The translations under genes were made by a program, and so were the position numbers. Below, piece after piece: positions 1 through 64,000 of a stretch of DNA of 64,000 nt. The DNA comes from an uncultured Actinomycetes bacterium (GTDB lineage: Bacteria > Actinomycetota > Acidimicrobiia > IMCC26256 > DASPTH01): the NCBI GenBank assembly GCA_963705625.1, contig CAVPKG010000004.1, positions 613,018-677,017 of the forward strand, written 5' to 3'. The notes below the pieces were generated by a model. The model did no database searches. It had not been told where the DNA came from and was given only the letters and a program-made list of their open reading frames with translations. How positions within the stretch are numbered: the stretch's first letter is position 1; the number at the start of each line of letters is the position of its first letter.

Positions 1-1150
1 CGTCGTCGACGATCCGGATCTCGACCCACGGTTCGACGTGCCCGACCGGGACGGGTCCATCGTCCAGCTCGTCGTCGCTCGCCACTGCCCACACGGTGGC
101 GGGCGCACTCTCTGTTGCCCCCAGGCGGTTCTCGAACACGACGCGTGGACCGAAGAGCGGTCGCGCCCGTTGCACGTCGTGCGCGTAGAGCGTCTCGCCG
201 ATGAGCGTGACGAGCCGCACGCTGCTCATGCGCGCGTCGGGCGCGGCGGCGACCAGTGAGCGCAGCACGGATGGCACGAGCGGAAGAACGGTGATCTGCT
301 GCGCAGTGACCCACGCCGCGAAGTCGCGCAGACCCACACTTCGAAGGTCGACGCACGCGGTCGCGGCACTGAAGAACGCTCCGAGTGAGCGAATGTACGC
401 GCCACTGAACCCGAATGATCCCGTGACCGCCACTCGATCGTCGGTGGTGATGCGGTTGGAGTAGGCCATCACCAGGCTCCGCCGAACGAGTCCGTCATGG
501 TCTCGCATGACTCCCTTCGGAGTGCCGGTGGAGCCGGACGTGAAGAGCACGATGGCGAGGCTCGCGGGGTCGATCGTTCGGTCGCAGGGGCGGTCGGTCG
601 ACGAATCGGCGGCGCGTGCGACGTCGTCGAGCACAACGAGCGGAGTCTCACCGGCGATCGTCTTCGCGGCGAGACCGGTGGAACTGCAGCTCACCACCAG
701 CGACGCCTGCGCCTCTCGATGTACGACCGCGAGCCGCTCGACCGGATCTTGTGCGTCGAGCGGCACCGCGACGCGGCCCGCCGTCATCACGCCCAGGACG
801 GAGACGATGCCGTCGATGCCGCGGTCGACCACTACCGAGACCTGCGGCTTCCCTGACCGGTCGTGGGCCTCGACAACGCGCGCGACCGAGTTCGTCGCTT
901 GCAGGAGCTGCATGTACGTCAGTTGGCGTTCGCCGTCGTCGATCGCCACCCGGTCGGGAACTGCGGCCGCGATCTCGCGCAACGCATCGTGAACCGACCG
1001 GACGCGAGGCTCTCGGAGGACGCTGGTTCGCAGCCACGGCCTGCCCTCGACGTCGGGCAAGCGAACCTGCGCCGGCGCCTCGCCTTCCGTTCGCACGCGA
1101 GCAACGGTACCGAGCGAGTGCTCGGCGCGCACAGGGCGCTCGAGACTCAC
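1..1150 (-). CDS. AMP-dependent synthetase/ligase, NRPS-like adenylation-domain protein (5' part; the 3' end lies beyond the window start)
   Basis: Absent from the ORF track because no stop falls inside the window. My own minus-strand translation from GTG at 1150 stays open to position 1. It reads ...VPDRVAIDDGERQLTYMQLL...LAIVLFTSGSTGTPKGVMRD...VTGSFGFSGAY...GETLYAHDV. It is alignable by eye at DNA level with 18.2-19.3 kb. Its GTG overlaps the TGA of the upstream hydrolase (GTGA). Confidence 0.8.
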   Translation of the reverse strand, partial: MSLERPVRAEHSLGTVARVRTEGEAPAQVRLPDVEGRPWLRTSVLREPRVRSVHDALREIAAAVPDRVAIDDGERQLTYMQLLQATNSVARVVEAHDRSGKPQVSVVVDRGIDGIVSVLGVMTAGRVAVPLDAQDPVERLAVVHREAQASLVVSCSSTGLAAKTIAGETPLVVLDDVARAADSSTDRPCDRTIDPASLAIVLFTSGSTGTPKGVMRDHDGLVRRSLVMAYSNRITTDDRVAVTGSFGFSGAYIRSLGAFFSAATACVDLRSVGLRDFAAWVTAQQITVLPLVPSVLRSLVAAAPDARMSSVRLVTLIGETLYAHDVQRARPLFGPRVVFENRLGATESAPATVWAVASDDELDDGPVPVGHVEPWVEIRIVDD

Positions 1151-2074
1151 CCCGAGCAGGCGAGCCGGGTGCAGAGGAACTGGCTGACCCGCGCCAGCAG
1201 GTCGTCGTGGACTTCCGGCTCACCGGCCAGGTTGTGCCCGGCTCCTTCGTAGTAGTGCGCCTCCACATCGTGTCCCTTGGCGCGTAGTGCGGCTTCGAGA
1301 TCTTGTGCCTGTCCCACCAGCGCCGCACCGTCGCCGGTCCCGTGCAGTATCAACGCAGGCGGGCTCCAGGTGCCCAGCCGATCGACGACGTTCACCGCGC
1401 CATCGGGCACGGTGAACCCCGCGCTGTTCCACCCCACATACTTGCCAGAGACGAGCACAACAGGCTCCGGGCGCGCCGCGTTCGCTGCGGAGCGCCGCAA
1501 TACCTGCGCCGCGGCTGCAACCCATCACCGCCAACTGCGTCGACGGGCCCAGCGCGCGATAGGCGGCCTCCACGAGCGAGTCGAGATCGGTCACCACGGA
1601 GTCCGCCGCTCCGTCGAACGATGGCGCGGTCGCGCAGGGGATCCTGCCACTCTGCGGATCCAGGGCGTCGGGGGGCGTGAAGAGACAGCCCACGGCGACG
1701 TCGAATCCGCGCGTGGCGAGCTCGTCGGCGAAGGTGAGGTAGTCGAGGTTGAAACCACCCGAGGAGTCGTCGAGCAGTACCGCCGGATGTCGTCCGGTTT
1801 GCAGGCTTCGTCTGACGGCCAGCAACAACTGCGTTCCGGCTCCTGCAGGGTGGACGTACCACCGGTATGCCTCGTTGGCGACATTGTCGGGACGTGGGAT
1901 CTCCCTGATCGGGGGCAACGTCACCGGCACCGTCGTGGCGGGCGCGGTCGTGACCGTTTGCTCGGTCGAGCTCGGGGGCGATGCCGCGCGAGTGCCGGCG
2001 CCTCCACACGCCGTGGCCATGGCGACGAGCGCGACCCCGAGCGCGAGACCGAAGCGGTGACGCAGGAATGGCAC
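1147..2074 (-). pseudogene. Secreted/lipoprotein alpha/beta hydrolase (dienelactone hydrolase / prolyl oligopeptidase-like), one frame change near 1490
   Basis: Joins ORF fragments 1220..2215 and 1147..1500. The N-terminus VPFLRHRFGLALGVALVAMATACGG has a lipobox-like signal (GTG at 2074). The nucleophile elbow is MGCSRGAG and the C-terminus has LHGTGD...GAGH. Confidence 0.7.
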
Positions 2075-2280
2075 GGGTCGAGTATCACGCCCCTGCCCTC
2101 GATGCGACGAGTCGGAACGCAACCCGCGCAGCGATGCAACTGGACACTCCCGAGACCGTTGCAGTGCCGAGCTGCGCCACTCCCCGTAGGTCGCCCAGGC
2201 TTCGGCTGACCACATGCACGGCTCGGTCGGATGTCGTTGGCCACGACGAGCGTCGCTTGGTTTACTGACGATGTCCGGAC

Positions 2281-3192
2281 ATGCCCGGCGAGGGGAGTGC
2301 TGTGGGTAGGCGCACCGACTCTGGGAAGGGCTCCGTGCGCTCGCCGAGTGACGACGCCGAGCCGAGGATCACCGTCGATCCGTCGAACAGACCCGCGTAC
2401 GACGAAGCGCTGCGCGACTTCTACCACCCTCACTATCACGACGAGAAGGCGACGCCTGCTCGCCGAGCCGCCGAACGAGTCCTGCCGATCGTGTTCTCCG
2501 TCATTGATGTGAGATCGATCGTCGACGTGGGTTGCGGCCCCGGCAGCTGGCTCGCGGTGGCACGCCACATGGGTGTTCGAACCTTGACCGGCGTCGAGGG
2601 CGAGTGGGCCCTCGACTGGTTCGGACCGGATCGCGCCGCCCCTGGCGACTTCGACCTCGTCCTCGCGAATCTCGAAGACGACCTATGTCTTCCCCGAACC
2701 TTCGACCTCGCGATCTGCATCGAGGTGATCGAGCACCTCAGCCCGGCCCGGGGAACGTCGTTTGTCGCCGACCTGTGTCGTTGTGCTCCGCACGTGCTGT
2801 TCGGTGCGGCGATCCCCGGTCAGCGAGGTCCCAACCACTTCAACACTCGATGGCTCTCGCATTGGGCCGCGTGTTTCGCCGCTCACGGGTACCAACCGCT
2901 GGACGTCATACGGCATCGCGTGTGGGGAGACGACGAGCTGCTGGTGCACTACCGACAGAATCCCATCCTGTTCGTGCGCGACGACGCCTACGAAGCCGCG
3001 GTCAGGCGGGCGCTCGCGCTGCCTCCGCCACCGCTGGCAGCGCTCGATCAAGTCCATCCGTGGCTCTACACGCTGCGATCGAACGAGTCGCGCGCCGCGG
3101 CGGCCCCCGGCCTCGGGCACCGCATCCGGCTCGCCGCGGGCATCCCGGGCGCGGCACTACGGCGACTGTGGGGGCCCGGTTCGCGACCCTGA
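2281..3192 (+). CDS. Class I SAM-dependent methyltransferase
   Basis: Intact 303-aa ORF. The SAM-binding motif I is IVDVGCGPGSW, followed by DLAICIEVIEHL. The true start may lie downstream of 2281. Confidence 0.75.
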   Translation: MPGEGSAVGRRTDSGKGSVRSPSDDAEPRITVDPSNRPAYDEALRDFYHPHYHDEKATPARRAAERVLPIVFSVIDVRSIVDVGCGPGSWLAVARHMGVRTLTGVEGEWALDWFGPDRAAPGDFDLVLANLEDDLCLPRTFDLAICIEVIEHLSPARGTSFVADLCRCAPHVLFGAAIPGQRGPNHFNTRWLSHWAACFAAHGYQPLDVIRHRVWGDDELLVHYRQNPILFVRDDAYEAAVRRALALPPPPLAALDQVHPWLYTLRSNESRAAAAPGLGHRIRLAAGIPGAALRRLWGPGSRP

Positions 3193-3248
3193 CCCACGGG
3201 AACAACGCCGTTCAGGAAGTGGCGATCCAGGTCCGGCAGCCGCCCGAC

Positions 3249-5036
3249 TCAGGACAACGGGACGTCGCCGCCACCGTTCGCCTTCGCGATGAAGCCGTCG
3301 GGGTTCGATGTGCCGGCCTGCCCGGGTCCGCCCTGACTCGGGCAACCCGTGCAGTCACCGACGTACTTCGGTGCCGGTGTCGGCCGCGTGTCGAACTCGT
3401 CGACCGACGTCTTCTTGTCGAACCAGCCGAACTGCTTCTTCGGAACGGTGCTGCTCTTGTATCGCTTCGCCCCGTCGGCGTACCACGCCACGCCCTTGCC
3501 GTCGCTGCCGGTGCCCTGCGACGGTCCCGAGGTGTCCGGATCCCACCACACTGGTGCGAAGTCGAGCCCCGATGTGAGGTACTCGTCGTAGGGCAGGCCG
3601 GCCGTCCTTCCGTATCCGCTCAAGCTGCCCGTCGGGTAGCCCTGGGCCGCTCCACCCGACGCCGGGATCGAGAAGAGACCTTGTCGGAAGGTCTTCGGTG
3701 TGAGACCGGGACCGGCGGCCTGGATTCCCGTGAGGAGCCAGGTGAGATGCCCCGGCGTCGCGCTGGCGGATGTTCCGACGGTCTCGCCCCAGTACCAGTT
3801 GAGCGGATTCGTCAACACGGTCAACGACTTCTGCGGCGGCGCCGGCGTCGGATCCGGCAACACCCACGGCGACACGCTCGACAACCCGAACGTGTGCGCG
3901 GACTGCTCGACCGGATAGGCGCGGGCGAGGAGCGCGAGATCGTGATACACGGTGCCGGTGAAGAACCACTCCGGGTACCACTCCTGCCGGGTGGCGTTGT
4001 CCATGAGCGCCTTCGTCATGGCGACATCCGTGAAGAGGATCACGGTGGTGACGCCGGCCTCCTTCATCTTCGTTGCGATGACAGGTGCCTGCTCCTCGGC
4101 GGACGTGGCGTCGCCGCGCGGCGACCCGTTGGCCGTGTAAGGAGACTCGCTCGCAAGCGTTGCGCCGTACTTCTTCAAGTCACTCGTGAGTTGCGCGATG
4201 TCGATGACGCCGTCCATGTACACGGTTCCGAACCTGCGGGTCTGCTGTTGGATATCGGTACTGCCGGCAAACTCTGCCAACTTGTGGGTGAGTTGCTTGC
4301 CGACGACCACGGACGCGTTGACCGCCGCTGCTTGCGCGTCGGTCAACCCCCACCGGTAGGGCGCCTGCGCGAGCGCCTTCTTCGCCGTCGTCGCGTAGCC
4401 GAATACCAGGATCTTGGCCTTCGCCATCTCCGAATCGAGGACGTCGAGGCCGGCTGGGACGAAGTTGATCACGGCGAAGGGCTGTTCCGCCTTGATCGCC
4501 ACCGCGTCCGCGCGTTGCGCGGCCTCGTCGTTGCCGGTCGATACCAGGAACCTCATCTCGATGTCGCGGCCCCATGTCTCGTAGTACTTCATCAGCGGAA
4601 GGAGGTAGTCGTGCACCGCATCCTGGTACGTTCCGCGCGTATTGCCCGCTCGGTTGGTTGGCGCAGTGCCGCCGGGGCTGTTGATCTGCTCGTCGTTCGG
4701 CACGACCGCGAAGACCTTGATGGTGTTCTTGGTGACACCGGGGGCAGTGGCGCCTCCGTTGTTCGCGCCGGCCTTCCACGGCTTCACGCAGACTGCACCG
4801 CCACCCACGACCGTCGAGTTGAAGCGGCCGTAGACGCCGTAGCTCGGGTCGCTGTGCGCGCACTTCGGGTTGTTGAGCGCCGCCGCGGTGCCGATCCCCG
4901 ATCCCGGCGTGGGCTTCGCGGCTCCAGGCGGCAGGTCGACCGCTGCCGCCGCCGGCAGCACCGCGGCTCCGCACAGGGCGACGATCGCTGCGGCCGAAAC
5001 GACGAGACGCGACGCGAGACCTCTCCGATGACTCAT
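3249..5036 (-). CDS. Secreted periplasmic-binding-protein-type solute-binding protein (ABC substrate-binding-like, type I PBP fold), no transporter partners nearby
   Basis: ORF 3249..5075, with the start placed at the internal MSHRRGLASRLVVSAAAIVALCGAAVLPAAAA signal peptide (ATG 5036). The body has alternating beta-alpha segments (IKVFAVVP, ILVFGYA, VTTVILFTD) as in Leu/Ile/Val-binding-type proteins. Family assignment is by resemblance only. Confidence 0.5.
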   Translation of the reverse strand: MSHRRGLASRLVVSAAAIVALCGAAVLPAAAAVDLPPGAAKPTPGSGIGTAAALNNPKCAHSDPSYGVYGRFNSTVVGGGAVCVKPWKAGANNGGATAPGVTKNTIKVFAVVPNDEQINSPGGTAPTNRAGNTRGTYQDAVHDYLLPLMKYYETWGRDIEMRFLVSTGNDEAAQRADAVAIKAEQPFAVINFVPAGLDVLDSEMAKAKILVFGYATTAKKALAQAPYRWGLTDAQAAAVNASVVVGKQLTHKLAEFAGSTDIQQQTRRFGTVYMDGVIDIAQLTSDLKKYGATLASESPYTANGSPRGDATSAEEQAPVIATKMKEAGVTTVILFTDVAMTKALMDNATRQEWYPEWFFTGTVYHDLALLARAYPVEQSAHTFGLSSVSPWVLPDPTPAPPQKSLTVLTNPLNWYWGETVGTSASATPGHLTWLLTGIQAAGPGLTPKTFRQGLFSIPASGGAAQGYPTGSLSGYGRTAGLPYDEYLTSGLDFAPVWWDPDTSGPSQGTGSDGKGVAWYADGAKRYKSSTVPKKQFGWFDKKTSVDEFDTRPTPAPKYVGDCTGCPSQGGPGQAGTSNPDGFIAKANGGGDVPLS

Positions 5037-5127
5037 CAGCGAGTCTTCCCCCGATGGACGCCTGTGCGTGCACACTATTGTCGGAGTGCGAGGGGTTCAG
5101 CGCACGGAGCGAACCGGGGGAGTCACC

Positions 5128-6354
5128 ATGGCGAAGCTCGCAGACGACCGGTACATCGTCATCTCGTCGGACTGTCACGCCGGCGCACCGATGCTCGAGT
5201 ACCGCGACTACCTCGAGGTGAAGTGGCACGACGAGTTCGACGCGTGGGCCGCGGCGTACGAGAACCCGTTCGACGACCTGCGCAGTGCCGAGGCGTATCG
5301 CAACTGGGACTCGGCGCGTCGGCAGCAGGAGCTCGAAGGCGACGGGGTCGTCGCCGAAGTGCTGTTCCCGAACACCGTCCCGCCGTTCTTCCCCACGGGC
5401 CTCTTGGCGACGCACCAGCCCACCACGCGCGACGACTACGACCACCGGTTCGCCGGGATCCAGGCACACAACCGGTGGCTCGCCGACTTTTGTGCGGAAA
5501 CGCCCGGACGTCGCGCCGGGATCGCGCAGATCTTCCTCTACGACGTCGACGATGCGGTCGAGGAGGTCAAGCGAGCGCGGGAGGCGAACCTCTTCGGTGG
5601 CGTCCTGCTCCCAGGCGTGGCCCCCGACTCCGGTCTTCCACCCCTCTACGTGCCGGACTACGAGCCGATCTGGGCGGTGTGCGAAGACCTCGGCATGCCG
5701 ATCAACAATCACGCGGGACAGGCCGCACCCGACTTCGGCAGGTACAAGGCATCGACCGCGGTATTCATCATCGAGCTCAGCTGGTTCTCGCACCGCGTGT
5801 TCTGGCACCTGCTGTTCGGCAACGTGTTCTCCCGCCACCCGAACCTGAAGCTCGCGCTCACCGAGCAATCCTCGGGCTGGGTACCGAGCGTCCTCGCCAT
5901 GCTCGACTCGCAGTACAACCGGTTCCAGACACCCGGCACCGCCGAGTTCCGGATCGCCGGGGCACTCGCGGCAGAGATGGGCATCTCGCCCAGTGAGACC
6001 TGGGCGTGTAACTGCTTCCTGGGTTCGAGCTTCCTCCGGCCGAGCGAATGTGAGCTGCGCTACGACATCGGTGTCGAGAAGATCATGTGGGGCCAGGACT
6101 ACCCGCACACCGAGGGCACCTACCCGTACACGCGCGAGGCGCTGCGCAACACGTTCGAAGGCGTTCCCACCGACGAGATCGCGGCAATGCTCGGCGGGAA
6201 CGCGGCCGAGGTGTACGGATTCGATCTCGACGCGCTCGCAGCCGTAGCCGCGCGCGTCGGCCCCACGGTCGACGAGATCGCGGTTCCCCTCGACGAGATT
6301 CCGGCCGACGCCTACTCCGTGGCGTTCACCGGCGAACAAGCCAAGCCCTGGTAG
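5128..6354 (+). CDS. Amidohydrolase-2 family metal-dependent hydrolase/decarboxylase (ACMSD-like)
   Basis: Intact ORF. The start is placed at MAKLADDRYIVISSDCHAG (ATG 5128). Motifs are SDCH near the N-terminus and WGQDYPHTEG near the C-terminus. It is a paralogue of 7162..8486. Confidence 0.8.
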   Translation: MAKLADDRYIVISSDCHAGAPMLEYRDYLEVKWHDEFDAWAAAYENPFDDLRSAEAYRNWDSARRQQELEGDGVVAEVLFPNTVPPFFPTGLLATHQPTTRDDYDHRFAGIQAHNRWLADFCAETPGRRAGIAQIFLYDVDDAVEEVKRAREANLFGGVLLPGVAPDSGLPPLYVPDYEPIWAVCEDLGMPINNHAGQAAPDFGRYKASTAVFIIELSWFSHRVFWHLLFGNVFSRHPNLKLALTEQSSGWVPSVLAMLDSQYNRFQTPGTAEFRIAGALAAEMGISPSETWACNCFLGSSFLRPSECELRYDIGVEKIMWGQDYPHTEGTYPYTREALRNTFEGVPTDEIAAMLGGNAAEVYGFDLDALAAVAARVGPTVDEIAVPLDEIPADAYSVAFTGEQAKPW

Positions 6355-6361
6355 CCCGCCT

Positions 6362-7108
6362 CTACCGGTACTGCACGGTGACGTGCTTCGCGTACTCCTT
6401 GGCGTCGATCTCGACGTCCTCGAGCACGTGGTAGTAGTCGGTCGAGATCATCATGAGGCGGGCCCCCTCCTGCTGGAGGACGGGCAGGTCCGCGACCGGC
6501 GTGCCCGGGAGATCGCGCAGCACGAGCTTGCCTTCGACCTTCTCGCACGACTCCGGCTTCACGGTCTGGTGCAGCGTGATGAGGAACGGTCCGGCGTCGA
6601 AGCCCTCACCCGACACCGCGGGCAGGAACTTGTACCAGAACTGCACCACCTCGTACGGCTCTGGCGTCGGGAGCTTCTCGGTGACGTCGCCGACGACCTC
6701 GATGATGGTGACGCCCTGGCGCGTGACGCTGGCACGGATGTGGTCGCCTTGGCGCTCGCATTCCATCTGCGCCAACTTCTTCGGCTCGCCGTAGGTCTCG
6801 CGGCTCGGCGTGACCGCGGTCTCGAGGTCGATCGGCATCACTGCGCAGAACTGGCCGAGCTGGTCACCGTACATCGCGTCGAGCAGGAACGAGCAGACGA
6901 TCTCGTGCAGCTTCCCGTTGATCTCGATTCGGGTGAAGTGCACGCGGACGCGGGGCTCGGGCGGCGCGGTGAGCGGCGGCGGCAGCACCGCCGCGTGGAT
7001 CTCGGGGTCGGTGAGGTACGTGACCTCGAGCCTCGCGTTCGCCGGGAAGGGCACGACGGACGCGCCTTCGCCCCGGCGGGGCTCCTGGATCCAACGGTTC
7101 TCGGCCAT
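6362..7108 (-). CDS. Acetoacetate decarboxylase (ADC)-family protein
   Basis: This is the 248-aa C-terminal part of ORF 6362..8341, starting at MAENRW (ATG 7108). The LTDPEIHAAVLPPPL and GEPKKLA segments and the size are typical of the ADC-like beta-cone family. Confidence 0.6.
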   Translation of the reverse strand: MAENRWIQEPRRGEGASVVPFPANARLEVTYLTDPEIHAAVLPPPLTAPPEPRVRVHFTRIEINGKLHEIVCSFLLDAMYGDQLGQFCAVMPIDLETAVTPSRETYGEPKKLAQMECERQGDHIRASVTRQGVTIIEVVGDVTEKLPTPEPYEVVQFWYKFLPAVSGEGFDAGPFLITLHQTVKPESCEKVEGKLVLRDLPGTPVADLPVLQQEGARLMMISTDYYHVLEDVEIDAKEYAKHVTVQYR

Positions 7109-7161
7109 GAACACTCCCTGTTTGTCGGTACGAATGAGGTGCGCTGCTACTTGCCGAACGC

Positions 7162-8486
7162 CTACTTGTCGGTGAGGAGGGCGCCCGCCTCCTCGCCCGT
7201 GAGCCATGGGCGGCCGACCTTCTTGTACGGCTCCCACTTGGCGAACACCGACTCGTCGGTCTGCCCGAGGTCTTCGGGGGTGGGGCCGATCCGGTCGGCG
7301 ATGGGCTGGAGCTTCTCGAGGTCGAAGCCGTAGAAGTCGACCTGGTTGAGCCCGAGGATCTGCTCGGTCTCGTCGACGGGAATGTCCCAGAACCGGTTCT
7401 TCAGGAACTCCCGTGTGTACGGCCACGTGCCTTCGGGGTGGGGGAAGTCGTTGCCCCACATGATGTTGCCGACGCCGATCTCGTAGCGGCGCCCGAGCTC
7501 GCGGCGGCGGACGTTCGACGAGCCGATCTTGACGTTGCGGTCGAAGTACTCGCTCGGCAACATCGTGAGCGATCCCGCGCGTGTTGACCATCTTGCGCAT
7601 GCCGTGCTCGCGCGTCGCCATCATGTCGACCCGCCACAGCAGGTCGGCGGCCCAGTAGCTCCCCGCTTCGGTGACCGCCATCTTCAGCGTGGGGAAGCGC
7701 TCGAACACACCGGTGAGCAACATGAACCACAGCGGACGCGCGGTGAAGAAGATCGTCTCGTACCCGTAGACGCTCATCCAGCCGCTCACGTCGCCGTAGT
7801 CCTCGTGCGCGGCGGGACCCGAGTGGCAGTGCACCGGCAGCTGCAGCTCCTCGCACACCGCCCACACCGGGTCGTAGCGGTAGCTCGTGTACGACTCGTG
7901 ACCACCCCATCGCGGCGGGATGATGATGCCGCCGGTGAGGCCCTCTCCGTGCGCGCGGCGGATCTCGGCGATCGCACCGTCGAGGTCGTCGAGGATCGGC
8001 GCGACGATCAGGCCGGCGCGGCGCTCGGGGCTGTCCTGACACAAGCTCGGCCGCCCAGCGGTTGTACGCGCGTGCGCCCGCGAGCAGATGCTCCGGATCT
8101 GTCGTCGCGATCGGGTTGAAGCCGGCGCCGAAGGGTGCGCCCATCGTGCCGGTGGCAGCGTCAGGACCCGGAAACACCACTTCGCCGGCGACGGCGTCGT
8201 TGTCGAGCTCCTGGTCGCGGGTCGCCGCATCCCACCCGCCGCGGAGGCCGATCTCGTGGAGGCTGTTGCCCTCTTCGTCCTCGCCGAACCACTCTTCCTT
8301 GAACTCGTCGTCGCCGATGAAGTTCCCGGCGCCGCCGGCACCGGCGCGCCGCTCGTCGATGATCCGTTGCCGCTCGGCGAGCTCCTCGTCGAAGTCGTCG
8401 AGGTACTGCGGGTCGAGGTAGTCGCGGTACACGGGGGAGTTCGGTCCCGCGTGGCAGTCGGCCGAGATGACGACGTAGTGCTTCAA
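7162..8486 (-). pseudogene. Amidohydrolase-2 family hydrolase, two frame changes (near 8045 and 7570)
   Basis: Joins fragments 7401..8534 (KHYVVISADCHAG...), the middle of 6362..8341 (...GGIIIPPRWGGHESY...VHCHSGPAAHED...) and 7162..7563 (...MWGNDFPHPEGTWPYTREFL). The start is proposed at TTG 8486, preceded by a G-rich patch. Confidence 0.75.
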
Positions 8487-8563
8487 CGGCGTACCCCCTG
8501 GGATTGCTCGGACGACATGGCCAGCTTGCCACAATTGACGAGGCGTCGCAGGCGCGCGCCATC

Positions 8564-9028
8564 ATGACGGGCATGACCACGCACGAGTTCTCGATGGAGA
8601 TGCCGCACTCGGCGCCACGGATCTGGGCGCTGTTCCAGGACTACGACCGCTGGACGGACTACGCGCCGATGGTGCACCGCGTCGACGTCTTGTGGCCGGG
8701 TGACGAGGACCACAACGGTCGGCTCCGACGGGTGTTCTTCAAGCTGCCCGGAGACCAGACGGGCACTGCGCTCGAACTGGTCACCGACGTCGTGCCCGAG
8801 GTCGGCTACACGTACACGATGCTCTCGCACGACGGGAACGACCAGAAGGGCCACATCCGCCTCGAGGTGCTCGGGCCGAACCGGACCATGCTCCATTTCG
8901 ACGAGACCGCGAACATCGAGCCCGATATCTACGAGTTCATCAACAAGCACAACGAAGACAGCATGCGGGCCGCGTCGCAGTACCTGACGGACCATCCCGA
9001 GTACCGGTCCGACCTCGTAGACGCCTGA
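8564..9028 (+). CDS. SRPBCC (START / polyketide cyclase-dehydrase-like) family protein
   Basis: ORF 8504..9028. The size, W-rich N-terminus (RIWALFQDYDRWTDYAP) and overall pattern fit the SRPBCC fold. The start is either 8564 or 8573. Confidence 0.55.
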   Translation: MTGMTTHEFSMEMPHSAPRIWALFQDYDRWTDYAPMVHRVDVLWPGDEDHNGRLRRVFFKLPGDQTGTALELVTDVVPEVGYTYTMLSHDGNDQKGHIRLEVLGPNRTMLHFDETANIEPDIYEFINKHNEDSMRAASQYLTDHPEYRSDLVDA

Positions 9029-9031
9029 CCA

Positions 9032-11772
9032 CTACCGCGAAATCGCGGCGCGAGCGAGCGCCACGAGGTCCCTGTCGGCCATCCCTTCGGCGCGTCGCCC
9101 CGCTTCGGCGAGCTCCGAACTGCTCGCCTGTGCGAGGACCCTCGCGTACGCGTCCACGGCAACCGAGAGCCCAACGGTCGAGTAGGAGGTCGCGTCGAAC
9201 TCAATTCCCTGTTGATCCGCCCACGCTCCGAGAATCAGTGCCGGCTCGTCGGCGTGCAACACGGCGAGAACAAGCGAAAGGGACCGGAGCACGATGTTCC
9301 GAGAATTGCGGTCACCGGCCCATATCGCGCGTTCAGCTGCCGCGACGAGCGTTTCCGACGCAGCCCGGTAATCACCCTCGGCAGCCTGGACAATGGACAA
9401 GCTCTGCATCGCAAAATCCGTTGCGTACTGATGACGCACGCTCAACGCGTACGCGGCCGCCTCCTCGAGACAGCGTCGGGCGCGTTTGGCGTCGGTGTGG
9501 CTGACGACCCTCGCGAGCAGCAGCAACGAGAACGCGAGGCGCGATGGGTTACCAGTTTGGCGTGCACACTGGAGTGCTTCCTCGCTCGCGGTGATGACAC
9601 CCTCGGGTGCGCGCCACGAGCGCAGGTTCAAGGCTTCGGTGAGGAGGTAGGGATCGCCGAGTCGACGGGCCTCGACCACCAACTCTTCGCTGATCTCCAT
9701 CGTGCGGTCCGCGTTGACGGACCACGAGCTCAGCGCGCTGCAGAGTGCGCCCAACGCGGTGCACCGTGCCACCAGGCGATCGAGATCGCCGGGCAAGCGG
9801 CTGGCCGCCGCAACGGCCGCTTCGCCGAGTGCGATCGCGCGTTCCGGACCGGCAAGGCGCGCGCTGAACGACGCCGACGCAAGGGCGATGGGGCGTAGAA
9901 CGTGGTCCGACGCGCCCGGCATCGCGGCGGCCTCCTCGGCGAGCGCACCGAAGGGGTTGCCGACGGCGCTCGCCGAGATCGTGAGCGCGGCGACACACCG
10001 CAACGCGAGGTCGGTCTCGCCCGCGTTGATCGCCCATCGCAGCGCGGTCTGCAGGTTGTCGAGCTCCACCTCGACCCGGTCGACCCACTCGGGCTCGTCG
10101 GGCCCGCGCAGCCCGACACCGGCGTCCTCGGCGAACGATACGAAGTATTCGGCGTGGCGTCGCGCCGGCGCCTCGGCGTCACCGGACTCCTCGAGCCGTT
10201 CCCACGCGTAGTCGCGGATCGTCTCCAACAGCCGGTACCGTGTCTGGGTCTCACCCGGTTCGGCGACAACCAGAGACTTGTCGACGAGCCGGCTGAGCAC
10301 GTCGATCACGTCGAGCACGTCGAGATCGGCACCCGCAGCGAGTGCCTGGGCGGCGGCGAGGTCGAAGCTTCCCGCGAACAACGAGAGTCGATGGAGCAGG
10401 ACACGCTCGTCGTCGTCGAGCAGCTCGTACGACCAGTCGACCGCGTTGCGCATCGTCTGATGACGGCTCACGGCGGTGCGGCGGCCGCCGGTCAGCATCC
10501 GGAAGCGCCGATCCAGGTGCGCCGCGATCTCCGCCGGGGTCATGGATCTCCGGCGCGCGCCGCGGCCAGCTCGATGGCGAGCGGGATGCCATCGAGTCGC
10601 CGGCACAGCACCGCGACGTCGTGCAGCTGCTCGTCGCTCGTCGACGTGCCCCCGGTCGCCTCGCCGCGCGCGCCAGGAACAGTTGCACGGCATCCGATGC
10701 CAGCAACGTGTCGCGGTCGGCGTCTGCACCGGGAAGCGCGAGCACCGGCACCGCGAAGACCCGCTCGCCGCTGATTCCCAAGCCCTCGCGGCTGGTGGCG
10801 AGCATCTTCAGCCGGGGTGCAACCGCCAGCGCCTCTTCGACGAAGGACGCGGCGCGGGCCACGAGGTGCTCGCAGTTGTCGAGGACGAGGACGAGCTGCT
10901 TGTCACGGAGATGGTCCAACAAGCTCTGACGCATCGTCGCGCCCTGGCGCTGCTCGACTCCGAGCACGGCCGCGACGCCGTCGTCGAAGAGCTCCTCGTT
11001 CCCGACGCCCGCCAGCTCCACCAGCCACGCGCCATCTCGATAGTCGGTGATGGCGTCGACTGCGAGCTGCACCGCAAGCCGCGTCTTGCCCACCCCGCCG
11101 ACTCCGGTCAGCGTCACCAGCGGGAACTCCTCGAGCGCTGCGGCGACTTCGGCGAGCTCCCGTGCGCGGCCGATGAACCGGTCGCGCGGCATCGGCAGAT
11201 TCCCGAGCAATCCGCCGATCGTTCGCACCGCGGGGAACTCGTCGGCGAGTCCCGGCGCGGATATCTGGTACACGCGTTCCGGGCGTGAGAGATCACGGAG
11301 ACGATGCTCTCCGAGATCGACGAGCGCTGCGCCCTCGGGCAGCAGGTCGCGCGACCAATTCCTCGGTCGCACGCGACACCAGTACTTGCCCGCCGTTCGC
11401 CACGCTCATGATCCGCGCGGCACGGTTGAGCGCCGTGCCGTAGTAATCGCCGTCGCGGTACTGGGCCTCTCCGGTATGGATGCCGATGCGTGCGAGCAGC
11501 GGACCCGTGACCCCCCATGGTTCCGCCGCGAGCGCCAGCTGTGCAGCAACCGCGGCATCGATCGCGTCGCGCGCCGTGGAGAACGCGGCGTGGAAGCCGT
11601 CACCCCTCGTCTTCACCACATGACCGCGATGGGTCTCGATCGCGTCACGGATGACAGCATCGTGACGCGCGAGCGCGCGTTGCATCTCGTCGGGCTGTTC
11701 CTCCCAGAGCCGCGTCGAGCTCACCAGATCGGTGAACAGGAATGTGACCGTCCCGGAGGGCAACTCGCTCAA
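9032..11772 (-). pseudogene. Class III adenylate/guanylate cyclase fused to STAND (NB-ARC-like) ATPase and helical-repeat domain; at least 3 frame changes
   Basis: Fragment 11293..11772 carries the cyclase motifs (FLFTDLVSSTRLW, KTRGDGFHAAF). Fragment 10251..11372 carries the P-loop TLTGVGGVGKTRLA and Walker B LVLVLDNCEH. Fragment 9032..10729 carries the winged-helix-like and TPR-like repeats. Frame switches fall near 11360 and between 10540 and 10660. Confidence 0.75.
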
Positions 11773-11840
11773 CGGGCCCCCTTTGGTGCAGGCTGCCCCC
11801 GCAGAGTAAGGCTTGACGGCGCCGAGGAGGCCGACGGCCC

Positions 11841-14403
11841 GTGTGGAAGGTCACGCTCAAGGGGCTCTTCGCCAAGAAGTTCCGACTGGCGCTGACCTCG
11901 CTGGCGGTCGTGCTCGGCGTGGCGTTCATGGCGGGCACCTTCGTGCTCACCGACACGCTCGGCAACGTCTTCGACGATCTCTTCGCGAATACGACGAAAG
12001 GCGTCGACGCAGTCGTCGCCGCGAAGAAGCCGTTCGACGCGGCTGGCGACAACGGAAGCCAGTCGACGCGGCCGCCGGTCCCCGATTCGCTCGTCTCGAC
12101 GGTGCAGTCGGTGCCCGGTGTCGATCGCGCCCAGGGGAACGTCCTCGGCTTCGCCTTGGTCGCAGGCCGGAACGGCGAGACCATCCAGAACCAGGCGCCG
12201 AGCCTCGGCACCGCCTGGTACCCACAGAAGACCTCGGTGAACCGGTCGCTCGACCTCATTCGCGGCCACCAACCGCGCGGCGGACGAGGTCGCGCTCGAC
12301 GAGAAGACGTTCGCCGACGGGAAGTTCAAGCTCGGCGAACGCGCCAAGATCTCGTTCCTCACGGTCCAGCCCCGCGAGTTCACCATCACCGGGGTCGTGG
12401 AATTCGGTGGCAAGGAGAACGGCCTCGCGGGAGCCACGCTTGCCGCCTTCATCCCATCGACCGCGCAGGAAGTGATGAACCGCGTCGGTCAGTGGGACCA
12501 GATCGACGTGCGCGGAGATCCGGGCCTCTCGGAGATACAAGTGCGCGATCGCATCGCACGCTCGCTCCGCAAGCGACGGATTGCCGTACCAGGCGATCAC
12601 CGGGGAGCAGTTCGCGAAGGAGCAGTCGAGCGACGTGAAGGGCAACTTGTCGTTCTTCAACACCCTGCTGCTGATCTTCGCGATCATCTCGCTCTTCGTC
12701 GGCGCGTTCATCATCTACAACACCTTCTCCATCACGATCGCCCAACGACTGCGCGAGCTGGGTCTGCTCCGATCGCTCGGGGCGAGCGGGCGTCAGGTGG
12801 TGGTATCGGTCGCGTTCGAGGCCCTCGCAGTGGGGCTCTTCTCGTCCGTCGTCGGCCTGTTGCTCGGCCTCGCCATCGTCAAGCCGCTCGAAGGGGCTGC
12901 TGAGCGCCTTCGGCATCGAGCTCCCGACCGGTCCGCTGCAGGTGCTGCCGCGCACGATCATCGTGTCGCTCGCGGTCGGCACGGTCGTGACCCTCGTGTC
13001 GGCGCTGGCGCCGGCTCGCCGCGCCGCACGGGTTCCTCCGATCGCGGCGCTCCGCGACCAGGCGATCGACGTGAGCTCGGGGCGCCGGCGTTACATCTGG
13101 GGCTTGACGGCTACGGTCGTCGGGCTCGGCGCGTTGGTGTTCGGGCTCTTCGGCGGTGCGTCCGGCAGCACCGCCGCACTCCTCACCGGAGTAGCTGCGT
13201 TCCTGGTGTTCATCGGCGTGGCGATGCTCAGCCCGCTCGTCGCACGACCGGCCGCGAAGGCACTGACGTGGCCGGCGGAACGACGCACAGCATCACCGGG
13301 ATCCTCGCGCAACAGAACGCGATGCGGAACCCGCGCCGAACCGCGTCGACGGCCGCCGCGCTCATGATCGGGCTCGCGCTCGTCACCTTCATCGCGATCT
13401 TCGGCGCGTCCGCCAAGGAGTCCTTCGCCAGTTCGATCGACGATCAGACCCACGCCGACTTCATCCTGTCCCCAAGAACTTCCAGCCGTTCAGTCCCGAA
13501 GCGGCAACGGCGGTGAGCAAGCAACTTCCCGGTTCGAGGGTGATCGAGTACCGGTTCGGCACCGTGAGTATCAAGGACACGTCGCACGCGGTGACGGGCG
13601 CGTCCGACGGCTTCACGAAGATGACCGACGTTGCGTTGCGACCCGGCGCGCGCATGGACCGATTCGCCGACGGCGGGCTACTCGTCTACAAGGACGTCGC
13701 TTCCGACGAGGGTTACAAGGTGGGCGACCGCGTCCGCGTCGAGTTCCCGCTCGGTCCGCAGACCCTCACCGTGCAGGGCATCTATAGCGACAAGAAGGCC
13801 CTGCCCGGGGGCGGGAACTACATCGTCTCGCTCGCCAACTGGAACGGATTCGCGGATCCGCTCGACTTCTACGTCGGTGTGCAGAAGCCACCCGGCGTGT
13901 CGACGCAGGAGGCCGCACGGGTCGTGAAGCGGGTGGCCGCCCGGTTCGGCGGTATCGAGGCGCAGAACAAGGCCGAGTTCCGCGACAGTCAGCTCGCCCG
14001 GTTCGATCAGGTCCTCGGCCTCATGTACGCGCTGTTGCTGCTCGCCGTCGTCATTGCGCTCGTCGGGATCGTCAACACCCTCGCACTGTCGATCTACGAA
14101 CGCACGCGCGAGATCGGGCTGCTCCGCGCGGTCGGCATGAGTCGAGTGCAGCTCCGGCGCATGATCCGCGGCGAAGCGCTCATCGTGGCGTCGTTCGGCG
14201 CGATCCTCGGTCTCGTCATCGGCGTCGTGTTCGGCCGGGCCATCGTGCAGGCTCTCTCCGACCAGGGCATCACGTTCTCCCTGCCCGTCGGCCAGCTGGT
14301 CGCGTTCATGATTCTCGCCGGGCTGGCCGGGCTGCTCGCGGGGGTGCTGCCGGCCCGGCGCGCCGCACATCTCGACGTGTTGCAGGCGGTCAACCGCGAG
14401 TAA
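11841..14403 (+). pseudogene. FtsX-family ABC transporter permease (about 850 aa, two FtsX domains, MacB/YbbP-like); 5 frame changes
   Basis: Joins fragments 11841.., 12397.., 12581.., 12942.., 12581.. again and 13513..14403. Switches fall near 12270, 12575, 12890, 13275 and 13470. The FtsX signature RELGLLRSLGAS / REIGLLRAVGMS occurs twice. The start is GTG. Confidence 0.8.
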
Positions 14404-14462
14404 CGAGTACCGCGTCCAGCGCAACCTAATCTTCGGCTGCAATCGTCAGCGGAGGCTGTGGA

Positions 14463-16008
14463 GTGACGGGAACGATCGCGGCGCCGAGCTCGCCCGTCGC
14501 CGAGGCGCCGGCGGCCGACGACTCCCGCGTCTCGCGTCGTGCGCTCGCCGTCGTTGCCGTCCTCGCGCTCATCGGCCTGGGGATCCGGATCTGGATCATG
14601 ACCGGGCGGCTCGGGGTCATCGACTCCGACGAGGCGATCACCGGCCTCATGGCCCGCCATCTCCTCGACGGCCAGTTCCGGGCGTTCATGTGGCGCCTCA
14701 GCTACCAGGGCACGATCGTCACGTACCCGGTGGCGCTCAGCTTCGAGCTCTTCGGCGCGAGCCGGTTCACGCTCGAGCTTCCCTACCTGGTCATGTCCGC
14801 CGGGGCCACGGTGTGCATCTGGCGCATCGGCGTGCGGTTCCTGCGCCCCTTCCAGGCCGTCTTCGCCGCGCTCGCGTTCTGGCTCTGGCCCGCGTTGTAC
14901 GTGTGGATCGGTGTCAAGCCGCTGATCTTCTACGTCCCCACGTTGCTCCTCGGCCTCGGCGTGATGCTCTGCGCCGTGCGCGCCGTCGAGCGCCCCCGCG
15001 GTTGGAGCGATTGGTGCGTGCTCGGCTTGCTGGCGGGCGCCGGCTGGTGGACGTCACCGAACATCGTGTACTTCGTCGTTCCGGCGGCGGTGTGGCTCGC
15101 CGTCTTCCACTGGCATTCGCTCTGGCCGCGTGCGTTCCTTGCCGTGCCGTTCGCGATCGTCGGCGCGCTGCCATGGATCTGGAACGACGTGAACTACGGC
15201 TTCGACTCGTTGCAGGCGAACTACGGCGCGCGTGGCAGCTACCTCGATCATTTCGGCTACTTCTTCACCCACGCGCTCCCCGCCGCGCTCGGGATACGCG
15301 CGCCCTTCACGGGATCGTGGATCATCGGCTTCGGCCACCTCGTCCTGTACGCGATCGTGCTGGGCCTGCTCGCACTCTCGGCGTGGCTCGGTCTGCGCGA
15401 ACGGTCGATCGCCGCGGTCGGGCTGCTGACGCTCCCGTTCCTGTTCGCGCTCGTGCCGGTGGCTTCCAACCTCGACAGCGACTTCATCGGGAACGGCCGC
15501 TACTTCTATTTCTTCACGCCCTTCCTCGCGCTCGGCGGTCGGACGACTCGCGCGGCCGGTCGCGCCGGCCTGGGCTCTCGCAGTCGCGCTCGCGGTGTCG
15601 AGCGTGTGGGGACTCGCGCGAATCGACGACTTCCGCGATGCCATCGGTGGCGGACCGCCGCTCGACCGCGTGATCGAGACGCTCGAGCGCCGTGGCCACC
15701 ACGAGGTGTTCGCGAGCTTCTGGGTCTCGTCGCGGCTCACGTTCGAGAGCGACGAGCGCATCATCGCGGTGCCCACCGACCTGGGTCCCAGCTTCCAGGG
15801 ATACGAAGACCGCGTGCGTCACGCGAAGCTGCCGGTTTACGTCACGACGCTCGACAAGGGCCCGTTCAATCCGCTCGCGGGTCTGCGGGAGCACGCGAAG
15901 CAGCAGGGGATCACGTTGCACGAGACTCGCGTCGGCGACTACCTCGTCGTCGTCCCGTCGAAGAAGATGCTCGCGCCGCCCGCGTTCGACCTGTCGTCGC
16001 GTCCGTAG
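14463..16008 (+). pseudogene. GT-C fold membrane glycosyltransferase (ArnT/PMT family 39-like); one frame change near 15540
   Basis: Fragment 14463..16091 is polytopic, with a first-loop DSDEAITGLMARHLL motif. Fragment 15595..16008 is a soluble C-terminal domain. Confidence 0.55.
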
Positions 16009-16032
16009 CCGCGGCGCGAGCTCGCCACGGGC

Positions 16033-16653
16033 TCACCCGACAACGACGCTCTTGCGGCGGAAGCTGTCGTCGTCGAGTTGCCGCAGGATGAACTCCGCGA
16101 CGTCGGCGCGCGACACCTTTGGCATTCCCTTCATGGGTAGGTGCTCACCGGTGCGGTACTGGCTGGTGCGGGGGCCGTTGGTCATGAGCACCGGGTACAG
16201 GAGCGTCCAGTCGAGGGTGCTCTCGCGGATGATCCGGTCTCCTTGCGCCTTGTCGGCGTAGAGCTGGCGGAGCGGGACCCGGAACGCGAACTTTTGCACG
16301 GCCGACGCGGTCGAGAACGTGTCGCCCACGCCGAACGCCGACATCCACACGAGCCGTCGAACGCCGGCCTGTTCCATCGCGGGGACGATCGCGGTGGCGT
16401 CACGGGTGATCACGCCGTGCGGTCGAAGTGCGCGCCCGACGCCGAGCGCGCTGATCACGGCATCGTGCCCGTCGACGGCGTCGGCGACCCCCGCAGTGTC
16501 GTCGATCTGCCCCACGAGCACTCGGATCCCGCCGTGGGTGGTGAGCTTCGCCGGATCGCGGACGAACGCCGTGACGCCATGACCCTGGTCGACGGCCTGC
16601 GTCACCAGCTCGCGCCCGGTGCCACCGGTCGCGCCGAAGATCAGGATCCTCAC
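16033..16653 (-). CDS. NAD(P)H-binding protein (NmrA / BVR-B-like atypical SDR)
   Basis: The last 206 aa of ORF 16033..17340, starting VRILIFGATGGTGRELV (Rossmann GxxGxxG). Its GTG at 16653 overlaps the TGA of the upstream thioesterase domain (GTGA). Confidence 0.8.
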   Translation of the reverse strand: MRILIFGATGGTGRELVTQAVDQGHGVTAFVRDPAKLTTHGGIRVLVGQIDDTAGVADAVDGHDAVISALGVGRALRPHGVITRDATAIVPAMEQAGVRRLVWMSAFGVGDTFSTASAVQKFAFRVPLRQLYADKAQGDRIIRESTLDWTLLYPVLMTNGPRTSQYRTGEHLPMKGMPKVSRADVAEFILRQLDDDSFRRKSVVVG

Positions 16654-19327
16654 GACGTCATTGTGGGTCGAGCGTCGAGGTCGGTGCGAGCACGATCGGC
16701 GTCGTCGAGCGCCCGCTCGAGCTCGGCGCCGAGCGTCGTCACGTAGGGGCGTCGCACCATGCTGTCGTGGTTGCCGGGCACCTCGATCGCGGTGACCGGA
16801 CCGCGCGCGAACGCGGACCAGCCGAGGTCGGCCTCGAAGGGCGAGTCGGCGACGCGCGTCACCAGGATCGGAGCCGGCCAACGTCGACGCCGGGTGGTAC
16901 GCGCGGGTCATGCGGCGCGCGTAGCGGAAGAAGAGGTGGTACTGGTGCAAGCTCCGACGTGGCACGATGCCCGCGGTCGCGAGCCGCGATTCGTTCCCGA
17001 GCGTGGAGTTGCGCGGCGCGGGCGGCCCAGCGCACTCTGGCTCGTCATGCCCGGTTTGTCGCGCCGGCTGCGCTCGCCGCCAGCCGTTCGCCCCGGCGTC
17101 AACATGACACTCGGGGCCGGTGTGTCGAGGACGGCAAGGAGCGCGACGCACTCGCCAGCCGCTTCGAGCACGCATGCCATCTCGAAGGCGACGAGGCCTC
17201 CGTACGAGTAGCCGGCGAGGAGATAGGGACCGGTCGGTTGGATGGCGCGGATCTCGGCGAGATGGCGCCGCGCCGCGGCTTGGATGCTGCGGTCGGGTCG
17301 AGCCGTCTCCTCGAGGCCTCGCGCCTGCACGCCGTAACACGCCCGATCGTCACCCAAGGCAGTCGGCGAGCGGCCGGAGCGACACCGCGGGGGAACCGCC
17401 GCCGGCCACGCAGAACAGCGGCGTCGACCGGGTCTCCGCCGGTCGCACTCACGAGCGCGACGACCGTTGCCGCGGTTCGCCGGCGACGCACCAGTCGAGT
17501 CGCGAGCGCGGTCACCGTCGGCGACGCGAGCACCGCGGTTGCCGACAGCTCGACGCCGAAGCGCTCGTTGATGCCGGCCAGGAGCTCGAGCACGGCGAGC
17601 GAGTCGCCGCCGAGCTCGAAGAAGTCGTCGTCGAGACCGACGTCGTCGAGGCCCAGGACCTCACCGAACAGCTCGGCGAGCTCACGCTCGCGTCCCGACC
17701 GGCTCGCGATAGGGACGAGCCGCCGGAGGCGGCGGGGGCAGGGAGCGACCGCGCGATCGATCTTGCCCCGCGCCGTGAACGGAAGGGCCTCGACCAGCAC
17801 GACTGCGGCCGGGATCATCGTCGACGGAAGGCGGGTGGCGAGGTCGCGGCGGATCTGCCACGCGCTCGGCGTCGCACCGGCGTCGGGGACGACGTACGCC
17901 GCGAGCCGAGTGCCACCGTCGGGCGCCGGGACCGGGACCACCGCGGCGCGCTCGACACCGTCGACGCCGGTCAGCGCGCGCTCGACCTCGCTCGGGCTCA
18001 CCATCGCACCGCGCACCTTCACTCGGTCGTCGGCGCGCCCCAGGTGTTCGAGCACGCCGTCGGGACGCCGACGGACGATGTCGCTCGAGCGGAACCCGCG
18101 CCGACCGTCGGGCAGCGTCGAAGAAGTACGCGGCCGTCAGCAGCGGATCGCGCCAGTAGCCCAGCGCTTGATGGTCGCTGACGACTTCGAGCGTGCCCGG
18201 CTCACCGTCGGGAACGTCGTCGCCGTCGTCACCGACGATGCGAACGTCGACCCACGGTTCGACCCGGCCGATCGGGAGCGGCCCGTCGTCCGCGTCGTCG
18301 GCCGCGGTGACCTCCCACGCCGCGGGCGACGCACCTTCGGTTGCGCCGAGCCGGTTCTGGAACACGGTGCGCGGGGCCGAAGCACGGGTCGGGCGCGTCG
18401 CACGTCCTGCGAGTAGAGCGTCTCTCCGCCGAGCGTGATCAGCTTCACGCTGTCCATGCGCGCGTCGGGCGCGACATCGACCAACGCGCGCAGCACCGAC
18501 GGCACGAGTTGCAGGACGGTGATCCGCTGTGCGGCGACCCACGCCGCGAAGTCTCGCAGGCCTTCGCTGCGGAGGTGGCCGGGACACGCGGTTCCACCTC
18601 CGAAGAACGCACCGAGCCCGCGCGACGTACGCGCCGACGAACCCGAACGAGCCCGTGATCGCCACGCGGTCGTCCGGCCCGATGTCGTTCGCGTAGGCCA
18701 CCACGAGGCCGTGGCGGACGAGCGTGTCGTGGTCGCGCACGACGCCCTTGGGTGTGCCGGTCGAACCCGACGTGAAGAGCACGAGGGCGAGGCGTGCCGG
18801 GTCGACGTCGGGCAGCTCACGGTCTGGCGCAGTTGGCGTACGACGTCGTGGAGCTCGACGATCGGTGTGCCCACGGCGATCGCTTCGGCGATCGTGCACG
18901 GTGGAGCGGTGGGTGAGCACGAGCGACGCTTGCCCTTCCCGAGCCACGAACGCGAGTCGCTCGACCGGGTCGTGCGCGTCGAGCGGGATCGCCACCCGAC
19001 CGGCGGTCATCACGCCGAGGACCGAGACGATCCCGTCGATTCCGCGATCGACGACGACCGCAACCTGGGCCCCGCCCGGTCGGATCGTTGGCGTCGACGG
19101 CGCGCGCGACCGCGCTCTGTCGCGCGCAGCAGCTCGGCGTAGGTCAGGCGGCGTTCACCGTCGTCGATCGCGATCCGATCCGGCACCGCTGCCGCCACTT
19201 CGCGGAGCGCGTCCGGTATCGATCGGACGCGCGGCTCGCCGAGCACGGGGCTTCGGAGCCACGGTCTACCCTCGACGCCGGGAAGATCACCCCCGCGCGC
19301 GTCCGCGTCGGTTCGCACTTCGATCAC
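16650..19327 (-). pseudogene. Single-module NRPS-like enzyme, adenylation - peptidyl carrier - thioesterase (A-PCP-TE); at least 6 frame changes
   Basis: Joins fragments 19010..19327, 17682..19013 (LVLFTSGSTGTPKGV), 18137..18874, 17099..18055 (VKVRGAMVSPSEVE; carrier motif FFELGGDSLAVLEL), 16908..17357 (TE GYSYGG) and 16650..16862 (GNHDSM). The intact paralogue at 1..1150 shows where the frames break. Confidence 0.8.
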
Positions 19328-19359
19328 GGTACAGCGGCGGCCGGAGTAAGTTCGCCGCG

Positions 19360-20130
19360 ATGGAGACGATCCGGATCGAGCGCAGCGACGGGATCGTGAC
19401 GGTCATGCTCGACCGTCCCGAGAAGCGCAACGCGATCAACGCGCAGATGTCGCTCGAGCTCCTTGCGACCTTTCGGGAGATCGCGGCAGAGCCCGCGGAT
19501 CGTGTGCTCGTGCTCACCGGCGAGGGCGGCGCGTTCTGCTCCGGTGCCGACCTGACCGGCGGCGACGGCCGGGACGTGCACGCGCTGGTGTCGATGCGCA
19601 GCATCGGCGCGGTCGCGCTCGCGCTCCACGGCATGCCCAAGCCCACGATCGCGAAAGTGCGCGGCGTCGCGGCCGGGGCCGGGTGCAACATGGCGCTCGC
19701 GTGCGACCTCGTCGTCGCGTCCGAGGATGCGCGCTTCACGCAGATCTTCGTCAAGCGGGGGCTGGTCGTCGACTTCGGAGGCTCGTGGCTGCTGCCGCGT
19801 CTGATCGGCATGCAGCGCGCGAAGGAGCTTGCTTTCTTCGGCGACTTCGTGTCGGCGGCAGACGCGCGCGACCTCGGGTTGGTGAACCGGGTGCTTCCCG
19901 AAGCAGATCTCGACGCGTTCGTCGACGAGTGGGCCGGGCAACTGGCGGCCGGACCCCCGCTCACACTGTCGATGACGAAGGCGCTGCTCAGTCACAGTTT
20001 CGAGACCTCGATCGAGCAAGCGCTCGAGGACGAAGCGCGTAGCCAGGCGCTGTGCATCTCCACTGACGACACGCGTGAGGCGATCAGGGCGTTCGTCGAG
20101 AAGCGCCCGCCGGTGTTCCGCGGTCGCTGA
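19360..20130 (+). CDS. Enoyl-CoA hydratase/isomerase (crotonase) family protein
   Basis: 256 aa starting at METIRIERSDGIVTVMLDRPEKRNA. The oxyanion-hole segment is GEGGAFCSGADL. It is intact. Confidence 0.85.
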   Translation: METIRIERSDGIVTVMLDRPEKRNAINAQMSLELLATFREIAAEPADRVLVLTGEGGAFCSGADLTGGDGRDVHALVSMRSIGAVALALHGMPKPTIAKVRGVAAGAGCNMALACDLVVASEDARFTQIFVKRGLVVDFGGSWLLPRLIGMQRAKELAFFGDFVSAADARDLGLVNRVLPEADLDAFVDEWAGQLAAGPPLTLSMTKALLSHSFETSIEQALEDEARSQALCISTDDTREAIRAFVEKRPPVFRGR

Positions 20131-20142
20131 TCACTCCGTGGG

Positions 20143-20899
20143 TCAGCGGGCGGTCCAGCCGCCGTCGACGACGAGCACGTGGCCGGTGCAATAGGTGGAG
20201 GCGTCGCTCGCGAGGAAGAGGAGAGCGCCGTCGAGCTCGTGCAGGGCGCCGAAGCGTCCCATCGGGCAGTTGCGGGTGATGTAGCGGCTCGAGCCCTCGT
20301 CGGCGATGACGGGGTCGGTGATCTCGGATGGAAAGAAGCCGGGTGCGAGCGCGTTGACCCGCACGCCGTTGCGTGCCCACTGGCACGCCAGCTCTCGGGT
20401 GAGGTTGATGACGGCACCCTTGGACGCGCAGTAGGCACTCGAGGGAAACGGTGTCGACGCGACGAGACCGTTGATCGATGCGACGTTGATGACCGAACCG
20501 CCACCCCGTTCGATCATCTCCCGAGCCGCCGTGCGAGCGAGATCGAACAGTCCGACGAGGTTGACGTCGAGCACGTACCGGAAGTCGTCCAGGGACTCGT
20601 CGAGCGCTCGCGCGGTCACGCCGTGGCCCGCGTTGTTCACCAGGATGTCGACGCTGCCGAAGCGCTCCGAGCGCGGCCGTCACGATGCTCCGGACCTGCT
20701 CGCCGTCGGTCATGTCGGCCGTCACCGGCACGACGCCGGGACACTCCTCGGCAAGCGCCTCGAGGTGCGCGGTCCGGCGTGCCGCGGCCACGACGTGTGC
20801 CCCCTGCTCGTGGAGGACCTGGGCGAATCGACGACCGAGGCCGCTCGAGGCGCCGGTCACGATCGCGACCCGGCCTTCGACCGAAAACAGGTTGTCCAT
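20143..20899 (-). pseudogene. Short-chain dehydrogenase/reductase (classical SDR); one extra base near 20667
   Basis: Joins fragments 20084..20899 (VAIVTGASSGLG) and 20143..20640 (NNAG, YCASKGAV). Removing one base restores ...TAALERFGSVDILVNNAG. Confidence 0.8.
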
Positions 20900-20948
20900 A
20901 TGCTCTGTCTATCGCGTCGGCCGCTCCCATCGAACAGACTGGACTGCC

Positions 20949-21761
20949 GTGACCGTGGACCACACCGTGTACCCCGATCCGCTCGCGTCCGACCATCTCT
21001 ACGGGCATCTCGACATGCGCGCCACGCGCGTCTCGGACGTAGTGGCCGAGGGCACGATGCCGATCGGCGACGACATCCGGATACCCGGTGGAATCCGCGC
21101 GGCCTTGCCCGCGCTCCTCATCGAACTCGTGACCGGGCAGTTCGCGATCTCGCTCGGGATGATCGTGTTGAGCGACATGACCTTGCACCTCCGCGACCGC
21201 GGTGACGATCTCGATGCCGTGCGCGGGGAGGTGCGACTGGTTCGGACGGGCCGCTCGCGCGTCATCGGGGTCGGACGACTCGACGCGGTCGCCGATCCGT
21301 CTCGGGTCGTCGGGTACGGCACCGTCAGCATCGCGGTGCTCGGACCGTTGGATGTTCCGTTGTCGGGTCCACCGCCGGTGCACGGCCGTCCCACCAACCC
21401 GCCGCCGATTCTCGACGCGATGGGGATGTTCATCCGCGAGGACGACTCGGCCTGCGTACTTGCCGCGGTGCACACCGGCGTCGTCGGCCCCCAAGACCGG
21501 CTGCACGGGGGTGCGCAGCAGTTGATGGCCGAGGCCGCGTCGCTCGCCGGGGCCGAGAAGGCCGCCGGTACCGACCGCGTCGTGACCGGCGACCTGTCGA
21601 TCCGGTTCGTCTACCCGGCGCTCAACGGGCCCTTCGTCGCCACGCCGACCGTCGTGTCGCAGGGCGACGACGACGTGCTCTGCCGCGTCGACCTCGTCGA
21701 TACCGGGAACGACGACCGACTGGTTTCGATCTCTACGGTCCGCACGCGGATCGTGGACTGA
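20949..21761 (+). CDS. Hotdog-fold protein, probable double PaaI-type thioesterase
   Basis: The distal part of ORF 20685..21761, from GTG 20949. It has two repeats of a hotdog-like pattern, the second containing LHGGAQQLMAEAA. Assignment is by resemblance only. Confidence 0.45.
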   Translation: MTVDHTVYPDPLASDHLYGHLDMRATRVSDVVAEGTMPIGDDIRIPGGIRAALPALLIELVTGQFAISLGMIVLSDMTLHLRDRGDDLDAVRGEVRLVRTGRSRVIGVGRLDAVADPSRVVGYGTVSIAVLGPLDVPLSGPPPVHGRPTNPPPILDAMGMFIREDDSACVLAAVHTGVVGPQDRLHGGAQQLMAEAASLAGAEKAAGTDRVVTGDLSIRFVYPALNGPFVATPTVVSQGDDDVLCRVDLVDTGNDDRLVSISTVRTRIVD

Positions 21762-21773
21762 CGGGAGAGAACG

Positions 21774-22595
21774 ATGGCTGACGCGCGACCGGTGGCGTTC
21801 GTGACGGGTGCGAGCCGGGGCATCGGAGCTGCCACCGCGACCGCGCTGGCGGGCGCCGGCTACGACTTGGCGCTGACCGCCCGCACCGTGCACGAAGGGG
21901 AGGGTCGGCGGCCCGGCAGCCTCGACACCGTCATGGGCAAGGTCGAGGCGGCGGGTACGCGCGCGGTGGCGATCGGCATGGATCTCACCGACCGCGCCGC
22001 GGTCGGTGCAGCGGCCGAGACCGCGCTCGACGCGTTCGAGCGGATCGACGTGCTGTGCAACATCGGCATCTACCAGAGCGAGAACTCCGGACTCTTTCTC
22101 GACACGTCGGTCGAGGAGTTCGCCCTCTACCTCGAGGGTGACGTGCTCGCGCCGGCGACTCTCTTGCACAAGTTCCTCCCCGTGATGATCCGGCAGGGTG
22201 GCGGCACGGTCGTGAACATGAGCTCGTTCGTCGCGGTCAACGATCCTCCGGGTACCGCGAACGAGAACGGATGGCCGCTCGCCTACGCCTCGTCGAAAGC
22301 CGGCATCGACCGCTTCGCCGGCGTGCTCAACGTGGAGCTCGGCGACCGTGGGATCGTGTCCTACACGGTGGATCCCGGTTTCGTCGCGTACGGCGAGGAG
22401 TTCGACGACATGGTCGAGCGGTACGTGGGCATGCCGGTCACACCGCCGGAGGCGATCGGTGCCGCGATCGTTTGGCTCTTGTCGTCGTCCGACGCGATAC
22501 GCCTGCTCCACAAGCGCATCTACCTGCCGGCGATTGCCCAGAAATACGGGCTGCTCCCCGGTTGGGACGGTCCGGGCACGCCGTTCCCACGCTGA
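21774..22595 (+). CDS. SDR family oxidoreductase (paralogue of 33931..34855)
   Basis: Intact 273 aa with VAFVTGASRGIG and YASSKAG motifs. Confidence 0.8.
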   Translation: MADARPVAFVTGASRGIGAATATALAGAGYDLALTARTVHEGEGRRPGSLDTVMGKVEAAGTRAVAIGMDLTDRAAVGAAAETALDAFERIDVLCNIGIYQSENSGLFLDTSVEEFALYLEGDVLAPATLLHKFLPVMIRQGGGTVVNMSSFVAVNDPPGTANENGWPLAYASSKAGIDRFAGVLNVELGDRGIVSYTVDPGFVAYGEEFDDMVERYVGMPVTPPEAIGAAIVWLLSSSDAIRLLHKRIYLPAIAQKYGLLPGWDGPGTPFPR

Positions 22596-22664
22596 CGGCT
22601 CACCCGAGGGGCGGCTCGTGATGCGGATCTCAAGGCTCGCCCGATTCCGCCCGATACGAGCATC

Positions 22665-23153
22665 GTGGGCCCCCTCAATTCCACGCGCCCGAAGGGCGCC
22701 CGGCGTGGCATATCGCTCGTTGCCGCGGTAGCGCTGCCCGCGATCCTGCTCGCCGGCCCCGCGGCGCCGGTGGCGCGAGCCCTGCCGGCTGACGGGCGGC
22801 CCGTGAAGGTCACGCTCGAGGACTTCTCCGTGAAGGCGTCGCAAGCGACGGTGCGAGCAGGAACCGTCGTGCTGCACATCCACAACGCGGGGCCCTCGAC
22901 GCACGAGATCAACGTGGACCGGACGAACGACGCCGCGAGTGAGCTCCCGCTCAAGGCGGACGGGCTGACGGTCGACGAGGACGATCCGAGCTTGCGCCGG
23001 ATCGACTCGATCGAAGAGCTCGATCTCGGGACGACGGGCGACCTGACGCTCCGGCTCCAGCCCGGGCACTACGTCTTCTATTGCAACCTCGAGGGTCACT
23101 ACCTCGGCGGCATGCACGCGGCGCTGAACGTCGTCGCCCGAGGTAAGTCGTGA
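22665..23153 (+). CDS. Secreted cupredoxin-domain protein with a predicted type-1 copper site
   Basis: Signal peptide GISLVAAVALPAILLAGPAAPVARA. The ligand pattern is HNAGPSTHE ... YCNLEGHYLGGM (Cys-x4-His-x4-Met). Its TGA overlaps the GTG of the next gene (23150-23153). Confidence 0.7.
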   Translation: MGPLNSTRPKGARRGISLVAAVALPAILLAGPAAPVARALPADGRPVKVTLEDFSVKASQATVRAGTVVLHIHNAGPSTHEINVDRTNDAASELPLKADGLTVDEDDPSLRRIDSIEELDLGTTGDLTLRLQPGHYVFYCNLEGHYLGGMHAALNVVARGKS

Positions 23154-26118
23154 ACACGCGCGCACGGTCCCGCTCCTTCGGCACCGCGATGCGCCGCGAC
23201 TCGAAGCTGGTGCTCGTCGTCGGCGCGTTCGTCGTCCTCGTCGGCGGCATGGTCGGCTACAACGCCTGGACGACAGACCAGGAGCGGCCGACGGCGCTCG
23301 TCGTCGATGTCACGGCGCGGCAGCGCACGCTGGTGGAGCGATACATCAAGGACGTCGTCCTGAAGCTCGACGGCGTGCAAGCCGACCCGAGCCCGAGTGC
23401 GACGATCCTGCGCGAGACCGCGGACGCGCTGCTCGTCGGTGGGAACGTCGTCACGCCGCAGGGAAGTCTCGATCAACGCGTCGAGATCCCGGCTGCGCGC
23501 GGTCACGCAGTCCGGTTGAAGCTCGATCACGAGCGCAAGCTGATCCGGGAGCTGCTGGCGCGCGGCGACGCGCTCCTCGCTGCCGGTCGGACCAGCCCGA
23601 CGTTCGAGCGAGATCTGCAGGGGCTCCGCGTGGTCGGCGCCGAGCTCTCGAGCGTCACCGGTGACGCCGCGGGCGAGATCACCAAGCAGGCGCAGCACTC
23701 GCTCTCCCGGCTCGTGCTCGTCGAGATCATCCTCGGCATCGCCTCGGTGCTGCTGGCGCTGGCGATGGCCTGGCTGCTCCGACGCGCTGCGCAACGCGAA
23801 TCGGCTCGATTCAAGTCGCTGGTCCACAACTCCACCGATCTGATCACCGTGCTCGACCGGAGTGGCGTCGTTCGCTACCAGAGCCCTTCGTCGGCGCGGA
23901 TCCTCGGAGTGGACGCCGACGAGCTGGTCGGCACGACGCCTCACGAGTCTGGTGCACGCCGACGAGACCGCGGAGCTGGCCGACACACTGGCATCTCTCA
24001 CGCGCCAGCCCGGCGCGACCGCTCAGGTGAAGTTCCACGTGCGGGGCCAGGACGGCGAGTGGCGGATCATGGAGGGAGTCGCGACGAACCTGCTCGGCGA
24101 CCGCAACGTGCGCGGCATCGTCCTGAACTCGCGAGACGTCACCGAGCGCGAGCAAGCCGCGATCGAGCTCGCGAGCGCGCGCGACCGGGCGCTCTCAGCC
24201 TCGAAGACGAAGAGCCAGTTCCTCGCCTCGATGAGCCACGAGATCCGAACGCCGATGAACGCGATCATCGGATTGAACGGACTCCTCCTCGAGACCGACC
24301 TCGACGCCGAGCAGCAGGAGTTCGCGCGGGGCGTGCAGACGTCGGCCGATGGTCTGCTGAACATCATCAACGACATCCTCGACTTCTCGAAGGTCGAGGC
24401 GGGCAAGCTCGAGCTCGAACACGTGGACTTCGACCTCGGTCTGCTCGTCGAGGACGTCACCGACGATGCTCGCCGACGCCGCGCACGCGAAGGACGTCGA
24501 GCTGCTCGCGCACTTCCCGCCCGACCTTCCCCCTGCCGTGCGGGGCGACCCGACTCGTGTCCGCCAGATCCTGCTCAACCTCGCCTCCAACGCGGTGAAG
24601 TTCACGTCGACGGGGGAGGTCGTCGTGCGCGCGCGCACGCTCGACGAGACCGCCGATCACGTGCTCGTTCGCTTCGAGGTGCGCGACACCGGGGTGGGGA
24701 TCTCGCCGGACGACCTCGAGCGGCTGTTCGAGCCGTTCTCCCAGGCAGACTCGTCGACGACACGGCGTTACGGCGGCACCGGGCTCGGGCTCGCGATCGT
24801 CAAACAGCTCGTGGAGCTCATGCACGGAACCATCGGCGCCGAGAGCCGAGTGGGGGTCGGCAGCACCTTCTGGTTCGAGCTCCCCTTCGACAAGCAGTCG
24901 CACGGTCCAGCCCGCGCGCGCCGGTGTCGAGGAGCTCGTCGACCTGCGCACGCTGATCGTGGACGACAACGCGACGAACCGGCTCATCCTGCGTGAGCAG
25001 CTCGGGTCCTGGGGGATGGTCGCCGACGACATCGGACCATGCCGATCCTGCGCTCGAGCTCCTCCGCGACGCGGCGCGTGCAGGGACTCCCTACGACATC
25101 GTGCTGCTCGACCTCAACATGCCCGACGTCGACGGGTTGCAGCTCGCGCACGTCATCAGCTCGGATGCGACGCTGCGGAGCGCTCGCATGTTCCTCCTCA
25201 GCTCGTCGGGCGAGTTCCCCAGGACGAAGCAGCCGCGGCCGGGCTGGTCGCCACGCTCACCAAGCCCGTACGCCCGTCGGAATTGTTCAACTGCCTGGTG
25301 GGAGGACTCACCATGACCGACATCGCCGAGTGCCGACTCCGGCGCGCGGCCGGGCCGAGCGACCGCTCGCGCCGTGGCCGACTCCTGCTCGTCGAGGACA
25401 ATCCGACCAACCAGCTGGTCGCGACGCGGATGCTCGTCGAAGCTCGGCTTCGACGTCGACGTCGCGCGGAACGGCCGGGAAGGCGTCGAGGCGAGCGCCG
25501 CGACCGAGTACGGCGCCATCCTGATGGACTGTCAGATGCCGGAGATGGACGGATACCAGGCGACCGCGGCGATCCGTCGCCGGGAAGGCGACACGCGCCA
25601 CACGCCGATCATCGCGATGACGGCTGCGGCGATGGAGGGCGATCGCGAGGTGTGCCTGGCGGCCGGTATGGACGACTACGTGTCGAAGCCGGTCCGCACC
25701 GACGCGCTCGTCGAGACGCTCGACCGGTGGATCGGCGACGACGATCCGTCCCGGCGCGTCGACCCGGCTGTGCTCGACCCCGAGCGCTTCGACACCGTGC
25801 GCGAGCTCGACGACGGTGACGGCGTCATGCTCCGGGAGCTGTCGGCGGCGTTCCTCGCCGACGCCTCGTCGCAGCTCGACCGATCTGCGCGAGGCCGCCG
25901 CCGAAGGTGATCCCGAAGTGATCGAGCGAACCGCACACGCCTCAAGGGTGCGGCCGCGTCGATCGGCGCGGTCGACTCTGGCCGAGCTCTGCGCGCAGCT
26001 CGAGGGTCTCGGCACGCGGCCGCGTGCTGCGCGACACGCGGCCGTGATCGTCGCGAAGATGGACGCCGAGTTGGTACGCGTGCGCGATGCGCTCGAGTCT
26101 GCCGTGCCGACCGGGTGA
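23150..26118 (+). pseudogene. Hybrid sensor histidine kinase (NarX/PilJ-like periplasmic domain, TM, PAS, HisKA, HATPase, REC, REC, HPt); about 8 or more frame changes
   Basis: Joins fragments 23150.., 23862.., 24466.., 24959.., 24993.., 25374.. and 25816..26118. Motifs seen are [61 protein letters not shown], and RLKGAAASIG in a shifted frame. Confidence 0.8.
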
Positions 26119-27071
26119 CCGACATGCGCGTGTCTGATCGCCGACGACGACGCGACCTGCCGGCTCGTGCTGCAGAAGACCGTCGAGAAGCTCGGTCACG
26201 AGTGTGTCGTCGCGAGCGACGGGTACGCGGCGTGGCGCGAGTTCGAGCGGGCACCGACCGACGTGTTGATCACCGACTGGATGATGCCCGGGCGTCGACG
26301 GTCCGGAGCTGTGCCGCCGGGTCCGCGAGCGCGCCGACGACGGGTACACCTACGTCATCCTGGCGACCGCGCTCGGAGCGCCACGAGCATGTCCTCGAGG
26401 GCATGGAGGCCGGCGCCGACGACTACCTCACGAAGCCGATCGCGCCGTTCGACCTGCGAGACTCGGCTCATCGCCGCCCGACGCGTGACCGAGCTGCACA
26501 AGCAGGTCGCGCGGTTCCACGGCGAGCTCGCGCGGCTCAACGGGAGCTCGCAGAACAAGCGCGGACGGACCCGCTGACCGGTCTCGGGAACCGTATGCGT
26601 CTCCACGAGGACCTGAGCGCGTACGCACGATGCGCGCCGTGCGGCTACGACCGCCGGTACTGCTTCGCGATCTGCGATCTCGACTAGTTCAAGCGATACA
26701 ACGACACCTACGGCCACATCGCAGGTGACGAGGTGCTGCGGCGCGTCGGCGGTGTCCTCGCGAACGAAATGAGGCCCGAAGACAGCGCGTATCGTTACGG
26801 AGGAGAAGAGTTCGTCGTTCTGCTTCGCAACACCTCGCTCGACGACGGCCTGGTCGCGATGGAACGGCTCCGGCGCGCGGTGGAGAACCTCGGTATCCGC
26901 CACGATCATGCTGCATCGCCTGGACTCGTGACGATCAGCGTCGGCATCGCGGCACTCGACCCACGTCGGGACGGCACGCCCGACACCCTCTTGGCGCGTG
27001 CCGACGAGGCGCTCTACCGGTCGAAGCGCGACGGCCGCAACTGCACGAGCACGAGCGAACGCGCGGAGTGA
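26115..27071 (+). pseudogene. Response regulator-diguanylate cyclase (REC-GGDEF); several frame changes plus an in-frame TAG at 26685
   Basis: Joins fragments 26115.., 26167.. and 26733..27071. Motifs are VLITDWMMPG, GADDYLTKP, DPLTGLGNR, ICDLD-TAG-FKRYNDTYGH and YRYGGEEFVVLL. Its GTG overlaps the kinase TGA. Confidence 0.8.
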
Positions 27072-29393
27072 TCAGCGCAAGCGGAGTGTCACCGCCCAGC
27101 GTCCGCCATCCCAAGTTGCCCCGGTCTTGGCAACGTTCGTCGTCGTGAAGGTGACGCTCGACTTGTTGTTCGGCACCGTCACCTTGTTGGCCGAGGTCGA
27201 GCAGTTCCCCGACGCAGAGGTCGTGCAGGTACGTGTCGTGGTCGCGCCGCCGGTGACGGCGAACGTGACCGTCGCCCCGGCCACGGGATGACCGTTCTGG
27301 TCGGCCACGCTGACGTCGACCCACGAGGTCCATGAGAACCAGCCGGTTTGCCCGGATCCGGTGAGCCGGGTGATCGACATCACGACGGTGGGCGTCACGT
27401 TGTTGACATTCACTTGGACCGCGTCCGAGGTCGTGGTGTTGCCGACGCCGTCGGTCGCGCGTGCGGTGATCGTGTGCGTACCGTTGCCGACCGTGGCGGT
27501 GTTCCAGGTCGCCTGATACGGCGCGGTGGTGTCGGTGCCGACGACGCTGCCGTCGACCAGGAGCTGCACCGACGCGACGCCGCTACCCGGTACCGGGTCA
27601 GAGCTGTCGGCGGTGATCGTGATCGTTCCCGACACTGTGCCGGCGGCGGGAGCGATGACCGCTGCGGTCGGTGCCGTGTTGTCCACCGCAACGGCGCGCG
27701 TGTCGCTGCTGCTGAGACCAGCAGTGTCGAACGCGGTGGCGGTGAGCGTGTGCGCGCCGTCGCCTGCGGTCGCCCAACTCACCGCGAAGGGAGCGGTCGA
27801 GTCGCTGCCGATCGGTGTCGCGCCGTCGAAGAAGTCGACGTGCGCGATCGCCACGTTGTCGGTCGCATCGGCAGTGACGCTCACGGTCCCGTGCAGCGTC
27901 GCGCCGCTCGTCGGTCGCGGTGAGGCTCACCGACGGAGGCTCGGTGTCGACGGGCGGGGGTGGCGGCGGCGGAGGCGGGGGCGGCGGAGGCGGCGGAGGC
28001 GGAGGGGGTGGTGGTGGCGGAGCGGCACCGGCGGCTTGCGCGGCGCGCAACGCGTTGACGAGCGGCTCGGGAATTCCGTCCTTGTCGGGCGAGCTCCCGA
28101 ACAGTCCGCTCACCTGCCACTGCCCATGACCGGCGCACGTGGTCGCGTTCGCAACGCTGCCGTCCGGGCACTCGCCGGTCGACTCGAGGATCGCGCGCAC
28201 CTGGTCGGGCGACAGGCTCGGGTTGGCGCCGAGCACGAGCGCCGCCGCGCCGGCGACATGGGGGGCCGCCATGCTCGTGCCACTGAGGGTCACCTGCCCG
28301 CCGTCGATCCAGTCGGACAGGATGTGCACGCCGGGTGCGGCGACGTCGACCACGGAGCCGTAGTCGCTGAAGTCGGCGAGATTGTCGTCGCACTGGTAGC
28401 CGTACTCGCTGAAGTCCATCTGACAGCCGGCGAAGCTGCGCTGGCCGTCGAAGTCGGTGAGCGCCGACACCGCGATGACTTCGTCGTACGACGCGGGTAC
28501 GAAGCTCGCGGCGTCGGTTCCGTCGTTACCGGCGGCGGCAACCACGGTCACGCCCGCGCCGTGAGATTGCAGATCGCCTGGTGCAATGCGCTCGATGCGC
28601 ACGTCGTCTCGCCCGGCCGGTTGGGATCACCGAGGCTCATGTTCACGACATAGGGCCCGGGTTGCACCTCGGCGAGCGCCGGCGACGTGGTCGAGCCCAC
28701 AGATCACCTGCGCGTCGGTCCCGTAGCCGGTGGAGTTCAGCACCTTGACGGGAACGAGCTTGGCGTCCGTCGCCATGCCCACGACGCCTTGCCCGTTGAA
28801 CGCGGCCGCGGCCGTGCCCGGCGACGTGCGTGCCGTGGCCGTGATCGTCGTTCGGAGGCTGCCCCGGGTCGATGCAGTTGATGCCGTCCGCCGTGTCGAG
28901 GTTCTGCGCGAGGTCGACGTGGTCGAGCTTGATGCCGGTGTCGACCACGGCGATGTGCACCGGCGTTCCGCCGCTGGTCACGCCGCGGTAACCCGCTCCG
29001 TGAGCGGCCCAGGCGCTCGTTCGCAGGATCCCGTTCGGCGCGATCTCGACCGCGTGCACGCCCCTCGCCACTTCGACGCGGGCGACGCGCGGGTTGCGGG
29101 CCAGCGCGGCGGCCGCGTCGGCCGAGCCGGAGAACGCGAAGCCGTCGAGAACGTGGGAGTAGACGCCGAGCAGCCGGCCGCCTTGTTGGCGAGCGAGCGT
29201 GGGCGCCGTGCTCGACGGATCGACGTTGCCCTTCAGGGTCACGATCCACGTCTGCGTCGGCTGGGCTCGCGGTCGCTCCCGGCGCAGCGGCGGCTCCGGC
29301 TCCGCCCGTACCGAACGCACTGGCGACGACGGCGAGGATGGTTGCGCCCGCCAGCGTGAGCCGCCGCTTCGGTGACCAATGGCGTGTCCGCAT
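27072..29393 (-). pseudogene. Secreted subtilisin-like (S8) serine protease with I9 propeptide, polyproline linker and C-terminal Ig-like domains; about 5 frame changes
   Basis: The signal peptide MRTRHWSPKRRLTLAGATILAVVASA is in fragment 28737..29483. The catalytic triad is VAVVDTGI, HGHGTHVAG and GTSMAAPHVAG. The Ig-like repeats (VDNTAPTAAV..., ATDGVGN) are in 27072..27884. Switches fall near 29290, 28816, 28678, 28556 and 27921. Confidence 0.8.
27952..28020 (-). repeat. Run of 23 consecutive proline codons (CCN) inside the S8 protease
   Basis: I counted codon by codon on the plus strand as 23 successive NGG triplets, flanked by AAGAA and VDTEPPSV on the protein. Confidence 0.9.
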
Positions 29394-29512
29394 CGCGTGC
29401 CCTCCGGTGAGGGCCCGCCCCGATGTGCAGCCACCATCCGTCATACAGAAGGTGTGGCCTCGCGGCAACCCAAAGTTCGGCAAGGTTCCGGCGTGGCGCT
29501 ACGTTCGTGCGC

Positions 29513-30022
29513 ATGCGGCGCACCGAGTCGCGGAGCGGGCAGCCCGGCGAGCGCGAACCTTCGCCGCCGTTCGGGCACGTCTCCTGGCGCGAGGGAGTGG
29601 AGTACGGGGTGGATCACCTCGTGGTGGTACACGACGCGGCGGACGACATGGCGGTGCTCGCCGAGACCGTCATGGGGCGGGACGGTGTGCTCCGGCGCCC
29701 GCAGCGGGTTCCCGGCTACCTCGCGAAGATCGCGAAGTACCCGCTGTGGGCGGTCTCGGTGCGGGCGTTGGTCGGGGCCGCGGTGCTCCCGGTCCCGATG
29801 TTCCTCTACGGCGGGTCGCGGTACCACTATCTCGTGCAGGGCCACGGGCAGTACCGCTTCGATCAGAACGCGCTCCTCGCCGGGGTGGTGATCGCGCTGC
29901 TGGGTGCGTTCGTCGGGATGCTGGCGGGTGCGGCGTGGGGTCTGCTCGTGGTCCGGTACGCGCGCAGTAGCGTCCGCGCTCGGGACGAACGAGGCAGTGG
30001 CGGTCGTGGGGGTGATGGATGA
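29513..30022 (+). CDS. Hypothetical membrane protein (2 predicted TM segments)
   Basis: ORF 29423..30022, with the start placed at MRRTESRSG. The hydrophobic segments are VRALVGAAVLPVPMFLY and LLAGVVIALLGAFVGMLAGAAWGLLVV. Its TGA overlaps the next ATG (ATGA). No recognisable family. Confidence 0.4.
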   Translation: MRRTESRSGQPGEREPSPPFGHVSWREGVEYGVDHLVVVHDAADDMAVLAETVMGRDGVLRRPQRVPGYLAKIAKYPLWAVSVRALVGAAVLPVPMFLYGGSRYHYLVQGHGQYRFDQNALLAGVVIALLGAFVGMLAGAAWGLLVVRYARSSVRARDERGSGGRGGDG

Positions 30023-31038
30023 GCGGCGAGATCGACGTCACGGCGCTGCGGGCGGCAGCCGAAGCGGAGATCGCGAACGGCCTGGCCGCGTGCCAGTTCG
30101 CGGTCGCACGTGCCGGTGACGTCCTCTGGTTCGAGTCGTTCGGGACCGCGGACGACAACACCCGCTTCGGTGTCGCGTCGGCCACGAAGCCGATCGTCGC
30201 GTCGGCCACCTGGCACCTGATCGGTGACGGACTGCTCGACGTCGACCGCCCGGTCGTCGAGTACGTGCCCGAGTTCGGCACGCACGGCAAGGACGCGGTG
30301 ACCGTCGAGCAGGTCTACGTCATGACGTGCGGGTTCCCCACGGCCCCGATGGAGGCGACAGAAGGCGCGGACCGCGCACGTCGCCTCGCCCGCTTCGCGG
30401 AGTGGGAGCTCGAGTACGAACCCGGAACGAAGTACGTGTACCACGGTGGGTCGGCCCACTGGGTGCTCGCCGAGCTCATCGAACGGCTCGGCGAGACGGA
30501 CTTCCGCGACTACATCGAGCAGCGTGTCACCGGTCCGCTCGGTCTGCCGCGCGTCCTCGGCATCCCCCGCGACCAGCAGACGAACATCGCGCAATCCTCA
30601 CTCCCGACCGGGCCCGGGACGCGCCCCGGTGTCGACCGCGCCGCGATGATCGAGGCCGGTGTGCCGGGTGGTGGCGGGGTGATGACCGCGGCGACGCTCG
30701 CGCGCTTCTACCAGGGCGTGCTGCACAACCCGAACGGGCTCTGGAAGCCCGACGTGCTCGCCGACGCGACGAGCAACATCCGCTGCACGCTGCCCGATCC
30801 GCTCATGGGTCTTCCCGCGAACCGCACACTCGGCGTGGTGGTCGGCAACGGGTTCGGCGCCACCTGGGGCAAGTCGCCCACTGCCTACGGATGGCCGGGT
30901 GCCGGAGGGCAGGTGGGGTTCGCCGAGCCGGCCACCGGCATCTCGTTCTCGTTCCTCCAGAGCGGCGACCCCGACCAGCAGAACGTGTTCGTGCGCGCGA
31001 TCAAGATGTCGGAGCTCGCACTCGAGCTGGGCCGTTGA
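30019..31038 (+). CDS. Serine hydrolase, beta-lactamase/transpeptidase-like family
   Basis: Intact 339 aa with the SxxK motif in VASATKPIVA. Confidence 0.8.
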   Translation: MSGEIDVTALRAAAEAEIANGLAACQFAVARAGDVLWFESFGTADDNTRFGVASATKPIVASATWHLIGDGLLDVDRPVVEYVPEFGTHGKDAVTVEQVYVMTCGFPTAPMEATEGADRARRLARFAEWELEYEPGTKYVYHGGSAHWVLAELIERLGETDFRDYIEQRVTGPLGLPRVLGIPRDQQTNIAQSSLPTGPGTRPGVDRAAMIEAGVPGGGGVMTAATLARFYQGVLHNPNGLWKPDVLADATSNIRCTLPDPLMGLPANRTLGVVVGNGFGATWGKSPTAYGWPGAGGQVGFAEPATGISFSFLQSGDPDQQNVFVRAIKMSELALELGR

Positions 31039-32228
31039 TGCAACCGGACGTGGCGATCGCCGGGCTCGGGATCACCGAGATGGGCAAGGTGTACGGGCGC
31101 AGCGCGCCCGACTTCGCGGCCGACGCGGTGCGGTTGGCGGTCGACGACGCGGGGCTCACGCTCGACCAGATCGACGGCCTGCTCCTCAATCCGGGACTGA
31201 GCGGGGGAGTCGACATCGGGCTTGCCGCGCGGCTCGGTCTGTTCGACCTCCCGCTCTTGAGCGTGGTGAACGCGTACGGCTCGACCGCGAGCGTGATGGT
31301 GATGATGGCCTCGCTGGCGATCGCAGCGGGTCAGGCAACGACCGTCGCGTGCGTGTTCGCCGACGCGACGCTCACTCCGAAGAGTCGCACCGGCGCGGCC
31401 TACGGCGGTGCCGGGGGTGGAGGTGGAGGAAGCTCGGGTCGGCAGTTCAAGGGGATCCGTGGGCTGGGCGCGGCCGCAGGTCTGGGCGGCGCCCCGAGCA
31501 CGTACACGCTGGCGGCGCGCCGGCACATGCACGCCTATGGCACGAACGAGGACCACTTCGCCGCGGTGGCGGTGTCGCAGCGCGACTGGGCCGCCGACAA
31601 CCCGCACGCGCAGATGCCGCGACCCGATCACCGTCCAAGATCACCACAACTCGCGATGGATCGCAGAGCCGTTCCGCCTCCTCGACTGCTGCCTCGTCTC
31701 CAACGGTGGTGTCGCGGTGGTGGTCACTTCGCGCCGAGCGCGCCCGTGACCTCGCGCAGCCGCCCGCCTACATCTGGGGTTGGGGCCAGGGTCACCCGGG
31801 CTACGTCATGGAGCGCGGCTGCCAGTGGGGTTTGAGCACGGGTGCCGTGCAGTCGGGGAAGGCCGCGTACACGATGGCCGGGATCGGACCCGGCGACATC
31901 GACGTCGCGCAGATCTACGACTGCTTCACGTTCACGGTGATCGTCACGCTCGAGGACTACGGCTTCTGCGCGAAGGGGGAAGGCGGTCCGTTCGCGGCGT
32001 CGGGCGCGCTCGGGCGCGGGGGTGCTCTCCCGACGAACACCGGCGGCGGTGAACTGTCGGCGTATTACATGTGGGGCATGACGCCGGTGTCCGAAGGCGT
32101 GATCCAGGCGCGGGCACGGCGGCGGGCGCCAGGTCGACCGGCACGATCTCGTGCTGGTCAGCGGAAACGGGGGCACGCTCGACCACCACGGCTCGTTGAT
32201 CCTCGGCAGCCACCCGAGAGGCGCGTGA
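31038..32228 (+). pseudogene. Thiolase-like (SCP-x / lipid-transfer-type) protein; about 3 frame changes
   Basis: Joins fragments 30327..31835 (from MQPDVAIAGLGITEMGK), 31408..31749 and 30899..32299 (IYDCFTFTVIVTLEDYGFC, TNTGGGELS). It pairs with the downstream DUF35 gene, as is typical for this family. Confidence 0.7.
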
Positions 32229-32229
32229 C

Positions 32230-32595
32230 GTGGTCGACGTGGTCCGCGACGACGACTCGGCCGAGTTCTTCGAGGGCACCGCGCGCGGCGACCTCGTGAT
32301 CAAGCAGTGCGACGCGTGCGGGCACTACCTGCGCCCTGATGCGATCGCGTGCTCCAAGTGCCACGGAGCCGCGCTGTCGTGGGCCGAGTCGTCGGGGCGT
32401 GGATCACTCGTGAGTTGGATCGTGGTCCACGGGAACGACCGCGCGGTGGTCGGCCTCGTGGAGCTCGAGGAAGGACCATGGCTCCACGGACGTCTCGTCG
32501 ACGTCGACACGAGCGCGCTCTCGGTGGGTGACGCGGTCGAGGTCGACTTCGAACCCGCCGGAGCAGAGCGGATCCCCGTCTTCCGCCCCGCTTGA
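32230..32595 (+). CDS. Zn-ribbon/OB-fold protein (DUF35 family)
   Basis: Intact 121 aa with a CDACGHYLRP...CSKCHG zinc ribbon followed by an OB-fold-like segment. Confidence 0.75.
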   Translation: MVDVVRDDDSAEFFEGTARGDLVIKQCDACGHYLRPDAIACSKCHGAALSWAESSGRGSLVSWIVVHGNDRAVVGLVELEEGPWLHGRLVDVDTSALSVGDAVEVDFEPAGAERIPVFRPA

Positions 32596-32660
32596 CAGCG
32601 AGTCGGCGGGAGAGAACGCTGGCCCACGCGGGTCGCCGGTCCGGGATGGGAGACGTTGAG

Positions 32661-32981
32661 ATGCCGAAGTTTCTCTGGCAGGTGTCGTACACCACGCAAG
32701 GCGTGCAGGGACTGCTGAAGGAGGGAGGCGCGAGCCGGCGCGACATGGTGAAGAACCTCACCGAGGCTGCCGGGGGGAAGGTCGAGGCCTTCTACTACAC
32801 GTTCGGTGAGGACGACGTCATCGTCATCGCGGAGCTCCCCGACAACGCGACGGCGGCGGCGGTGAGTCTGAACGTCGGCGCGTCGGGCGCGGCGGAAATT
32901 CGCACGACGCCGCTGCTCGAGCCCGAGGACATCGACGCCGCCACGAAGATCTCGGTGGCATACCGCGCCCCGGGCGCCTGA
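32661..32981 (+). CDS. GYD-domain protein
   Basis: MPKFLWQVSYTTQGVQGLLKEGG...FYYTFGEDDVIVIAELPD. A GGGAG Shine-Dalgarno-like element precedes ATG 32661. The ORF-track start at 32592 is probably too early. Confidence 0.7.
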   Translation: MPKFLWQVSYTTQGVQGLLKEGGASRRDMVKNLTEAAGGKVEAFYYTFGEDDVIVIAELPDNATAAAVSLNVGASGAAEIRTTPLLEPEDIDAATKISVAYRAPGA

Positions 32982-32999
32982 TCGGAGCTTCTTCGCGCC

Positions 33000-33878
33000 T
33001 CAGCCGAGGAGGAGCGTGTCCGCGGCGGTGTGTACCGCGTCGACGTGCTGCCGGGGCGAGCGGCCCTGGTTCATCGTCAAGACCGTGAGGTGAGAGAGGT
33101 TCCGCTCGCGTGCCGCGGCGACCTGCCGGCGAAAGCCGTCGACGTCGTCACCGTCGTCCGTCTTCGACAGCATCGCGACACCCTGGATCCCGATCGCGTC
33201 GGGATCGCGTCCCGCGCGCGCCGCGGCTTCGCGAATCGCGAGCACACGTTCGTCGAGGTTCGCGCTGAGCCCGGCGTTCGCGATCCAGCCGTCGGCCAGC
33301 CGCCCGATGCGGTCGAGCACCGCGGGCGTGGCGCCGCCGCCCATCCAGATCGGGATGGGTTGCTGCACCGGGCGCGGGAGGATGCCGGCGGCGTCGATCT
33401 CGTGGTAGCGGCCCGTGAACGTGACGACGTCGTGCGTCCACAGCAAGCGCAGCACCTCGATCTGTTCTTCGTAGCGACGGGCCCGATTGCGGAACTCCAG
33501 ACCCAGGGCCTGGTACTCGACGTCGTTCCAACCGATGCCGACGCCCAACCGGAACTTGCCGCGCGTCAACACGTCGACCTCGGCCGCCTGCTTCGCGACG
33601 AGCACGGTCTGGCGCTGGGGCAGGATGAGGACGCCGCTGACCAGTTCGAGGTTGGTGTGTGCGGCGAGGAACCCGAACAACACGAAGACTTCGTGGAACG
33701 GCGTCTCGGAGGTGTAGGGGCCACGCCAGTCGGGCCGCGTCGAGACGTCTGCGCCGATCACGTGGTCGTACGGCATCATGAACGAGAAGCCGCACTCTTC
33801 GACCGCGCGGGCGAACTCCACGATCGAGTCCGGGTCGGGGCCGATCTCGGTCTGCGGGAACGTGACGCCGATCTGCAT
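33000..33878 (-). CDS. LLM-class (luciferase-like) flavin/F420-dependent oxidoreductase
   Basis: 292 aa from MQIGVTFPQTEIG, the distal part of ORF 33000..34562. It shows the TIM-barrel LLM pattern (GVGIGWNDVEY, PIWMGG). Confidence 0.8.
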   Translation of the reverse strand: MQIGVTFPQTEIGPDPDSIVEFARAVEECGFSFMMPYDHVIGADVSTRPDWRGPYTSETPFHEVFVLFGFLAAHTNLELVSGVLILPQRQTVLVAKQAAEVDVLTRGKFRLGVGIGWNDVEYQALGLEFRNRARRYEEQIEVLRLLWTHDVVTFTGRYHEIDAAGILPRPVQQPIPIWMGGGATPAVLDRIGRLADGWIANAGLSANLDERVLAIREAAARAGRDPDAIGIQGVAMLSKTDDGDDVDGFRRQVAAARERNLSHLTVLTMNQGRSPRQHVDAVHTAADTLLLG

Positions 33879-33930
33879 CCCGACAGCGTCGCGTCGCCGC
33901 GGCCCTTCCGGCAACCACGGCCGACTGAGA

Positions 33931-34855
33931 TCAGCGTTGTGCGGCTGCGAGTTGCGCCTCGAGGTCGTCGAGGATGGCGCCGGAACGGTCGTACCGGATG
34001 TTGTTGTCGTGCGAGCGGGGGCCGGGCCAGCCGCGGCAGCATGCCGCGTTCGTGGCAGAAATACTGCGCCTCGATGTTGGTGCCGTTGTACGCATCGGCC
34101 TCGTCGCTCGTGCACAGCCACGCGACGACCAGTCCGACGACCTCCGGCGGCGCTCCTGCGTTCTCGATGCCGAATTTCGCCATGTCCTGGGCGATGCGCT
34201 CCGTCGCGATCAGCCCGGGCTGCACGTTGAAGCACCGGATGTCCTGGTCGACGAGCTCGACCGCGAGGAAGCCCGCGATCCGCTGGAACGCGCCCTTGGA
34301 GACTCCGTAGCCCATGCCCCAGCCGCCTTCGCCTGCGGGCTTCGTAGGGTCGGCATAACCCGACGCGGATGTGATGTTCACGATGGTGCCGCCACCGTGC
34401 TCGAGCATCGACGGGAGCAGCAGCTTGTTCAACACGAGGGGCGCGATCACGTTGCCGTCGATCTGCTTCTCGAGCAACTCGATCGGGGTATCGACGAAGC
34501 GGTCCATGTGACCAGGGCCGATGTACCGCGCGTTGTGCACGACGACGTCCACGTGTCCCCATCGATCCAGCACCGTCGTTGCTGCCGCGCCGAGCGACGC
34601 GCGGTCGAGGAGGTCGCCCTGCACGATCAAGGCGTCGCGGCCGGTGTTGCGTACGAGCGCCGCTGTCGACGCGAGGCTTCCCGGTAGGGGCGATGTATCG
34701 GAGGCCTTGACCGTGGACGAATGCTCGCGCGCTTCACCCTCTTCCAACGTGCGCGCCATGATCGCAACGTCGAAGCCCGTCTTCGCGAGCTCGACTGCGG
34801 TGGCCTTGCCGATGCCCCGGCTCGCGCCCGTGACGAATGCAACTCGCTGACTCAT
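33931..34855 (-). pseudogene. SDR family oxidoreductase (paralogue of 21774..22595); one extra base near 34030
   Basis: Starts at MSQRVAFVTGASRGIG (ATG 34855) and has YGVSKGA. Removing one base restores ...ERGMLPGWPGPRSHDNNIRYDRSGAILDDLEAQLAAAQR with a stop at 33931-33933, matching the LLPGWDGPG tail of the paralogue. Confidence 0.75.
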
Positions 34856-35013
34856 GCTGACGCTCCCGGAACCGTGACGTTGTCCATGTCTTGGCCGACC
34901 GTAGCAAGGTGTGCGCGAGATCGCCGGTGTGCGAGCTGGATCGCTTGCTGGTCTGACCAACGAGCCGTACGCTCCGAAACGTGCAACCACAGCGACGCGG
35001 CGGGAGGATCGCG

Positions 35014-35430
35014 ATGACGCCCGACGAGCTCGACGCGTACCTCCGGAGCGAGCGCACGTGCACGGTTGCGACGATCGGTCTCCACGGTCCACACGCGAGT
35101 GCTCTGTGGTTCGTGTGGGACGGCACGTCGTTGTGGCTCTACTCGATCACGCGAAGTCAGCGATGGACGAACCTCGACCGCGACCCGCGCGTCAGCGTGC
35201 TCGTGGAAGCGGGCGACGACTACTTCGAGCTGCGCGGCGTGGAGCTGTTGGGATCGGTGGAGCAGGTCGGCGAGGTGCCGCGCACCGGCGAGGCGAACCC
35301 GGCGCTCGCGGAGCCCGAGCGGCTGTGGGGAGACAAGTACGGCCTCGCGCTCGACGGCCGTCACGCGTGGCTGCGGCTCACCCCCCGCAAGGTGGTCAGC
35401 TGGGACTTCCGCAAGCTCGCGACCTTGTGA
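35014..35430 (+). CDS. Pyridoxamine 5'-phosphate oxidase-family (PPOX-class, probably F420-dependent) protein
   Basis: MTPDELDAYLRSERTCTVATIGLHGPHASALWFVWDG. A GGGAGGA Shine-Dalgarno-like element lies upstream of ATG 35014. Confidence 0.75.
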   Translation: MTPDELDAYLRSERTCTVATIGLHGPHASALWFVWDGTSLWLYSITRSQRWTNLDRDPRVSVLVEAGDDYFELRGVELLGSVEQVGEVPRTGEANPALAEPERLWGDKYGLALDGRHAWLRLTPRKVVSWDFRKLATL

Positions 35431-35536
35431 CGAACACCCTGGTGCAGATCGCGTGCAGGGACATCCGCAACCTCCTCCTGCGACGAATGAACAGCGATAT
35501 CCGAGCCCGAGGGGGCACCGGTCCAGGAGGACGGCT

Positions 35537-35938
35537 ATGTCGCTCGTGAAGTTCCTTCCCGCGTGGTTCCACGCCATCGCCGACTACGCAGTCGGCATTC
35601 TGCTCATCGTCGTCGCACTCGTCGACAACGGGTCCGACGGTGCGAAGGCCACGGGTGTGGTCGTCGGCGTCGTCGTGCTCGTCGTGAGCGCGCTCACGCG
35701 CTACCCGCTCGGCATCGTGAAGGTGTTGCCGTTCACGATCCACTCGGCAGGCGACTACCTCGCAGCCACGCTGCTGATCATCGCTCCGTTCGTGCTGAAC
35801 TTCGCCTCGGCCGAGGGTGGCATGGCGGCGTTCTACGTGGTCATGGGGGTCGCGGTCCTCGCGGTGAGCCTCATCACCAACTACCAGTACAGCCCCAAGC
35901 GGCAGGGCAGCACGCAGGCCAGCGCGGTCACCGCTTAG
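35537..35938 (+). CDS. Small integral membrane protein (4 predicted TM), family not recognised
   Basis: MSLVKFLPAWFHAIADYAVGILLIVVAL..., preceded by AGGAGGA. It is the distal part of ORF 35066..35938. Confidence 0.5.
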   Translation: MSLVKFLPAWFHAIADYAVGILLIVVALVDNGSDGAKATGVVVGVVVLVVSALTRYPLGIVKVLPFTIHSAGDYLAATLLIIAPFVLNFASAEGGMAAFYVVMGVAVLAVSLITNYQYSPKRQGSTQASAVTA

Positions 35939-35961
35939 GCCGCACTCATCGACTTCCCCCG

Positions 35962-35995
35962 GGAGTGGCCGGCGTCTTCGGGCGCCGGCCACTCC
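35962..35995 (+). terminator. Strong GC-rich stem-loop (13-bp perfect stem, 8-nt loop), probable intrinsic terminator
   Basis: GGAGTGGCCGGCG (35962-35974) pairs base for base with CGCCGGCCACTCC (35983-35995). It lies 24 nt after the stop of the membrane-protein gene and upstream of tig. There is no clear U-tract. Confidence 0.6.
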
Positions 35996-36047
35996 TTGCG
36001 TCGCGTGGCCGGATGGGCGCATTCCCGCCGCTAGGCTGCTCAGCCCC

Positions 36048-37474
36048 ATGGCCGTCACGACGTCCGTCGAGCCGCTCGAAGGCAACAAGGTCAAGCTCCA
36101 CGTCGCGATCCCGGCGGCCGAGTTCGAGCGGGCGATCGACGCCGCGTTCCGCAAGCTCGCCCACGAGGTGAAGATGCCGGGGTTCCGCCCCGGCAAGGCG
36201 CCCCGCCGCCTGCTCGAGGCCCGCCTCGGCACCGAGGTCGCGCGCGAGCAGGCGCTGCGCGACTCCCTGCCCGAGTACTACGTCGAGGCGGTCGAGGCCG
36301 AGGACATCGACGTGATCGCGCCGCCCGAGATCGACATCACGGCCGGCGAGGACGACGGCGACGTCGAGTTCGACGCGGTCGTCGAGGTGCGACCGCACGT
36401 CACGGTCGAGGGCCACGACGCGCTGCAGGTCGAGATCCCGAATCCGGCCGTCGCCGACGACGCGGTCGACGCGCAGGTCGACACGCTCCGCGAGCGCTTC
36501 GCCGACCTCGAGGACTCGACGACCCCGCTCATCGACGGCGACTACGCCGAGATCGACATCAAGGGCTACGTCCACGACGAGTCGATCGAGGGGCTCACCG
36601 CCACCGACTTCCTCTACGAGGTCGGGTCCGGCATCGTCGTGCCGAGCTCGACGAGGAGCTGCGCGGCAAGCGCCCGGGCGACATCCTCAAGTTCAACGAC
36701 ACGCTCCCCGAGCGCTTCGGCGAGCGCGCCGGCGAGGAGGTCGCGTTCCAGGTGCTCGTCAAGGAGGCGAAGCGCAAGGTGCTCCCCGAGCTCACCGACG
36801 AGTGGGTCTCCGAGGTGAGCGAGTTCGACACGGTCGACGCGCTGCGCGACGACGTCCGCGCCCGCCTCGACCTGTACGCGCGCATGCAGGCGCAGATGCT
36901 GGTGCGCGACAAGGTGCTCGCGGCCGCCGCGGATCTCGTGACCGGCGACGTGCCCGACACGCTCGTCAACCAGGAGATGGAGCGTCGCCTCCACGACCTC
37001 GCGCACCGGCTCGAAGGACAGATGCCCGGTCTCACGATCCCGCAGTACCTCGCGGCGACCGGCCAGGACCAGCAGGCGTTCGTCGACGGCGTGCGCGAAG
37101 GCGCGACCGCGGCGGTGCTCGCCGACCTCGCGCTGCGGGCCGTCGTCGCCCAGGAGGGGATCGAGGCGACCGACGACGAGGTCGACGCCGAGATCGACCG
37201 GCTGGCCGAGCGTCTGGGCGAGAAGCCCGCGAAGGTGCGCAAGGATCTCGAACGGCGAGGGGTCCTGGAGGCGGTACGCTCTGATATCGCCCGGGGCAAG
37301 GCCTTGTCGTTCCTCATCGAGCACGCGACCGTCGTCGACGAGGACGGCAACCCGGTCGATCTCTCCCCAGCCGATACAGAATTGCCCGAAACCGAATCGG
37401 CCGAAACCGAATTCGCCGAAACCGAAATCGTCGAACCAACCGCTGAAGCTGCAGCAGAGGAGCCCGAGTCGTGA
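36048..37474 (+). pseudogene. tig: Trigger factor; one missing base near 36644
   Basis: Joins fragment 36048..36818 and the frame of 36752..37474. Motifs are GFRPGKAPRRLLE and an FKBP-like middle region. The join restores GIVVPELDEELRGKRPGD. Confidence 0.85.
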
Positions 37475-38108
37475 CCGAGCCCATCCGCAACTATCTCGTC
37501 CCCACGGTCATCGAGCAGACGAACCGCGGCGAGCGCGCGTACGACATCTACTCACGCCTGCTCAAGGAGCGGATCATCTTCCTCGGCACGCCGATCGACG
37601 ACACCGTCGCGAACCTGATGATCGCCCAGCTGCTCCACCTCGAGAGCGAAGACCCCGACAAGGACATCTCGATCTACATCAACTCGCCCGGCGGCGAGAT
37701 CACCGGGCTGTTCGCGATCTACGACACGATGCAGTACATCAAGCCCGACGTGCAGACGATCTGCATCGGCCAGGCCGCGTCGGCCGCGGCGGTGCTGCTC
37801 GCCTCGGGCGCACCCGGCAAGCGCTTCATGCTTCCCGCACGCCCGGGTCCTCATCCACCAGCCGCACGGTGGTGCGTCGGGCCAGGCCGTCGACATCGAG
37901 ATCCAGGCCAAGGAGATCATCCGGATGCGCGAGCTCCTCGACGAGATCCTCGCCTACCACACCGGCCAGGCCGTCGAGAAGGTCGAAGCACGACACCGAC
38001 CGCGACTTCATCATGAGCGCGCTCGAGGCCAAGGAGTACGGCATCGTCGACGAGGTGATCACCAACCGTGAGCTCGCGGCCGTCGCAGTGCCGGCGGGCG
38101 TGAGCTGA
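37471..38108 (+). pseudogene. clpP: ATP-dependent Clp protease proteolytic subunit; two extra bases (near 37833 and 37989)
   Basis: Motifs are [22 protein letters not shown] (catalytic Ser) and [10 protein letters not shown] (catalytic His, in a shifted frame), followed by [10 protein letters not shown]. Its GTG overlaps the tig TGA. Confidence 0.85.
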
Positions 38109-38142
38109 GGCAGCAGGCCGGACGGAAAGAAGGGGGAACGTC

Positions 38143-39490
<1,348 letters not shown>

Positions 39491-39500
39491 ACTCGACCGC

Positions 39501-42072
39501 ATGGCCGTGCCGGAGAAGCCGACGCCTCGACGGGCTCGAGGAGAAGTGGTCGGCGCGCTGGGAGGCCGACGGCACCTACCGGTTCGACCGGTCGAAGCGC
39601 CGCGCCGAGGTCTTCTCCATCGACACGCCGCCGCCGACGGTGAGCGGGTCGCTGCACATGGGCCCCGTGTTCGTCTACACGCACACCGACGCCATCGCCC
39701 GCTACCGGCGCATGCGGGGCCACGAGGTCTTCTACCCGATGGGCTGGGACGACAACGGCCTGCCCACCGAGCGCCGGGTGCAGAACTACTACGGCGTCCG
39801 CTGCGACCCGTCGCTGCCGTACGACCCGACGTTCGCGCCGCCGACCGAAGCCGCCGAAGCAGGCCGATCGCGATCTCGCGGCGGAACTTCGTCGAGCTGT
39901 GCGAGCAGCTCGTCGCCGAGGACGAGCAGAAGTTCGAGGAGCTGTGGCGCCGCGCTCGGTCTCTCGGTCGACTGGTCGCATGACGTACACGACGATCGGC
40001 GAGCGGCGCGCAGCGCGCCGTCGCAGCGCGCGTTCCTGCGCAACCTCGCCCGCGGCGAGGCGTACCAGGCCGAGGCGCCGACGCTCTGGGACGTCGACTT
40101 CCGCACCGCGGTCGCGCAGGCCGAGCTCGAGGACCGCGAGATGCCGGGCGCGTACCACGCGGTCCGCTTCCCGCGTGCCGACGGCGACGGCGACGTCGTC
40201 ATCGAGACGACGCGACCCGAGCTGATCCCCGCGTGCGTCGCGCTCGTCGCCCATCCCGACGACGACGCGGTACCAGGCGCTCTTCGGCTCCGAGGTGCGT
40301 CACGCCGCTGTTCGGCGTCGCGTGCCGGTGCTCGCGCACCCGCTCGCCGATCCCGAGAAGGGCTCCGGCATCGCGATGATCTGCACGTTCGGCGACATCA
40401 CCGACGTCACGTGGTGGCGCGAGCTGCAGCTGCCGACGCGCACCGTCGTCGGGTGGGACGGCCGGCTCCACGGTCGCCCCGCCGGGTCTCGCACTGGGAC
40501 GACGACAGCCATCGCGCACTGGGACGAGCTCGCCGGCAAGACCGTCAAGCAGGCGCAGCAGCGCGATCGTCGAGCTGCTCCGGGCGACGGGCGACCTCGT
40601 CGGCGAGCCGAAGCCGATCACCCACCCGGTGAAGTTCTACGAGAAGGGCGACCGCCCGCTCGAGATCGTCACGACGCGCCAGTGGTACATCCGCAACGGC
40701 GGCACGACGACCCCGAGCTGCGCGACGCGTTGCTCGCGCGCGGCCGCGAGCTCGACTGGCACCCGGCGCACATGCGCGCGCGCTACGAGCGCTGGGTCGA
40801 GGGGCTCAACGGCGACTGGCTCATCAGCCGGCAGCGCTTCTTCGGCGTGCCGTTCCCGGTCTGGTACCGCGCTCGACGCCGACGGCGAGCCCGACTACGA
40901 ACACGCCGCTCGCTCGCGCCCGAGGACCGCCTGCCCGTCGACCCGTCGAGCGACGTGCCCGACGGCTTCACCGAGGACCAGCGCGGCAAGCCCGGCGGCT
41001 TCGTCGGCGATCCCGACGTGATGGACACGTGGGCGACGTCGTCGCTCACGCCGCAGATCGCGTCCGGCTGGGAGGACGACCCCGACCTGTTCGCGCGCAC
41101 GTTCCCGATGGACCTGCGGCCGCAGGCGCCCGAGATCATCCGCACGTGGCTGTTCTCGACACGATCGTGCGCTGCGCACTTCGAGCACGACGCGCTGCCG
41201 TGGCGCGACGCCACGATCACCGGCTGGGTCCTCGACCCCGATCGCAAGAAGATGTCGAAGAGCAAGGGCAACGTCGTCACGCCGATGGCGCTGCTCGAGC
41301 AGTACGGCTCCGACGCGGTGCGCTACTGGGCGGCGAACGGACGACCCGGCATCGACACCGCGTTCGACGAGGGCCAGATGAAGGTCGGTCGCCGGCTCGC
41401 GATCAAGATCCTCAACGCGTCGAAGTTCGCGCTCGGCGTGATGGGCGACGAAGCTCCCGCGTCCCGATGCGATCACCGCGCCGCTCGACCGCTCGATGCT
41501 CGCGGCGCTGCCGATCGTGGTCGACGACGCGACGCGCGCGTTCGACGACTACGACTACGCCCGCGCGCTCGAGCGCACCGAGCGGTTCTTCTGGGGCTTC
41601 TGCGACGACTACCTCGAGCTGGTGAAGCAGCGGGCGTACGGCCGTCGGGCGACGACGCGGCGCGTTCGGCGCGTGCGGCGCTCTCGCTCGCGCTCTCCAC
41701 GCTGCTGCGGCTGTTCGCGCCGCACCTGCCGTTCGTCACCGAGGAGGTGTGGTCGTGGTGGCAAGACGGCTCGGTGCACCGCGCCGTGTGGCCGAGCGCC
41801 GACGCGCTCGGCGTGCCGGGCGTCGACACGCGCGTCTACGACGTCGCGGCCGACGTGCTCGGCGAGGTCCGCAAGGCGAAGAGCTCGGCGCAGCGATCGA
41901 TGCGCACCGAGGTGACACGCGCGGTCGTGTACCTCCCGCCCGAGCTCTCCGCACCGCTGGCGCCGCGGTCGACGACGTGCGCGAGGCGGGTCGGGTCACG
42001 AGCGAGCTCGACGTCGAGGCCGGCGACGAGCTCCGCGTCGACGTCGAGCTCGCCGATCCCGACCCGGCGTAG
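39501..42072 (+). pseudogene. valS: Valine--tRNA ligase; about 10 or more frame changes
   Basis: MAVPEKPT then [20 protein letters not shown]. Further motifs are [13 protein letters not shown](P), KMSKSKGNVV and the C-terminal coiled coil ending ELADPDPA-TAG. The fragments are spread over all three frames. The first extra base is at 39525/39526. Confidence 0.85.
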
Positions 42073-42077
42073 GGATC

Positions 42078-43396
42078 GTGGTGGAGCCCCGCGCCGCTCC
42101 GGGCCTGGCTCGACGCCCACGTCAACCTCGAGCGCGGGTCGGGTGTCCCGGCCGGATCCCGGCGGCGGCTGTCGCCGGAGCCGCTCTCCCGGATGGAGGC
42201 GCTGATCGAGCTCCTCGGCTCGCCGCAGCTCGAGTACCCGGCCATCCACCTCACCGGCACCAACGGCAAGACGTCCGCGGCCCGCATCGCAACGGGCCTC
42301 CTCGTCGCGACGGGCCTGTCGGTCGGCACCTACACGAGCCCGCACCTCGAGCGCGTCAACGAGCGGATCTCGTGGAACGGCGAGCCGATCGCCGACGACG
42401 AGCTCGACCGGATCCTCGGTCCGCATCGCCGAGATCGAGCCGCTCCTCCCGGACCGGCCCAGCTACTTCGAGATCCTCACCGCGGCGGCGCTTCGACTGG
42501 TTCGCCGACGTCGCGGTCGACGTCGCGGTGGTCGAGGTCGGCCTCGGCGGCACCTGGGACGCCACGAACGTCGTCGACGGCCGGGTCGCGGTGGTCACCA
42601 ACGTCGAGCGTCGACCACGTCGAGTACCTCGGACCGACTCGACGCGACATCGCCGCCGAGAAGGCCGGGATCGTGAAGCCGGGGGCGACGCTCGTGCTCG
42701 GCGAGACCGATCCCGAGCTCGTTCCGATCTTCATGGAGCGCAGTCCCGGTCGCGTCGTGCTGCGCGACGTCGACTTCGGCGTCAGCGCCAACGCGCTCGC
42801 GCTCGGTGGGCGCGTGGTCGACCTCTTCACCCCGTACGCGAACTACCCCGAGCTGTTCCTCCCTCTGCACGGCGCGCACCAGGCCGACAACGCCGTCGCC
42901 GCGCTGACCGCGGTCGAATGCTTCCTCGATCGGCCGCTCGGCGACGACGTCGTGGCCGAGGCGTTCGCGTCGGTCGAGTCACCGGGACGGCTCGAGGTCG
43001 TCGGGCACCAGCCGCTCGTCCTGCTCGACGGCGCGAACAACGTCGCCGGCGCGCACGCGCTCGGCGCGGCGCTCGACGAGGAGTTCCCGCGCACCGAACG
43101 CACCTGGTGGTCGGCCTGCTGCGCGAGAAGGACGCCCACGAGATGCTCGACGCGCTCGGTGTCAGCGAGGTCGACCGCGTCGTGTGCTGCCGCCCCGAGA
43201 TCCCGCGCGCGCGATCCGCAGGAGGTCGCCGACGCCGCGCTCGCGCCTCGGCGTCCCGGCCGACCGCGTCGACGTGGTCGACCGCGTCGCCGACGCGGTA
43301 CGGCACGCGATCGCGCAGAGCGCGCCCGACGGCCAGGTGGTCGTCACCGGTTCGCTGTACGTCGCCGGTCCGGCTCGCACCGCACTCCTGCACTAA
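42078..43396 (+). pseudogene. folC: Bifunctional folylpolyglutamate synthase / dihydrofolate synthase; multiple frame changes
   Basis: AIHLTGTNGKTSAARI (Mur-ligase P-loop), VVEVGLGGTWDATNVV, and the tail VVVTGSLYVAGPAR. The start GTG at 42078 is already out of frame with the body within about 20 nt. Confidence 0.75.
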
Positions 43397-43460
43397 CTTG
43401 CCGGGTCGGAGTGACCCCTCATGATGGCCCGGGACGCCGGAGCGGAATCGACCAATCGAG

Positions 43461-43880
43461 ATGACGGACCGCACGCTCGTTCTCTGCAAGCCGGACGCGG
43501 TCGAGCGCGGGCTCGTCGGCGAGATCGTGGGCCGCATCGAACGGCGCGGGCTCACGATCGTCGCCATGGAGCTGCGCACGATCGACGCCGAGCTCGCCGG
43601 GCGACACTACGAGGAGCACCGCGACAAGCCGTTCTTCGACGACCTGGTCGCGTTCATCACCCGCGGCCCGCTGGTCGCGATGGTGGTCGAGGGCGAGGAC
43701 GACACGTGGCAGGTCGTCCGCACGCTGATGGGTGCGACGAACCCACGCGAGGCTGCGCCGGGCACGATCCGCGGCGATCTCGCCCTCGAGACCACCGAGA
43801 ACCTGGTCCACGGCTCGGACGGCCCGGAGTCCGCAGCCCGCGAGATCGCGCTCTTCTTCCCCGATCTGCCGGTGAACTAG
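43461..43880 (+). CDS. ndk: Nucleoside-diphosphate kinase
   Basis: Intact 139 aa: [22 protein letters not shown]...NLVHGSD (active-site His). Confidence 0.95.
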
Positions 43881-43929
43881 GCCGGGGAAGCAGGGGGCGC
43901 ATCGGCGCGCCGACGTTGGCCTTGACTAG

Positions 43930-45007
<1,078 letters not shown>

Positions 45008-45037
45008 CCGCGCCCGAGTGGGCGCGCCCTTGCAATC

Positions 45038-45894
45038 ATGGCTGTGTATCGCCAGGATCGCCGTCGTCGAATCACACTGGTGATGTTGATCATCACGTCC
45101 CTCGTGCTCATCACCCTCGACCAGCAAGGCGCCGGCGTCGTGGCGTCGCTGCGGTCCGCCGCGCAGGACGTCATCTCGCCGTTGCAGAACCTCGCGGACA
45201 ACGTGATCTCGCCTGCGACCGACTTCTTCGACAGCCTCGGCCGCGCCGACGAGCTCCAGTCCGAGAACGAACGCTTGCGGCGGCGAGAACGCCGGCCTCA
45301 GGAGCGAGATCGCAGCCAACAAGTCGACGGTGGCCGATGCTCAGGGGGTCAAGGACCTCGTCGACCTGCCCGACATCGCCGACTACGACAGCGTGTTCGC
45401 CAGCGTCGTCGACGGCTCGACGGGCAACTTCGAGCGCTCGTTCCAGATCGACAAGGGGAGCGACGACGGCCTCGCGAAGGACATGGCGGTCGTCGTCGGT
45501 GCGCACGGTGGCGCGCTCGTCGGCGAGATCACGGCGGTGTCGAAGTCCCGTGCGACCGTGCAGCGCATCGACGATCCGAACTTCGGTGTCGGCGTACAGC
45601 TCCTCGATCCGAGTGGCGCGGGCCCGATCGGCTTGGCGAACGGTCAGCAGGACAGCACGTTCCTCGAGCTGCAGATCCGTGACTCCACCCAGAAGCTCAA
45701 GAAGGGCGAGTACGCGATCACGCGCGGTCTCAACGAATCGCCGTTCCCGCGAGGCCTCGCGGTGGGCACCGTCGTCCGGTCGGTGGATCCGTCCACCGCG
45801 ACCGCCGAGCGCGCCGACGCTCGAACCCATCGTCGACCTCGACCGGCTCACCATCGTGAAGGTTCTGCGTTACCAACCGCCGACCACACCATGA
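45038..45894 (+). pseudogene. mreC: Rod-shape-determining protein MreC; two frame changes (near 45290 and 45800)
   Basis: An N-terminal TM segment (ITLVMLIITSLVLITL), a coiled-coil LQSENERLRREN segment and a beta-barrel domain. Its position between mreB and mreD supports the call. Confidence 0.75.
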
Positions 45895-46403
45895 TCCGAC
45901 GAGTCCGGCTCGGGTTCGTCGTCGTCATCTGCGTCGTGCTGCAGACCACGCTGTTCACGCACATCCGCATCGACGGCGTCGCGCCCGACGTCGGTCTGGT
46001 CGCCGTGCTCGCGGTCGCGTACTACGACGGCGCGGAGTCTGGCGCGTGGTTCGGCTTCGTGATGGGGCTCGCGATCGATCTGTTCCTCACGACGCCGCTC
46101 GGGCTGTCCGCACTCTCGTACGCGATCACCGGATACGCCGTCGGCGTGTTCCAGGCCGGGATGGTACGGAGGCCGCCGCCGATCGCGCCGCTGCTGGGTG
46201 GTATCGGCGGCTTCTTCGGAGGTCTCGTGTTCCTCTCGGTCGGCGCGGTGATCGGACAGGAGGGCTTTCTCTCGCTTGCAAGCTTGAAGACGGTCGCGAT
46301 CGCCGCGCTCTACGACGCGTTGATCGCTCCGGTCGTGTTCCCACTCGTGCGAAGGGCCGCGCGGCATTCGGAAGGTGCCTCGACCTGGCGGATCGGCCGA
46401 TGA
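45891..46403 (+). CDS. mreD: Rod-shape-determining protein MreD
   Basis: A 170-aa polytopic protein starting MIRRVRLGFVVVICVVLQ. Its ATG overlaps the mreC TGA (ATGA). It is called mainly on position and topology. Confidence 0.7.
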   Translation: MIRRVRLGFVVVICVVLQTTLFTHIRIDGVAPDVGLVAVLAVAYYDGAESGAWFGFVMGLAIDLFLTTPLGLSALSYAITGYAVGVFQAGMVRRPPPIAPLLGGIGGFFGGLVFLSVGAVIGQEGFLSLASLKTVAIAALYDALIAPVVFPLVRRAARHSEGASTWRIGR

Positions 46404-46500
46404 TCCCGACCGCGCCCACGTTCGGGCCGGCCCGTCGACGACAATGGTCCGCCGTGGCGGCGGAAGCACTACTCAGCGCGGGCTCGAGCGGGCGGGCGCG

Positions 46501-48478
46501 GTGAGGCAGGAAGTCGACACGAGGGCCCGCCTCGTGGTCATCGGGCTGGTGGTCGTTGCCCTCTTCGCGGGCTTGCTCACCCGGCTCTGGTTCCTGCAGG
46601 TCGCAGGCGGGGAGAACCTTGCGGTCGCCGCGCAGGCCAACGGCGACAAGCTCGTGCGAGGTTCCGGCGCTCCGCGGCCGCATCCTCGACGCGAAAGGGC
46701 GCGTCCTCGCGGAGACCCGCGCGGTCACCACGCTGGTGGTCGACCGGCAGCAGCTCACGTATGGGACGAGGGGGCAGCTCGTACCGAACCTCGCGCGTGT
46801 TCTGGGTATCTCGACGGACGAGGTCGACAAGCGTCTCGACGACCCGAACAACGAATCGTTCGAGGAGGTCACTGTCGCCGAGGCCGTGAGTGATGATCAG
46901 GCGCAGTATGTGTGGGAGCACCGCGACGACTTCCCCGAGACTCGCGTCACGTCGAGTTTCATGCGCGTCTACCCGCAGGGCTCGCTCGCGGCGCACGTGG
47001 TCGGCTACACGGGCCGGATCAACGCCGAGGAGTACCGGGCGAGGAAGGCGAAGGGCTACACCGCCGACGACACGATCGGGAAGACCGGTATCGAGCAGAC
47101 CTTCGAGTCCGAGCTGCGGGGCACGCCGGAGCTCAAGAAGGTGCGCGTCGACAACCGAGGGCTCAAGGTCGGCGAATCCGTCGTCCGCAAGGCCGAGCCC
47201 GGCCACGACGTGCAGCTCTCGATCGACATCGACGCCCAGAAGGTCGCCGAGGACTCGCTCGCAGCAGGGCATGGAGGGCGCGCGTCGTCTCGTGAGCCCC
47301 GAAGGCGGCTACTACCAGGCCACGGGCGGCGCGGTGGTCGTGCTCGACGCGCGCACGGGCGCGGTCGTGGCGCTGGCATCCGCCCCGACCTTCGACCCGA
47401 ACGTCATCGTCACGGGCGGACTTCCCCCGGAGTATCTCGACCCGAACGGGTCGCTCCCGTTGATCGACCGAGCGCTCAGCGCGTACGCGCCCGGGTCGAC
47501 GTTCAAGCTCTTCTCCGGCATGGCCACGCTGAAGTACGGCATCCGGGCCGCGGACGACACGTACTACGACGACGGCTGTGTCACGTTCGGGAACGAGGAG
47601 AAGCGCTGCAACGCGCGGAAGACCAAGTACGGCTACGTCAACCTGCCCGCGCGCGCTCACCGTCTCGAGCGACGTGTTCTTCTACAACGTGGGCAAGCAG
47701 TTCTGGAACGTCTACACGGACGACGAGGGCGGCGACAGTTCGCCCAACCACCCGCGTCGGCTACGGGATCCAGGAGGTCGCGCGGGCCTTCGGCTTCGGT
47801 GCGCCGACCGGGATCAGTCTCGGCGGGGACCAGTCGGGCCGGATCCCGGATCTCGCGTTCAACCAGGCGCTCAACAAGAACAGCGACGACCCGACGTCGA
47901 AGACCTGGCGCCAGGGCGACAGCGCGAGCCTCGCCGTCGGCCAGGGCGACGTGCTCGTCACACCGCTGCAGCTCGCCGACGGCTACGCCGCGTTCGCCAA
48001 CGGCGGCACGTTCCACAGCCCGCAGCTGGTCGCGGGCGTCCACGCCAGCACCGCCGGACAACCCGAGGGTCAGGTCGGGAAGCTGCTCGCGCCTCGTCGA
48101 TGCACGCCGCCCCGCACGACACCGGCCTCACCCCCGAGGTCCGCGACCCGGTGCTCGCGGGCATCGACGGCGTGGTGAACGACCAGTCGGGCACCGCGTT
48201 CTTCTCGTTCAACACCTACGACGGCGTGCACGTCGCCGGCAAGACCGGCACCGCGCAGGCGGGGAAGAAGCAGGACACGTCGTGGTTCGCGGGCATCATG
48301 AACCCGGCGAACGACCCGGCGCAGCCGCAGTACGTCGTGGTCGCGATGGTCGAGCAGGGCGGGTTCGGCGCCGACGTGGCCGCGCCGATCGTGCGCCGGG
48401 TGATGGACTTCCTCAACGGCAACCCCGATCCCGCGCCGGTGCACTGCGGCGCCCGCGCCGGTCAAGAAGAGCGACTGA
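46501..48478 (+). pseudogene. mrdA: Penicillin-binding protein 2 (elongasome transpeptidase); about 5 or more frame changes
   Basis: An N-terminal TM segment LVVIGLVVVALFAGLLTRLWFLQV, then SxxK in PGSTFKLF and KTGTAQ. The fragments are 46375.., 46556.., 46890.. and 47578... The reconstructed end is ...APAPVKKSD-TGA at 48476-48478. Confidence 0.8.
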
Positions 48479-49637
48479 TGTCGATGATCCGCCCCGAGAT
48501 CGGCGGCACGCGGCGGAGCCGCGACGACTCGCCTCGACATCGCTCCAGTGCGCCACTTCGACTTCTTGCTCGTCGGCGCAGTGCTCGCGATCAGCGGCAT
48601 CGGTCTCGTGATGATCTGGTCGACCACGCACCACCGCGTTCCCGGCGACGAGCTCTACTTCGTCAAGCGCCAGGCGCTGTTCGTCGGGCTCGGCATCGTG
48701 GCGATGTTCGCGGTGATCGCGATCGACTACCGGCGACTGCGCGACCACTCGATGTTCGCCTACTTCGCGACGGTCGCCCTGCTGCTCGCGGTGCTCGCGC
48801 CGCTCGGCTCGAACATCAAGGGCCACCAGGCGTGGTTCCAGCTCCCCGGTGGCTTCACGCTCCAACCGTCGGAGTTCGCCAAGTTCGGGATCATCGTGGC
48901 GCTCGCCGGCTACTGCAACCAGTACCGCGGCGAGCTCGACGCGTGGCGCCTGGCCACGATCCTCGCACTCGTATCGGTGCCGATCGGGCTCGTGTTCCTC
49001 CAGCCCGACCTCGGCACGGTGCTCGTGCTCGTGGTGATCATCGTCGGGCCTGCTCACGGTGGCGGGCATCACCGGACGTCAGCTCCTCGTGCTGGCGCTG
49101 CTCGCGATCACCGGCGTGTACGCGGTCGCCGGCCTCGGCGTCCTGAAGCAGTACCAGATCGACCGGTTCACGTCGTTCGTCGACCCGGGAAGCGCGAACT
49201 CGCAGGGCAACGCCTACAACCAGGAGCAGTCGAAGCAGGCCATCGCGCACGGCCGCTTCACCGGCGAAGGTCTCGGCTCGGGCTCGCAGACCCAGGGCGG
49301 CTTCGTGCCCGAGCAGCACACCGACTTCATCTTCACGTCGGTGGGGGAGGAGCTCGGCTTCGTCGGAGCGGTCGTCCTGCTCGGGCTGTTCGCGATCGTG
49401 ATGTGGCGTACCTGGCGAACCGCCCGGCTCTCCCGCGACTTCTTCGGCACGCTCGTGTGCGTGGGCGTGCTGTCGATGCTCGCGTTCCAGGTGTTCGAGA
49501 ACGTGGGGATGACGATGGGCATCATGCCGATCACCGGCATCCCGCTGCCGTTCGTGAGCTACGGCGGGTCGTCGCTCATCACGAGCTTCGCCTGCGTCGG
49601 ACTCGTCGTCAACGTCTCCATGCGGCGATTCACTTGA
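48478..49637 (+). pseudogene. rodA: Peptidoglycan glycosyltransferase RodA (FtsW/RodA/SpoVE family); two frame changes (near 48525 and 49050)
   Basis: MSMIRPEIGG.., then HFDFLLVGAVLAISGIGLVMIWS, then fragment 49059..49637 (EQHTDFIFTSVGEELGF, PLPFVSYGGSS). Confidence 0.8.
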
Positions 49638-49666
49638 TTACTCGCTCCCGACCATGCGCTCGCTCC

Positions 49667-49693
49667 CTGCGAGGCGGGATACCCGCCTCGCGG
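49667..49693. terminator. Perfect 10-bp (extendable to 12) GC stem with 3-nt loop between convergent rodA and an SDR gene, first of four adjacent hairpins
   Basis: GCGAGGCGGG (49669-49678), ATA, CCCGCCTCGC (49682-49691). Further stems lie at 49698-49715, 49712-49735 and 49735-49749. Confidence 0.5.
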
Positions 49694-49787
49694 CCGTTCG
49701 CTCGCTGGCGAGCGACCTTCGCTCCCTCGGGTCGCTTCGGTTGCCGAAGGCGTCGGACAGCTCGCATGCGTTCTCCGACTGCGGCTC

Positions 49788-50546
49788 TTACCGCATCGTC
49801 GAGCCGCCGTCGACGCTGAGCACTTGGCCATTGACCCACTCGGCGTCGTCGGACATCAAGAACGCCACGGCCGCGGCAATGTCGGTGGGCTCGCCCAAGC
49901 GCGTGTGCGGCACCCGTGTGAGGACGTGGCCGGCCATCGTCCCGGCCCGCACGGCGGGAGTGAGGATCAGACCCGGTGCGACCGCGTTCGCGCGGATGCC
50001 TTCCTTCCCCCATCGTGAGGCCACGTGTCGAGTGAGCGCGGTCAGTCCGCTCTTCGCGATCGCGTACGAGGGCCGCTGAGGTTCGCCGATGAACACCGCC
50101 GCCGACGCCGTGTAGACGATCGCACCGCCTCCGCGCGCGACGAGCCGCGGAAGTGCGTGGCGTGTGCACAGCACGTGACCGCGGAGGTTGACCGCGAGCG
50201 TCCGATCGAAGACGTCGAGCGACACTGTCTCGACGTCGGTGTCATGGCCGATCGTGTCGGGGTCGAGTGCGGCCGCGTTGCAATGGAGGAGGTCGAAGCC
50301 GCCGTATTCGTCGACTGCAGCATCGATCAGCCGGGCGACCGACTCCTCGTCGGCGATGTCGAACGCCACGTCGATGGCGCGGCCCCCGGCTCCGGTGATC
50401 TGGGTCGCGACCGCTCGCGCCGCGTCGGCATTCACGTCGCCGACGACGACCGCGACGCCCTCTTCGGCGAGTCGGACCGACGACGCGGTCCCGATCCCGC
50501 CCGCTCCGCCCGCGACGACTGCAACCTTGTCCGTCAGTCCACGCAT
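49788..50546 (-). CDS. SDR family oxidoreductase
   Basis: Intact 252 aa with VAVVAGGAGGIG and YAIAKSG. Confidence 0.8.
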   Translation of the reverse strand: MRGLTDKVAVVAGGAGGIGTASSVRLAEEGVAVVVGDVNADAARAVATQITGAGGRAIDVAFDIADEESVARLIDAAVDEYGGFDLLHCNAAALDPDTIGHDTDVETVSLDVFDRTLAVNLRGHVLCTRHALPRLVARGGGAIVYTASAAVFIGEPQRPSYAIAKSGLTALTRHVASRWGKEGIRANAVAPGLILTPAVRAGTMAGHVLTRVPHTRLGEPTDIAAAVAFLMSDDAEWVNGQVLSVDGGSTMR

Positions 50547-50573
50547 CGCGGCAACTGGTAAGGTGGCTTCCAG

Positions 50574-52614
50574 ATGTCAAACCTGTGGCCACGGGTGGAG
50601 CCCCTCCTGGCCAGGGTCGAGAAGCCCGCTCGCTACATCGGGATGGAGCGGGGGAGCGTCCAGCCGGAACATCGGCCGCACCACACTGCCTGGCTCCTCG
50701 TCTATCCCGACACCTACGAGATCGGCCTGCCCAACCAGGGGCTCCAGATCCTCTACGAGATCCTCAACGAACGCGACGACGCGGTCGCCGAACGCGCCTA
50801 CGCGCCCTGGATCGACATGACCGAGGAGATGCGGAGCGGCGTCCGTTCCGCTCTTCTCCGTCGACACCCACCACGACGCCGGCGACGTTCGACGTCGTGG
50901 CGTTCGGGCTCGCGGCCGAGCTCGTGTACACGAACGTGCTCGAGTGCCTCGACCTCGCCGGGGTTCCGGTCCGCGCCGAGGATCGCCGCCCGGAGCATCC
51001 GATCGTCCTCGCCGGCGGGCACTGCGCGTACAACCCGGAGCCCATGGCCGACTTCGTCGACGCGTTCGTCATCGGCGACGGCGAAGAGGCCGTCGGCGAG
51101 ATCACCGAGGTCGTCCGGGAGTGGAAGCGCGCGGGGCGCACCACGCGGGAGGGTGTGCTCCGCGAGCTCGCGACGATCCCCGGCGTGTACGTCCCGGCGA
51201 TGTACGACGTCGACTACGACGGCGAGCTCATTCGTGCGATCCGTCCCCGCTTCCCCGACGTGCCCGAGCGAGTCGACAAGCGCACCGTCGCCGATCTCGC
51301 CGAGTGGCCGTACCCGAAGCAGCAGCTCGTGCCGTTGATCGAGGTCGTGCACGACCGGCTGAACGTCGAGGTGTTCCGCGGCTGCACCGCGCGGCTGCCG
51401 CTTCTGCCAGGCCGGAATGATCACACGTCCGGTGCGTGAGCGACCGGCGGAGCAGGTCCGCACGATGGTGCGTGACGGCCTTCGCCGTACCGGTTACGAC
51501 GAAGTCGCGCTCACGTCTCTGTCCACCGCCGACTTCTCGGGCATCGACGGGTTGGTCGCCGGGCTCGTGAACGAGCAGGAGGGTTGCGGCAACGTCAGCC
51601 TCTCGCTGCCGTCGCTGCGGGTCGACGCGTTCACCGTCGGGATCGCCAGCGAGATCCAGAAGGTTCGCCGCACCGGCCTCACGTTCGCGCCCGAAGGCGG
51701 CACGTGGCGGATCCGCCAGGTGATCAACAAGCTCATCACCGACGACGATCTGTACGCCGCGGTCGACGGCGCGTTCTCGCAGGGCTGGCAGCGGGTGAAG
51801 CTCTACTTCCTCACCGGCGTCCCCACCGAGATCGACGACGACACGCTCGGCATCGCGGAACTCGCCGCGCGAGGTCGTCGCCATCGGCCGGAAGTACACG
51901 AAGAAGGCCAGCTGCACTGCGTCGGTCGGCGGGTTCGTGCCCAAGCCGCACACGCCGTTCCAGTGGTTCGGCCAGAACTCCGTCGCCGAGCTGCAACGCA
52001 AGGTGAATCTGCTACGCGACTCGCTCCGGCGGTCGGGCGCGCAGATCCGGTGGCACGACCCCGCGGCCACGTTCGCCGAGGGCATCGCGAGCCGCGGCGA
52101 CCGACGGATCGGGCGCGTGATCGAGCGCGTGTGGCGGGCGGGCGGCACGTTCCAGGAGTGGAGCGAACGCTTCGACCTCGACCGCTGGCTCGACGCCATG
52201 GCAGCCGAGGGCCTCGATCCCGACTGGTACGTCACCCGGCACCGCACCCGCGACGAGATCCTGCCGTGGGACCACATCGCCGCCGGCCTGCACCGCGACT
52301 TCCTGTGGGACGACTGGCAGGCCGCCCTGCACGAGCACGGGCTCCCCGACTGCCGGTGGACACCGTGCTACGACTGCGGGGTGTGCACCGAATACGCCCT
52401 CGAGCACGTGGTCGCCTCGGCGGTGCCACCGGCCGGGGGCAGCCAGGGCACCGGCCAGGGCCTTGATCTCGATCACGGCGCGACGACCGGAGCGACCGGA
52501 GGGAACGCCGGGGGCTCGCCGGAGCAACGAGCGTCAGCGGCCGGGGTATCCCCGGCTGCAGCGAGTGCGACCACGAATGTGGTCGCCGTGCCGGTCACGA
52601 TCGGGGGCTCCTGA
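50574..52614 (+). pseudogene. B12-binding-domain radical SAM protein (TIGR03960-like); about 4 frame changes
   Basis: VEKPARYIGMERGS. The cluster motif RGCT-RGCRFCQAG is restored by removing the extra base near 51389. Then SLPSLRVD and VKLYFLTGVPTE. The fragments are 50574.., 50585.., 51417.. and 51937..52614. Confidence 0.8.
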
Positions 52615-53357
52615 TGAAGGGCACCGAGGGGTTCCCGGTGCGGCTGCGCTTCACCAAGCGTGGGAAGGTGCGGTTCGTGTCGCACCGCGACGTCGCCCGC
52701 GCCTTCGAGCGGGCCTTCCGCATCGAGCAGCTTCCGCTGGCGTTCACCCTCGGCTTCGCCCCGCGTCCCAAGGTGAGCTTCGGGCTCGCGCTCTCGGTGG
52801 GCCACGAGAGCGAAGCCGAGTACCTCGACGTCGAGCTGCGCGACGTGATCGACCCCGAGGGTCTGGGTGGCCCCTTGTCCGACGCGTTGCCCGAGGGCAT
52901 CGAGGTCACGGGTGCAGCCGCGCTCGTCGACCGCGCCCCGGCTCTCCAGGAGTCGGTGACGCTCGTGGAGTACCGAGTCACCGCGTGCGACGCCGACGAC
53001 CGGATCGTCGGTAGCGATCGGCTGCAGTTGGCCGTCGACCGTGCACTTGCAAGCCCTGCGCTTCCGGTCACGCGTACCCGCAAGGGCCGCGAGAGCACCG
53101 ACGACATCAAACCTGCCATTCGCACCATCGAGCTCGGCTGCGACGAAGAGGGTTTGCCCGCACTCGAGCTCAACCTGTCAACGCAATCCCGCGGCGCCCG
53201 TCCTCGTGAGGTGCTCGACGCCCTCTCGGGCAACGGCATCGTCCTCACCGAGCGCCGCGTGCTCCGAACTGCACAATGGATCGAGCGCGACGGCGCGCGG
53301 CTGGAACCGCTGGAAGCCGACGCACTCGCGCGCACCCAGGAGGCGCGCGCATCATGA
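52614..53357 (+). CDS. Radical-SAM-associated protein (DUF2344 / TIGR03936-like)
   Basis: Intact 247 aa: RLRFTKRGKVRFVSHRDVARAFERAFR. Its ATG overlaps the preceding TGA. Confidence 0.75.
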   Translation: MKGTEGFPVRLRFTKRGKVRFVSHRDVARAFERAFRIEQLPLAFTLGFAPRPKVSFGLALSVGHESEAEYLDVELRDVIDPEGLGGPLSDALPEGIEVTGAAALVDRAPALQESVTLVEYRVTACDADDRIVGSDRLQLAVDRALASPALPVTRTRKGRESTDDIKPAIRTIELGCDEEGLPALELNLSTQSRGARPREVLDALSGNGIVLTERRVLRTAQWIERDGARLEPLEADALARTQEARAS

Positions 53358-53369
53358 GAGAAGGATTCG

Positions 53370-55293
53370 ATGTCCGACGACACCATGCCGGAGGCCCGAG
53401 CGGCTTCCAGCCCCCTGGACAGCGCCGAGCGCGTCCTCTGCCGATGGCGTGCCCGGTGAGCGACGCGCCCGAAGGCGACGACCTGGCGCCTCGCCCACGT
53501 CGCCGGCGTGGCTCGCGCGGCGGACGCAACCGTCGCAAGAAGCCTGCGGCCGTAACCACCGGCTCCGAAGAGTCCGGCCTCGACGCGTCCGACGAGTACG
53601 TCCCGCACGACTACACCGACGCCGCGGCCGATCGCGGCCTCACCACCGACGACGTCGCCGACGTGGCGCGGGAGGAGGCCGGGCTCCCCGCGCCGCCGCT
53701 CGTGCCCCCGGCCGCGGCCGAGGATCGGCGATACCCGCCCGGCCCCGGTTGCGGCCACCGACGGGAACGGCGCCACCGGCGCTCCGGAGAAGAAACGCCG
53801 CCGTCGGCGCGGGGGCCGCGGACGAGGTCGCGGGACGGCCGGAACCGGCGGCGCAACCACCGGCGGGAACGGGGGTGTCCCCGGGGCCATCGGAGCCGCG
53901 GCGCCGGTCGACGACGTCATCCGCGCCGATCTCGGGATGGGGGACGCGCCCGCGCTCGATCTCGACGACGACGTCCTCGAGCGCCGCCGCGGCCGCACCC
54001 GCAAGGGGCGCCCGTCGGGCCGCTACCTCATGTGCGTGCACGTGCTCGAAGGTGGGCACACCCACATCGCGGTCCTCGAGGGCCGGAACCTCGTCGAGCA
54101 CACCCTCGCGACGCCGACGGGCAACGAGTCGATCGACGGCAACATCTACCTCGGCCGCGTCCAGAACGTGCTCCCCGGCATGGAAGCCGCGTTCGTCGAC
54201 ATCGGCACGCCGAAGAACGGCGTGCTGTACCGCGGCGACGTCGCGTTCGACGCCAGCGACGTGGAGGGTGGTGGCAGGCCGAAGATCGAGCGGATGCTCA
54301 AGAACGGACAGTCGGTCGTCGTGCAGGTCACGAAGAACCCGATCGCGCACAAGGGCGCGCGCCTCACGCAGGAGGTGAGCCTCGCCGGTCGCTTCCTCGT
54401 GATGGTGCCGGGTGAGCCCGAGACCTACGGGATCTCGAAGCGCCTACCCGACGACGAGCGCAAGCGACTCCGCCGGATCCTCGATCGGCTGCGTCCTGCC
54501 GACGCGGGGCTGATCGTGCGCACCGCGGCCGAGGGCGCGACCCGCGACGAGCTCGAACGCGACGTGCAGCGGCTGCGCAACCAGTGGGAGCAGATCTCCG
54601 CGCTCGCGGCGAAGTCGAAGCCGGCCAAGCTCCTCTACCAGGAGCCCGATCTCGTCGCTGCGGCTGATCCGCGAGGAGTTCACGAAGGAGTACCGCGGGA
54701 TCGTCATCGACGACCGCGCCCTCTACGAGGAGACGCGCTCGTACGTCGAGGCGATCGCGCCCGAGCTCGCCGATCGCGTCGAGTTCTACGACGTCGAGGA
54801 GGAGGCGCTCCCGATCTTCGAGCGGTTCCACATCTCCGAGCAGCTCATGAAGGCGCTCGACCGGAAGGTGTGGCTGCCGTCGGGTGGCTCGCTCGTGATC
54901 GAGCGCACCGAGGCGCTCACCGTGATCGACGTGAACACGGGCAAGAACGTCGGCCGCACGAACCTCGAGGAGACGGTGTTCCGCAACAACCTCGAGGCGG
55001 CCGAGGAGGTCGCCCGCCAGCTCCGGCTGCGCGACATCGGCGGGATCATCGTCATCGACTTCATCGACATGGAGATCCGGAACAACCGCGACGAGGTGAT
55101 GCGCGTGTTCCGCGACGCGCTCGGGCGCGACAAGACCCGCACCCAGGCCTTCGACATGTCGGAGCTGGGCCTCGTCGAGATGACGCGCAAGCGGATCTCG
55201 GAGGGGCTCGTCGAGTCGTTCAGCGAGACCTGCCCCACCTGCCACGGCCGGGGCTTCCTGCTCGACGAGTCGCTGCTCCGGTCGATGGACTAG
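53370..55293 (+). pseudogene. rne: Ribonuclease E/G family endoribonuclease with Arg/acid-rich N-terminal extension; about 4 or more frame changes
   Basis: The S1 domain is [23 protein letters not shown]. The catalytic region is [11 protein letters not shown] and IIVIDFIDM. The Zn-link is CPTCHGRG. The fragments include 53276.., 53937.. and 54847..55293. Confidence 0.8.
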
Positions 55294-55335
55294 AGTTCGG
55301 ACCTTCCTGGCACGTTCTGAGGGGTTTCCCGCGCC

Positions 55336-55755
55336 ATGTACGCAGTGATCAAGACCGGCGGCAAGCAGTACCGGGTCGAGAAGGGCGAGCAGCTCGAGGT
55401 CGAGCTCGTGGGCGCCGACGACGGCGCGGAGCTCGAGCTGAGGCCGGTCCTGCTCGTCGACGGCGACACGGTCCTGGCCACCCGCCACGACCTGGCGAAC
55501 GCGGTGGTGAAGGCCAAGGTGGTGGGCTCGACGCGCGGTCCCAAGATCGACGGGTTCATCTACAAGCCCAAGAGCAACAACCGGCGGCGCTACGGCCATC
55601 GCCAGGATCTGTCGGTGCTCGAGATCACCGCGATCAACAAGGGCCGGGCACGGTCACGGGCCGGCGCGGCGAAGACCGGCGAGACGCCGGAGGCCGCCGA
55701 GCCGGTAGCGATCCAACCCGAGGCGACAGAGCCCGAAGCGGGAGAGGACGACTGA
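55336..55755 (+). CDS. rplU: 50S ribosomal protein L21 with a charged C-terminal extension
   Basis: [18 protein letters not shown]..., intact, 139 aa. Confidence 0.9.
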
Positions 55756-56009
55756 TGTCGAAGAAGAAGGGTGCGGCATCGTCCCGCAACGGGCGCGACT
55801 CCAACGCGCAGCGGCTCGGTGTGAAGGTCTACAGCGGCACGCCGGTGCACGCGGGCACGATCATCGTGCGCCAGCGCGGCACCAGGTTCCACCCCGGCGA
55901 GAACGTCGGCAAGGGCTGTGACGACACGCTCTTCGCCAAGTCGCACGGCGTCGTGAAGTTCGGCTACCGCAAAGGCCGCAAGCTCGTCGACGTGATTCCG
56001 ACCCAGTAG
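55755..56009 (+). CDS. rpmA: 50S ribosomal protein L27
   Basis: [24 protein letters not shown]...QRGTRFHPG, 84 aa. Its ATG overlaps the rplU TGA. Confidence 0.95.
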
Positions 56010-56090
56010 CGACGCAGCGGCGCAGCCCGGCGCCCTCGGGCCCACCGGATCTCCCCGCCCCCCGTCGTCGCCGCTCCGTATCCTTCAACT

Positions 56091-57339
56091 GTGCCGGGCA
56101 ACTTCGTCGACGAGGTCCAGGTGAACGTACGCGGCGGCGATGGCGGTGCCGGCGTGGTCTCGTTCCGCCGCGAAGCGCACACGCCCAAGGGCGGTCCCGA
56201 CGGTGGCGACGGCGGCTCGGGAGGCGACGTCTTCTTCGTCGCCGACCGCAACGTGGCGTCGCTGCTCGCGTTCCGCGACCATCCCCACCGGCGTGCGCCG
56301 TCGGGCAAGCACGGCGCCGGGAAGCAGCGCCACGGTGCAACGGGCGACGACCTCGTCGTGGCGATGCCCGAAGGCACCATCGTGCGGGACCGCGAGGGCG
56401 AGCTGCTCGCCGACCTCGTGCACCACGGCGACCGCTTCCTTGCCGCGCACGGCGGCCGGGGCGGGCGCGGCAACGCGCGCTTCCTGTCGAACGCGCGGCG
56501 CGCGCCGGGCTTCGCGGAGCAGGGGGAGTACGGCGAGGAGCGCTGGCTGCGACTCGAGGTGAAGCTGCTCGCCGACGCCGCGCTCGTCGGGTTCCCCAAC
56601 GCCGGGAAGTCCACGCTGATCTCGGCGGTGAGCGCGGCGAAGCCGAAGATCGCCGACTACCCGTTCACCACGCTCGAGCCGCACCTCGGCGTCGTGCGCT
56701 TCCAAGACCACGAGTTCGTGCTCGCCGACATCCCCGGGCTCATCGAGGGTGCGGCCGATGGGCGCGGGCTCGGACACACCTTCCTCCGCCACGTCGAGCG
56801 CGCTCGCGTGCTCGTGCTGCTGCTCGACCTCGCGAGCGTGGACGGCCGCTCACCGGAGGAACAGGAGCGCGTCCTGCTCGACGAGCTCGGGCGGTACCGC
56901 CCGGAGTTGCTCGACGCGTCCCCGCCTCGTCGTCGGGAGCAAGGCCGACGTCGCGACGTCGGAGCTGCACGACCCTGACGCGCTGACGTTGTCGGCCGTC
57001 ACCCGAAGCGGGCTCGACGCGTTTCTCGGACGCCTCGGCACGCTCGTCGACGAAGCGCGCGCCGCCGAACCCGAAACGGAGCCGTTCGTGGTGCTGCGGC
57101 CGGCGGAGGAGGGGTTCACGGTGCGCCGTGACGACGACGGCGCGTGGCGTGTGTCGGGCCGCAGCGCGGAGCGCGTCGTCGCGATGGCCGACCTCACGAA
57201 CGAGGAGGCGATCGACTACGTGCAGGTCCGGCTGCGCCGCATGGGCGTCGAGCGCGCCCTCGCGCGTGCGGGTGCGCATGAAGGCGATGTCGTACGCGTC
57301 GGACCAGTGGAGCTCGAGTACACGGAGAGCATCACCTGA
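56091..57339 (+). pseudogene. obg: GTPase Obg/CgtA; one frame change near 56915
   Basis: FVDEVQVNVRGGDGGAG (glycine-rich Obg fold), GFPNAGKSTL and DIPGLIEGA. The C-terminal fragment is 56749..57339. Confidence 0.9.
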
Positions 57340-58430
57340 TGCCGATGACCGCCGTCGTCAAGATCGGCACGTCGTCGATTACCTCGGACACCGGTGAGCT
57401 CGATGATCCCGCGCTGCTGAAGCTTTGTCGCGAGGTCGCCACCGCGCGTGGCCGCGGTCACGAGGTCGTGCTCGTCTGCTCGGGCGCGATCGCGGCGGGG
57501 CTTCCGGCGCTCGGTTTCCGGACGCGTCCGGCCGACATCGGCCTGCTGCAGGCAATCGCCGCCGTCGGACAACCGCGCCTGATGGAGCGCATCGGCGCGA
57601 TCTTCGGGCAGCACGATCTACTCGCCGGGCAGGTGCTGCTCACTCCGCACGACTTCGGCGTGCGATCGCAGTATCTCCATCGCGCGAGACGCTACGACGG
57701 CTGCTCGACCTCGGTGTCGTTCCGATCGTCAACGAGAACGACACCGTCGCCGACGACGAGATCCGCTACGGCGACAACGACCGGCTCGCCGCGCTCGGTG
57801 TCCCATCTCGTGCAGGCCGACGTGCTCGTGTTGCTCACCGACACGCCGGGGCTCTTCACCGCCGACCCGCGTCTGGACGAAGGCGCGTCGCTGATCGAGG
57901 AGATCGTCGAGGTCGACGCGGCGCTGGAGGCGGTTGCCGGCGGGACGGGCACCGCGCGCGGGAGCGGTGGGATGGCGAGCAAGCTCGCCGCGGCCAAGAT
58001 CGCCGCGTGGTCCGGTGTGCGCGCCGTGATCGCAGGAGCCGACGTGCCCGACGTCGTCGTCGACGCGATCGAAGGCCGCGCGGTCGGCACGGCCGTCCGC
58101 CCGAAGCCGGAGCGACTCGCGAGCCGCAAGTTGTGGATCGCGTTCGCGCGCGACGCGGCCGGGCGCATCGTCGTGGACGACGGCGCGCGGCGCGCCCTGT
58201 GCGCGGACAACCGGTCGCTCCTGCCCGCCGGCGTCCGCGAGGTGGAGGGCGCGTTCGATGCCGACGACGCGGTCGAGATCGTGGGTGCCGACGGCACGCC
58301 GTTCGCGAAGGGCCTCGTGCGGTACTCGGCGGCGTCGCTGCGGGCGGTCGCCGGACGCCGAACCGGCGAGCTGCACGAGGGACTTCCACACGAGGTCGTG
58401 CACCGTGACGACCTCGTCGTTCTGCCCTGA
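57339..58430 (+). CDS. proB: Glutamate 5-kinase; the ORF is open end to end but about 39 internal codons are out of frame
   Basis: [10 protein letters not shown] and [10 protein letters not shown]. Between about 57680 and 57797 the conserved [38 protein letters not shown] is readable only in the frame of ORF 57425..58408. The C-terminal PUA domain is in frame. Confidence 0.85.
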
Positions 58431-58865
58431 TCGCGGCATCGCGCCGCCGTGGCAACCTTCTTCTCCGCTCTCGTCGCTTCGTTCGGGGCCGCTCCGTGGC
58501 TCTCGCCACGAGGAGGGGCTCAGCCGCCACCGAGCGTGCGCGCGGTTCGGCTCGCGAGCGGAAACGTGCGGGGGCGCTCTTCGCGCGCGGCGGCGGTGTC
58601 CGTCACACTCACCCCCGTAACTCGTCGCCGACCGACGGGGGGAGAGTCCTCGGGCGAGGGCTTCGACGGCCGGCGAGGAGCGGGAGAAGGTGAGACCGGG
58701 TCGCCTCCGGCCGCTGCGCCATTCGGCAGCGCGGCTCGGGTGGGCGGCGCGGTCTCGCCCCTCCCGAAGGTTGCGGGAGCGCACTCGGCTGCGAGGGTGG
58801 AGATCGGCCAGAGCGCCCTCATTCCGGGAACGGCGCGAAATACCCCCCGGGTACACTTGCCTGCG

Positions 58866-60116
58866 ATGTCCGTGCCCGCCGTGTCGGAGTTGGGGCGGCG
58901 AGCCAAGACCGCGGCGACGCGCCTTGCTCGCGCGTCCACGGCCGAGAAGAACGCGGCCCTCACCGCCGCGGCCGATCTGCTCGTTGATCGCGCCGGCGAG
59001 ATCCTCGCGGTCAACGCTGCCGATCTCGATGACGCGGCCGCGGCCGGGATGGAGTCCGGACCGCTCGATCGGCTTCGCCTCACCAACGCCCGCCTGGCCG
59101 GGATGGCCGAGGGCCTCCGGGGCGTCGCGCTGCTCCCCGATCCGGTCGGCGAGGTGCTCGACGGATGGCAACGCCCGAACGGGCTGCAGATCGAGCGGGT
59201 TCGCGTGCCGCTCGGTGTGGTCGCGATCATCTACGAGAACCGGCCGAACGTCACGAGCGACGCGGCCGGCATCTGCCTGAAGTCGGGTAATGCAGCGCTC
59301 CTCCGCGGCTCCGCGACCGCCTTGCGGTCGAACGTCGCGATCGTCGAGGTGCTGCGCGACGCGGCCACCAAGGCAGGGCTCCCGGCCGATTGCGTCGTCC
59401 TCGTCGACGACGTGCGTCACGAGACCGCCGTCGACTTGATGCAACTCGACACGGTGGACTGCCTCATCCCGCGTGGGGGCCACGCGCTCATCGAGAGCAT
59501 CCGCGAGCACGCGACGGTCCCCGTGATCATCGACGGTGACGGCAACTGCCAGATCTATGTGGATGCGTCGGCCGACCTCGATCGCGCGCTCGACATCGTC
59601 GTGAACGCGAAGACGAGCCGGCCGAGCGTGTGCAACGCCGCGGAGTCGCTGATCGTCCACGAGTCCGCGGCCGATGCGTTCTTGCCCCGCGTGTGCGAGG
59701 CGCTCGCGGAACACAACGTCGAGCTCGTCGGCGACGCGGGTGCGCGCCGTCGCTGGCCGGCGATGGGCGAAGCCGCCGACGACGACTACGCGCGCGAGTT
59801 CCTCGCGCTGAAGCTCGCCGTCGCGGTCGTGCCGTCGCTCGACGCGGCCATCGACCACGTGAATCGATTCGGCTCCGGCCACACGGAGGCGATCCTCACG
59901 CGTGACCTCGGCGCGGCGCGGCGGTTCACGAACGAGGTCGACGCGGGAACCGTGATCGTGAACGCGTCCACTCGCTTCGCCGACGGCGCGGAGTTCGGTT
60001 TCGGAGCCGAGATCGGGATCTCCACCCAGAAGCTGCACGCGCGCGGTCCCATGGCGCTCCGCGAGCTCACCACCTACAAGTACGTCGTTTGGGGCGACGG
60101 CCAGATCAGGAACTAG
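58866..60116 (+). CDS. proA: Gamma-glutamyl-phosphate reductase
   Basis: [17 protein letters not shown]..., IYENRPNVT, catalytic Cys in [11 protein letters not shown], and [11 protein letters not shown]. The ORF-track start at 58449 adds 139 junk-like residues. Confidence 0.9.
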
Positions 60117-60189
60117 AACCTTCACGCGAACGAGCGTTTACGAGCCGGGTACCCCGTCTCGTAGGGAGCGAGCAGTAGAGCAGGAGAAG

Positions 60190-61074
60190 ATGGCAGAGCG
60201 CTTCGAGAGTGTCGATGACGTGATCACGCGGCTGCGCGGCGCCGACTACCTGTCCGACGCGGGTATCGCCGGCGTGGTGTTCCTGGCCGACCGCCTCGAG
60301 AAGCCGGTGCTCGTCGAGGGGCCCGCAGGCGTCGGCAAGACCGAGTTGGCGAAGGCGATCGCCACGGTCACCAACGCTCGGCTCATCCGGCTCCAGTGCT
60401 ACGAGGGGCTCGACGAGGCGAAGGCGCTCTACGAGTGGAACTACAAGAAGCAGCTCCTGAGGATCCAGGTCGATCGCGAGCACGAGACAGACTGGTCCGA
60501 GGTGGAGTCCGACATCTTCAGCGAGCCGTTCCTCCTCACGCGTCCGCTGCTCGAAGCAATCCGCTCGACGGAGCCCGTCGTGCTCCTCATCGACGAGGTG
60601 GACCGGGTCGAGATCGAGACCGAGGCACTTCTCCTCGAGGTGCTGTCCGACTTCCAGGTGTCGATCCCCGAGCTGGGAACCATCGTGGGCGCACAGCAGC
60701 GACCGATCGTGATCCTCACGTCGAACAACACACGCGAGCTGTCGGAGGCGTTGAAGCGACGCTGCCTCTATCTGCACATCGACTACCCGAGCCTCGAGCG
60801 CGAGAAGGACATCGTCCGTGTACGCGTGCCCGAGATCGACGAGGCGCTCGCCGACCAGATCGCGCGCGTCGTGCGGTCCATCCGCTCGCTCGAGCTCAAG
60901 AAGGCCCCGTCGATCTCGGAGACGATCGACTGGGCGCGCACGCTGCTCTACCTCGGCAAGCCGCAGATCGATCCCGAGGTGATCGGCGAGACGCTGCACG
61001 TGCTGCTCAAGTACCAGTCCGACATCGCCAAGGCGCGCAAGGAGCTCGAGGTCCCCGAGTCCGAGGCCGTCTGA
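60190..61074 (+). CDS. MoxR-like AAA+ ATPase (CoxD-like subgroup)
   Basis: Intact 294 aa. Walker A is EGPAGVGKTELAKA and Walker B is VVLLIDEVD. The sensor region is ILTSNNTRELSEALKRRC. Confidence 0.85.
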   Translation: MAERFESVDDVITRLRGADYLSDAGIAGVVFLADRLEKPVLVEGPAGVGKTELAKAIATVTNARLIRLQCYEGLDEAKALYEWNYKKQLLRIQVDREHETDWSEVESDIFSEPFLLTRPLLEAIRSTEPVVLLIDEVDRVEIETEALLLEVLSDFQVSIPELGTIVGAQQRPIVILTSNNTRELSEALKRRCLYLHIDYPSLEREKDIVRVRVPEIDEALADQIARVVRSIRSLELKKAPSISETIDWARTLLYLGKPQIDPEVIGETLHVLLKYQSDIAKARKELEVPESEAV

Positions 61075-61079
61075 CGCCG

Positions 61080-62537
61080 ATGCCGGCAACCGCTGCTCCC
61101 ACGCTCCTCGACGTGCTCCAGGGGTTCGTCCACGAGCTCCGCGCCGCCGGGCTCCCGGTCTCGATGACCGAGAACCTCGACGCGATGCGCGCGATCGAGC
61201 ACGTCCACATCGACGATCGCGAGCTCTTCAAGGGTGTGCTCAGCGCGACGCTGGTCAAGCACCATCGCCACCAGAAGGCGTTCGACACGGTCTTCGACGT
61301 CTACTTCTCGCTGTTCAGCCACGGCATTCCCGGTGAGGAAGGGGAGGGCGCCGAGGGTGGCGGCGAGGAGATCGACATGGCGGGCGAGGGACAGATGGGC
61401 GTGGGCGACGGCTCTGGTTCGCCGGTCTCCCGTGAGGAGCTCGCGGCGATGCTCCTCGCCGCGCTGATGAACATGGATCGTGACGAGCTGCGCCGCCTGG
61501 CCGCGATCGCGGTGCAGCAATTCGCGGGCATGGAACCAGGGCGTCCCGTCGGCGGCACCTATTACCTCTACCGCACTCTTCGCATGCTCGATCTCGACGA
61601 CCTCGCGATGAAGCTCATGGGGATGTCGCGCGACCAAGGCGAGGTGGGCGAGGGGCACCTTGCCGAGCGTCTCGCGCGCGAAGAGGTCGACTCGCGGTTG
61701 AAGGAGTTGCGCGAGCTGGTCGAGGAAGCGATCCGGCGTCTACTCGTCGCCGACCGCGGTGTGGAGGCGATGGCCCGCACACTGCGCAAGCCGCTGCCCG
61801 AGGACATCGAGTTCATGCACGCCTCACGCGACGAGATGCTGGCGCTGCAGCACGCGGTGTATCCGCTCACGCGCGCGCTGGCGGCGCGGCTCGCGCAGCG
61901 CCGCCGCCGCCGGAATCGCGGGCACCTCGACTTCCGCAAGACGGTACGGGCGTCGCTCTCGTACGGGGGCGTCCCGGCCGAGCCGAAGTTCCGGAACCCG
62001 CACCCGTCGAAGCCCGAGGTCATGGTGGTCGCCGACATCTCGGGCTCGGTGGCGAGTTTCGCCCGCTTCACGCTGATGTTCGTGTACGCCATGGCGAGCC
62101 AGTTCTCCAAGGTCCGGTCGTGGGTGTTCATCGACGGCATCGACGAGGTCACCCGCTACTTCCACGAGTCCGACGACGTGTTGGAGGCCGTGCACCGGGT
62201 GAATACCGAAGCCGACGTGGTGTGGGTCGACGGCCATTCCGACTACGGCCACGCTTTCGAGGTGTTTCACCAGCGGCACTACGCGGAGATCACGCCGAAG
62301 ACGTCGATCATCCTGCTGGGGGACGCGCGCAACAACTATCACGCGTCGCAGACCTGGGTCGTGGACGAGCTGCGCAAGCGCGGGCGTCACGTGTACTGGC
62401 TCGACCCGGAGCCGCGGAGCTACTGGGACACCGGCGACTCGATCGTGTCGGAGTACGGCCGCTACTGCGACGGCGTCTTCGAGTGCCGCAACCTTCGCCA
62501 GCTCCAGAAGTTCGTGGAGACCGTCGCCGAAGGCTGA
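61080..62537 (+). CDS. VWA-domain protein (CoxE-like)
   Basis: 485 aa from MPATAAPTLLDVLQ, the distal part of ORF 60396..62537. The MIDAS motif is VVADISGSV. The CoxE-like C-terminus has ILLGDARNNY and WLDPEP. Confidence 0.8.
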   Translation: MPATAAPTLLDVLQGFVHELRAAGLPVSMTENLDAMRAIEHVHIDDRELFKGVLSATLVKHHRHQKAFDTVFDVYFSLFSHGIPGEEGEGAEGGGEEIDMAGEGQMGVGDGSGSPVSREELAAMLLAALMNMDRDELRRLAAIAVQQFAGMEPGRPVGGTYYLYRTLRMLDLDDLAMKLMGMSRDQGEVGEGHLAERLAREEVDSRLKELRELVEEAIRRLLVADRGVEAMARTLRKPLPEDIEFMHASRDEMLALQHAVYPLTRALAARLAQRRRRRNRGHLDFRKTVRASLSYGGVPAEPKFRNPHPSKPEVMVVADISGSVASFARFTLMFVYAMASQFSKVRSWVFIDGIDEVTRYFHESDDVLEAVHRVNTEADVVWVDGHSDYGHAFEVFHQRHYAEITPKTSIILLGDARNNYHASQTWVVDELRKRGRHVYWLDPEPRSYWDTGDSIVSEYGRYCDGVFECRNLRQLQKFVETVAEG

Positions 62538-62563
62538 CCCCGAGCACGAACCGGCGCCACCAG

Positions 62564-63208
62564 CTATCCCTCGAGCATCGTCCAGGCTCGGTCGGCGATG
62601 CCCGCAAGCGCGAGGAGCTGCGCGCGCTCACGCCGACGGAATGGATGGCCGTCGCGTCCCACGAGCAGGGTGACTCCGTGGTTGGAGAGCGTTGCCACTG
62701 CGAGGTCGTCGGGACCGGTCGTGCCGCCCGCGACGAGGGGCGATGCAGCCGTGCCGCTGTCGAGCGCCTCGAGCACGCACGGATCGGGCGTCTGGTCGCC
62801 GCTCGACGCGAGCACGGTTCCGATCGTGAGGAGCGCACTCCAGTCGGCGAGGAACTCGGCGCGAATCTCTTCGACGAGCGTCTCGTGCAACGCGGAGACG
62901 GTCGGCGCCGAGCAGAGCCGAGCGGCCGACTCGAGCGCGTCGAGCCGCGGATCCGGGAAGTGCTCGACCTCGCGGACCTCCTCGACGCTGACTCCGTCGA
63001 CCTCTTCGATCTCGCGGACGAGGATCGGGATCGCGGCCGGATCGCGCAGTTCGACGGCGAACTCGTCGACGGCGACGCCGTCTCCCTGTTCGAGCACATC
63101 GATACCGACGATGTCGCCGTCGACCGATCCGATCCGCGATGCGACGAGTCCGAGCGCGCCGGGCCGGTCGGGGAGCCAGACCCTCACGAGGACGTGGAGT
63201 GTGGGCAC
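62564..63208 (-). CDS. ACT-domain protein with an uncharacterised C-terminal domain
   Basis: 214 aa from GTG 63208: VPTLHVLVRVWLPDRPGALGLVASRIG (ACT beta-alpha-beta). The rest of ORF 62564..63982 is antisense to nadD and is not credible. Confidence 0.6.
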   Translation of the reverse strand: MPTLHVLVRVWLPDRPGALGLVASRIGSVDGDIVGIDVLEQGDGVAVDEFAVELRDPAAIPILVREIEEVDGVSVEEVREVEHFPDPRLDALESAARLCSAPTVSALHETLVEEIRAEFLADWSALLTIGTVLASSGDQTPDPCVLEALDSGTAASPLVAGGTTGPDDLAVATLSNHGVTLLVGRDGHPFRRRERAQLLALAGIADRAWTMLEG

Positions 63209-63283
63209 CTCACGATGGTACGGCCCGAGATGACGCGAGTGTTTCGGACCGGTGAAGAGACGGCACACCCGTACACTCCCCGT

Positions 63284-63862
63284 GTGGAACGGCTCGGAGT
63301 GTTCGGCGGTACGTTCGATCCCGTGCACGTCGCGCACATCGTCGTCGCCACCGAAACACGCGCCGCGCTCGGTCTCGACCGTGTTCTGCTCGTCGTCGCG
63401 GGCGATCCGTGGCAGAAGCGCGGCAAGGTCGTCGCCTCCGGGCGCGATCGCCTGATGCTCGTCGAGGCGGCCGTCGACGGCGTCAACGGTGTCGAGGCCT
63501 CGGCGATCGAGGTGGAGCGGGAGGCTGCATCGGTCACCGCCGACACGCTCGAGGCGCTCACGGGCCCGCACCGCGAACTGTTCCTCATCCTCGGCGCGGA
63601 TGCGGTTGCCAACATGTCGACATGGCGGCGCCTCGACGACACGCGCAAGCTTGCGACGATCGTGGTCGTCGAACGCCTGGGCGACACGTACGCCGAGCCA
63701 CCCGGATCGGGATGGAAGGTCGAGCGCGTCGCGATCCCGCGGCTCGACGTGTCGTCGACCGATCTCCGCGATCGATTGGCGAGCGGGCGGCCGGTCGACG
63801 GCCTGATCCCGCCTGCCGTCGTTCATGCCATCGACGCGCACGGGCTCTACACTGCCGGGTGA
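63284..63862 (+). CDS. nadD: Nicotinate-nucleotide adenylyltransferase
   Basis: VERLGVFGGTFDPVHVAHI (the HxGH-type motif). An alternative ATG start is at 63230. Confidence 0.85.
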   Translation: MERLGVFGGTFDPVHVAHIVVATETRAALGLDRVLLVVAGDPWQKRGKVVASGRDRLMLVEAAVDGVNGVEASAIEVEREAASVTADTLEALTGPHRELFLILGADAVANMSTWRRLDDTRKLATIVVVERLGDTYAEPPGSGWKVERVAIPRLDVSSTDLRDRLASGRPVDGLIPPAVVHAIDAHGLYTAG

Positions 63863-63908
63863 TGACGACCCGGATACCCGCCGCGTCTCCGTTCGGGCAC
63901 GGAGCCGG

Positions 63909-64000
63909 TTGACCGCGCAGGCTCCGGACGCGTCCAGGCGAGCGGCGATCGCCGCTCGGGCCGCCTCCGACAAGAAGGGCACGGAGATCGTCGTGCTCGA
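63909..64000 (+). CDS. rsfS: Ribosome silencing factor RsfS (5' fragment, runs off the window end)
   Basis: My own translation from TTG 63909 (GGAG lies 5 nt upstream) gives ...AAIAARAASDKKGTEIVVLD, matching the conserved N-terminal pattern. Its position after nadD is conserved. Confidence 0.6.
   Translation, partial: MTAQAPDASRRAAIAARAASDKKGTEIVVL

Follow-up and report, generated by a model that had tools for sequence, protein, structure and literature searches.

Frame-shifting indels in 25 genes of an Acidimicrobiia-like metagenome contig are very probably consensus errors of the assembly

The window, that is, the whole 64-kb stretch of DNA that was analysed, has 25 genes broken by frame-shifting indels, and all methods combined give a count of at least 95. 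These frame disruptions are very probably consensus errors of the deposited assembly and not mutations in the organism. The genes beneath the lesions are intact in every evolutionary respect, with normal purifying selection on the corrected frames.

Detection of frame-shifting indels

By frameshift-aware protein-to-DNA alignment, the window was compared with intact orthologous proteins of two related contigs, L163 (JGI Ga0673053_0000130) and L161 (GCA_040880805.1). Between 33.9 and 58.4 kb, 53 frame-shifting events were observed with these references, and the total rose to 58 once P0057, the closest ValS homologue, was used as the valS reference. All 26 reference proteins aligned over essentially their entire length, and 14 of them showed frame-shifting events. 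The fragments in adjacent frames, when concatenated, form full-length colinear matches to the intact orthologues. The sequence-only reading had listed about 25 genes readable only by hopping between frames and had proposed such an alignment as a check. The alignment confirmed the events and showed the fragments to be parts of single genes; 25 genes were counted, and with at least 95 events the extent of disruption is larger than had been described. The window has about 54 genes in all.

From 1 to 34 kb, the left part of the window, a codon-usage Viterbi tracker was used to follow the frames. Where both methods were comparable, the tracker recovered 35 of the 53 orthologue-pinned events (about 66%); it made two false calls, both at gene boundaries. 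The tracker, junction-spanning Pfam domains, paralogue-guided alignment and direct frame reading together yielded at least 37 further events in this part, where Pfam domains bridge predicted junctions. The features of the left part are as follows.

1147-2215, minus strand: dienelactone-hydrolase-like gene; direct frame reading shows a single +1 switch near 1470-1510, with the C-terminal part (ORF 1147-1500) in the frame next to that of the N-terminal part.
1511-7571: event-free stretch with a methyltransferase, a substrate-binding protein, an amidohydrolase and an ADC-family gene; no frame switches by the tracker (chance of zero events at the mean rate about 1e-3). A public collection includes exact copies of the proteins from 3252-5036 and 5128-6351; the second of them falls in a cluster (90% identity or more) with relatives of 408 aa.
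7167-8483, minus strand: amidohydrolase; two frameshifts (about 7572 and 8040) by the Viterbi tracker, with Amidohydro_2 across both junctions; the orthologue is intact (445-446 aa) in related contigs.
9583-11751, minus strand: adenylate-cyclase/ATPase regulator; at least three frameshifts (about 10545, 10663, 11354), the last bridged by Guanylate_cyc.
11843-14400, plus strand: FtsX/MacB-type permease; at least five frameshifts (about 12258, 12575, 12889, 13241, 13468) by the tracker; the MacB_PCD and FtsX domains each bridge a junction.
14474-15999, plus strand: PMT_2 glycosyltransferase-like membrane protein; one frame switch (about 15533) by the tracker. This is the weakest case, with no Pfam domain across its junction.
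16676-19330, minus strand: NRPS-like gene with adenylation, PCP and thioesterase domains; at least seven frameshifts (18118, 18375, 18620, 18819, 18896, 19080, 19114), three junctions lying within the AMP-binding domain; paralogue-guided frameshift-aware alignment gives six events in 18228-19330.
20148-20884, minus strand: SDR; one +1 shift at 20665-20670 by blastx and Pfam; blastx HSPs 20314-20664 and 20666-20869 are in adjacent frames, and adh_short_C2 (residues 11-244) runs across the junction.
23148-26115, plus strand: hybrid histidine kinase; at least seven frameshifts (23938, 24464, 24900, 25033, 25234, 25438, 25880) by the tracker, with junctions bridged by PAS_4 and Response_reg domains.
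26136-27068, plus strand: response regulator-GGDEF; at least four frameshifts (26288, 26374, 26466, about 26620) by the tracker, two of the junctions inside Response_reg residues 1-108; the GGDEF match is without the first 43 profile positions.
27125-29305, minus strand: S8 subtilase with Big_7 domains; at least four events (about 27915, 28560 deletion-type, 28690, 28815) by frame reading and Pfam; the HGTHVAG, VVNMSLG and AAAGNDG segments are in three different frames.
31038-32110, plus strand: thiolase-like gene; two frameshifts (31617, 31736) by the tracker; the orthologue is intact (392 aa) in related contigs.

The right part (33.9-58.4 kb), together with the event-free end of the window, contains the following.

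33940-34861, minus strand: SDR (307-aa orthologue); one inserted base at 34033/34034 by orthologue alignment.
36048-37471, plus strand: tig; a single base deleted at about 36646, by orthologue alignment; the truncated 256-aa product is already among the called proteins of the deposited assembly.
37471-38105, plus strand: clpP; two insertions (37832-37837, 37984-37988).
38143-39384, plus strand: clpX; three insertions (38332-38338, 39061/2, 39311-39316); 93% identical to the orthologue after correction.
39501-42069, plus strand: valS; 19-22 frame-shifting indels, the densest patch; HIGH-like and KMSKS motifs intact after correction.
42081-43393, plus strand: folC; seven events (five one-base insertions, a one-base deletion and a two-base deletion).
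43969-45004, plus strand: mreB; one inserted base at 44261-44264, and an in-frame TAG at 44633-44635 that is TGG in relatives.
45071-45879, plus strand: mreC; two insertions (45285, 45817).
46501-48475, plus strand: PBP2/mrdA; six insertions (46658, 47263/4, 47645-49, 47757/8, about 48093, 48444-49).
48475-49634, plus strand: rodA; two insertions (48525, 49045-50).
50574-52488, plus strand: radical SAM gene; four insertions (50837, 50887, 51387-89 within CxxxCxxC, 51865-67).
53370-55290, plus strand: rne (RNase E/G); two firm insertions (G at 53422, C/G at 54656/7) and two uncertain events in the low-complexity N-terminal region.
56091-57336, plus strand: obg; one inserted C at 56915 by nucleotide alignment to L161 (90% identity) and orthologue alignment.
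57348-58427, plus strand: proB; one deletion (57681) and one insertion (57796-98), which together leave the ORF open but shift about 117 nt, with the NENDTV motif, out of frame.
57801-64000: event-free stretch with the end of proB, proA, moxR, VWA, a 214-aa gene and nadD; no frameshift events at 93-97% protein identity, coding-sequence indels relative to L161 only of length 3n (chance of zero events at the mean rate about 4e-4).

Lesions that had been placed individually from the letters were found again. The extra C proposed at 39525/6 in valS is at 39523-39526, the extra A at 44263 in mreB is included in the interval 44261-44264, the base near 51389 in the radical SAM motif is at 51387-51389, and the SDR lesion near 20667 maps to 20665-20670. 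The deletions near 36644 in tig and near 28556 in the protease correspond to a deletion at about 36646 and a deletion-type shift at about 28560. Three successive +1 shifts had been deduced in clpX, and three are observed. The first had been assigned to a T at 38338: there is indeed an extra base within 38332-38338, but its identity is ambiguous, because removal of a C and removal of the T both restore the frame. Dropping C from CCCG (38332-38335) gives K-P-R-E-I-Y, the exact sequence of the L163 orthologue, and dropping the T gives K-P-A-E-I-Y.

Type, context and distribution of the lesions

The 58 orthologue-pinned events comprise 44 one-base insertions, four two-base insertions, six one-base deletions and four two-base deletions, in agreement with the earlier impression that the lesion is usually a lone inserted base. 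One-base insertions make up about four fifths of the events, and insertions are in excess by about 4:1. In the left part, 23 of the 31 tracker junctions are +1 shifts.

No association with homopolymers was observed at the sites: the longest run averages 1.98 near a site and 2.21 near random positions, and no site coincides with any of the nine runs of six or more bases in the window. The longest run near any site is at most three bases, as expected from the claim that the inserted bases are not in long homopolymers. Homopolymer error of the Nanopore, 454 or Ion type was rejected on these grounds. No shared motif was found at the sites beyond a mild enrichment of CGCCGC-like k-mers, and a search there for slippery or stimulatory motifs found none. 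Most insertions sit in ordinary G+C-rich sequence.

One could suppose that the extra and missing bases are real in the genomic DNA, and that full-length ValS, ClpX, Obg, RNase E and other proteins are produced through pervasive correction by ribosomal +1 frameshifting, transcriptional slippage or site-specific nucleotide-deletion RNA editing. Full purifying selection on the corrected frames, as described below, would be expected in that case too. However, there is no slippery or stimulatory motif, homopolymer tract or shared sequence at the sites, up to 22 of them fall in one gene, insertions, deletions and two-nucleotide events are mixed, relatives at 90% identity do not share the sites, and stretches of 5-6 kb are without any site. 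To our knowledge, such editing has no bacterial precedent, and we find this explanation scarcely credible. Programmed frameshifting and slippage were rejected for the lack of a motif or homopolymer at the sites, the absence of the sites from orthologues, and their number per gene.

The events are clustered. Counted in 2-kb bins, they have an index of dispersion of 3.97 (p about 6e-13); 17 of them fall in the densest bin (40-42 kb), and the event density forms a smooth hump centred on this bin and crossing gene boundaries. The overall rate is about 1.5 indels per kb, roughly Q28, and within a few kb it can range between 0 and about 8 per kb. Clustering had been suggested by two clean stretches, 2281-7108 and 58866-63862; the overdispersion bears this out, and the event-free stretches are 1510-7572 and 57800-64000.

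An artefact with an origin other than low read depth is conceivable here, namely collapsed or mis-mapped reads of co-occurring related strains or species, or short-read polishing of only part of the contig, as a result of which some patches would be corrupted and others clean. The lesions are indeed patchy at the 2-6 kb scale, with clpX, valS and folC in the densest patch, and there are many related Acidimicrobiia contigs in public metagenomes. On the other hand, strain mixing would predict substitutions and chimeric haplotypes besides pure one-base insertions, and rplU, rpmA, ndk and proA are clean despite high conservation. This origin is possible, though in our opinion rather unlikely.

Conservation of the corrected genes

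The corrected ValS retains every one of the 316 columns with at least 98% conservation among 120 homologues, whereas 30 control homologues miss 0-5 such columns each. The dN/dS ratios relative to L161 and L163 are 0.06-0.31 for the frame-corrected genes and 0.03-0.22 for their frame-intact neighbours. In the orthologue alignments, protein identity is uniform on both sides of each lesion. The same 24 kb that contain the 58 orthologue-pinned indels have a single nonsense codon, the TAG in mreB.

The related assembled loci compared (given as four: L161, L163-L166) have 79-90% nucleotide identity to the window. None of the window lesions is present in L161 (90% identity) or L163-L166 (79-86%), and all affected genes are called full length there. 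Among the matches listed, all 120 ValS homologues are full length (844-884 aa). No second assembly of the same species showing the intact sequence was found, the best ValS homologue listed being 82% identical. Exact matches to proteins of the window, the truncated Tig among them, come from a single NCBI/ENA contig, 799,197 bp long. Some window proteins fall into clusters (90% identity or more) that number 22-62 members, from Acidimicrobiia contigs of public metagenomes.

The disruption of 25 of about 54 genes, together with one true nonsense codon in mreB, might be taken as a sign of real pseudogenes, that is, of massive decay of the organism or of this region's copy, as in Mycobacterium leprae or recently host-restricted symbionts. 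However, selection is not relaxed, as ValS keeps every conserved column with about 20 indels and the dN/dS values are near those of intact genes. Indels outnumber nonsense codons 58:1, no lesion is common to relatives, and there are out-and-back indel pairs within about 100 nt, such as that in proB. Essential single-copy genes are the hardest hit (valS with 19-22 lesions; clpX, obg, rne, folC, mreB and rodA too). Pseudogene decay, which we consider very improbable, was rejected since no relaxation of selection was observed and essential single-copy genes are not spared (valS 19-22, folC seven, clpX three).

Probable origin of the errors

As the corrected genes encode fully conserved proteins, the lesions are almost certainly consensus errors. 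Real biology is almost certainly not involved; the lesions probably belong to a familiar class, long-read consensus error, in an insertion-biased, non-homopolymer form. The sequence-only reading had preferred insertion-biased consensus error to decay, and the 4:1 insertion excess, the clustering, the 316 ValS columns, the dN/dS values, the 1:58 proportion of nonsense codons to indels and the lesion-free relatives all support this choice.

A 799-kb contig of an Acidimicrobiia-like metagenome-assembled genome points to long-read assembly. The source would then be a long-read metagenome assembly whose consensus carries spurious indels, mostly single inserted bases. The cause may be read depth that was low or uneven, or polishing that was incomplete or uneven. 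For raw errors of PacBio CLR a profile of 8% insertions and 3% deletions is quoted, and that of Nanopore is roughly balanced; the insertion excess may hint at the former, being closer to it. The G+C-rich context and the insertion bias were matched here to no documented error model.

Comparison with known systems

In pseudogene-rich genomes, such as those of Mycobacterium leprae and recent symbionts of the Sodalis type, essential genes are intact, and the pseudogenes have nonsense codons, deletions and relaxed substitution. The window resembles them in having frameshifts in a large fraction of its genes, but its essential genes are the hardest hit and conservation is perfect.

Programmed frameshifting (prfB, dnaX, IS elements) and the rescue by poly(A) slippage in endosymbionts depend on a single conserved site in each gene, marked by a slippery motif or a long homopolymer that orthologues have in common. 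Here also the frame changes inside a still-functional gene; however, the sites are unconserved and motif-less, and there are up to 22 per gene.

Frameshift-causing indels are documented in long-read assemblies, and in PacBio CLR or Nanopore assemblies and MAGs gene-fragmenting indels have been measured by the IDEEL test and repaired with proovframe or Kastor (PMC9262707; bioRxiv 10.1101/2021.08.23.457338; PMC12007338). Nanopore indels are usually concentrated in homopolymers (PMC9262707), unlike the lesions of the window with their 4:1 insertion excess. In other respects the situation is analogous to that of long-read assembly errors: many one-nucleotide indels occur in an otherwise highly contiguous contig, fragments in adjacent frames join into full-length matches to orthologues with fully conserved proteins, and the lesions are denser in some stretches of the contig than in others, perhaps owing to depth or polishing.

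Detection and number of frame disruptions

The G+C content of the window is 66-73% in 2-kb windows, and at this composition a plain list of ORFs is uninformative (282 ORFs of at least 100 aa). We used three independent approaches: filtered blastx, a codon-usage Viterbi frame tracker, and a frameshift-aware protein-to-DNA dynamic programme. Unfiltered blastx, with every ORF of the related loci as subject, was too noisy, as off-frame ORFs in high-G+C genomes match too; this was remedied by restricting the subject set, the ORFs of 160 related loci, to those with the coding G+C pattern GC3 > GC1 > GC2. The tracker was trained on the filtered matches. The dynamic programme relied on intact orthologues from two related loci, L163 (79-86% nucleotide identity) and L161 (GCA_040880805.1, 90% nucleotide identity). 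Three close JGI relative contigs were compared by gene tables.

In the filtered blastx, a single orthologue matches consecutive pieces in differing frames for tig, clpP, clpX, valS, folC, and mreB, and likewise for mreC, PBP2, rodA, the radical SAM gene, and rne. With the L163 and L161 references, the dynamic programme yields 53 frame-shifting events at 33.9-58.4 kb. When the closest ValS homologues serve as the reference, 19-22 events are found in valS, and the pinned total becomes 58. The tracker recovers 35 of the 53 events (about 66%) to within approximately 20 nt, with two false calls, both at gene boundaries. Twelve aligned genes contain no events: ndk, mreD, nadD, proA, moxR, the SDR, SPW-family, DUF2344 and VWA genes, the genes for L21 and L27, and a gene of 214 aa. 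In the left part of the window (1-34 kb), the tracker, Pfam domains across junctions, alignment guided by an intact paralogue, and direct frame reading (protease and hydrolase) together give another 37 or more events, spread over 11 genes.

In total, 25 genes of the window carry at least 95 events, and about 29 are untouched. The sequence-only reading had counted about 25 disrupted genes and recommended frameshift-aware protein-to-genome alignment with orthologues; the count is the same, the alignment pinned 58 events, and the individual positions proposed there are correct within the ambiguity of the method. The cleanest cases, from direct nucleotide alignment to L161, are those in obg, proB, and rne; a substitution in mreB is listed with them.

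Selected lesions (window positions)
53422: extra G in rne
54656: extra C in rne
56915: extra C in obg
57681: missing base in proB
~57798: extra G in proB
44633-44635: in-frame TAG in mreB (G-to-A substitution); TGG (Trp, ASAWPLEEE) in four relatives, L163-L166

The pair of indels in proB leaves the ORF open and shifts the frame across the NENDTV motif. The mreB TAG is the only nonsense codon seen at 33.9-64 kb; it too is probably an error of the assembly, in this case a substitution.

Gene content and related loci

The closest relatives of the window genes are found in uncultured Acidimicrobiia MAGs. The conserved block has the order tig-clpP-clpX-valS-folC-ndk-mreB-mreC-mreD-PBP2-rodA, followed by the radical SAM gene, DUF2344, rne, rplU, rpmA, obg, proB, and proA. 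Related contigs are colinear with this block, and all block genes are called full length there.

Several local differences were observed. A clpP1-clpP2 pair is common in Actinomycetota; a single clpP (37471-38105 in the window) lies between tig and clpX in the window and in L163-L166. The gap between clpX and valS (39385-39500) is only about 120 nt, where L163-L165 hold three hypothetical genes of 198, 62 and 350 aa (8120-9991 in L163); two of them, of 198 and 350 aa, are shown in L166. Approximately 22 kb (~8500-31000) separate the amidohydrolase-ADC-amidohydrolase genes from the thiolase, OB-fold, GYD and SPW genes; the corresponding interval contains no more than three small genes in two related JGI contigs. 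This block, which contains a regulator, an FtsX permease, PMT_2, an NRPS-like gene, a hybrid kinase, a GGDEF regulator, an S8 protease and others, is likely to be inserted and lineage-specific. Two adenylation-domain paralogues on the minus strand, at 1-1144 and 18228-19330, are 74% identical at the nucleotide level; six frameshifts interrupt the internal copy, and none the one at the window edge. In the S8 protease, a poly-proline linker of 23 residues or more (~27930-28030, minus strand) directly precedes a frame switch into the Big_7 domains, and this repeat may be prone to error itself. Relative to L161, the 435-nt spacer upstream of proA (58431-58865) has many 1-nt indels and another of 19 nt; one of its frames is open, producing a spurious N-terminal extension of proA (ORF 58449-60116).

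Of ten exact window proteins, nine are present in a collection of 15 billion proteins, all from one NCBI/ENA contig of 799,197 bp, so the lesions belong to a deposited assembly, one of whose contigs is very long. Among the nine is a frameshift-truncated Tig fragment of 256 aa, including its out-of-frame tail. No second assembly of the same species was found in the matches listed for GTDB representatives, in metagenomes, or in the protein collection. The best of the listed GTDB matches has 74-75% amino-acid identity (a ValS fragment), and the best metagenome match 75% (Tig). The best ValS match in the protein search was 77% identical to a rough reconstruction and 82% after proper correction.

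Character and distribution of the lesions

The 58 pinned events comprise 44 one-base and 4 two-base insertions, and 6 one-base and 4 two-base deletions. This is an excess of about 4:1, consistent with the insertion bias noted from the sequence alone; in the left part, 23 of the 31 junctions called by the tracker are +1 shifts. Among the 12 insertions whose base is unique, 11 are of G or C, and the composition over all sites is compatible with that of the window. Near the sites, homopolymer runs reach three bases at most (mean longest run 1.98, against 2.21 for random positions), and no event coincides with any of the nine runs of six or more bases in the window. The run lengths near the sites led us to reject homopolymer-driven error.

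No common motif was observed at the sites. A shared motif or slippery site was rejected, the only signal being a mild enrichment of G+C-rich k-mers of the CGCCGC/CCGCGC type. Repeat-induced misassembly was also rejected, the paralogue pair being the sole internal repeat. Across the 64 kb, ARAGORN found no tRNA genes and no Rfam family reached the gathering threshold; involvement of structured RNA or tRNA was not found in the window.

The events are clustered, with an index of dispersion of 3.97 in 2-kb bins (p about 6e-13). They include a hump of 3, 8, 17, 7 and 3 events per bin, centred at 40-42 kb, and are absent from 1510-7572 and 57800-64000. The patchiness that had been described before is therefore confirmed. 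Such variation over a few kb would fit read depth that fluctuates at low coverage, polishing that was uneven, or the collapse of strain variants.

Artefact or biology

This question was judged from evolutionary signatures. The heaviest load of lesions falls on genes that cannot be lost together: valS, obg, rne, folC, and the rod-shape genes. Frame-corrected ValS, compared with 120 homologues, keeps all 316 of the 316 columns conserved at 98% or more, where control homologues miss 0-5. Drift long enough to accumulate about 20 indels would inevitably have replaced some conserved sites. The dN/dS values of the corrected genes (0.06-0.31) overlap those of frame-intact neighbours (0.03-0.22). Nonsense codons are nearly absent, the one in mreB being the exception, and no lesion of the window is shared with the relatives of 79-90% identity. 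True pseudogenisation fails its defining tests on the conserved columns, dN/dS, nonsense codons and essential genes.

Programmed frameshifting or slippage would require sites that are conserved and carry a motif. The observed sites are unconserved and without a motif, insertions are mixed with deletions, and there are up to 22 events per gene; this explanation, too, fails its defining tests. Genuine indels, corrected at the level of RNA or translation, are an extremely improbable reading. Consensus error is the explanation left over and is very probable, as the sequence-only reading had argued in preference to decay; the ValS columns, the dN/dS values, the scarcity of nonsense codons and the private nature of the lesions all support it.

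Consequences and comparison with known artefacts

This result is of value as a data-quality flag, not as biology. Roughly half of the window genes are mis-called in public resources, and for about half of the genes of the contig, gene calls, pseudogene counts, completeness, and metabolic or evolutionary inference are wrong; the mis-calling presumably extends over much of the 799-kb contig. Truncated fragments with garbage tails, such as the 256-aa Tig, are already in a public protein collection. Other findings in the window should be interpreted only after frame correction or re-polishing, and apparent gene fissions, novel C-termini, overlapping ORFs and "pseudogenes" elsewhere in the contig should be distrusted.

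Frameshifting indels are documented for long-read assemblies and MAGs, particularly below about 40x coverage (PMC9262707; 10.1101/2021.08.23.457338; PMC12007338). The raw errors of PacBio CLR are quoted as 8% insertions and 3% deletions (proovframe preprint, 10.1101/2021.08.23.457338); PMC7423617 makes no statement on insertion/deletion ratios per assembler. The 4:1 excess is nearer to the CLR profile, which is only a hint as to the platform. The homopolymer signature usual in Nanopore assemblies is absent from the lesions of the window. Checks for homopolymer errors only would miss assembly errors that are insertion-biased, non-homopolymer and patchy. The lesions are almost certainly not a real biological feature; they very probably belong to the well-known class of gene-fragmenting indels of long-read assemblies, sharing with it the fragmentation of genes and differing in being non-homopolymer and insertion-biased.

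Follow-up and report, generated by a model that had tools for sequence, protein, structure and literature searches.

Three genes lie at positions 22665-27071 of the window (the whole 64-kb stretch of DNA that was analysed), encoding a cupredoxin, a hybrid histidine kinase and a REC-GGEEF diguanylate cyclase, in this order. They are chained by GTGA overlaps, as the initial annotation had described and the reading of the open reading frames bears out: at 23150-23153 the GTG start of the kinase overlaps the TGA stop of the cupredoxin gene, and at 26115-26118 another GTG overlaps the stop of the kinase (the cyclase has an alternative start, ATG, at 26124). The features of the locus are the following:

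22665-23153, + strand: cupredoxin gene, 162 aa, intact (ORF, Pfam Cupredoxin_1, AF2, Foldseek)
22902-23114, + strand: copper-ligand codons H80 (22902-22904), C140 (23082-23084), H145 (23097-23099) and M150 (23112-23114)
23150-26118, + strand: hybrid histidine kinase gene, about 985 aa when corrected (frameshift-aware alignment to the orthologues L002 and L003, tblastn, Pfam)
23204-23803, + strand: sensor module, with TM1 at about aa 19-40, a four-helix-bundle ectodomain at aa 41-195 and TM2 at about aa 196-218
23807-24156, + strand: PAS domain, split by a frameshift at about 23936 (Pfam PAS and PAS_4, two frames)
24210-24891, + strand: HisKA (H-box SHEIRTP) and HATPase_c core, split at about 24462 (Pfam 9e-21 and 1e-33, corrected sequence)
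24947-25721, + strand: two receivers, REC1 at about 24947-25300 and REC2 at about 25383-25721 (Pfam Response_reg on fragments, corrected alignment)
25755-26112, + strand: HPt domain (AHxLKGAAASIGA), fused to the kinase (frameshift-aware alignment to the HPt of L003)
26115-27071, + strand: REC-GGDEF diguanylate cyclase (Pfam GGDEF 2.7e-24, Response_reg, alignment to the L003 and L005 orthologues)

The cupredoxin carries a predicted signal peptide (aa 1-39, with RR in the n-region and an A-R-A cleavage motif) and its mature part is, judging from the sequence, a type-1 copper domain (Pfam Cupredoxin_1, E=5.5e-7, 30 bits against a cut-off of 27). A secreted cupredoxin with the full pattern H...C-x4-H-x4-M had already been proposed, and both the ORF and the alignment agree with it, the ligands being H80, C140, H145 and M150. 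These residues sit inside the conserved loops NxGPSTHE and YxxCNLEGHYLGGM and are invariant in alignment A1. The initial annotation had considered that loss of the ligands in orthologues would speak against a sensory role; no loss was found, the four-ligand pattern (H/C/H/M) being kept in 120 of the 120 closest homologues. Across 43 diverse loci (mean pairwise identity of 46%), conservation of at least 90% is observed for the four ligands, for the non-ligand residues N74, G76, P77, E81, N141 and G144 near the copper site, and likewise for the insert D99-G100-L101...E105; a docking surface would look like the pattern formed by these non-ligand residues. The window protein is predicted to be the secreted form and about half of its relatives are lipid-anchored (lipobox in 65 of the 120 closest homologues).

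Modelling of this protein, which had been recommended, gave a cupredoxin fold (AF2, pLDDT 83 overall and >90 within the fold). This Greek-key beta-sandwich is matched with a Foldseek probability of 1.0 to auracyanin, AcoP, azurin and laccase domains, and the top matches are auracyanin, the EfeO Cup domain, AcoP, small laccases and azurin. Predicted fold and ligand set (His, Cys, His and Met) both point to the type-1 (blue) copper class. Type-1 copper sites hardly alter their conformation when oxidised or reduced and have a very high affinity for copper, and these two properties count against an easy read-out of their state. The fold and the His-Cys-His-Met set are common to carriers of the auracyanin, azurin and plastocyanin type, and auracyanin B has the same C-x4-H-x4-M loop length; however, the identity is only 21-26%, the window cupredoxin has its own NxGPSTHE and DGLTVxED segments, and its genomic partner is a signalling receptor instead of a respiratory or photosynthetic complex. 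CopI and the cupredoxin domains of EfeO and FtrB, all of them extracytoplasmic, show weak sequence and structural likeness to it (7wgu), but its scores are far under the family cut-offs and there are no iron or copper transport genes alongside. Identity with CopI, a protein with His/Met-rich copper-capture regions (PMC13308877), was rejected, as NCBIfam NF051440 scores 29.7 bits against a cut-off of 280 and the window cupredoxin has no His/Met-rich tract.

The domain order of the kinase is TM, ectodomain, TM, PAS, HisKA, HATPase, REC, REC and HPt. The PAS, HisKA, HATPase and two REC domains that had been assigned to it were recovered by Pfam on the fragments, whereas the HPt domain, to which a Pfam search of the broken window kinase ORF gave no match, was recognised by frameshift-aware alignment to the HPt of L003. 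In L003 this domain is encoded by a separate gene, in contrast to the fusion found in the window, and Pfam Hpt is present in 9 of 34 orthologues. Both receivers retain the acidic pocket, the phospho-acceptor Asp, the Ser/Thr and the Lys, and the phosphorelay set is complete according to Pfam and the corrected sequence (HisKA with its His, HATPase_c, receiver with its Asp and HPt with its His). Because the best NCBIfam scores of the kinase orthologue, to BarA, TorS and ArcB, are all under the equivalog cut-offs, the kinase is classified by sequence as a member of the BarA/TorS/ArcB-type hybrid class, but of no named system. The third gene is the REC-GGEEF cyclase previously annotated, as the Pfam matches to both domains indicate. 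It contains the receiver Asp, a GG[DE]EF active site (GGEEF, 26799-26813) and, five residues upstream, an RxxD I-site (RPED, 26772-26783), which are the features of PleD-type cyclases. PleD has two REC domains whereas the window cyclase has a single one, and the cyclase orthologue is closest to the PleD family in NCBIfam (208 bits against a cut-off of 474).

The sensor of the kinase is predicted to fold as a periplasmic four-helix bundle between two TM helices. The AF2 model (pLDDT 90.8) contains helices at residues 18-73, 81-96, 119-145 and 152-217 and a beta-hairpin at 98-113, and aa 52-65 of the ectodomain form the motif VDVTARQRTLVERY. Over the full length, NarQ sensor-TM fragments match the model best (TM-score 0.54-0.59, with weak Foldseek E-values of 0.04-0.2); 4HB ligand-binding domains and LytS-N are also among the best matches, and QseE is a further structural neighbour. 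The earlier description of this ectodomain as NarX/PilJ-like stands in part: the four-helix-bundle fold, the NarQ match and the PilJ matches of relatives agree with it, but the window protein itself matches Pfam PilJ (PF13675) only with E=0.069 (13.7 bits). The homologue P0150, 55% identical in the ectodomain, reaches 27.6 bits against a cut-off of 26.6, and 7 of 34 relatives match PilJ at E 1e-3 or better. Comparison of the family revealed no conserved His, Cys or Met belonging to the ectodomain.

A search of gene neighbourhoods had been suggested, with lack of adjacency in relatives counted against the pairing, and it showed that the pairing is kept. Of the 58 related loci that gave a usable cupredoxin match (Acidimicrobiia, Thermoleophilia and other Actinomycetota, including L056-L059 and the window), 57 have the cupredoxin gene directly 5' of an ectodomain + PAS gene, and all the relatives compared are MAGs. 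In a first tblastn pass the ectodomain + PAS gene was immediately 3' of the cupredoxin in 55/55 loci. As the genome scan was built on cupredoxin motifs, this is a cupredoxin-first sample confined to one subfamily. In the reverse search from the sensor, a cupredoxin was found directly upstream of P0178, P0193 and P0208 (the three verifiable cases), and four over-extended sensor ORFs hold the out-of-frame translation of a cupredoxin gene. The co-occurrence and operon linkage expected of a co-sensor pair are, from both directions, found across taxa. A possible sensor start codon is available at 20 nt or less from the cupredoxin stop in 52 of the 58 loci, and overlaps of 4 nt or 1 nt occur in 22 of them, both figures being favoured by the choice of the start nearest to the stop, which biases to small gaps. 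The genes flanking the pair vary from locus to locus, and no recurring redox-enzyme or copper-handling/export genes were seen in the neighbourhoods read. The identities of cupredoxin and sensor correlate (r=0.81), although linked inheritance alone would yield the same. The tandem-cupredoxin paralogue of L058 is without a sensor gene, and there is no natural cupredoxin-sensor fusion among the relatives, every apparent one being a frameshift artefact.

What stays constant next to the cupredoxin is the four-helix-bundle ectodomain followed by PAS, rather than the kinase as a whole. At least five different outputs are found behind this pair: i) HisKA-HATPase-REC-REC-HPt plus REC-GGDEF, which is the window type, ii) PAS-GGDEF(-EAL), iii) a classical kinase, iv) PAS-HATPase (a CvnA-like ATPase) plus DUF742, and v) in one case, a chemoreceptor plus CheW.

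Sequences and models together make it fairly probable that the cupredoxin and the downstream four-helix-bundle ectodomain constitute a two-protein extracytoplasmic input module. The cupredoxin probably supplies the signal of the sensor, because its pairing with the sensor holds whatever the output. The exported cupredoxin would dock on the ectodomain through a putative contact, and the state of the type-1 copper site (oxidised or reduced, loaded or empty) would set the signalling state of the receptor. In the window, the phosphoryl group would then move along the chain HisKA His, REC Asp, HPt His and REC-GGDEF Asp, so that c-di-GMP synthesis would be turned on, with product inhibition at the RxxD I-site as its limit. 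That copper is bound, what is signalled (redox state or copper loading) and in which direction the regulation runs are what we infer from these comparisons; redox sensing seems somewhat more likely than copper sensing, because the full His2-Cys-Met site suits the transfer of electrons and the surroundings show no recurring copper-handling genes.

A wider reading is put forward more tentatively, as plausible but short of probable: the blue-copper protein would act as a signal receptor, not as an electron carrier, its copper centre being an extracytoplasmic redox/copper probe read by the ectodomain and portable across c-di-GMP turnover, phosphorelays, chemotaxis and conservon-type GTPase signalling in at least two Actinomycetota classes. 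Cupredoxins are known from textbooks as electron shuttles; signalling, if true, would give the fold a new use. The initial annotation knew of no characterised example of the pairing and, likewise, no published precedent was found in the literature; partner-dependent membrane receptors are known, but to our knowledge a copper redox protein is the partner in none of them. A functional pairing would offer a route from outside redox/copper status to biofilm and motility decisions via c-di-GMP in abundant, uncultured soil Actinomycetota (Acidimicrobiia and Thermoleophilia). The case is directly testable, with small proteins, known ligand residues, intact orthologues such as that of L003, and in vitro kinase and cyclase assays.

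An ordinary electron carrier or copper handler like CopI, CinA or EfeO Cup, being an operon-mate only of a sensor that detects something else, is an alternative explanation of the cupredoxin, and electron carriers typically have a full type-1 site. Nevertheless, this explanation is considered improbable: the pairing tracks the ectodomain and no output, it is kept with non-transcriptional outputs (GGDEF-EAL, chemoreceptor), the tight two-gene coupling is near universal, and the neighbourhoods read show neither a recurring redox enzyme nor a copper-export gene. The NCBIfam likeness to EfeO (30 bits against 270) and CopI (29.7 against 280), which goes in the direction of a carrier, is sub-threshold, and the His/Met-rich tracts known from CopI (PMC13308877) are missing from the window cupredoxin. 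The arrangement in L058 also fits a carrier, its tandem paralogue lying next to a pair of OmpR-type regulator and kinase that lacks the 4HB sensor, which resembles two-component-regulated cupredoxins.

Returning to the input module, a different division of labour between its two proteins has to be considered. The window sensor shares the predicted ectodomain fold and, judging from its relatives, the Pfam family with NarX/NarQ and McpN, together with a conserved Arg motif of helix 1 that lies about as far above the membrane, and 71 of 74 members keep an Arg (motif ARQRTLxERY) where McpN has its nitrate-binding R61 (PMC6381276). Keeping the equivalent of the nitrate-binding Arg of McpN/NarQ, the ectodomain itself may bind a small ligand of its own. 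This Arg, the PilJ/NarX-type domain and the position of NarQ as best full-length structural match would suit a small-anion receptor such as NarX, NarQ or McpN, in which the cupredoxin would be an auxiliary protein that stabilises, localises or tunes the sensor and gives no primary signal. We regard this as unlikely. The N-box of nitrate/nitrite-sensing PilJ domains, [IVL]-[ND]-x-A-G-x-Q-R-M-L-[ST]-Q (PMC6381276), is matched by 0 of 83 ectodomain family members, whose own motif is [VLI][ENDQ]V[AT]ARQRTL[AV]ERY, and at the contact positions the changes of Gly to Ala, Met to Thr and Gln to Glu are all fixed. Profile comparison of the ectodomain with a NarQ query sequence gave no signal, and an anion receptor leaves the invariance of the four copper ligands and their surrounding loops unexplained. 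The window sensor also differs from NarX/NarQ/McpN in having no HAMP, in the PAS domain after TM2, in the beta-hairpin inserted between helices 2 and 3, and in its obligatory cupredoxin partner gene.

In the letters as given, both signalling genes are indeed badly disrupted, as had been noted, with about 17 frameshifts and one in-frame stop across the 3.9 kb of kinase and cyclase. The kinase has about nine single-base indels (near 23936, 24462, 24900, 25025, 25207, 25436, 25881, 25940 and 25977) and no intact reading frame, and the cyclase has about 6-8 indels as well as a TAG in frame (26685-26687). However, this disruption is judged to belong to the assembly and not to the biology. The whole window shifts reading frame at the same rate, unrelated neighbours included (the adjacent SDR and subtilase genes are split as well), and the catalytic residues of both proteins are all intact once the frameshifts are corrected. 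One related locus assembled twice (L001 and L002, 98.5% identity) shows 42 indels in 6.5 kb, the differences being mostly single extra bases, and the related contigs come from Nanopore-only assemblies with one Medaka polishing round (PMC12313526). The frameshifts are almost certainly assembly errors and the system therefore presumably works in the organism; that kinase and cyclase are true pseudogenes of a decaying locus, as the number of frameshifts and the stop might suggest, is against this background very improbable. On the practical side, long-read MAG regions of this kind contain dense artefactual frameshifts that resemble pseudogenes.

Among known systems, XylFII-LytS, QseG-QseE, TorT-TorS, LuxP-LuxQ and CpxP-CpxA have, like the proposed input module, the gene of a small exported or lipid-anchored protein adjoining that of a kinase with a helical-bundle ectodomain. 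LytS-N (with XylFII) and QseE (with QseG), which are among the structural neighbours of the window ectodomain, are partner-dependent sensors, and the ligand-binding domains of TorS and LytS are 4HB relatives of PilJ domains (PMC6381276). The partner in systems of the XylFII-LytS type is a solute-binding or chaperone-like protein, whereas here it is a type-1 copper cupredoxin with a putative contact, and here one and the same pair serves kinase, cyclase, chemoreceptor and conservon-type outputs.

H-NOX/HnoK and NosP/NahK are systems in which a stand-alone redox or gas sensor protein is encoded beside a kinase and a phosphorelay controls c-di-GMP. As in the window, a metalloprotein gene adjoins a (hybrid) kinase and c-di-GMP enzymes are reached by a relay through HPt and REC; with the NahK/ErcS NCBIfam model, the L003 orthologue gives a sub-threshold score for its kinase core. 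H-NOX and NosP are cytoplasmic haem sensors acting on soluble or cytoplasmic kinase domains, whereas the window cupredoxin, if it acts, would be an extracytoplasmic copper protein acting on a transmembrane ectodomain.

Three consecutive genes on the plus strand occupy window positions 22665-27071, as read from the open reading frames, and only the first of them is uninterrupted.

22665-23153, plus strand: gene 1, cupredoxin, intact open reading frame of 162 aa

The TGA stop of the cupredoxin gene overlaps the GTG start of the kinase gene (GTGA at 23150-23153), and the kinase gene ends in a second GTGA (26115-26118) overlapping a possible start of the cyclase gene, for which the ATG at 26124 is an alternative. 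The GTGA-linked arrangement described in the initial annotation is borne out. Pfam assigned Cupredoxin_1 to gene 1, slightly over the curated cut-off. Genes 2 and 3 are scattered across many reading frames; fragments of gene 2 matched PAS, HisKA, HATPase_c and, in two stretches, receiver domains, and fragments of gene 3 matched receiver and GGDEF domains. Both proteins were rebuilt by frameshift-tolerant alignment to the orthologues at related loci, for which about nine single-base corrections were needed in the kinase and six to eight in the cyclase; the latter also carries an in-frame TAG at 26685-87. The indels lie at about 23936, 24462, 24900, 25025, 25207, 25436, 25881, 25940 and 25977 in the kinase gene and at about 26133, 26287, 26377, 26459, 26542 and 26625-45 in the cyclase gene. 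The rebuilt kinase (~985 residues) is composed of TM1, ectodomain, TM2, PAS, HisKA (H-box SHEIRTP), HATPase, REC, REC and HPt (AHxLKGAAASIGA). The product of gene 3 is a REC-GGDEF protein with GGEEF at 26799-26813 and a product-inhibition site (I-site, RPED) five residues upstream, in agreement with the diguanylate cyclase originally proposed. All catalytic residues are present once the frames are corrected. In the window and the related locus L005 the HPt domain forms part of the kinase itself, whereas the intact JGI orthologue (L003, cupredoxin-kinase pair at 8001-11098) encodes it as a separate 122-aa gene (11091-11459) with an 8-nt overlap at the kinase stop. Neither the operon nor its surroundings yielded anything informative when searched for promoters, terminators, RNA families and tRNAs.

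The two signalling genes had been called badly disrupted, which holds for them as sequenced (indels and the TAG codon) but almost certainly not as biology, because changes of frame are found throughout the window. A GC3-based Viterbi segmentation divided it into 123 segments, with same-strand frame changes every 300-500 nt across the entire 64 kb, and the rate between 35 and 49.6 kb is about that of the operon. Unrelated genes are also split:

20143-20899, minus strand: short-chain dehydrogenase (SDR), Pfam domain split across frames
27598-29437, minus strand: subtilase, Pfam domains split across frames

One related locus is available from two assemblies (L001 and L002). At 98.5% identity, the two versions show 42 indels relative to each other over 6.5 kb, mostly single extra bases in L001 located outside homopolymers. 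These extra bases break the kinase gene of L001, that of L002 being unbroken through the kinase core, and the frameshifts of the window are likewise mostly single extra bases. Nanopore-only soil MAGs that received one round of Medaka polishing are the source of several of the related contigs (PMC12313526). The disruption of the kinase and cyclase genes is judged an assembly artefact, and pseudogene calls anywhere in the window are unsafe because frame changes are window-wide and split unrelated genes. The segmentation also left five stretches with no clear GC3 coding signal (1350-3204, 16870-17503, 18818-19347, 53040-53905 and 58421-58942), and neither Rfam families nor tRNAs were found anywhere in the window. 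The secreted subtilase (Peptidase_S8, 27072-29437, minus strand), convergent with the cyclase gene and also frameshifted, carries bacterial Ig domains (Big_7) at its C-terminus and an extended poly-proline linker (about 27950-28050).

Database searching found 704 relatives of the cupredoxin, and in five that were read on long contigs the gene is followed each time by kinase and cyclase genes, with differing flanking genes. Scanning a single genome for each species provided 49 further loci, all of them from MAGs, belonging to Acidimicrobiia (Ilumatobacteraceae, Microthrix), Thermoleophilia (Gaiellales, Solirubrobacterales) and other Actinomycetota. The ectodomain of this kinase followed by PAS was detected by tblastn directly 3' of the cupredoxin in 55/55 loci. 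Loss of the adjacency in relatives, which the initial annotation had named as refuting its proposal, was looked for: once the loci found later and the window are counted, the pairing is conserved in 57 of the 58 loci giving a usable cupredoxin match, and, starting from the sensor, three proteins with different outputs (at L056, L057 and L060) each have a full-ligand cupredoxin immediately upstream. In 52/58 loci the cupredoxin stop is no more than 20 nt from a start codon in the sensor frame (22 as 4-nt or 1-nt overlaps), a figure biased to small gaps since the start nearest the stop was chosen. Comparison of the cupredoxin and sensor trees (mirror-tree) gave r=0.81, a value that none of 2000 permutations reached; this is not counted as evidence of contact because linkage alone explains the correlation.

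The sole clear exception to the pairing is locus L058, where a tandem two-domain cupredoxin paralogue (5001-5801; P0009, 47% identical) is not followed by a sensor gene and adjoins a divergently transcribed OmpR-type regulator and kinase; this paralogue is possibly a copper protein under regulation rather than a co-sensor. A divergent OmpR-type regulator and a HAMP kinase are also encoded directly upstream of the cupredoxin, at about 5000-7800 on the minus strand, in L001, L002, L004, L005 and L007. As a general third component the pair was discarded, being confined to this one sub-clade of Acidimicrobiia and absent from the window and most loci.

Natural fusions of cupredoxin and sensor were sought as well. 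An exhaustive phmmer search with the sensor returned 356 relatives at E<=1e-3 (165 at E<=1e-10), and the eight among the best 150 that carry extra N-terminal sequence ahead of the sensor match were read; none is a genuine fusion. Seven of the eight (P0246, P0265, P0266, P0281, P0290, P0346 and P0350), as well as P0143, are frameshift read-throughs or over-extended ORFs, and the eighth, P0339, is a double-PilJ chemoreceptor without cupredoxin. The over-extended ORFs run through the out-of-frame cupredoxin gene, with the recurrent string ALLQHV.PL; these pseudo-fusions confirm adjacency, not fusion, and constitute a trap for automated surveys of domain architecture.

The AlphaFold model of the cupredoxin has a mean pLDDT of 83 (above 90 at residues 60-160), and its closest structural matches in the PDB are auracyanins, the EfeO cupredoxin domain, AcoP, two-domain laccases and azurin. 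Among proteins of known structure, auracyanin B is the closest in sequence, and its C-x4-H-x4-M loop is identical in pattern. The complete type-1 copper ligand set reported for this protein is confirmed, since none of the 30 aligned homologues departs from H80, C140, H145 and M150, and a search for ligand loss in orthologues, also set beforehand as a refuting observation, found the pattern kept in 120/120 best database matches. Beyond the ligands, conservation of the >=90% type, scored over 43 loci that average 46% pairwise identity, affects N74, G76, P77, E81, N141, G144 and an insert (D99-G100-L101...E105). The N-terminus looks like an export signal, predicted to end in A-R-A in the window protein, and 65/120 homologues have a lipobox in place of the cleavage motif. 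Comparison with NCBIfam gave resemblance to EfeO and CopI at far-sub-threshold scores; the window cupredoxin lacks the His/Met-rich regions typical of CopI (PMC13308877).

The sensor part of the kinase (residues 18-217) was modelled at pLDDT 90.8 as a long helix out of TM1, a short helix 2, a beta-hairpin (98-113), helix 3 and helix 4, which enters TM2. In Foldseek, sensor-TM fragments of NarQ were the best full-length matches (TM-score 0.54-0.59), with the weak E-values customary for helical bundles; other matches were four-helix-bundle (4HB) ligand-binding domains from chemoreceptors and kinases, such as LytS-N bound to XylFII and QseE bound to QseG. The Pfam family holding the NarX and NarQ sensor domains is PilJ (PF13675) (PMC6381276). 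Its match to the window protein is not significant, although a homologue 55% identical in the ectodomain passes the cut-off and 7/34 relatives match. A sequence link to NarQ was not obtained: hhalign of the sensor profile against a NarQ sequence gave a probability of 0.2, and a PDB profile search returned spurious matches to designed helical bundles alone. The NarX/PilJ-like label of the initial annotation therefore stands on the fold and on Pfam matches in relatives. The published nitrate N-box (PMC6381276) is matched by 0/83 family members, with fixed substitutions of Gly to Ala, Met to Thr and Gln to Glu. Helix 1 carries the family motif [VLI][ENDQ]V[AT]ARQRTL[AV]ERY, in which the Arg matching the nitrate-binding R61 of McpN is retained; this Arg would suit an ectodomain whose ligand is a small anion, modulated by the cupredoxin, an explanation that we regard as improbable. 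Direct copper binding by the ectodomain is unlikely, as it contains no conserved His, Cys or Met.

After the PAS domain the outputs differ. In Acidimicrobiia and the window they consist of HisKA-HATPase-REC-REC-HPt with a REC-GGDEF gene; elsewhere they are directly fused GGDEF or GGDEF-EAL, a classical HisKA kinase, or a PAS-HATPase protein with a DUF742 gene after it, reminiscent of part of an actinobacterial conservon. The last type occurs in one clade (L017 4365-7039, L021, L029 and L059 732-3531) in which the PAS-HATPase fused to the cupredoxin-sensor pair lacks HisKA; the two proteins resemble CvnA and CvnC, and no roadblock or GTPase gene was seen directly adjacent. One output is a chemoreceptor (P0201; JGI 3300043313, 2.5-kb contig), with MCPsignal, the family ectodomain and a CheW gene following; a 108-aa gene 3 nt upstream is, by its position, a candidate for the cupredoxin.

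The evolutionarily constant unit is cupredoxin, 4HB ectodomain and PAS, with an interchangeable transmitter, and a constant pair with a variable transmitter is the signature of a two-protein input module. The invariant non-ligand residues near the copper site fit a docking surface where the metal state could be read. Because the input pair is constant, the outputs vary and these docking-like residues are invariant, the co-sensor model, in which exported cupredoxin and ectodomain act together as extracytoplasmic input, is the most likely reading and probably correct. Mere co-expression of the cupredoxin fits poorly, because c-di-GMP enzymes and a chemoreceptor cannot regulate operon transcription. 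The co-sensor interpretation has survived the refutation tests proposed and now extends beyond the single operon to a modular family; comparative support for it is strong, and it lends itself readily to testing. In the window, the relay would run from the HisKA His to a REC Asp, the HPt His and the Asp of the REC-GGDEF protein, whose phosphorylation would switch on c-di-GMP synthesis under I-site feedback. As for the property sensed, we lean towards redox because of the full electron-transfer ligand set and the lack of recurrent copper-handling neighbours, copper availability (apo versus holo protein) being a possible alternative.

The kinase core scores under every NCBIfam equivalog cut-off (BarA, TorS, ArcB), the cyclase under that of PleD and the cupredoxin under those of EfeO and CopI, so the system is not a member of any of these named systems. 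As in the initial annotation, no characterised example came to light: the literature covered, which is incomplete and gives absence of evidence only, contained no description of a cupredoxin or blue copper protein paired with a kinase, cyclase or chemoreceptor, nor in connection with c-di-GMP, an accessory protein or a conservon. H-NOX and NosP metalloprotein sensors control c-di-GMP via hybrid kinases and HPt proteins, and the system resembles these too. The closest in logic are the partner-dependent sensors XylFII-LytS, QseG-QseE, TorT-TorS and LuxP-LuxQ; such receptors are known, and a cupredoxin would, going by the literature covered, be an unprecedented class of partner.
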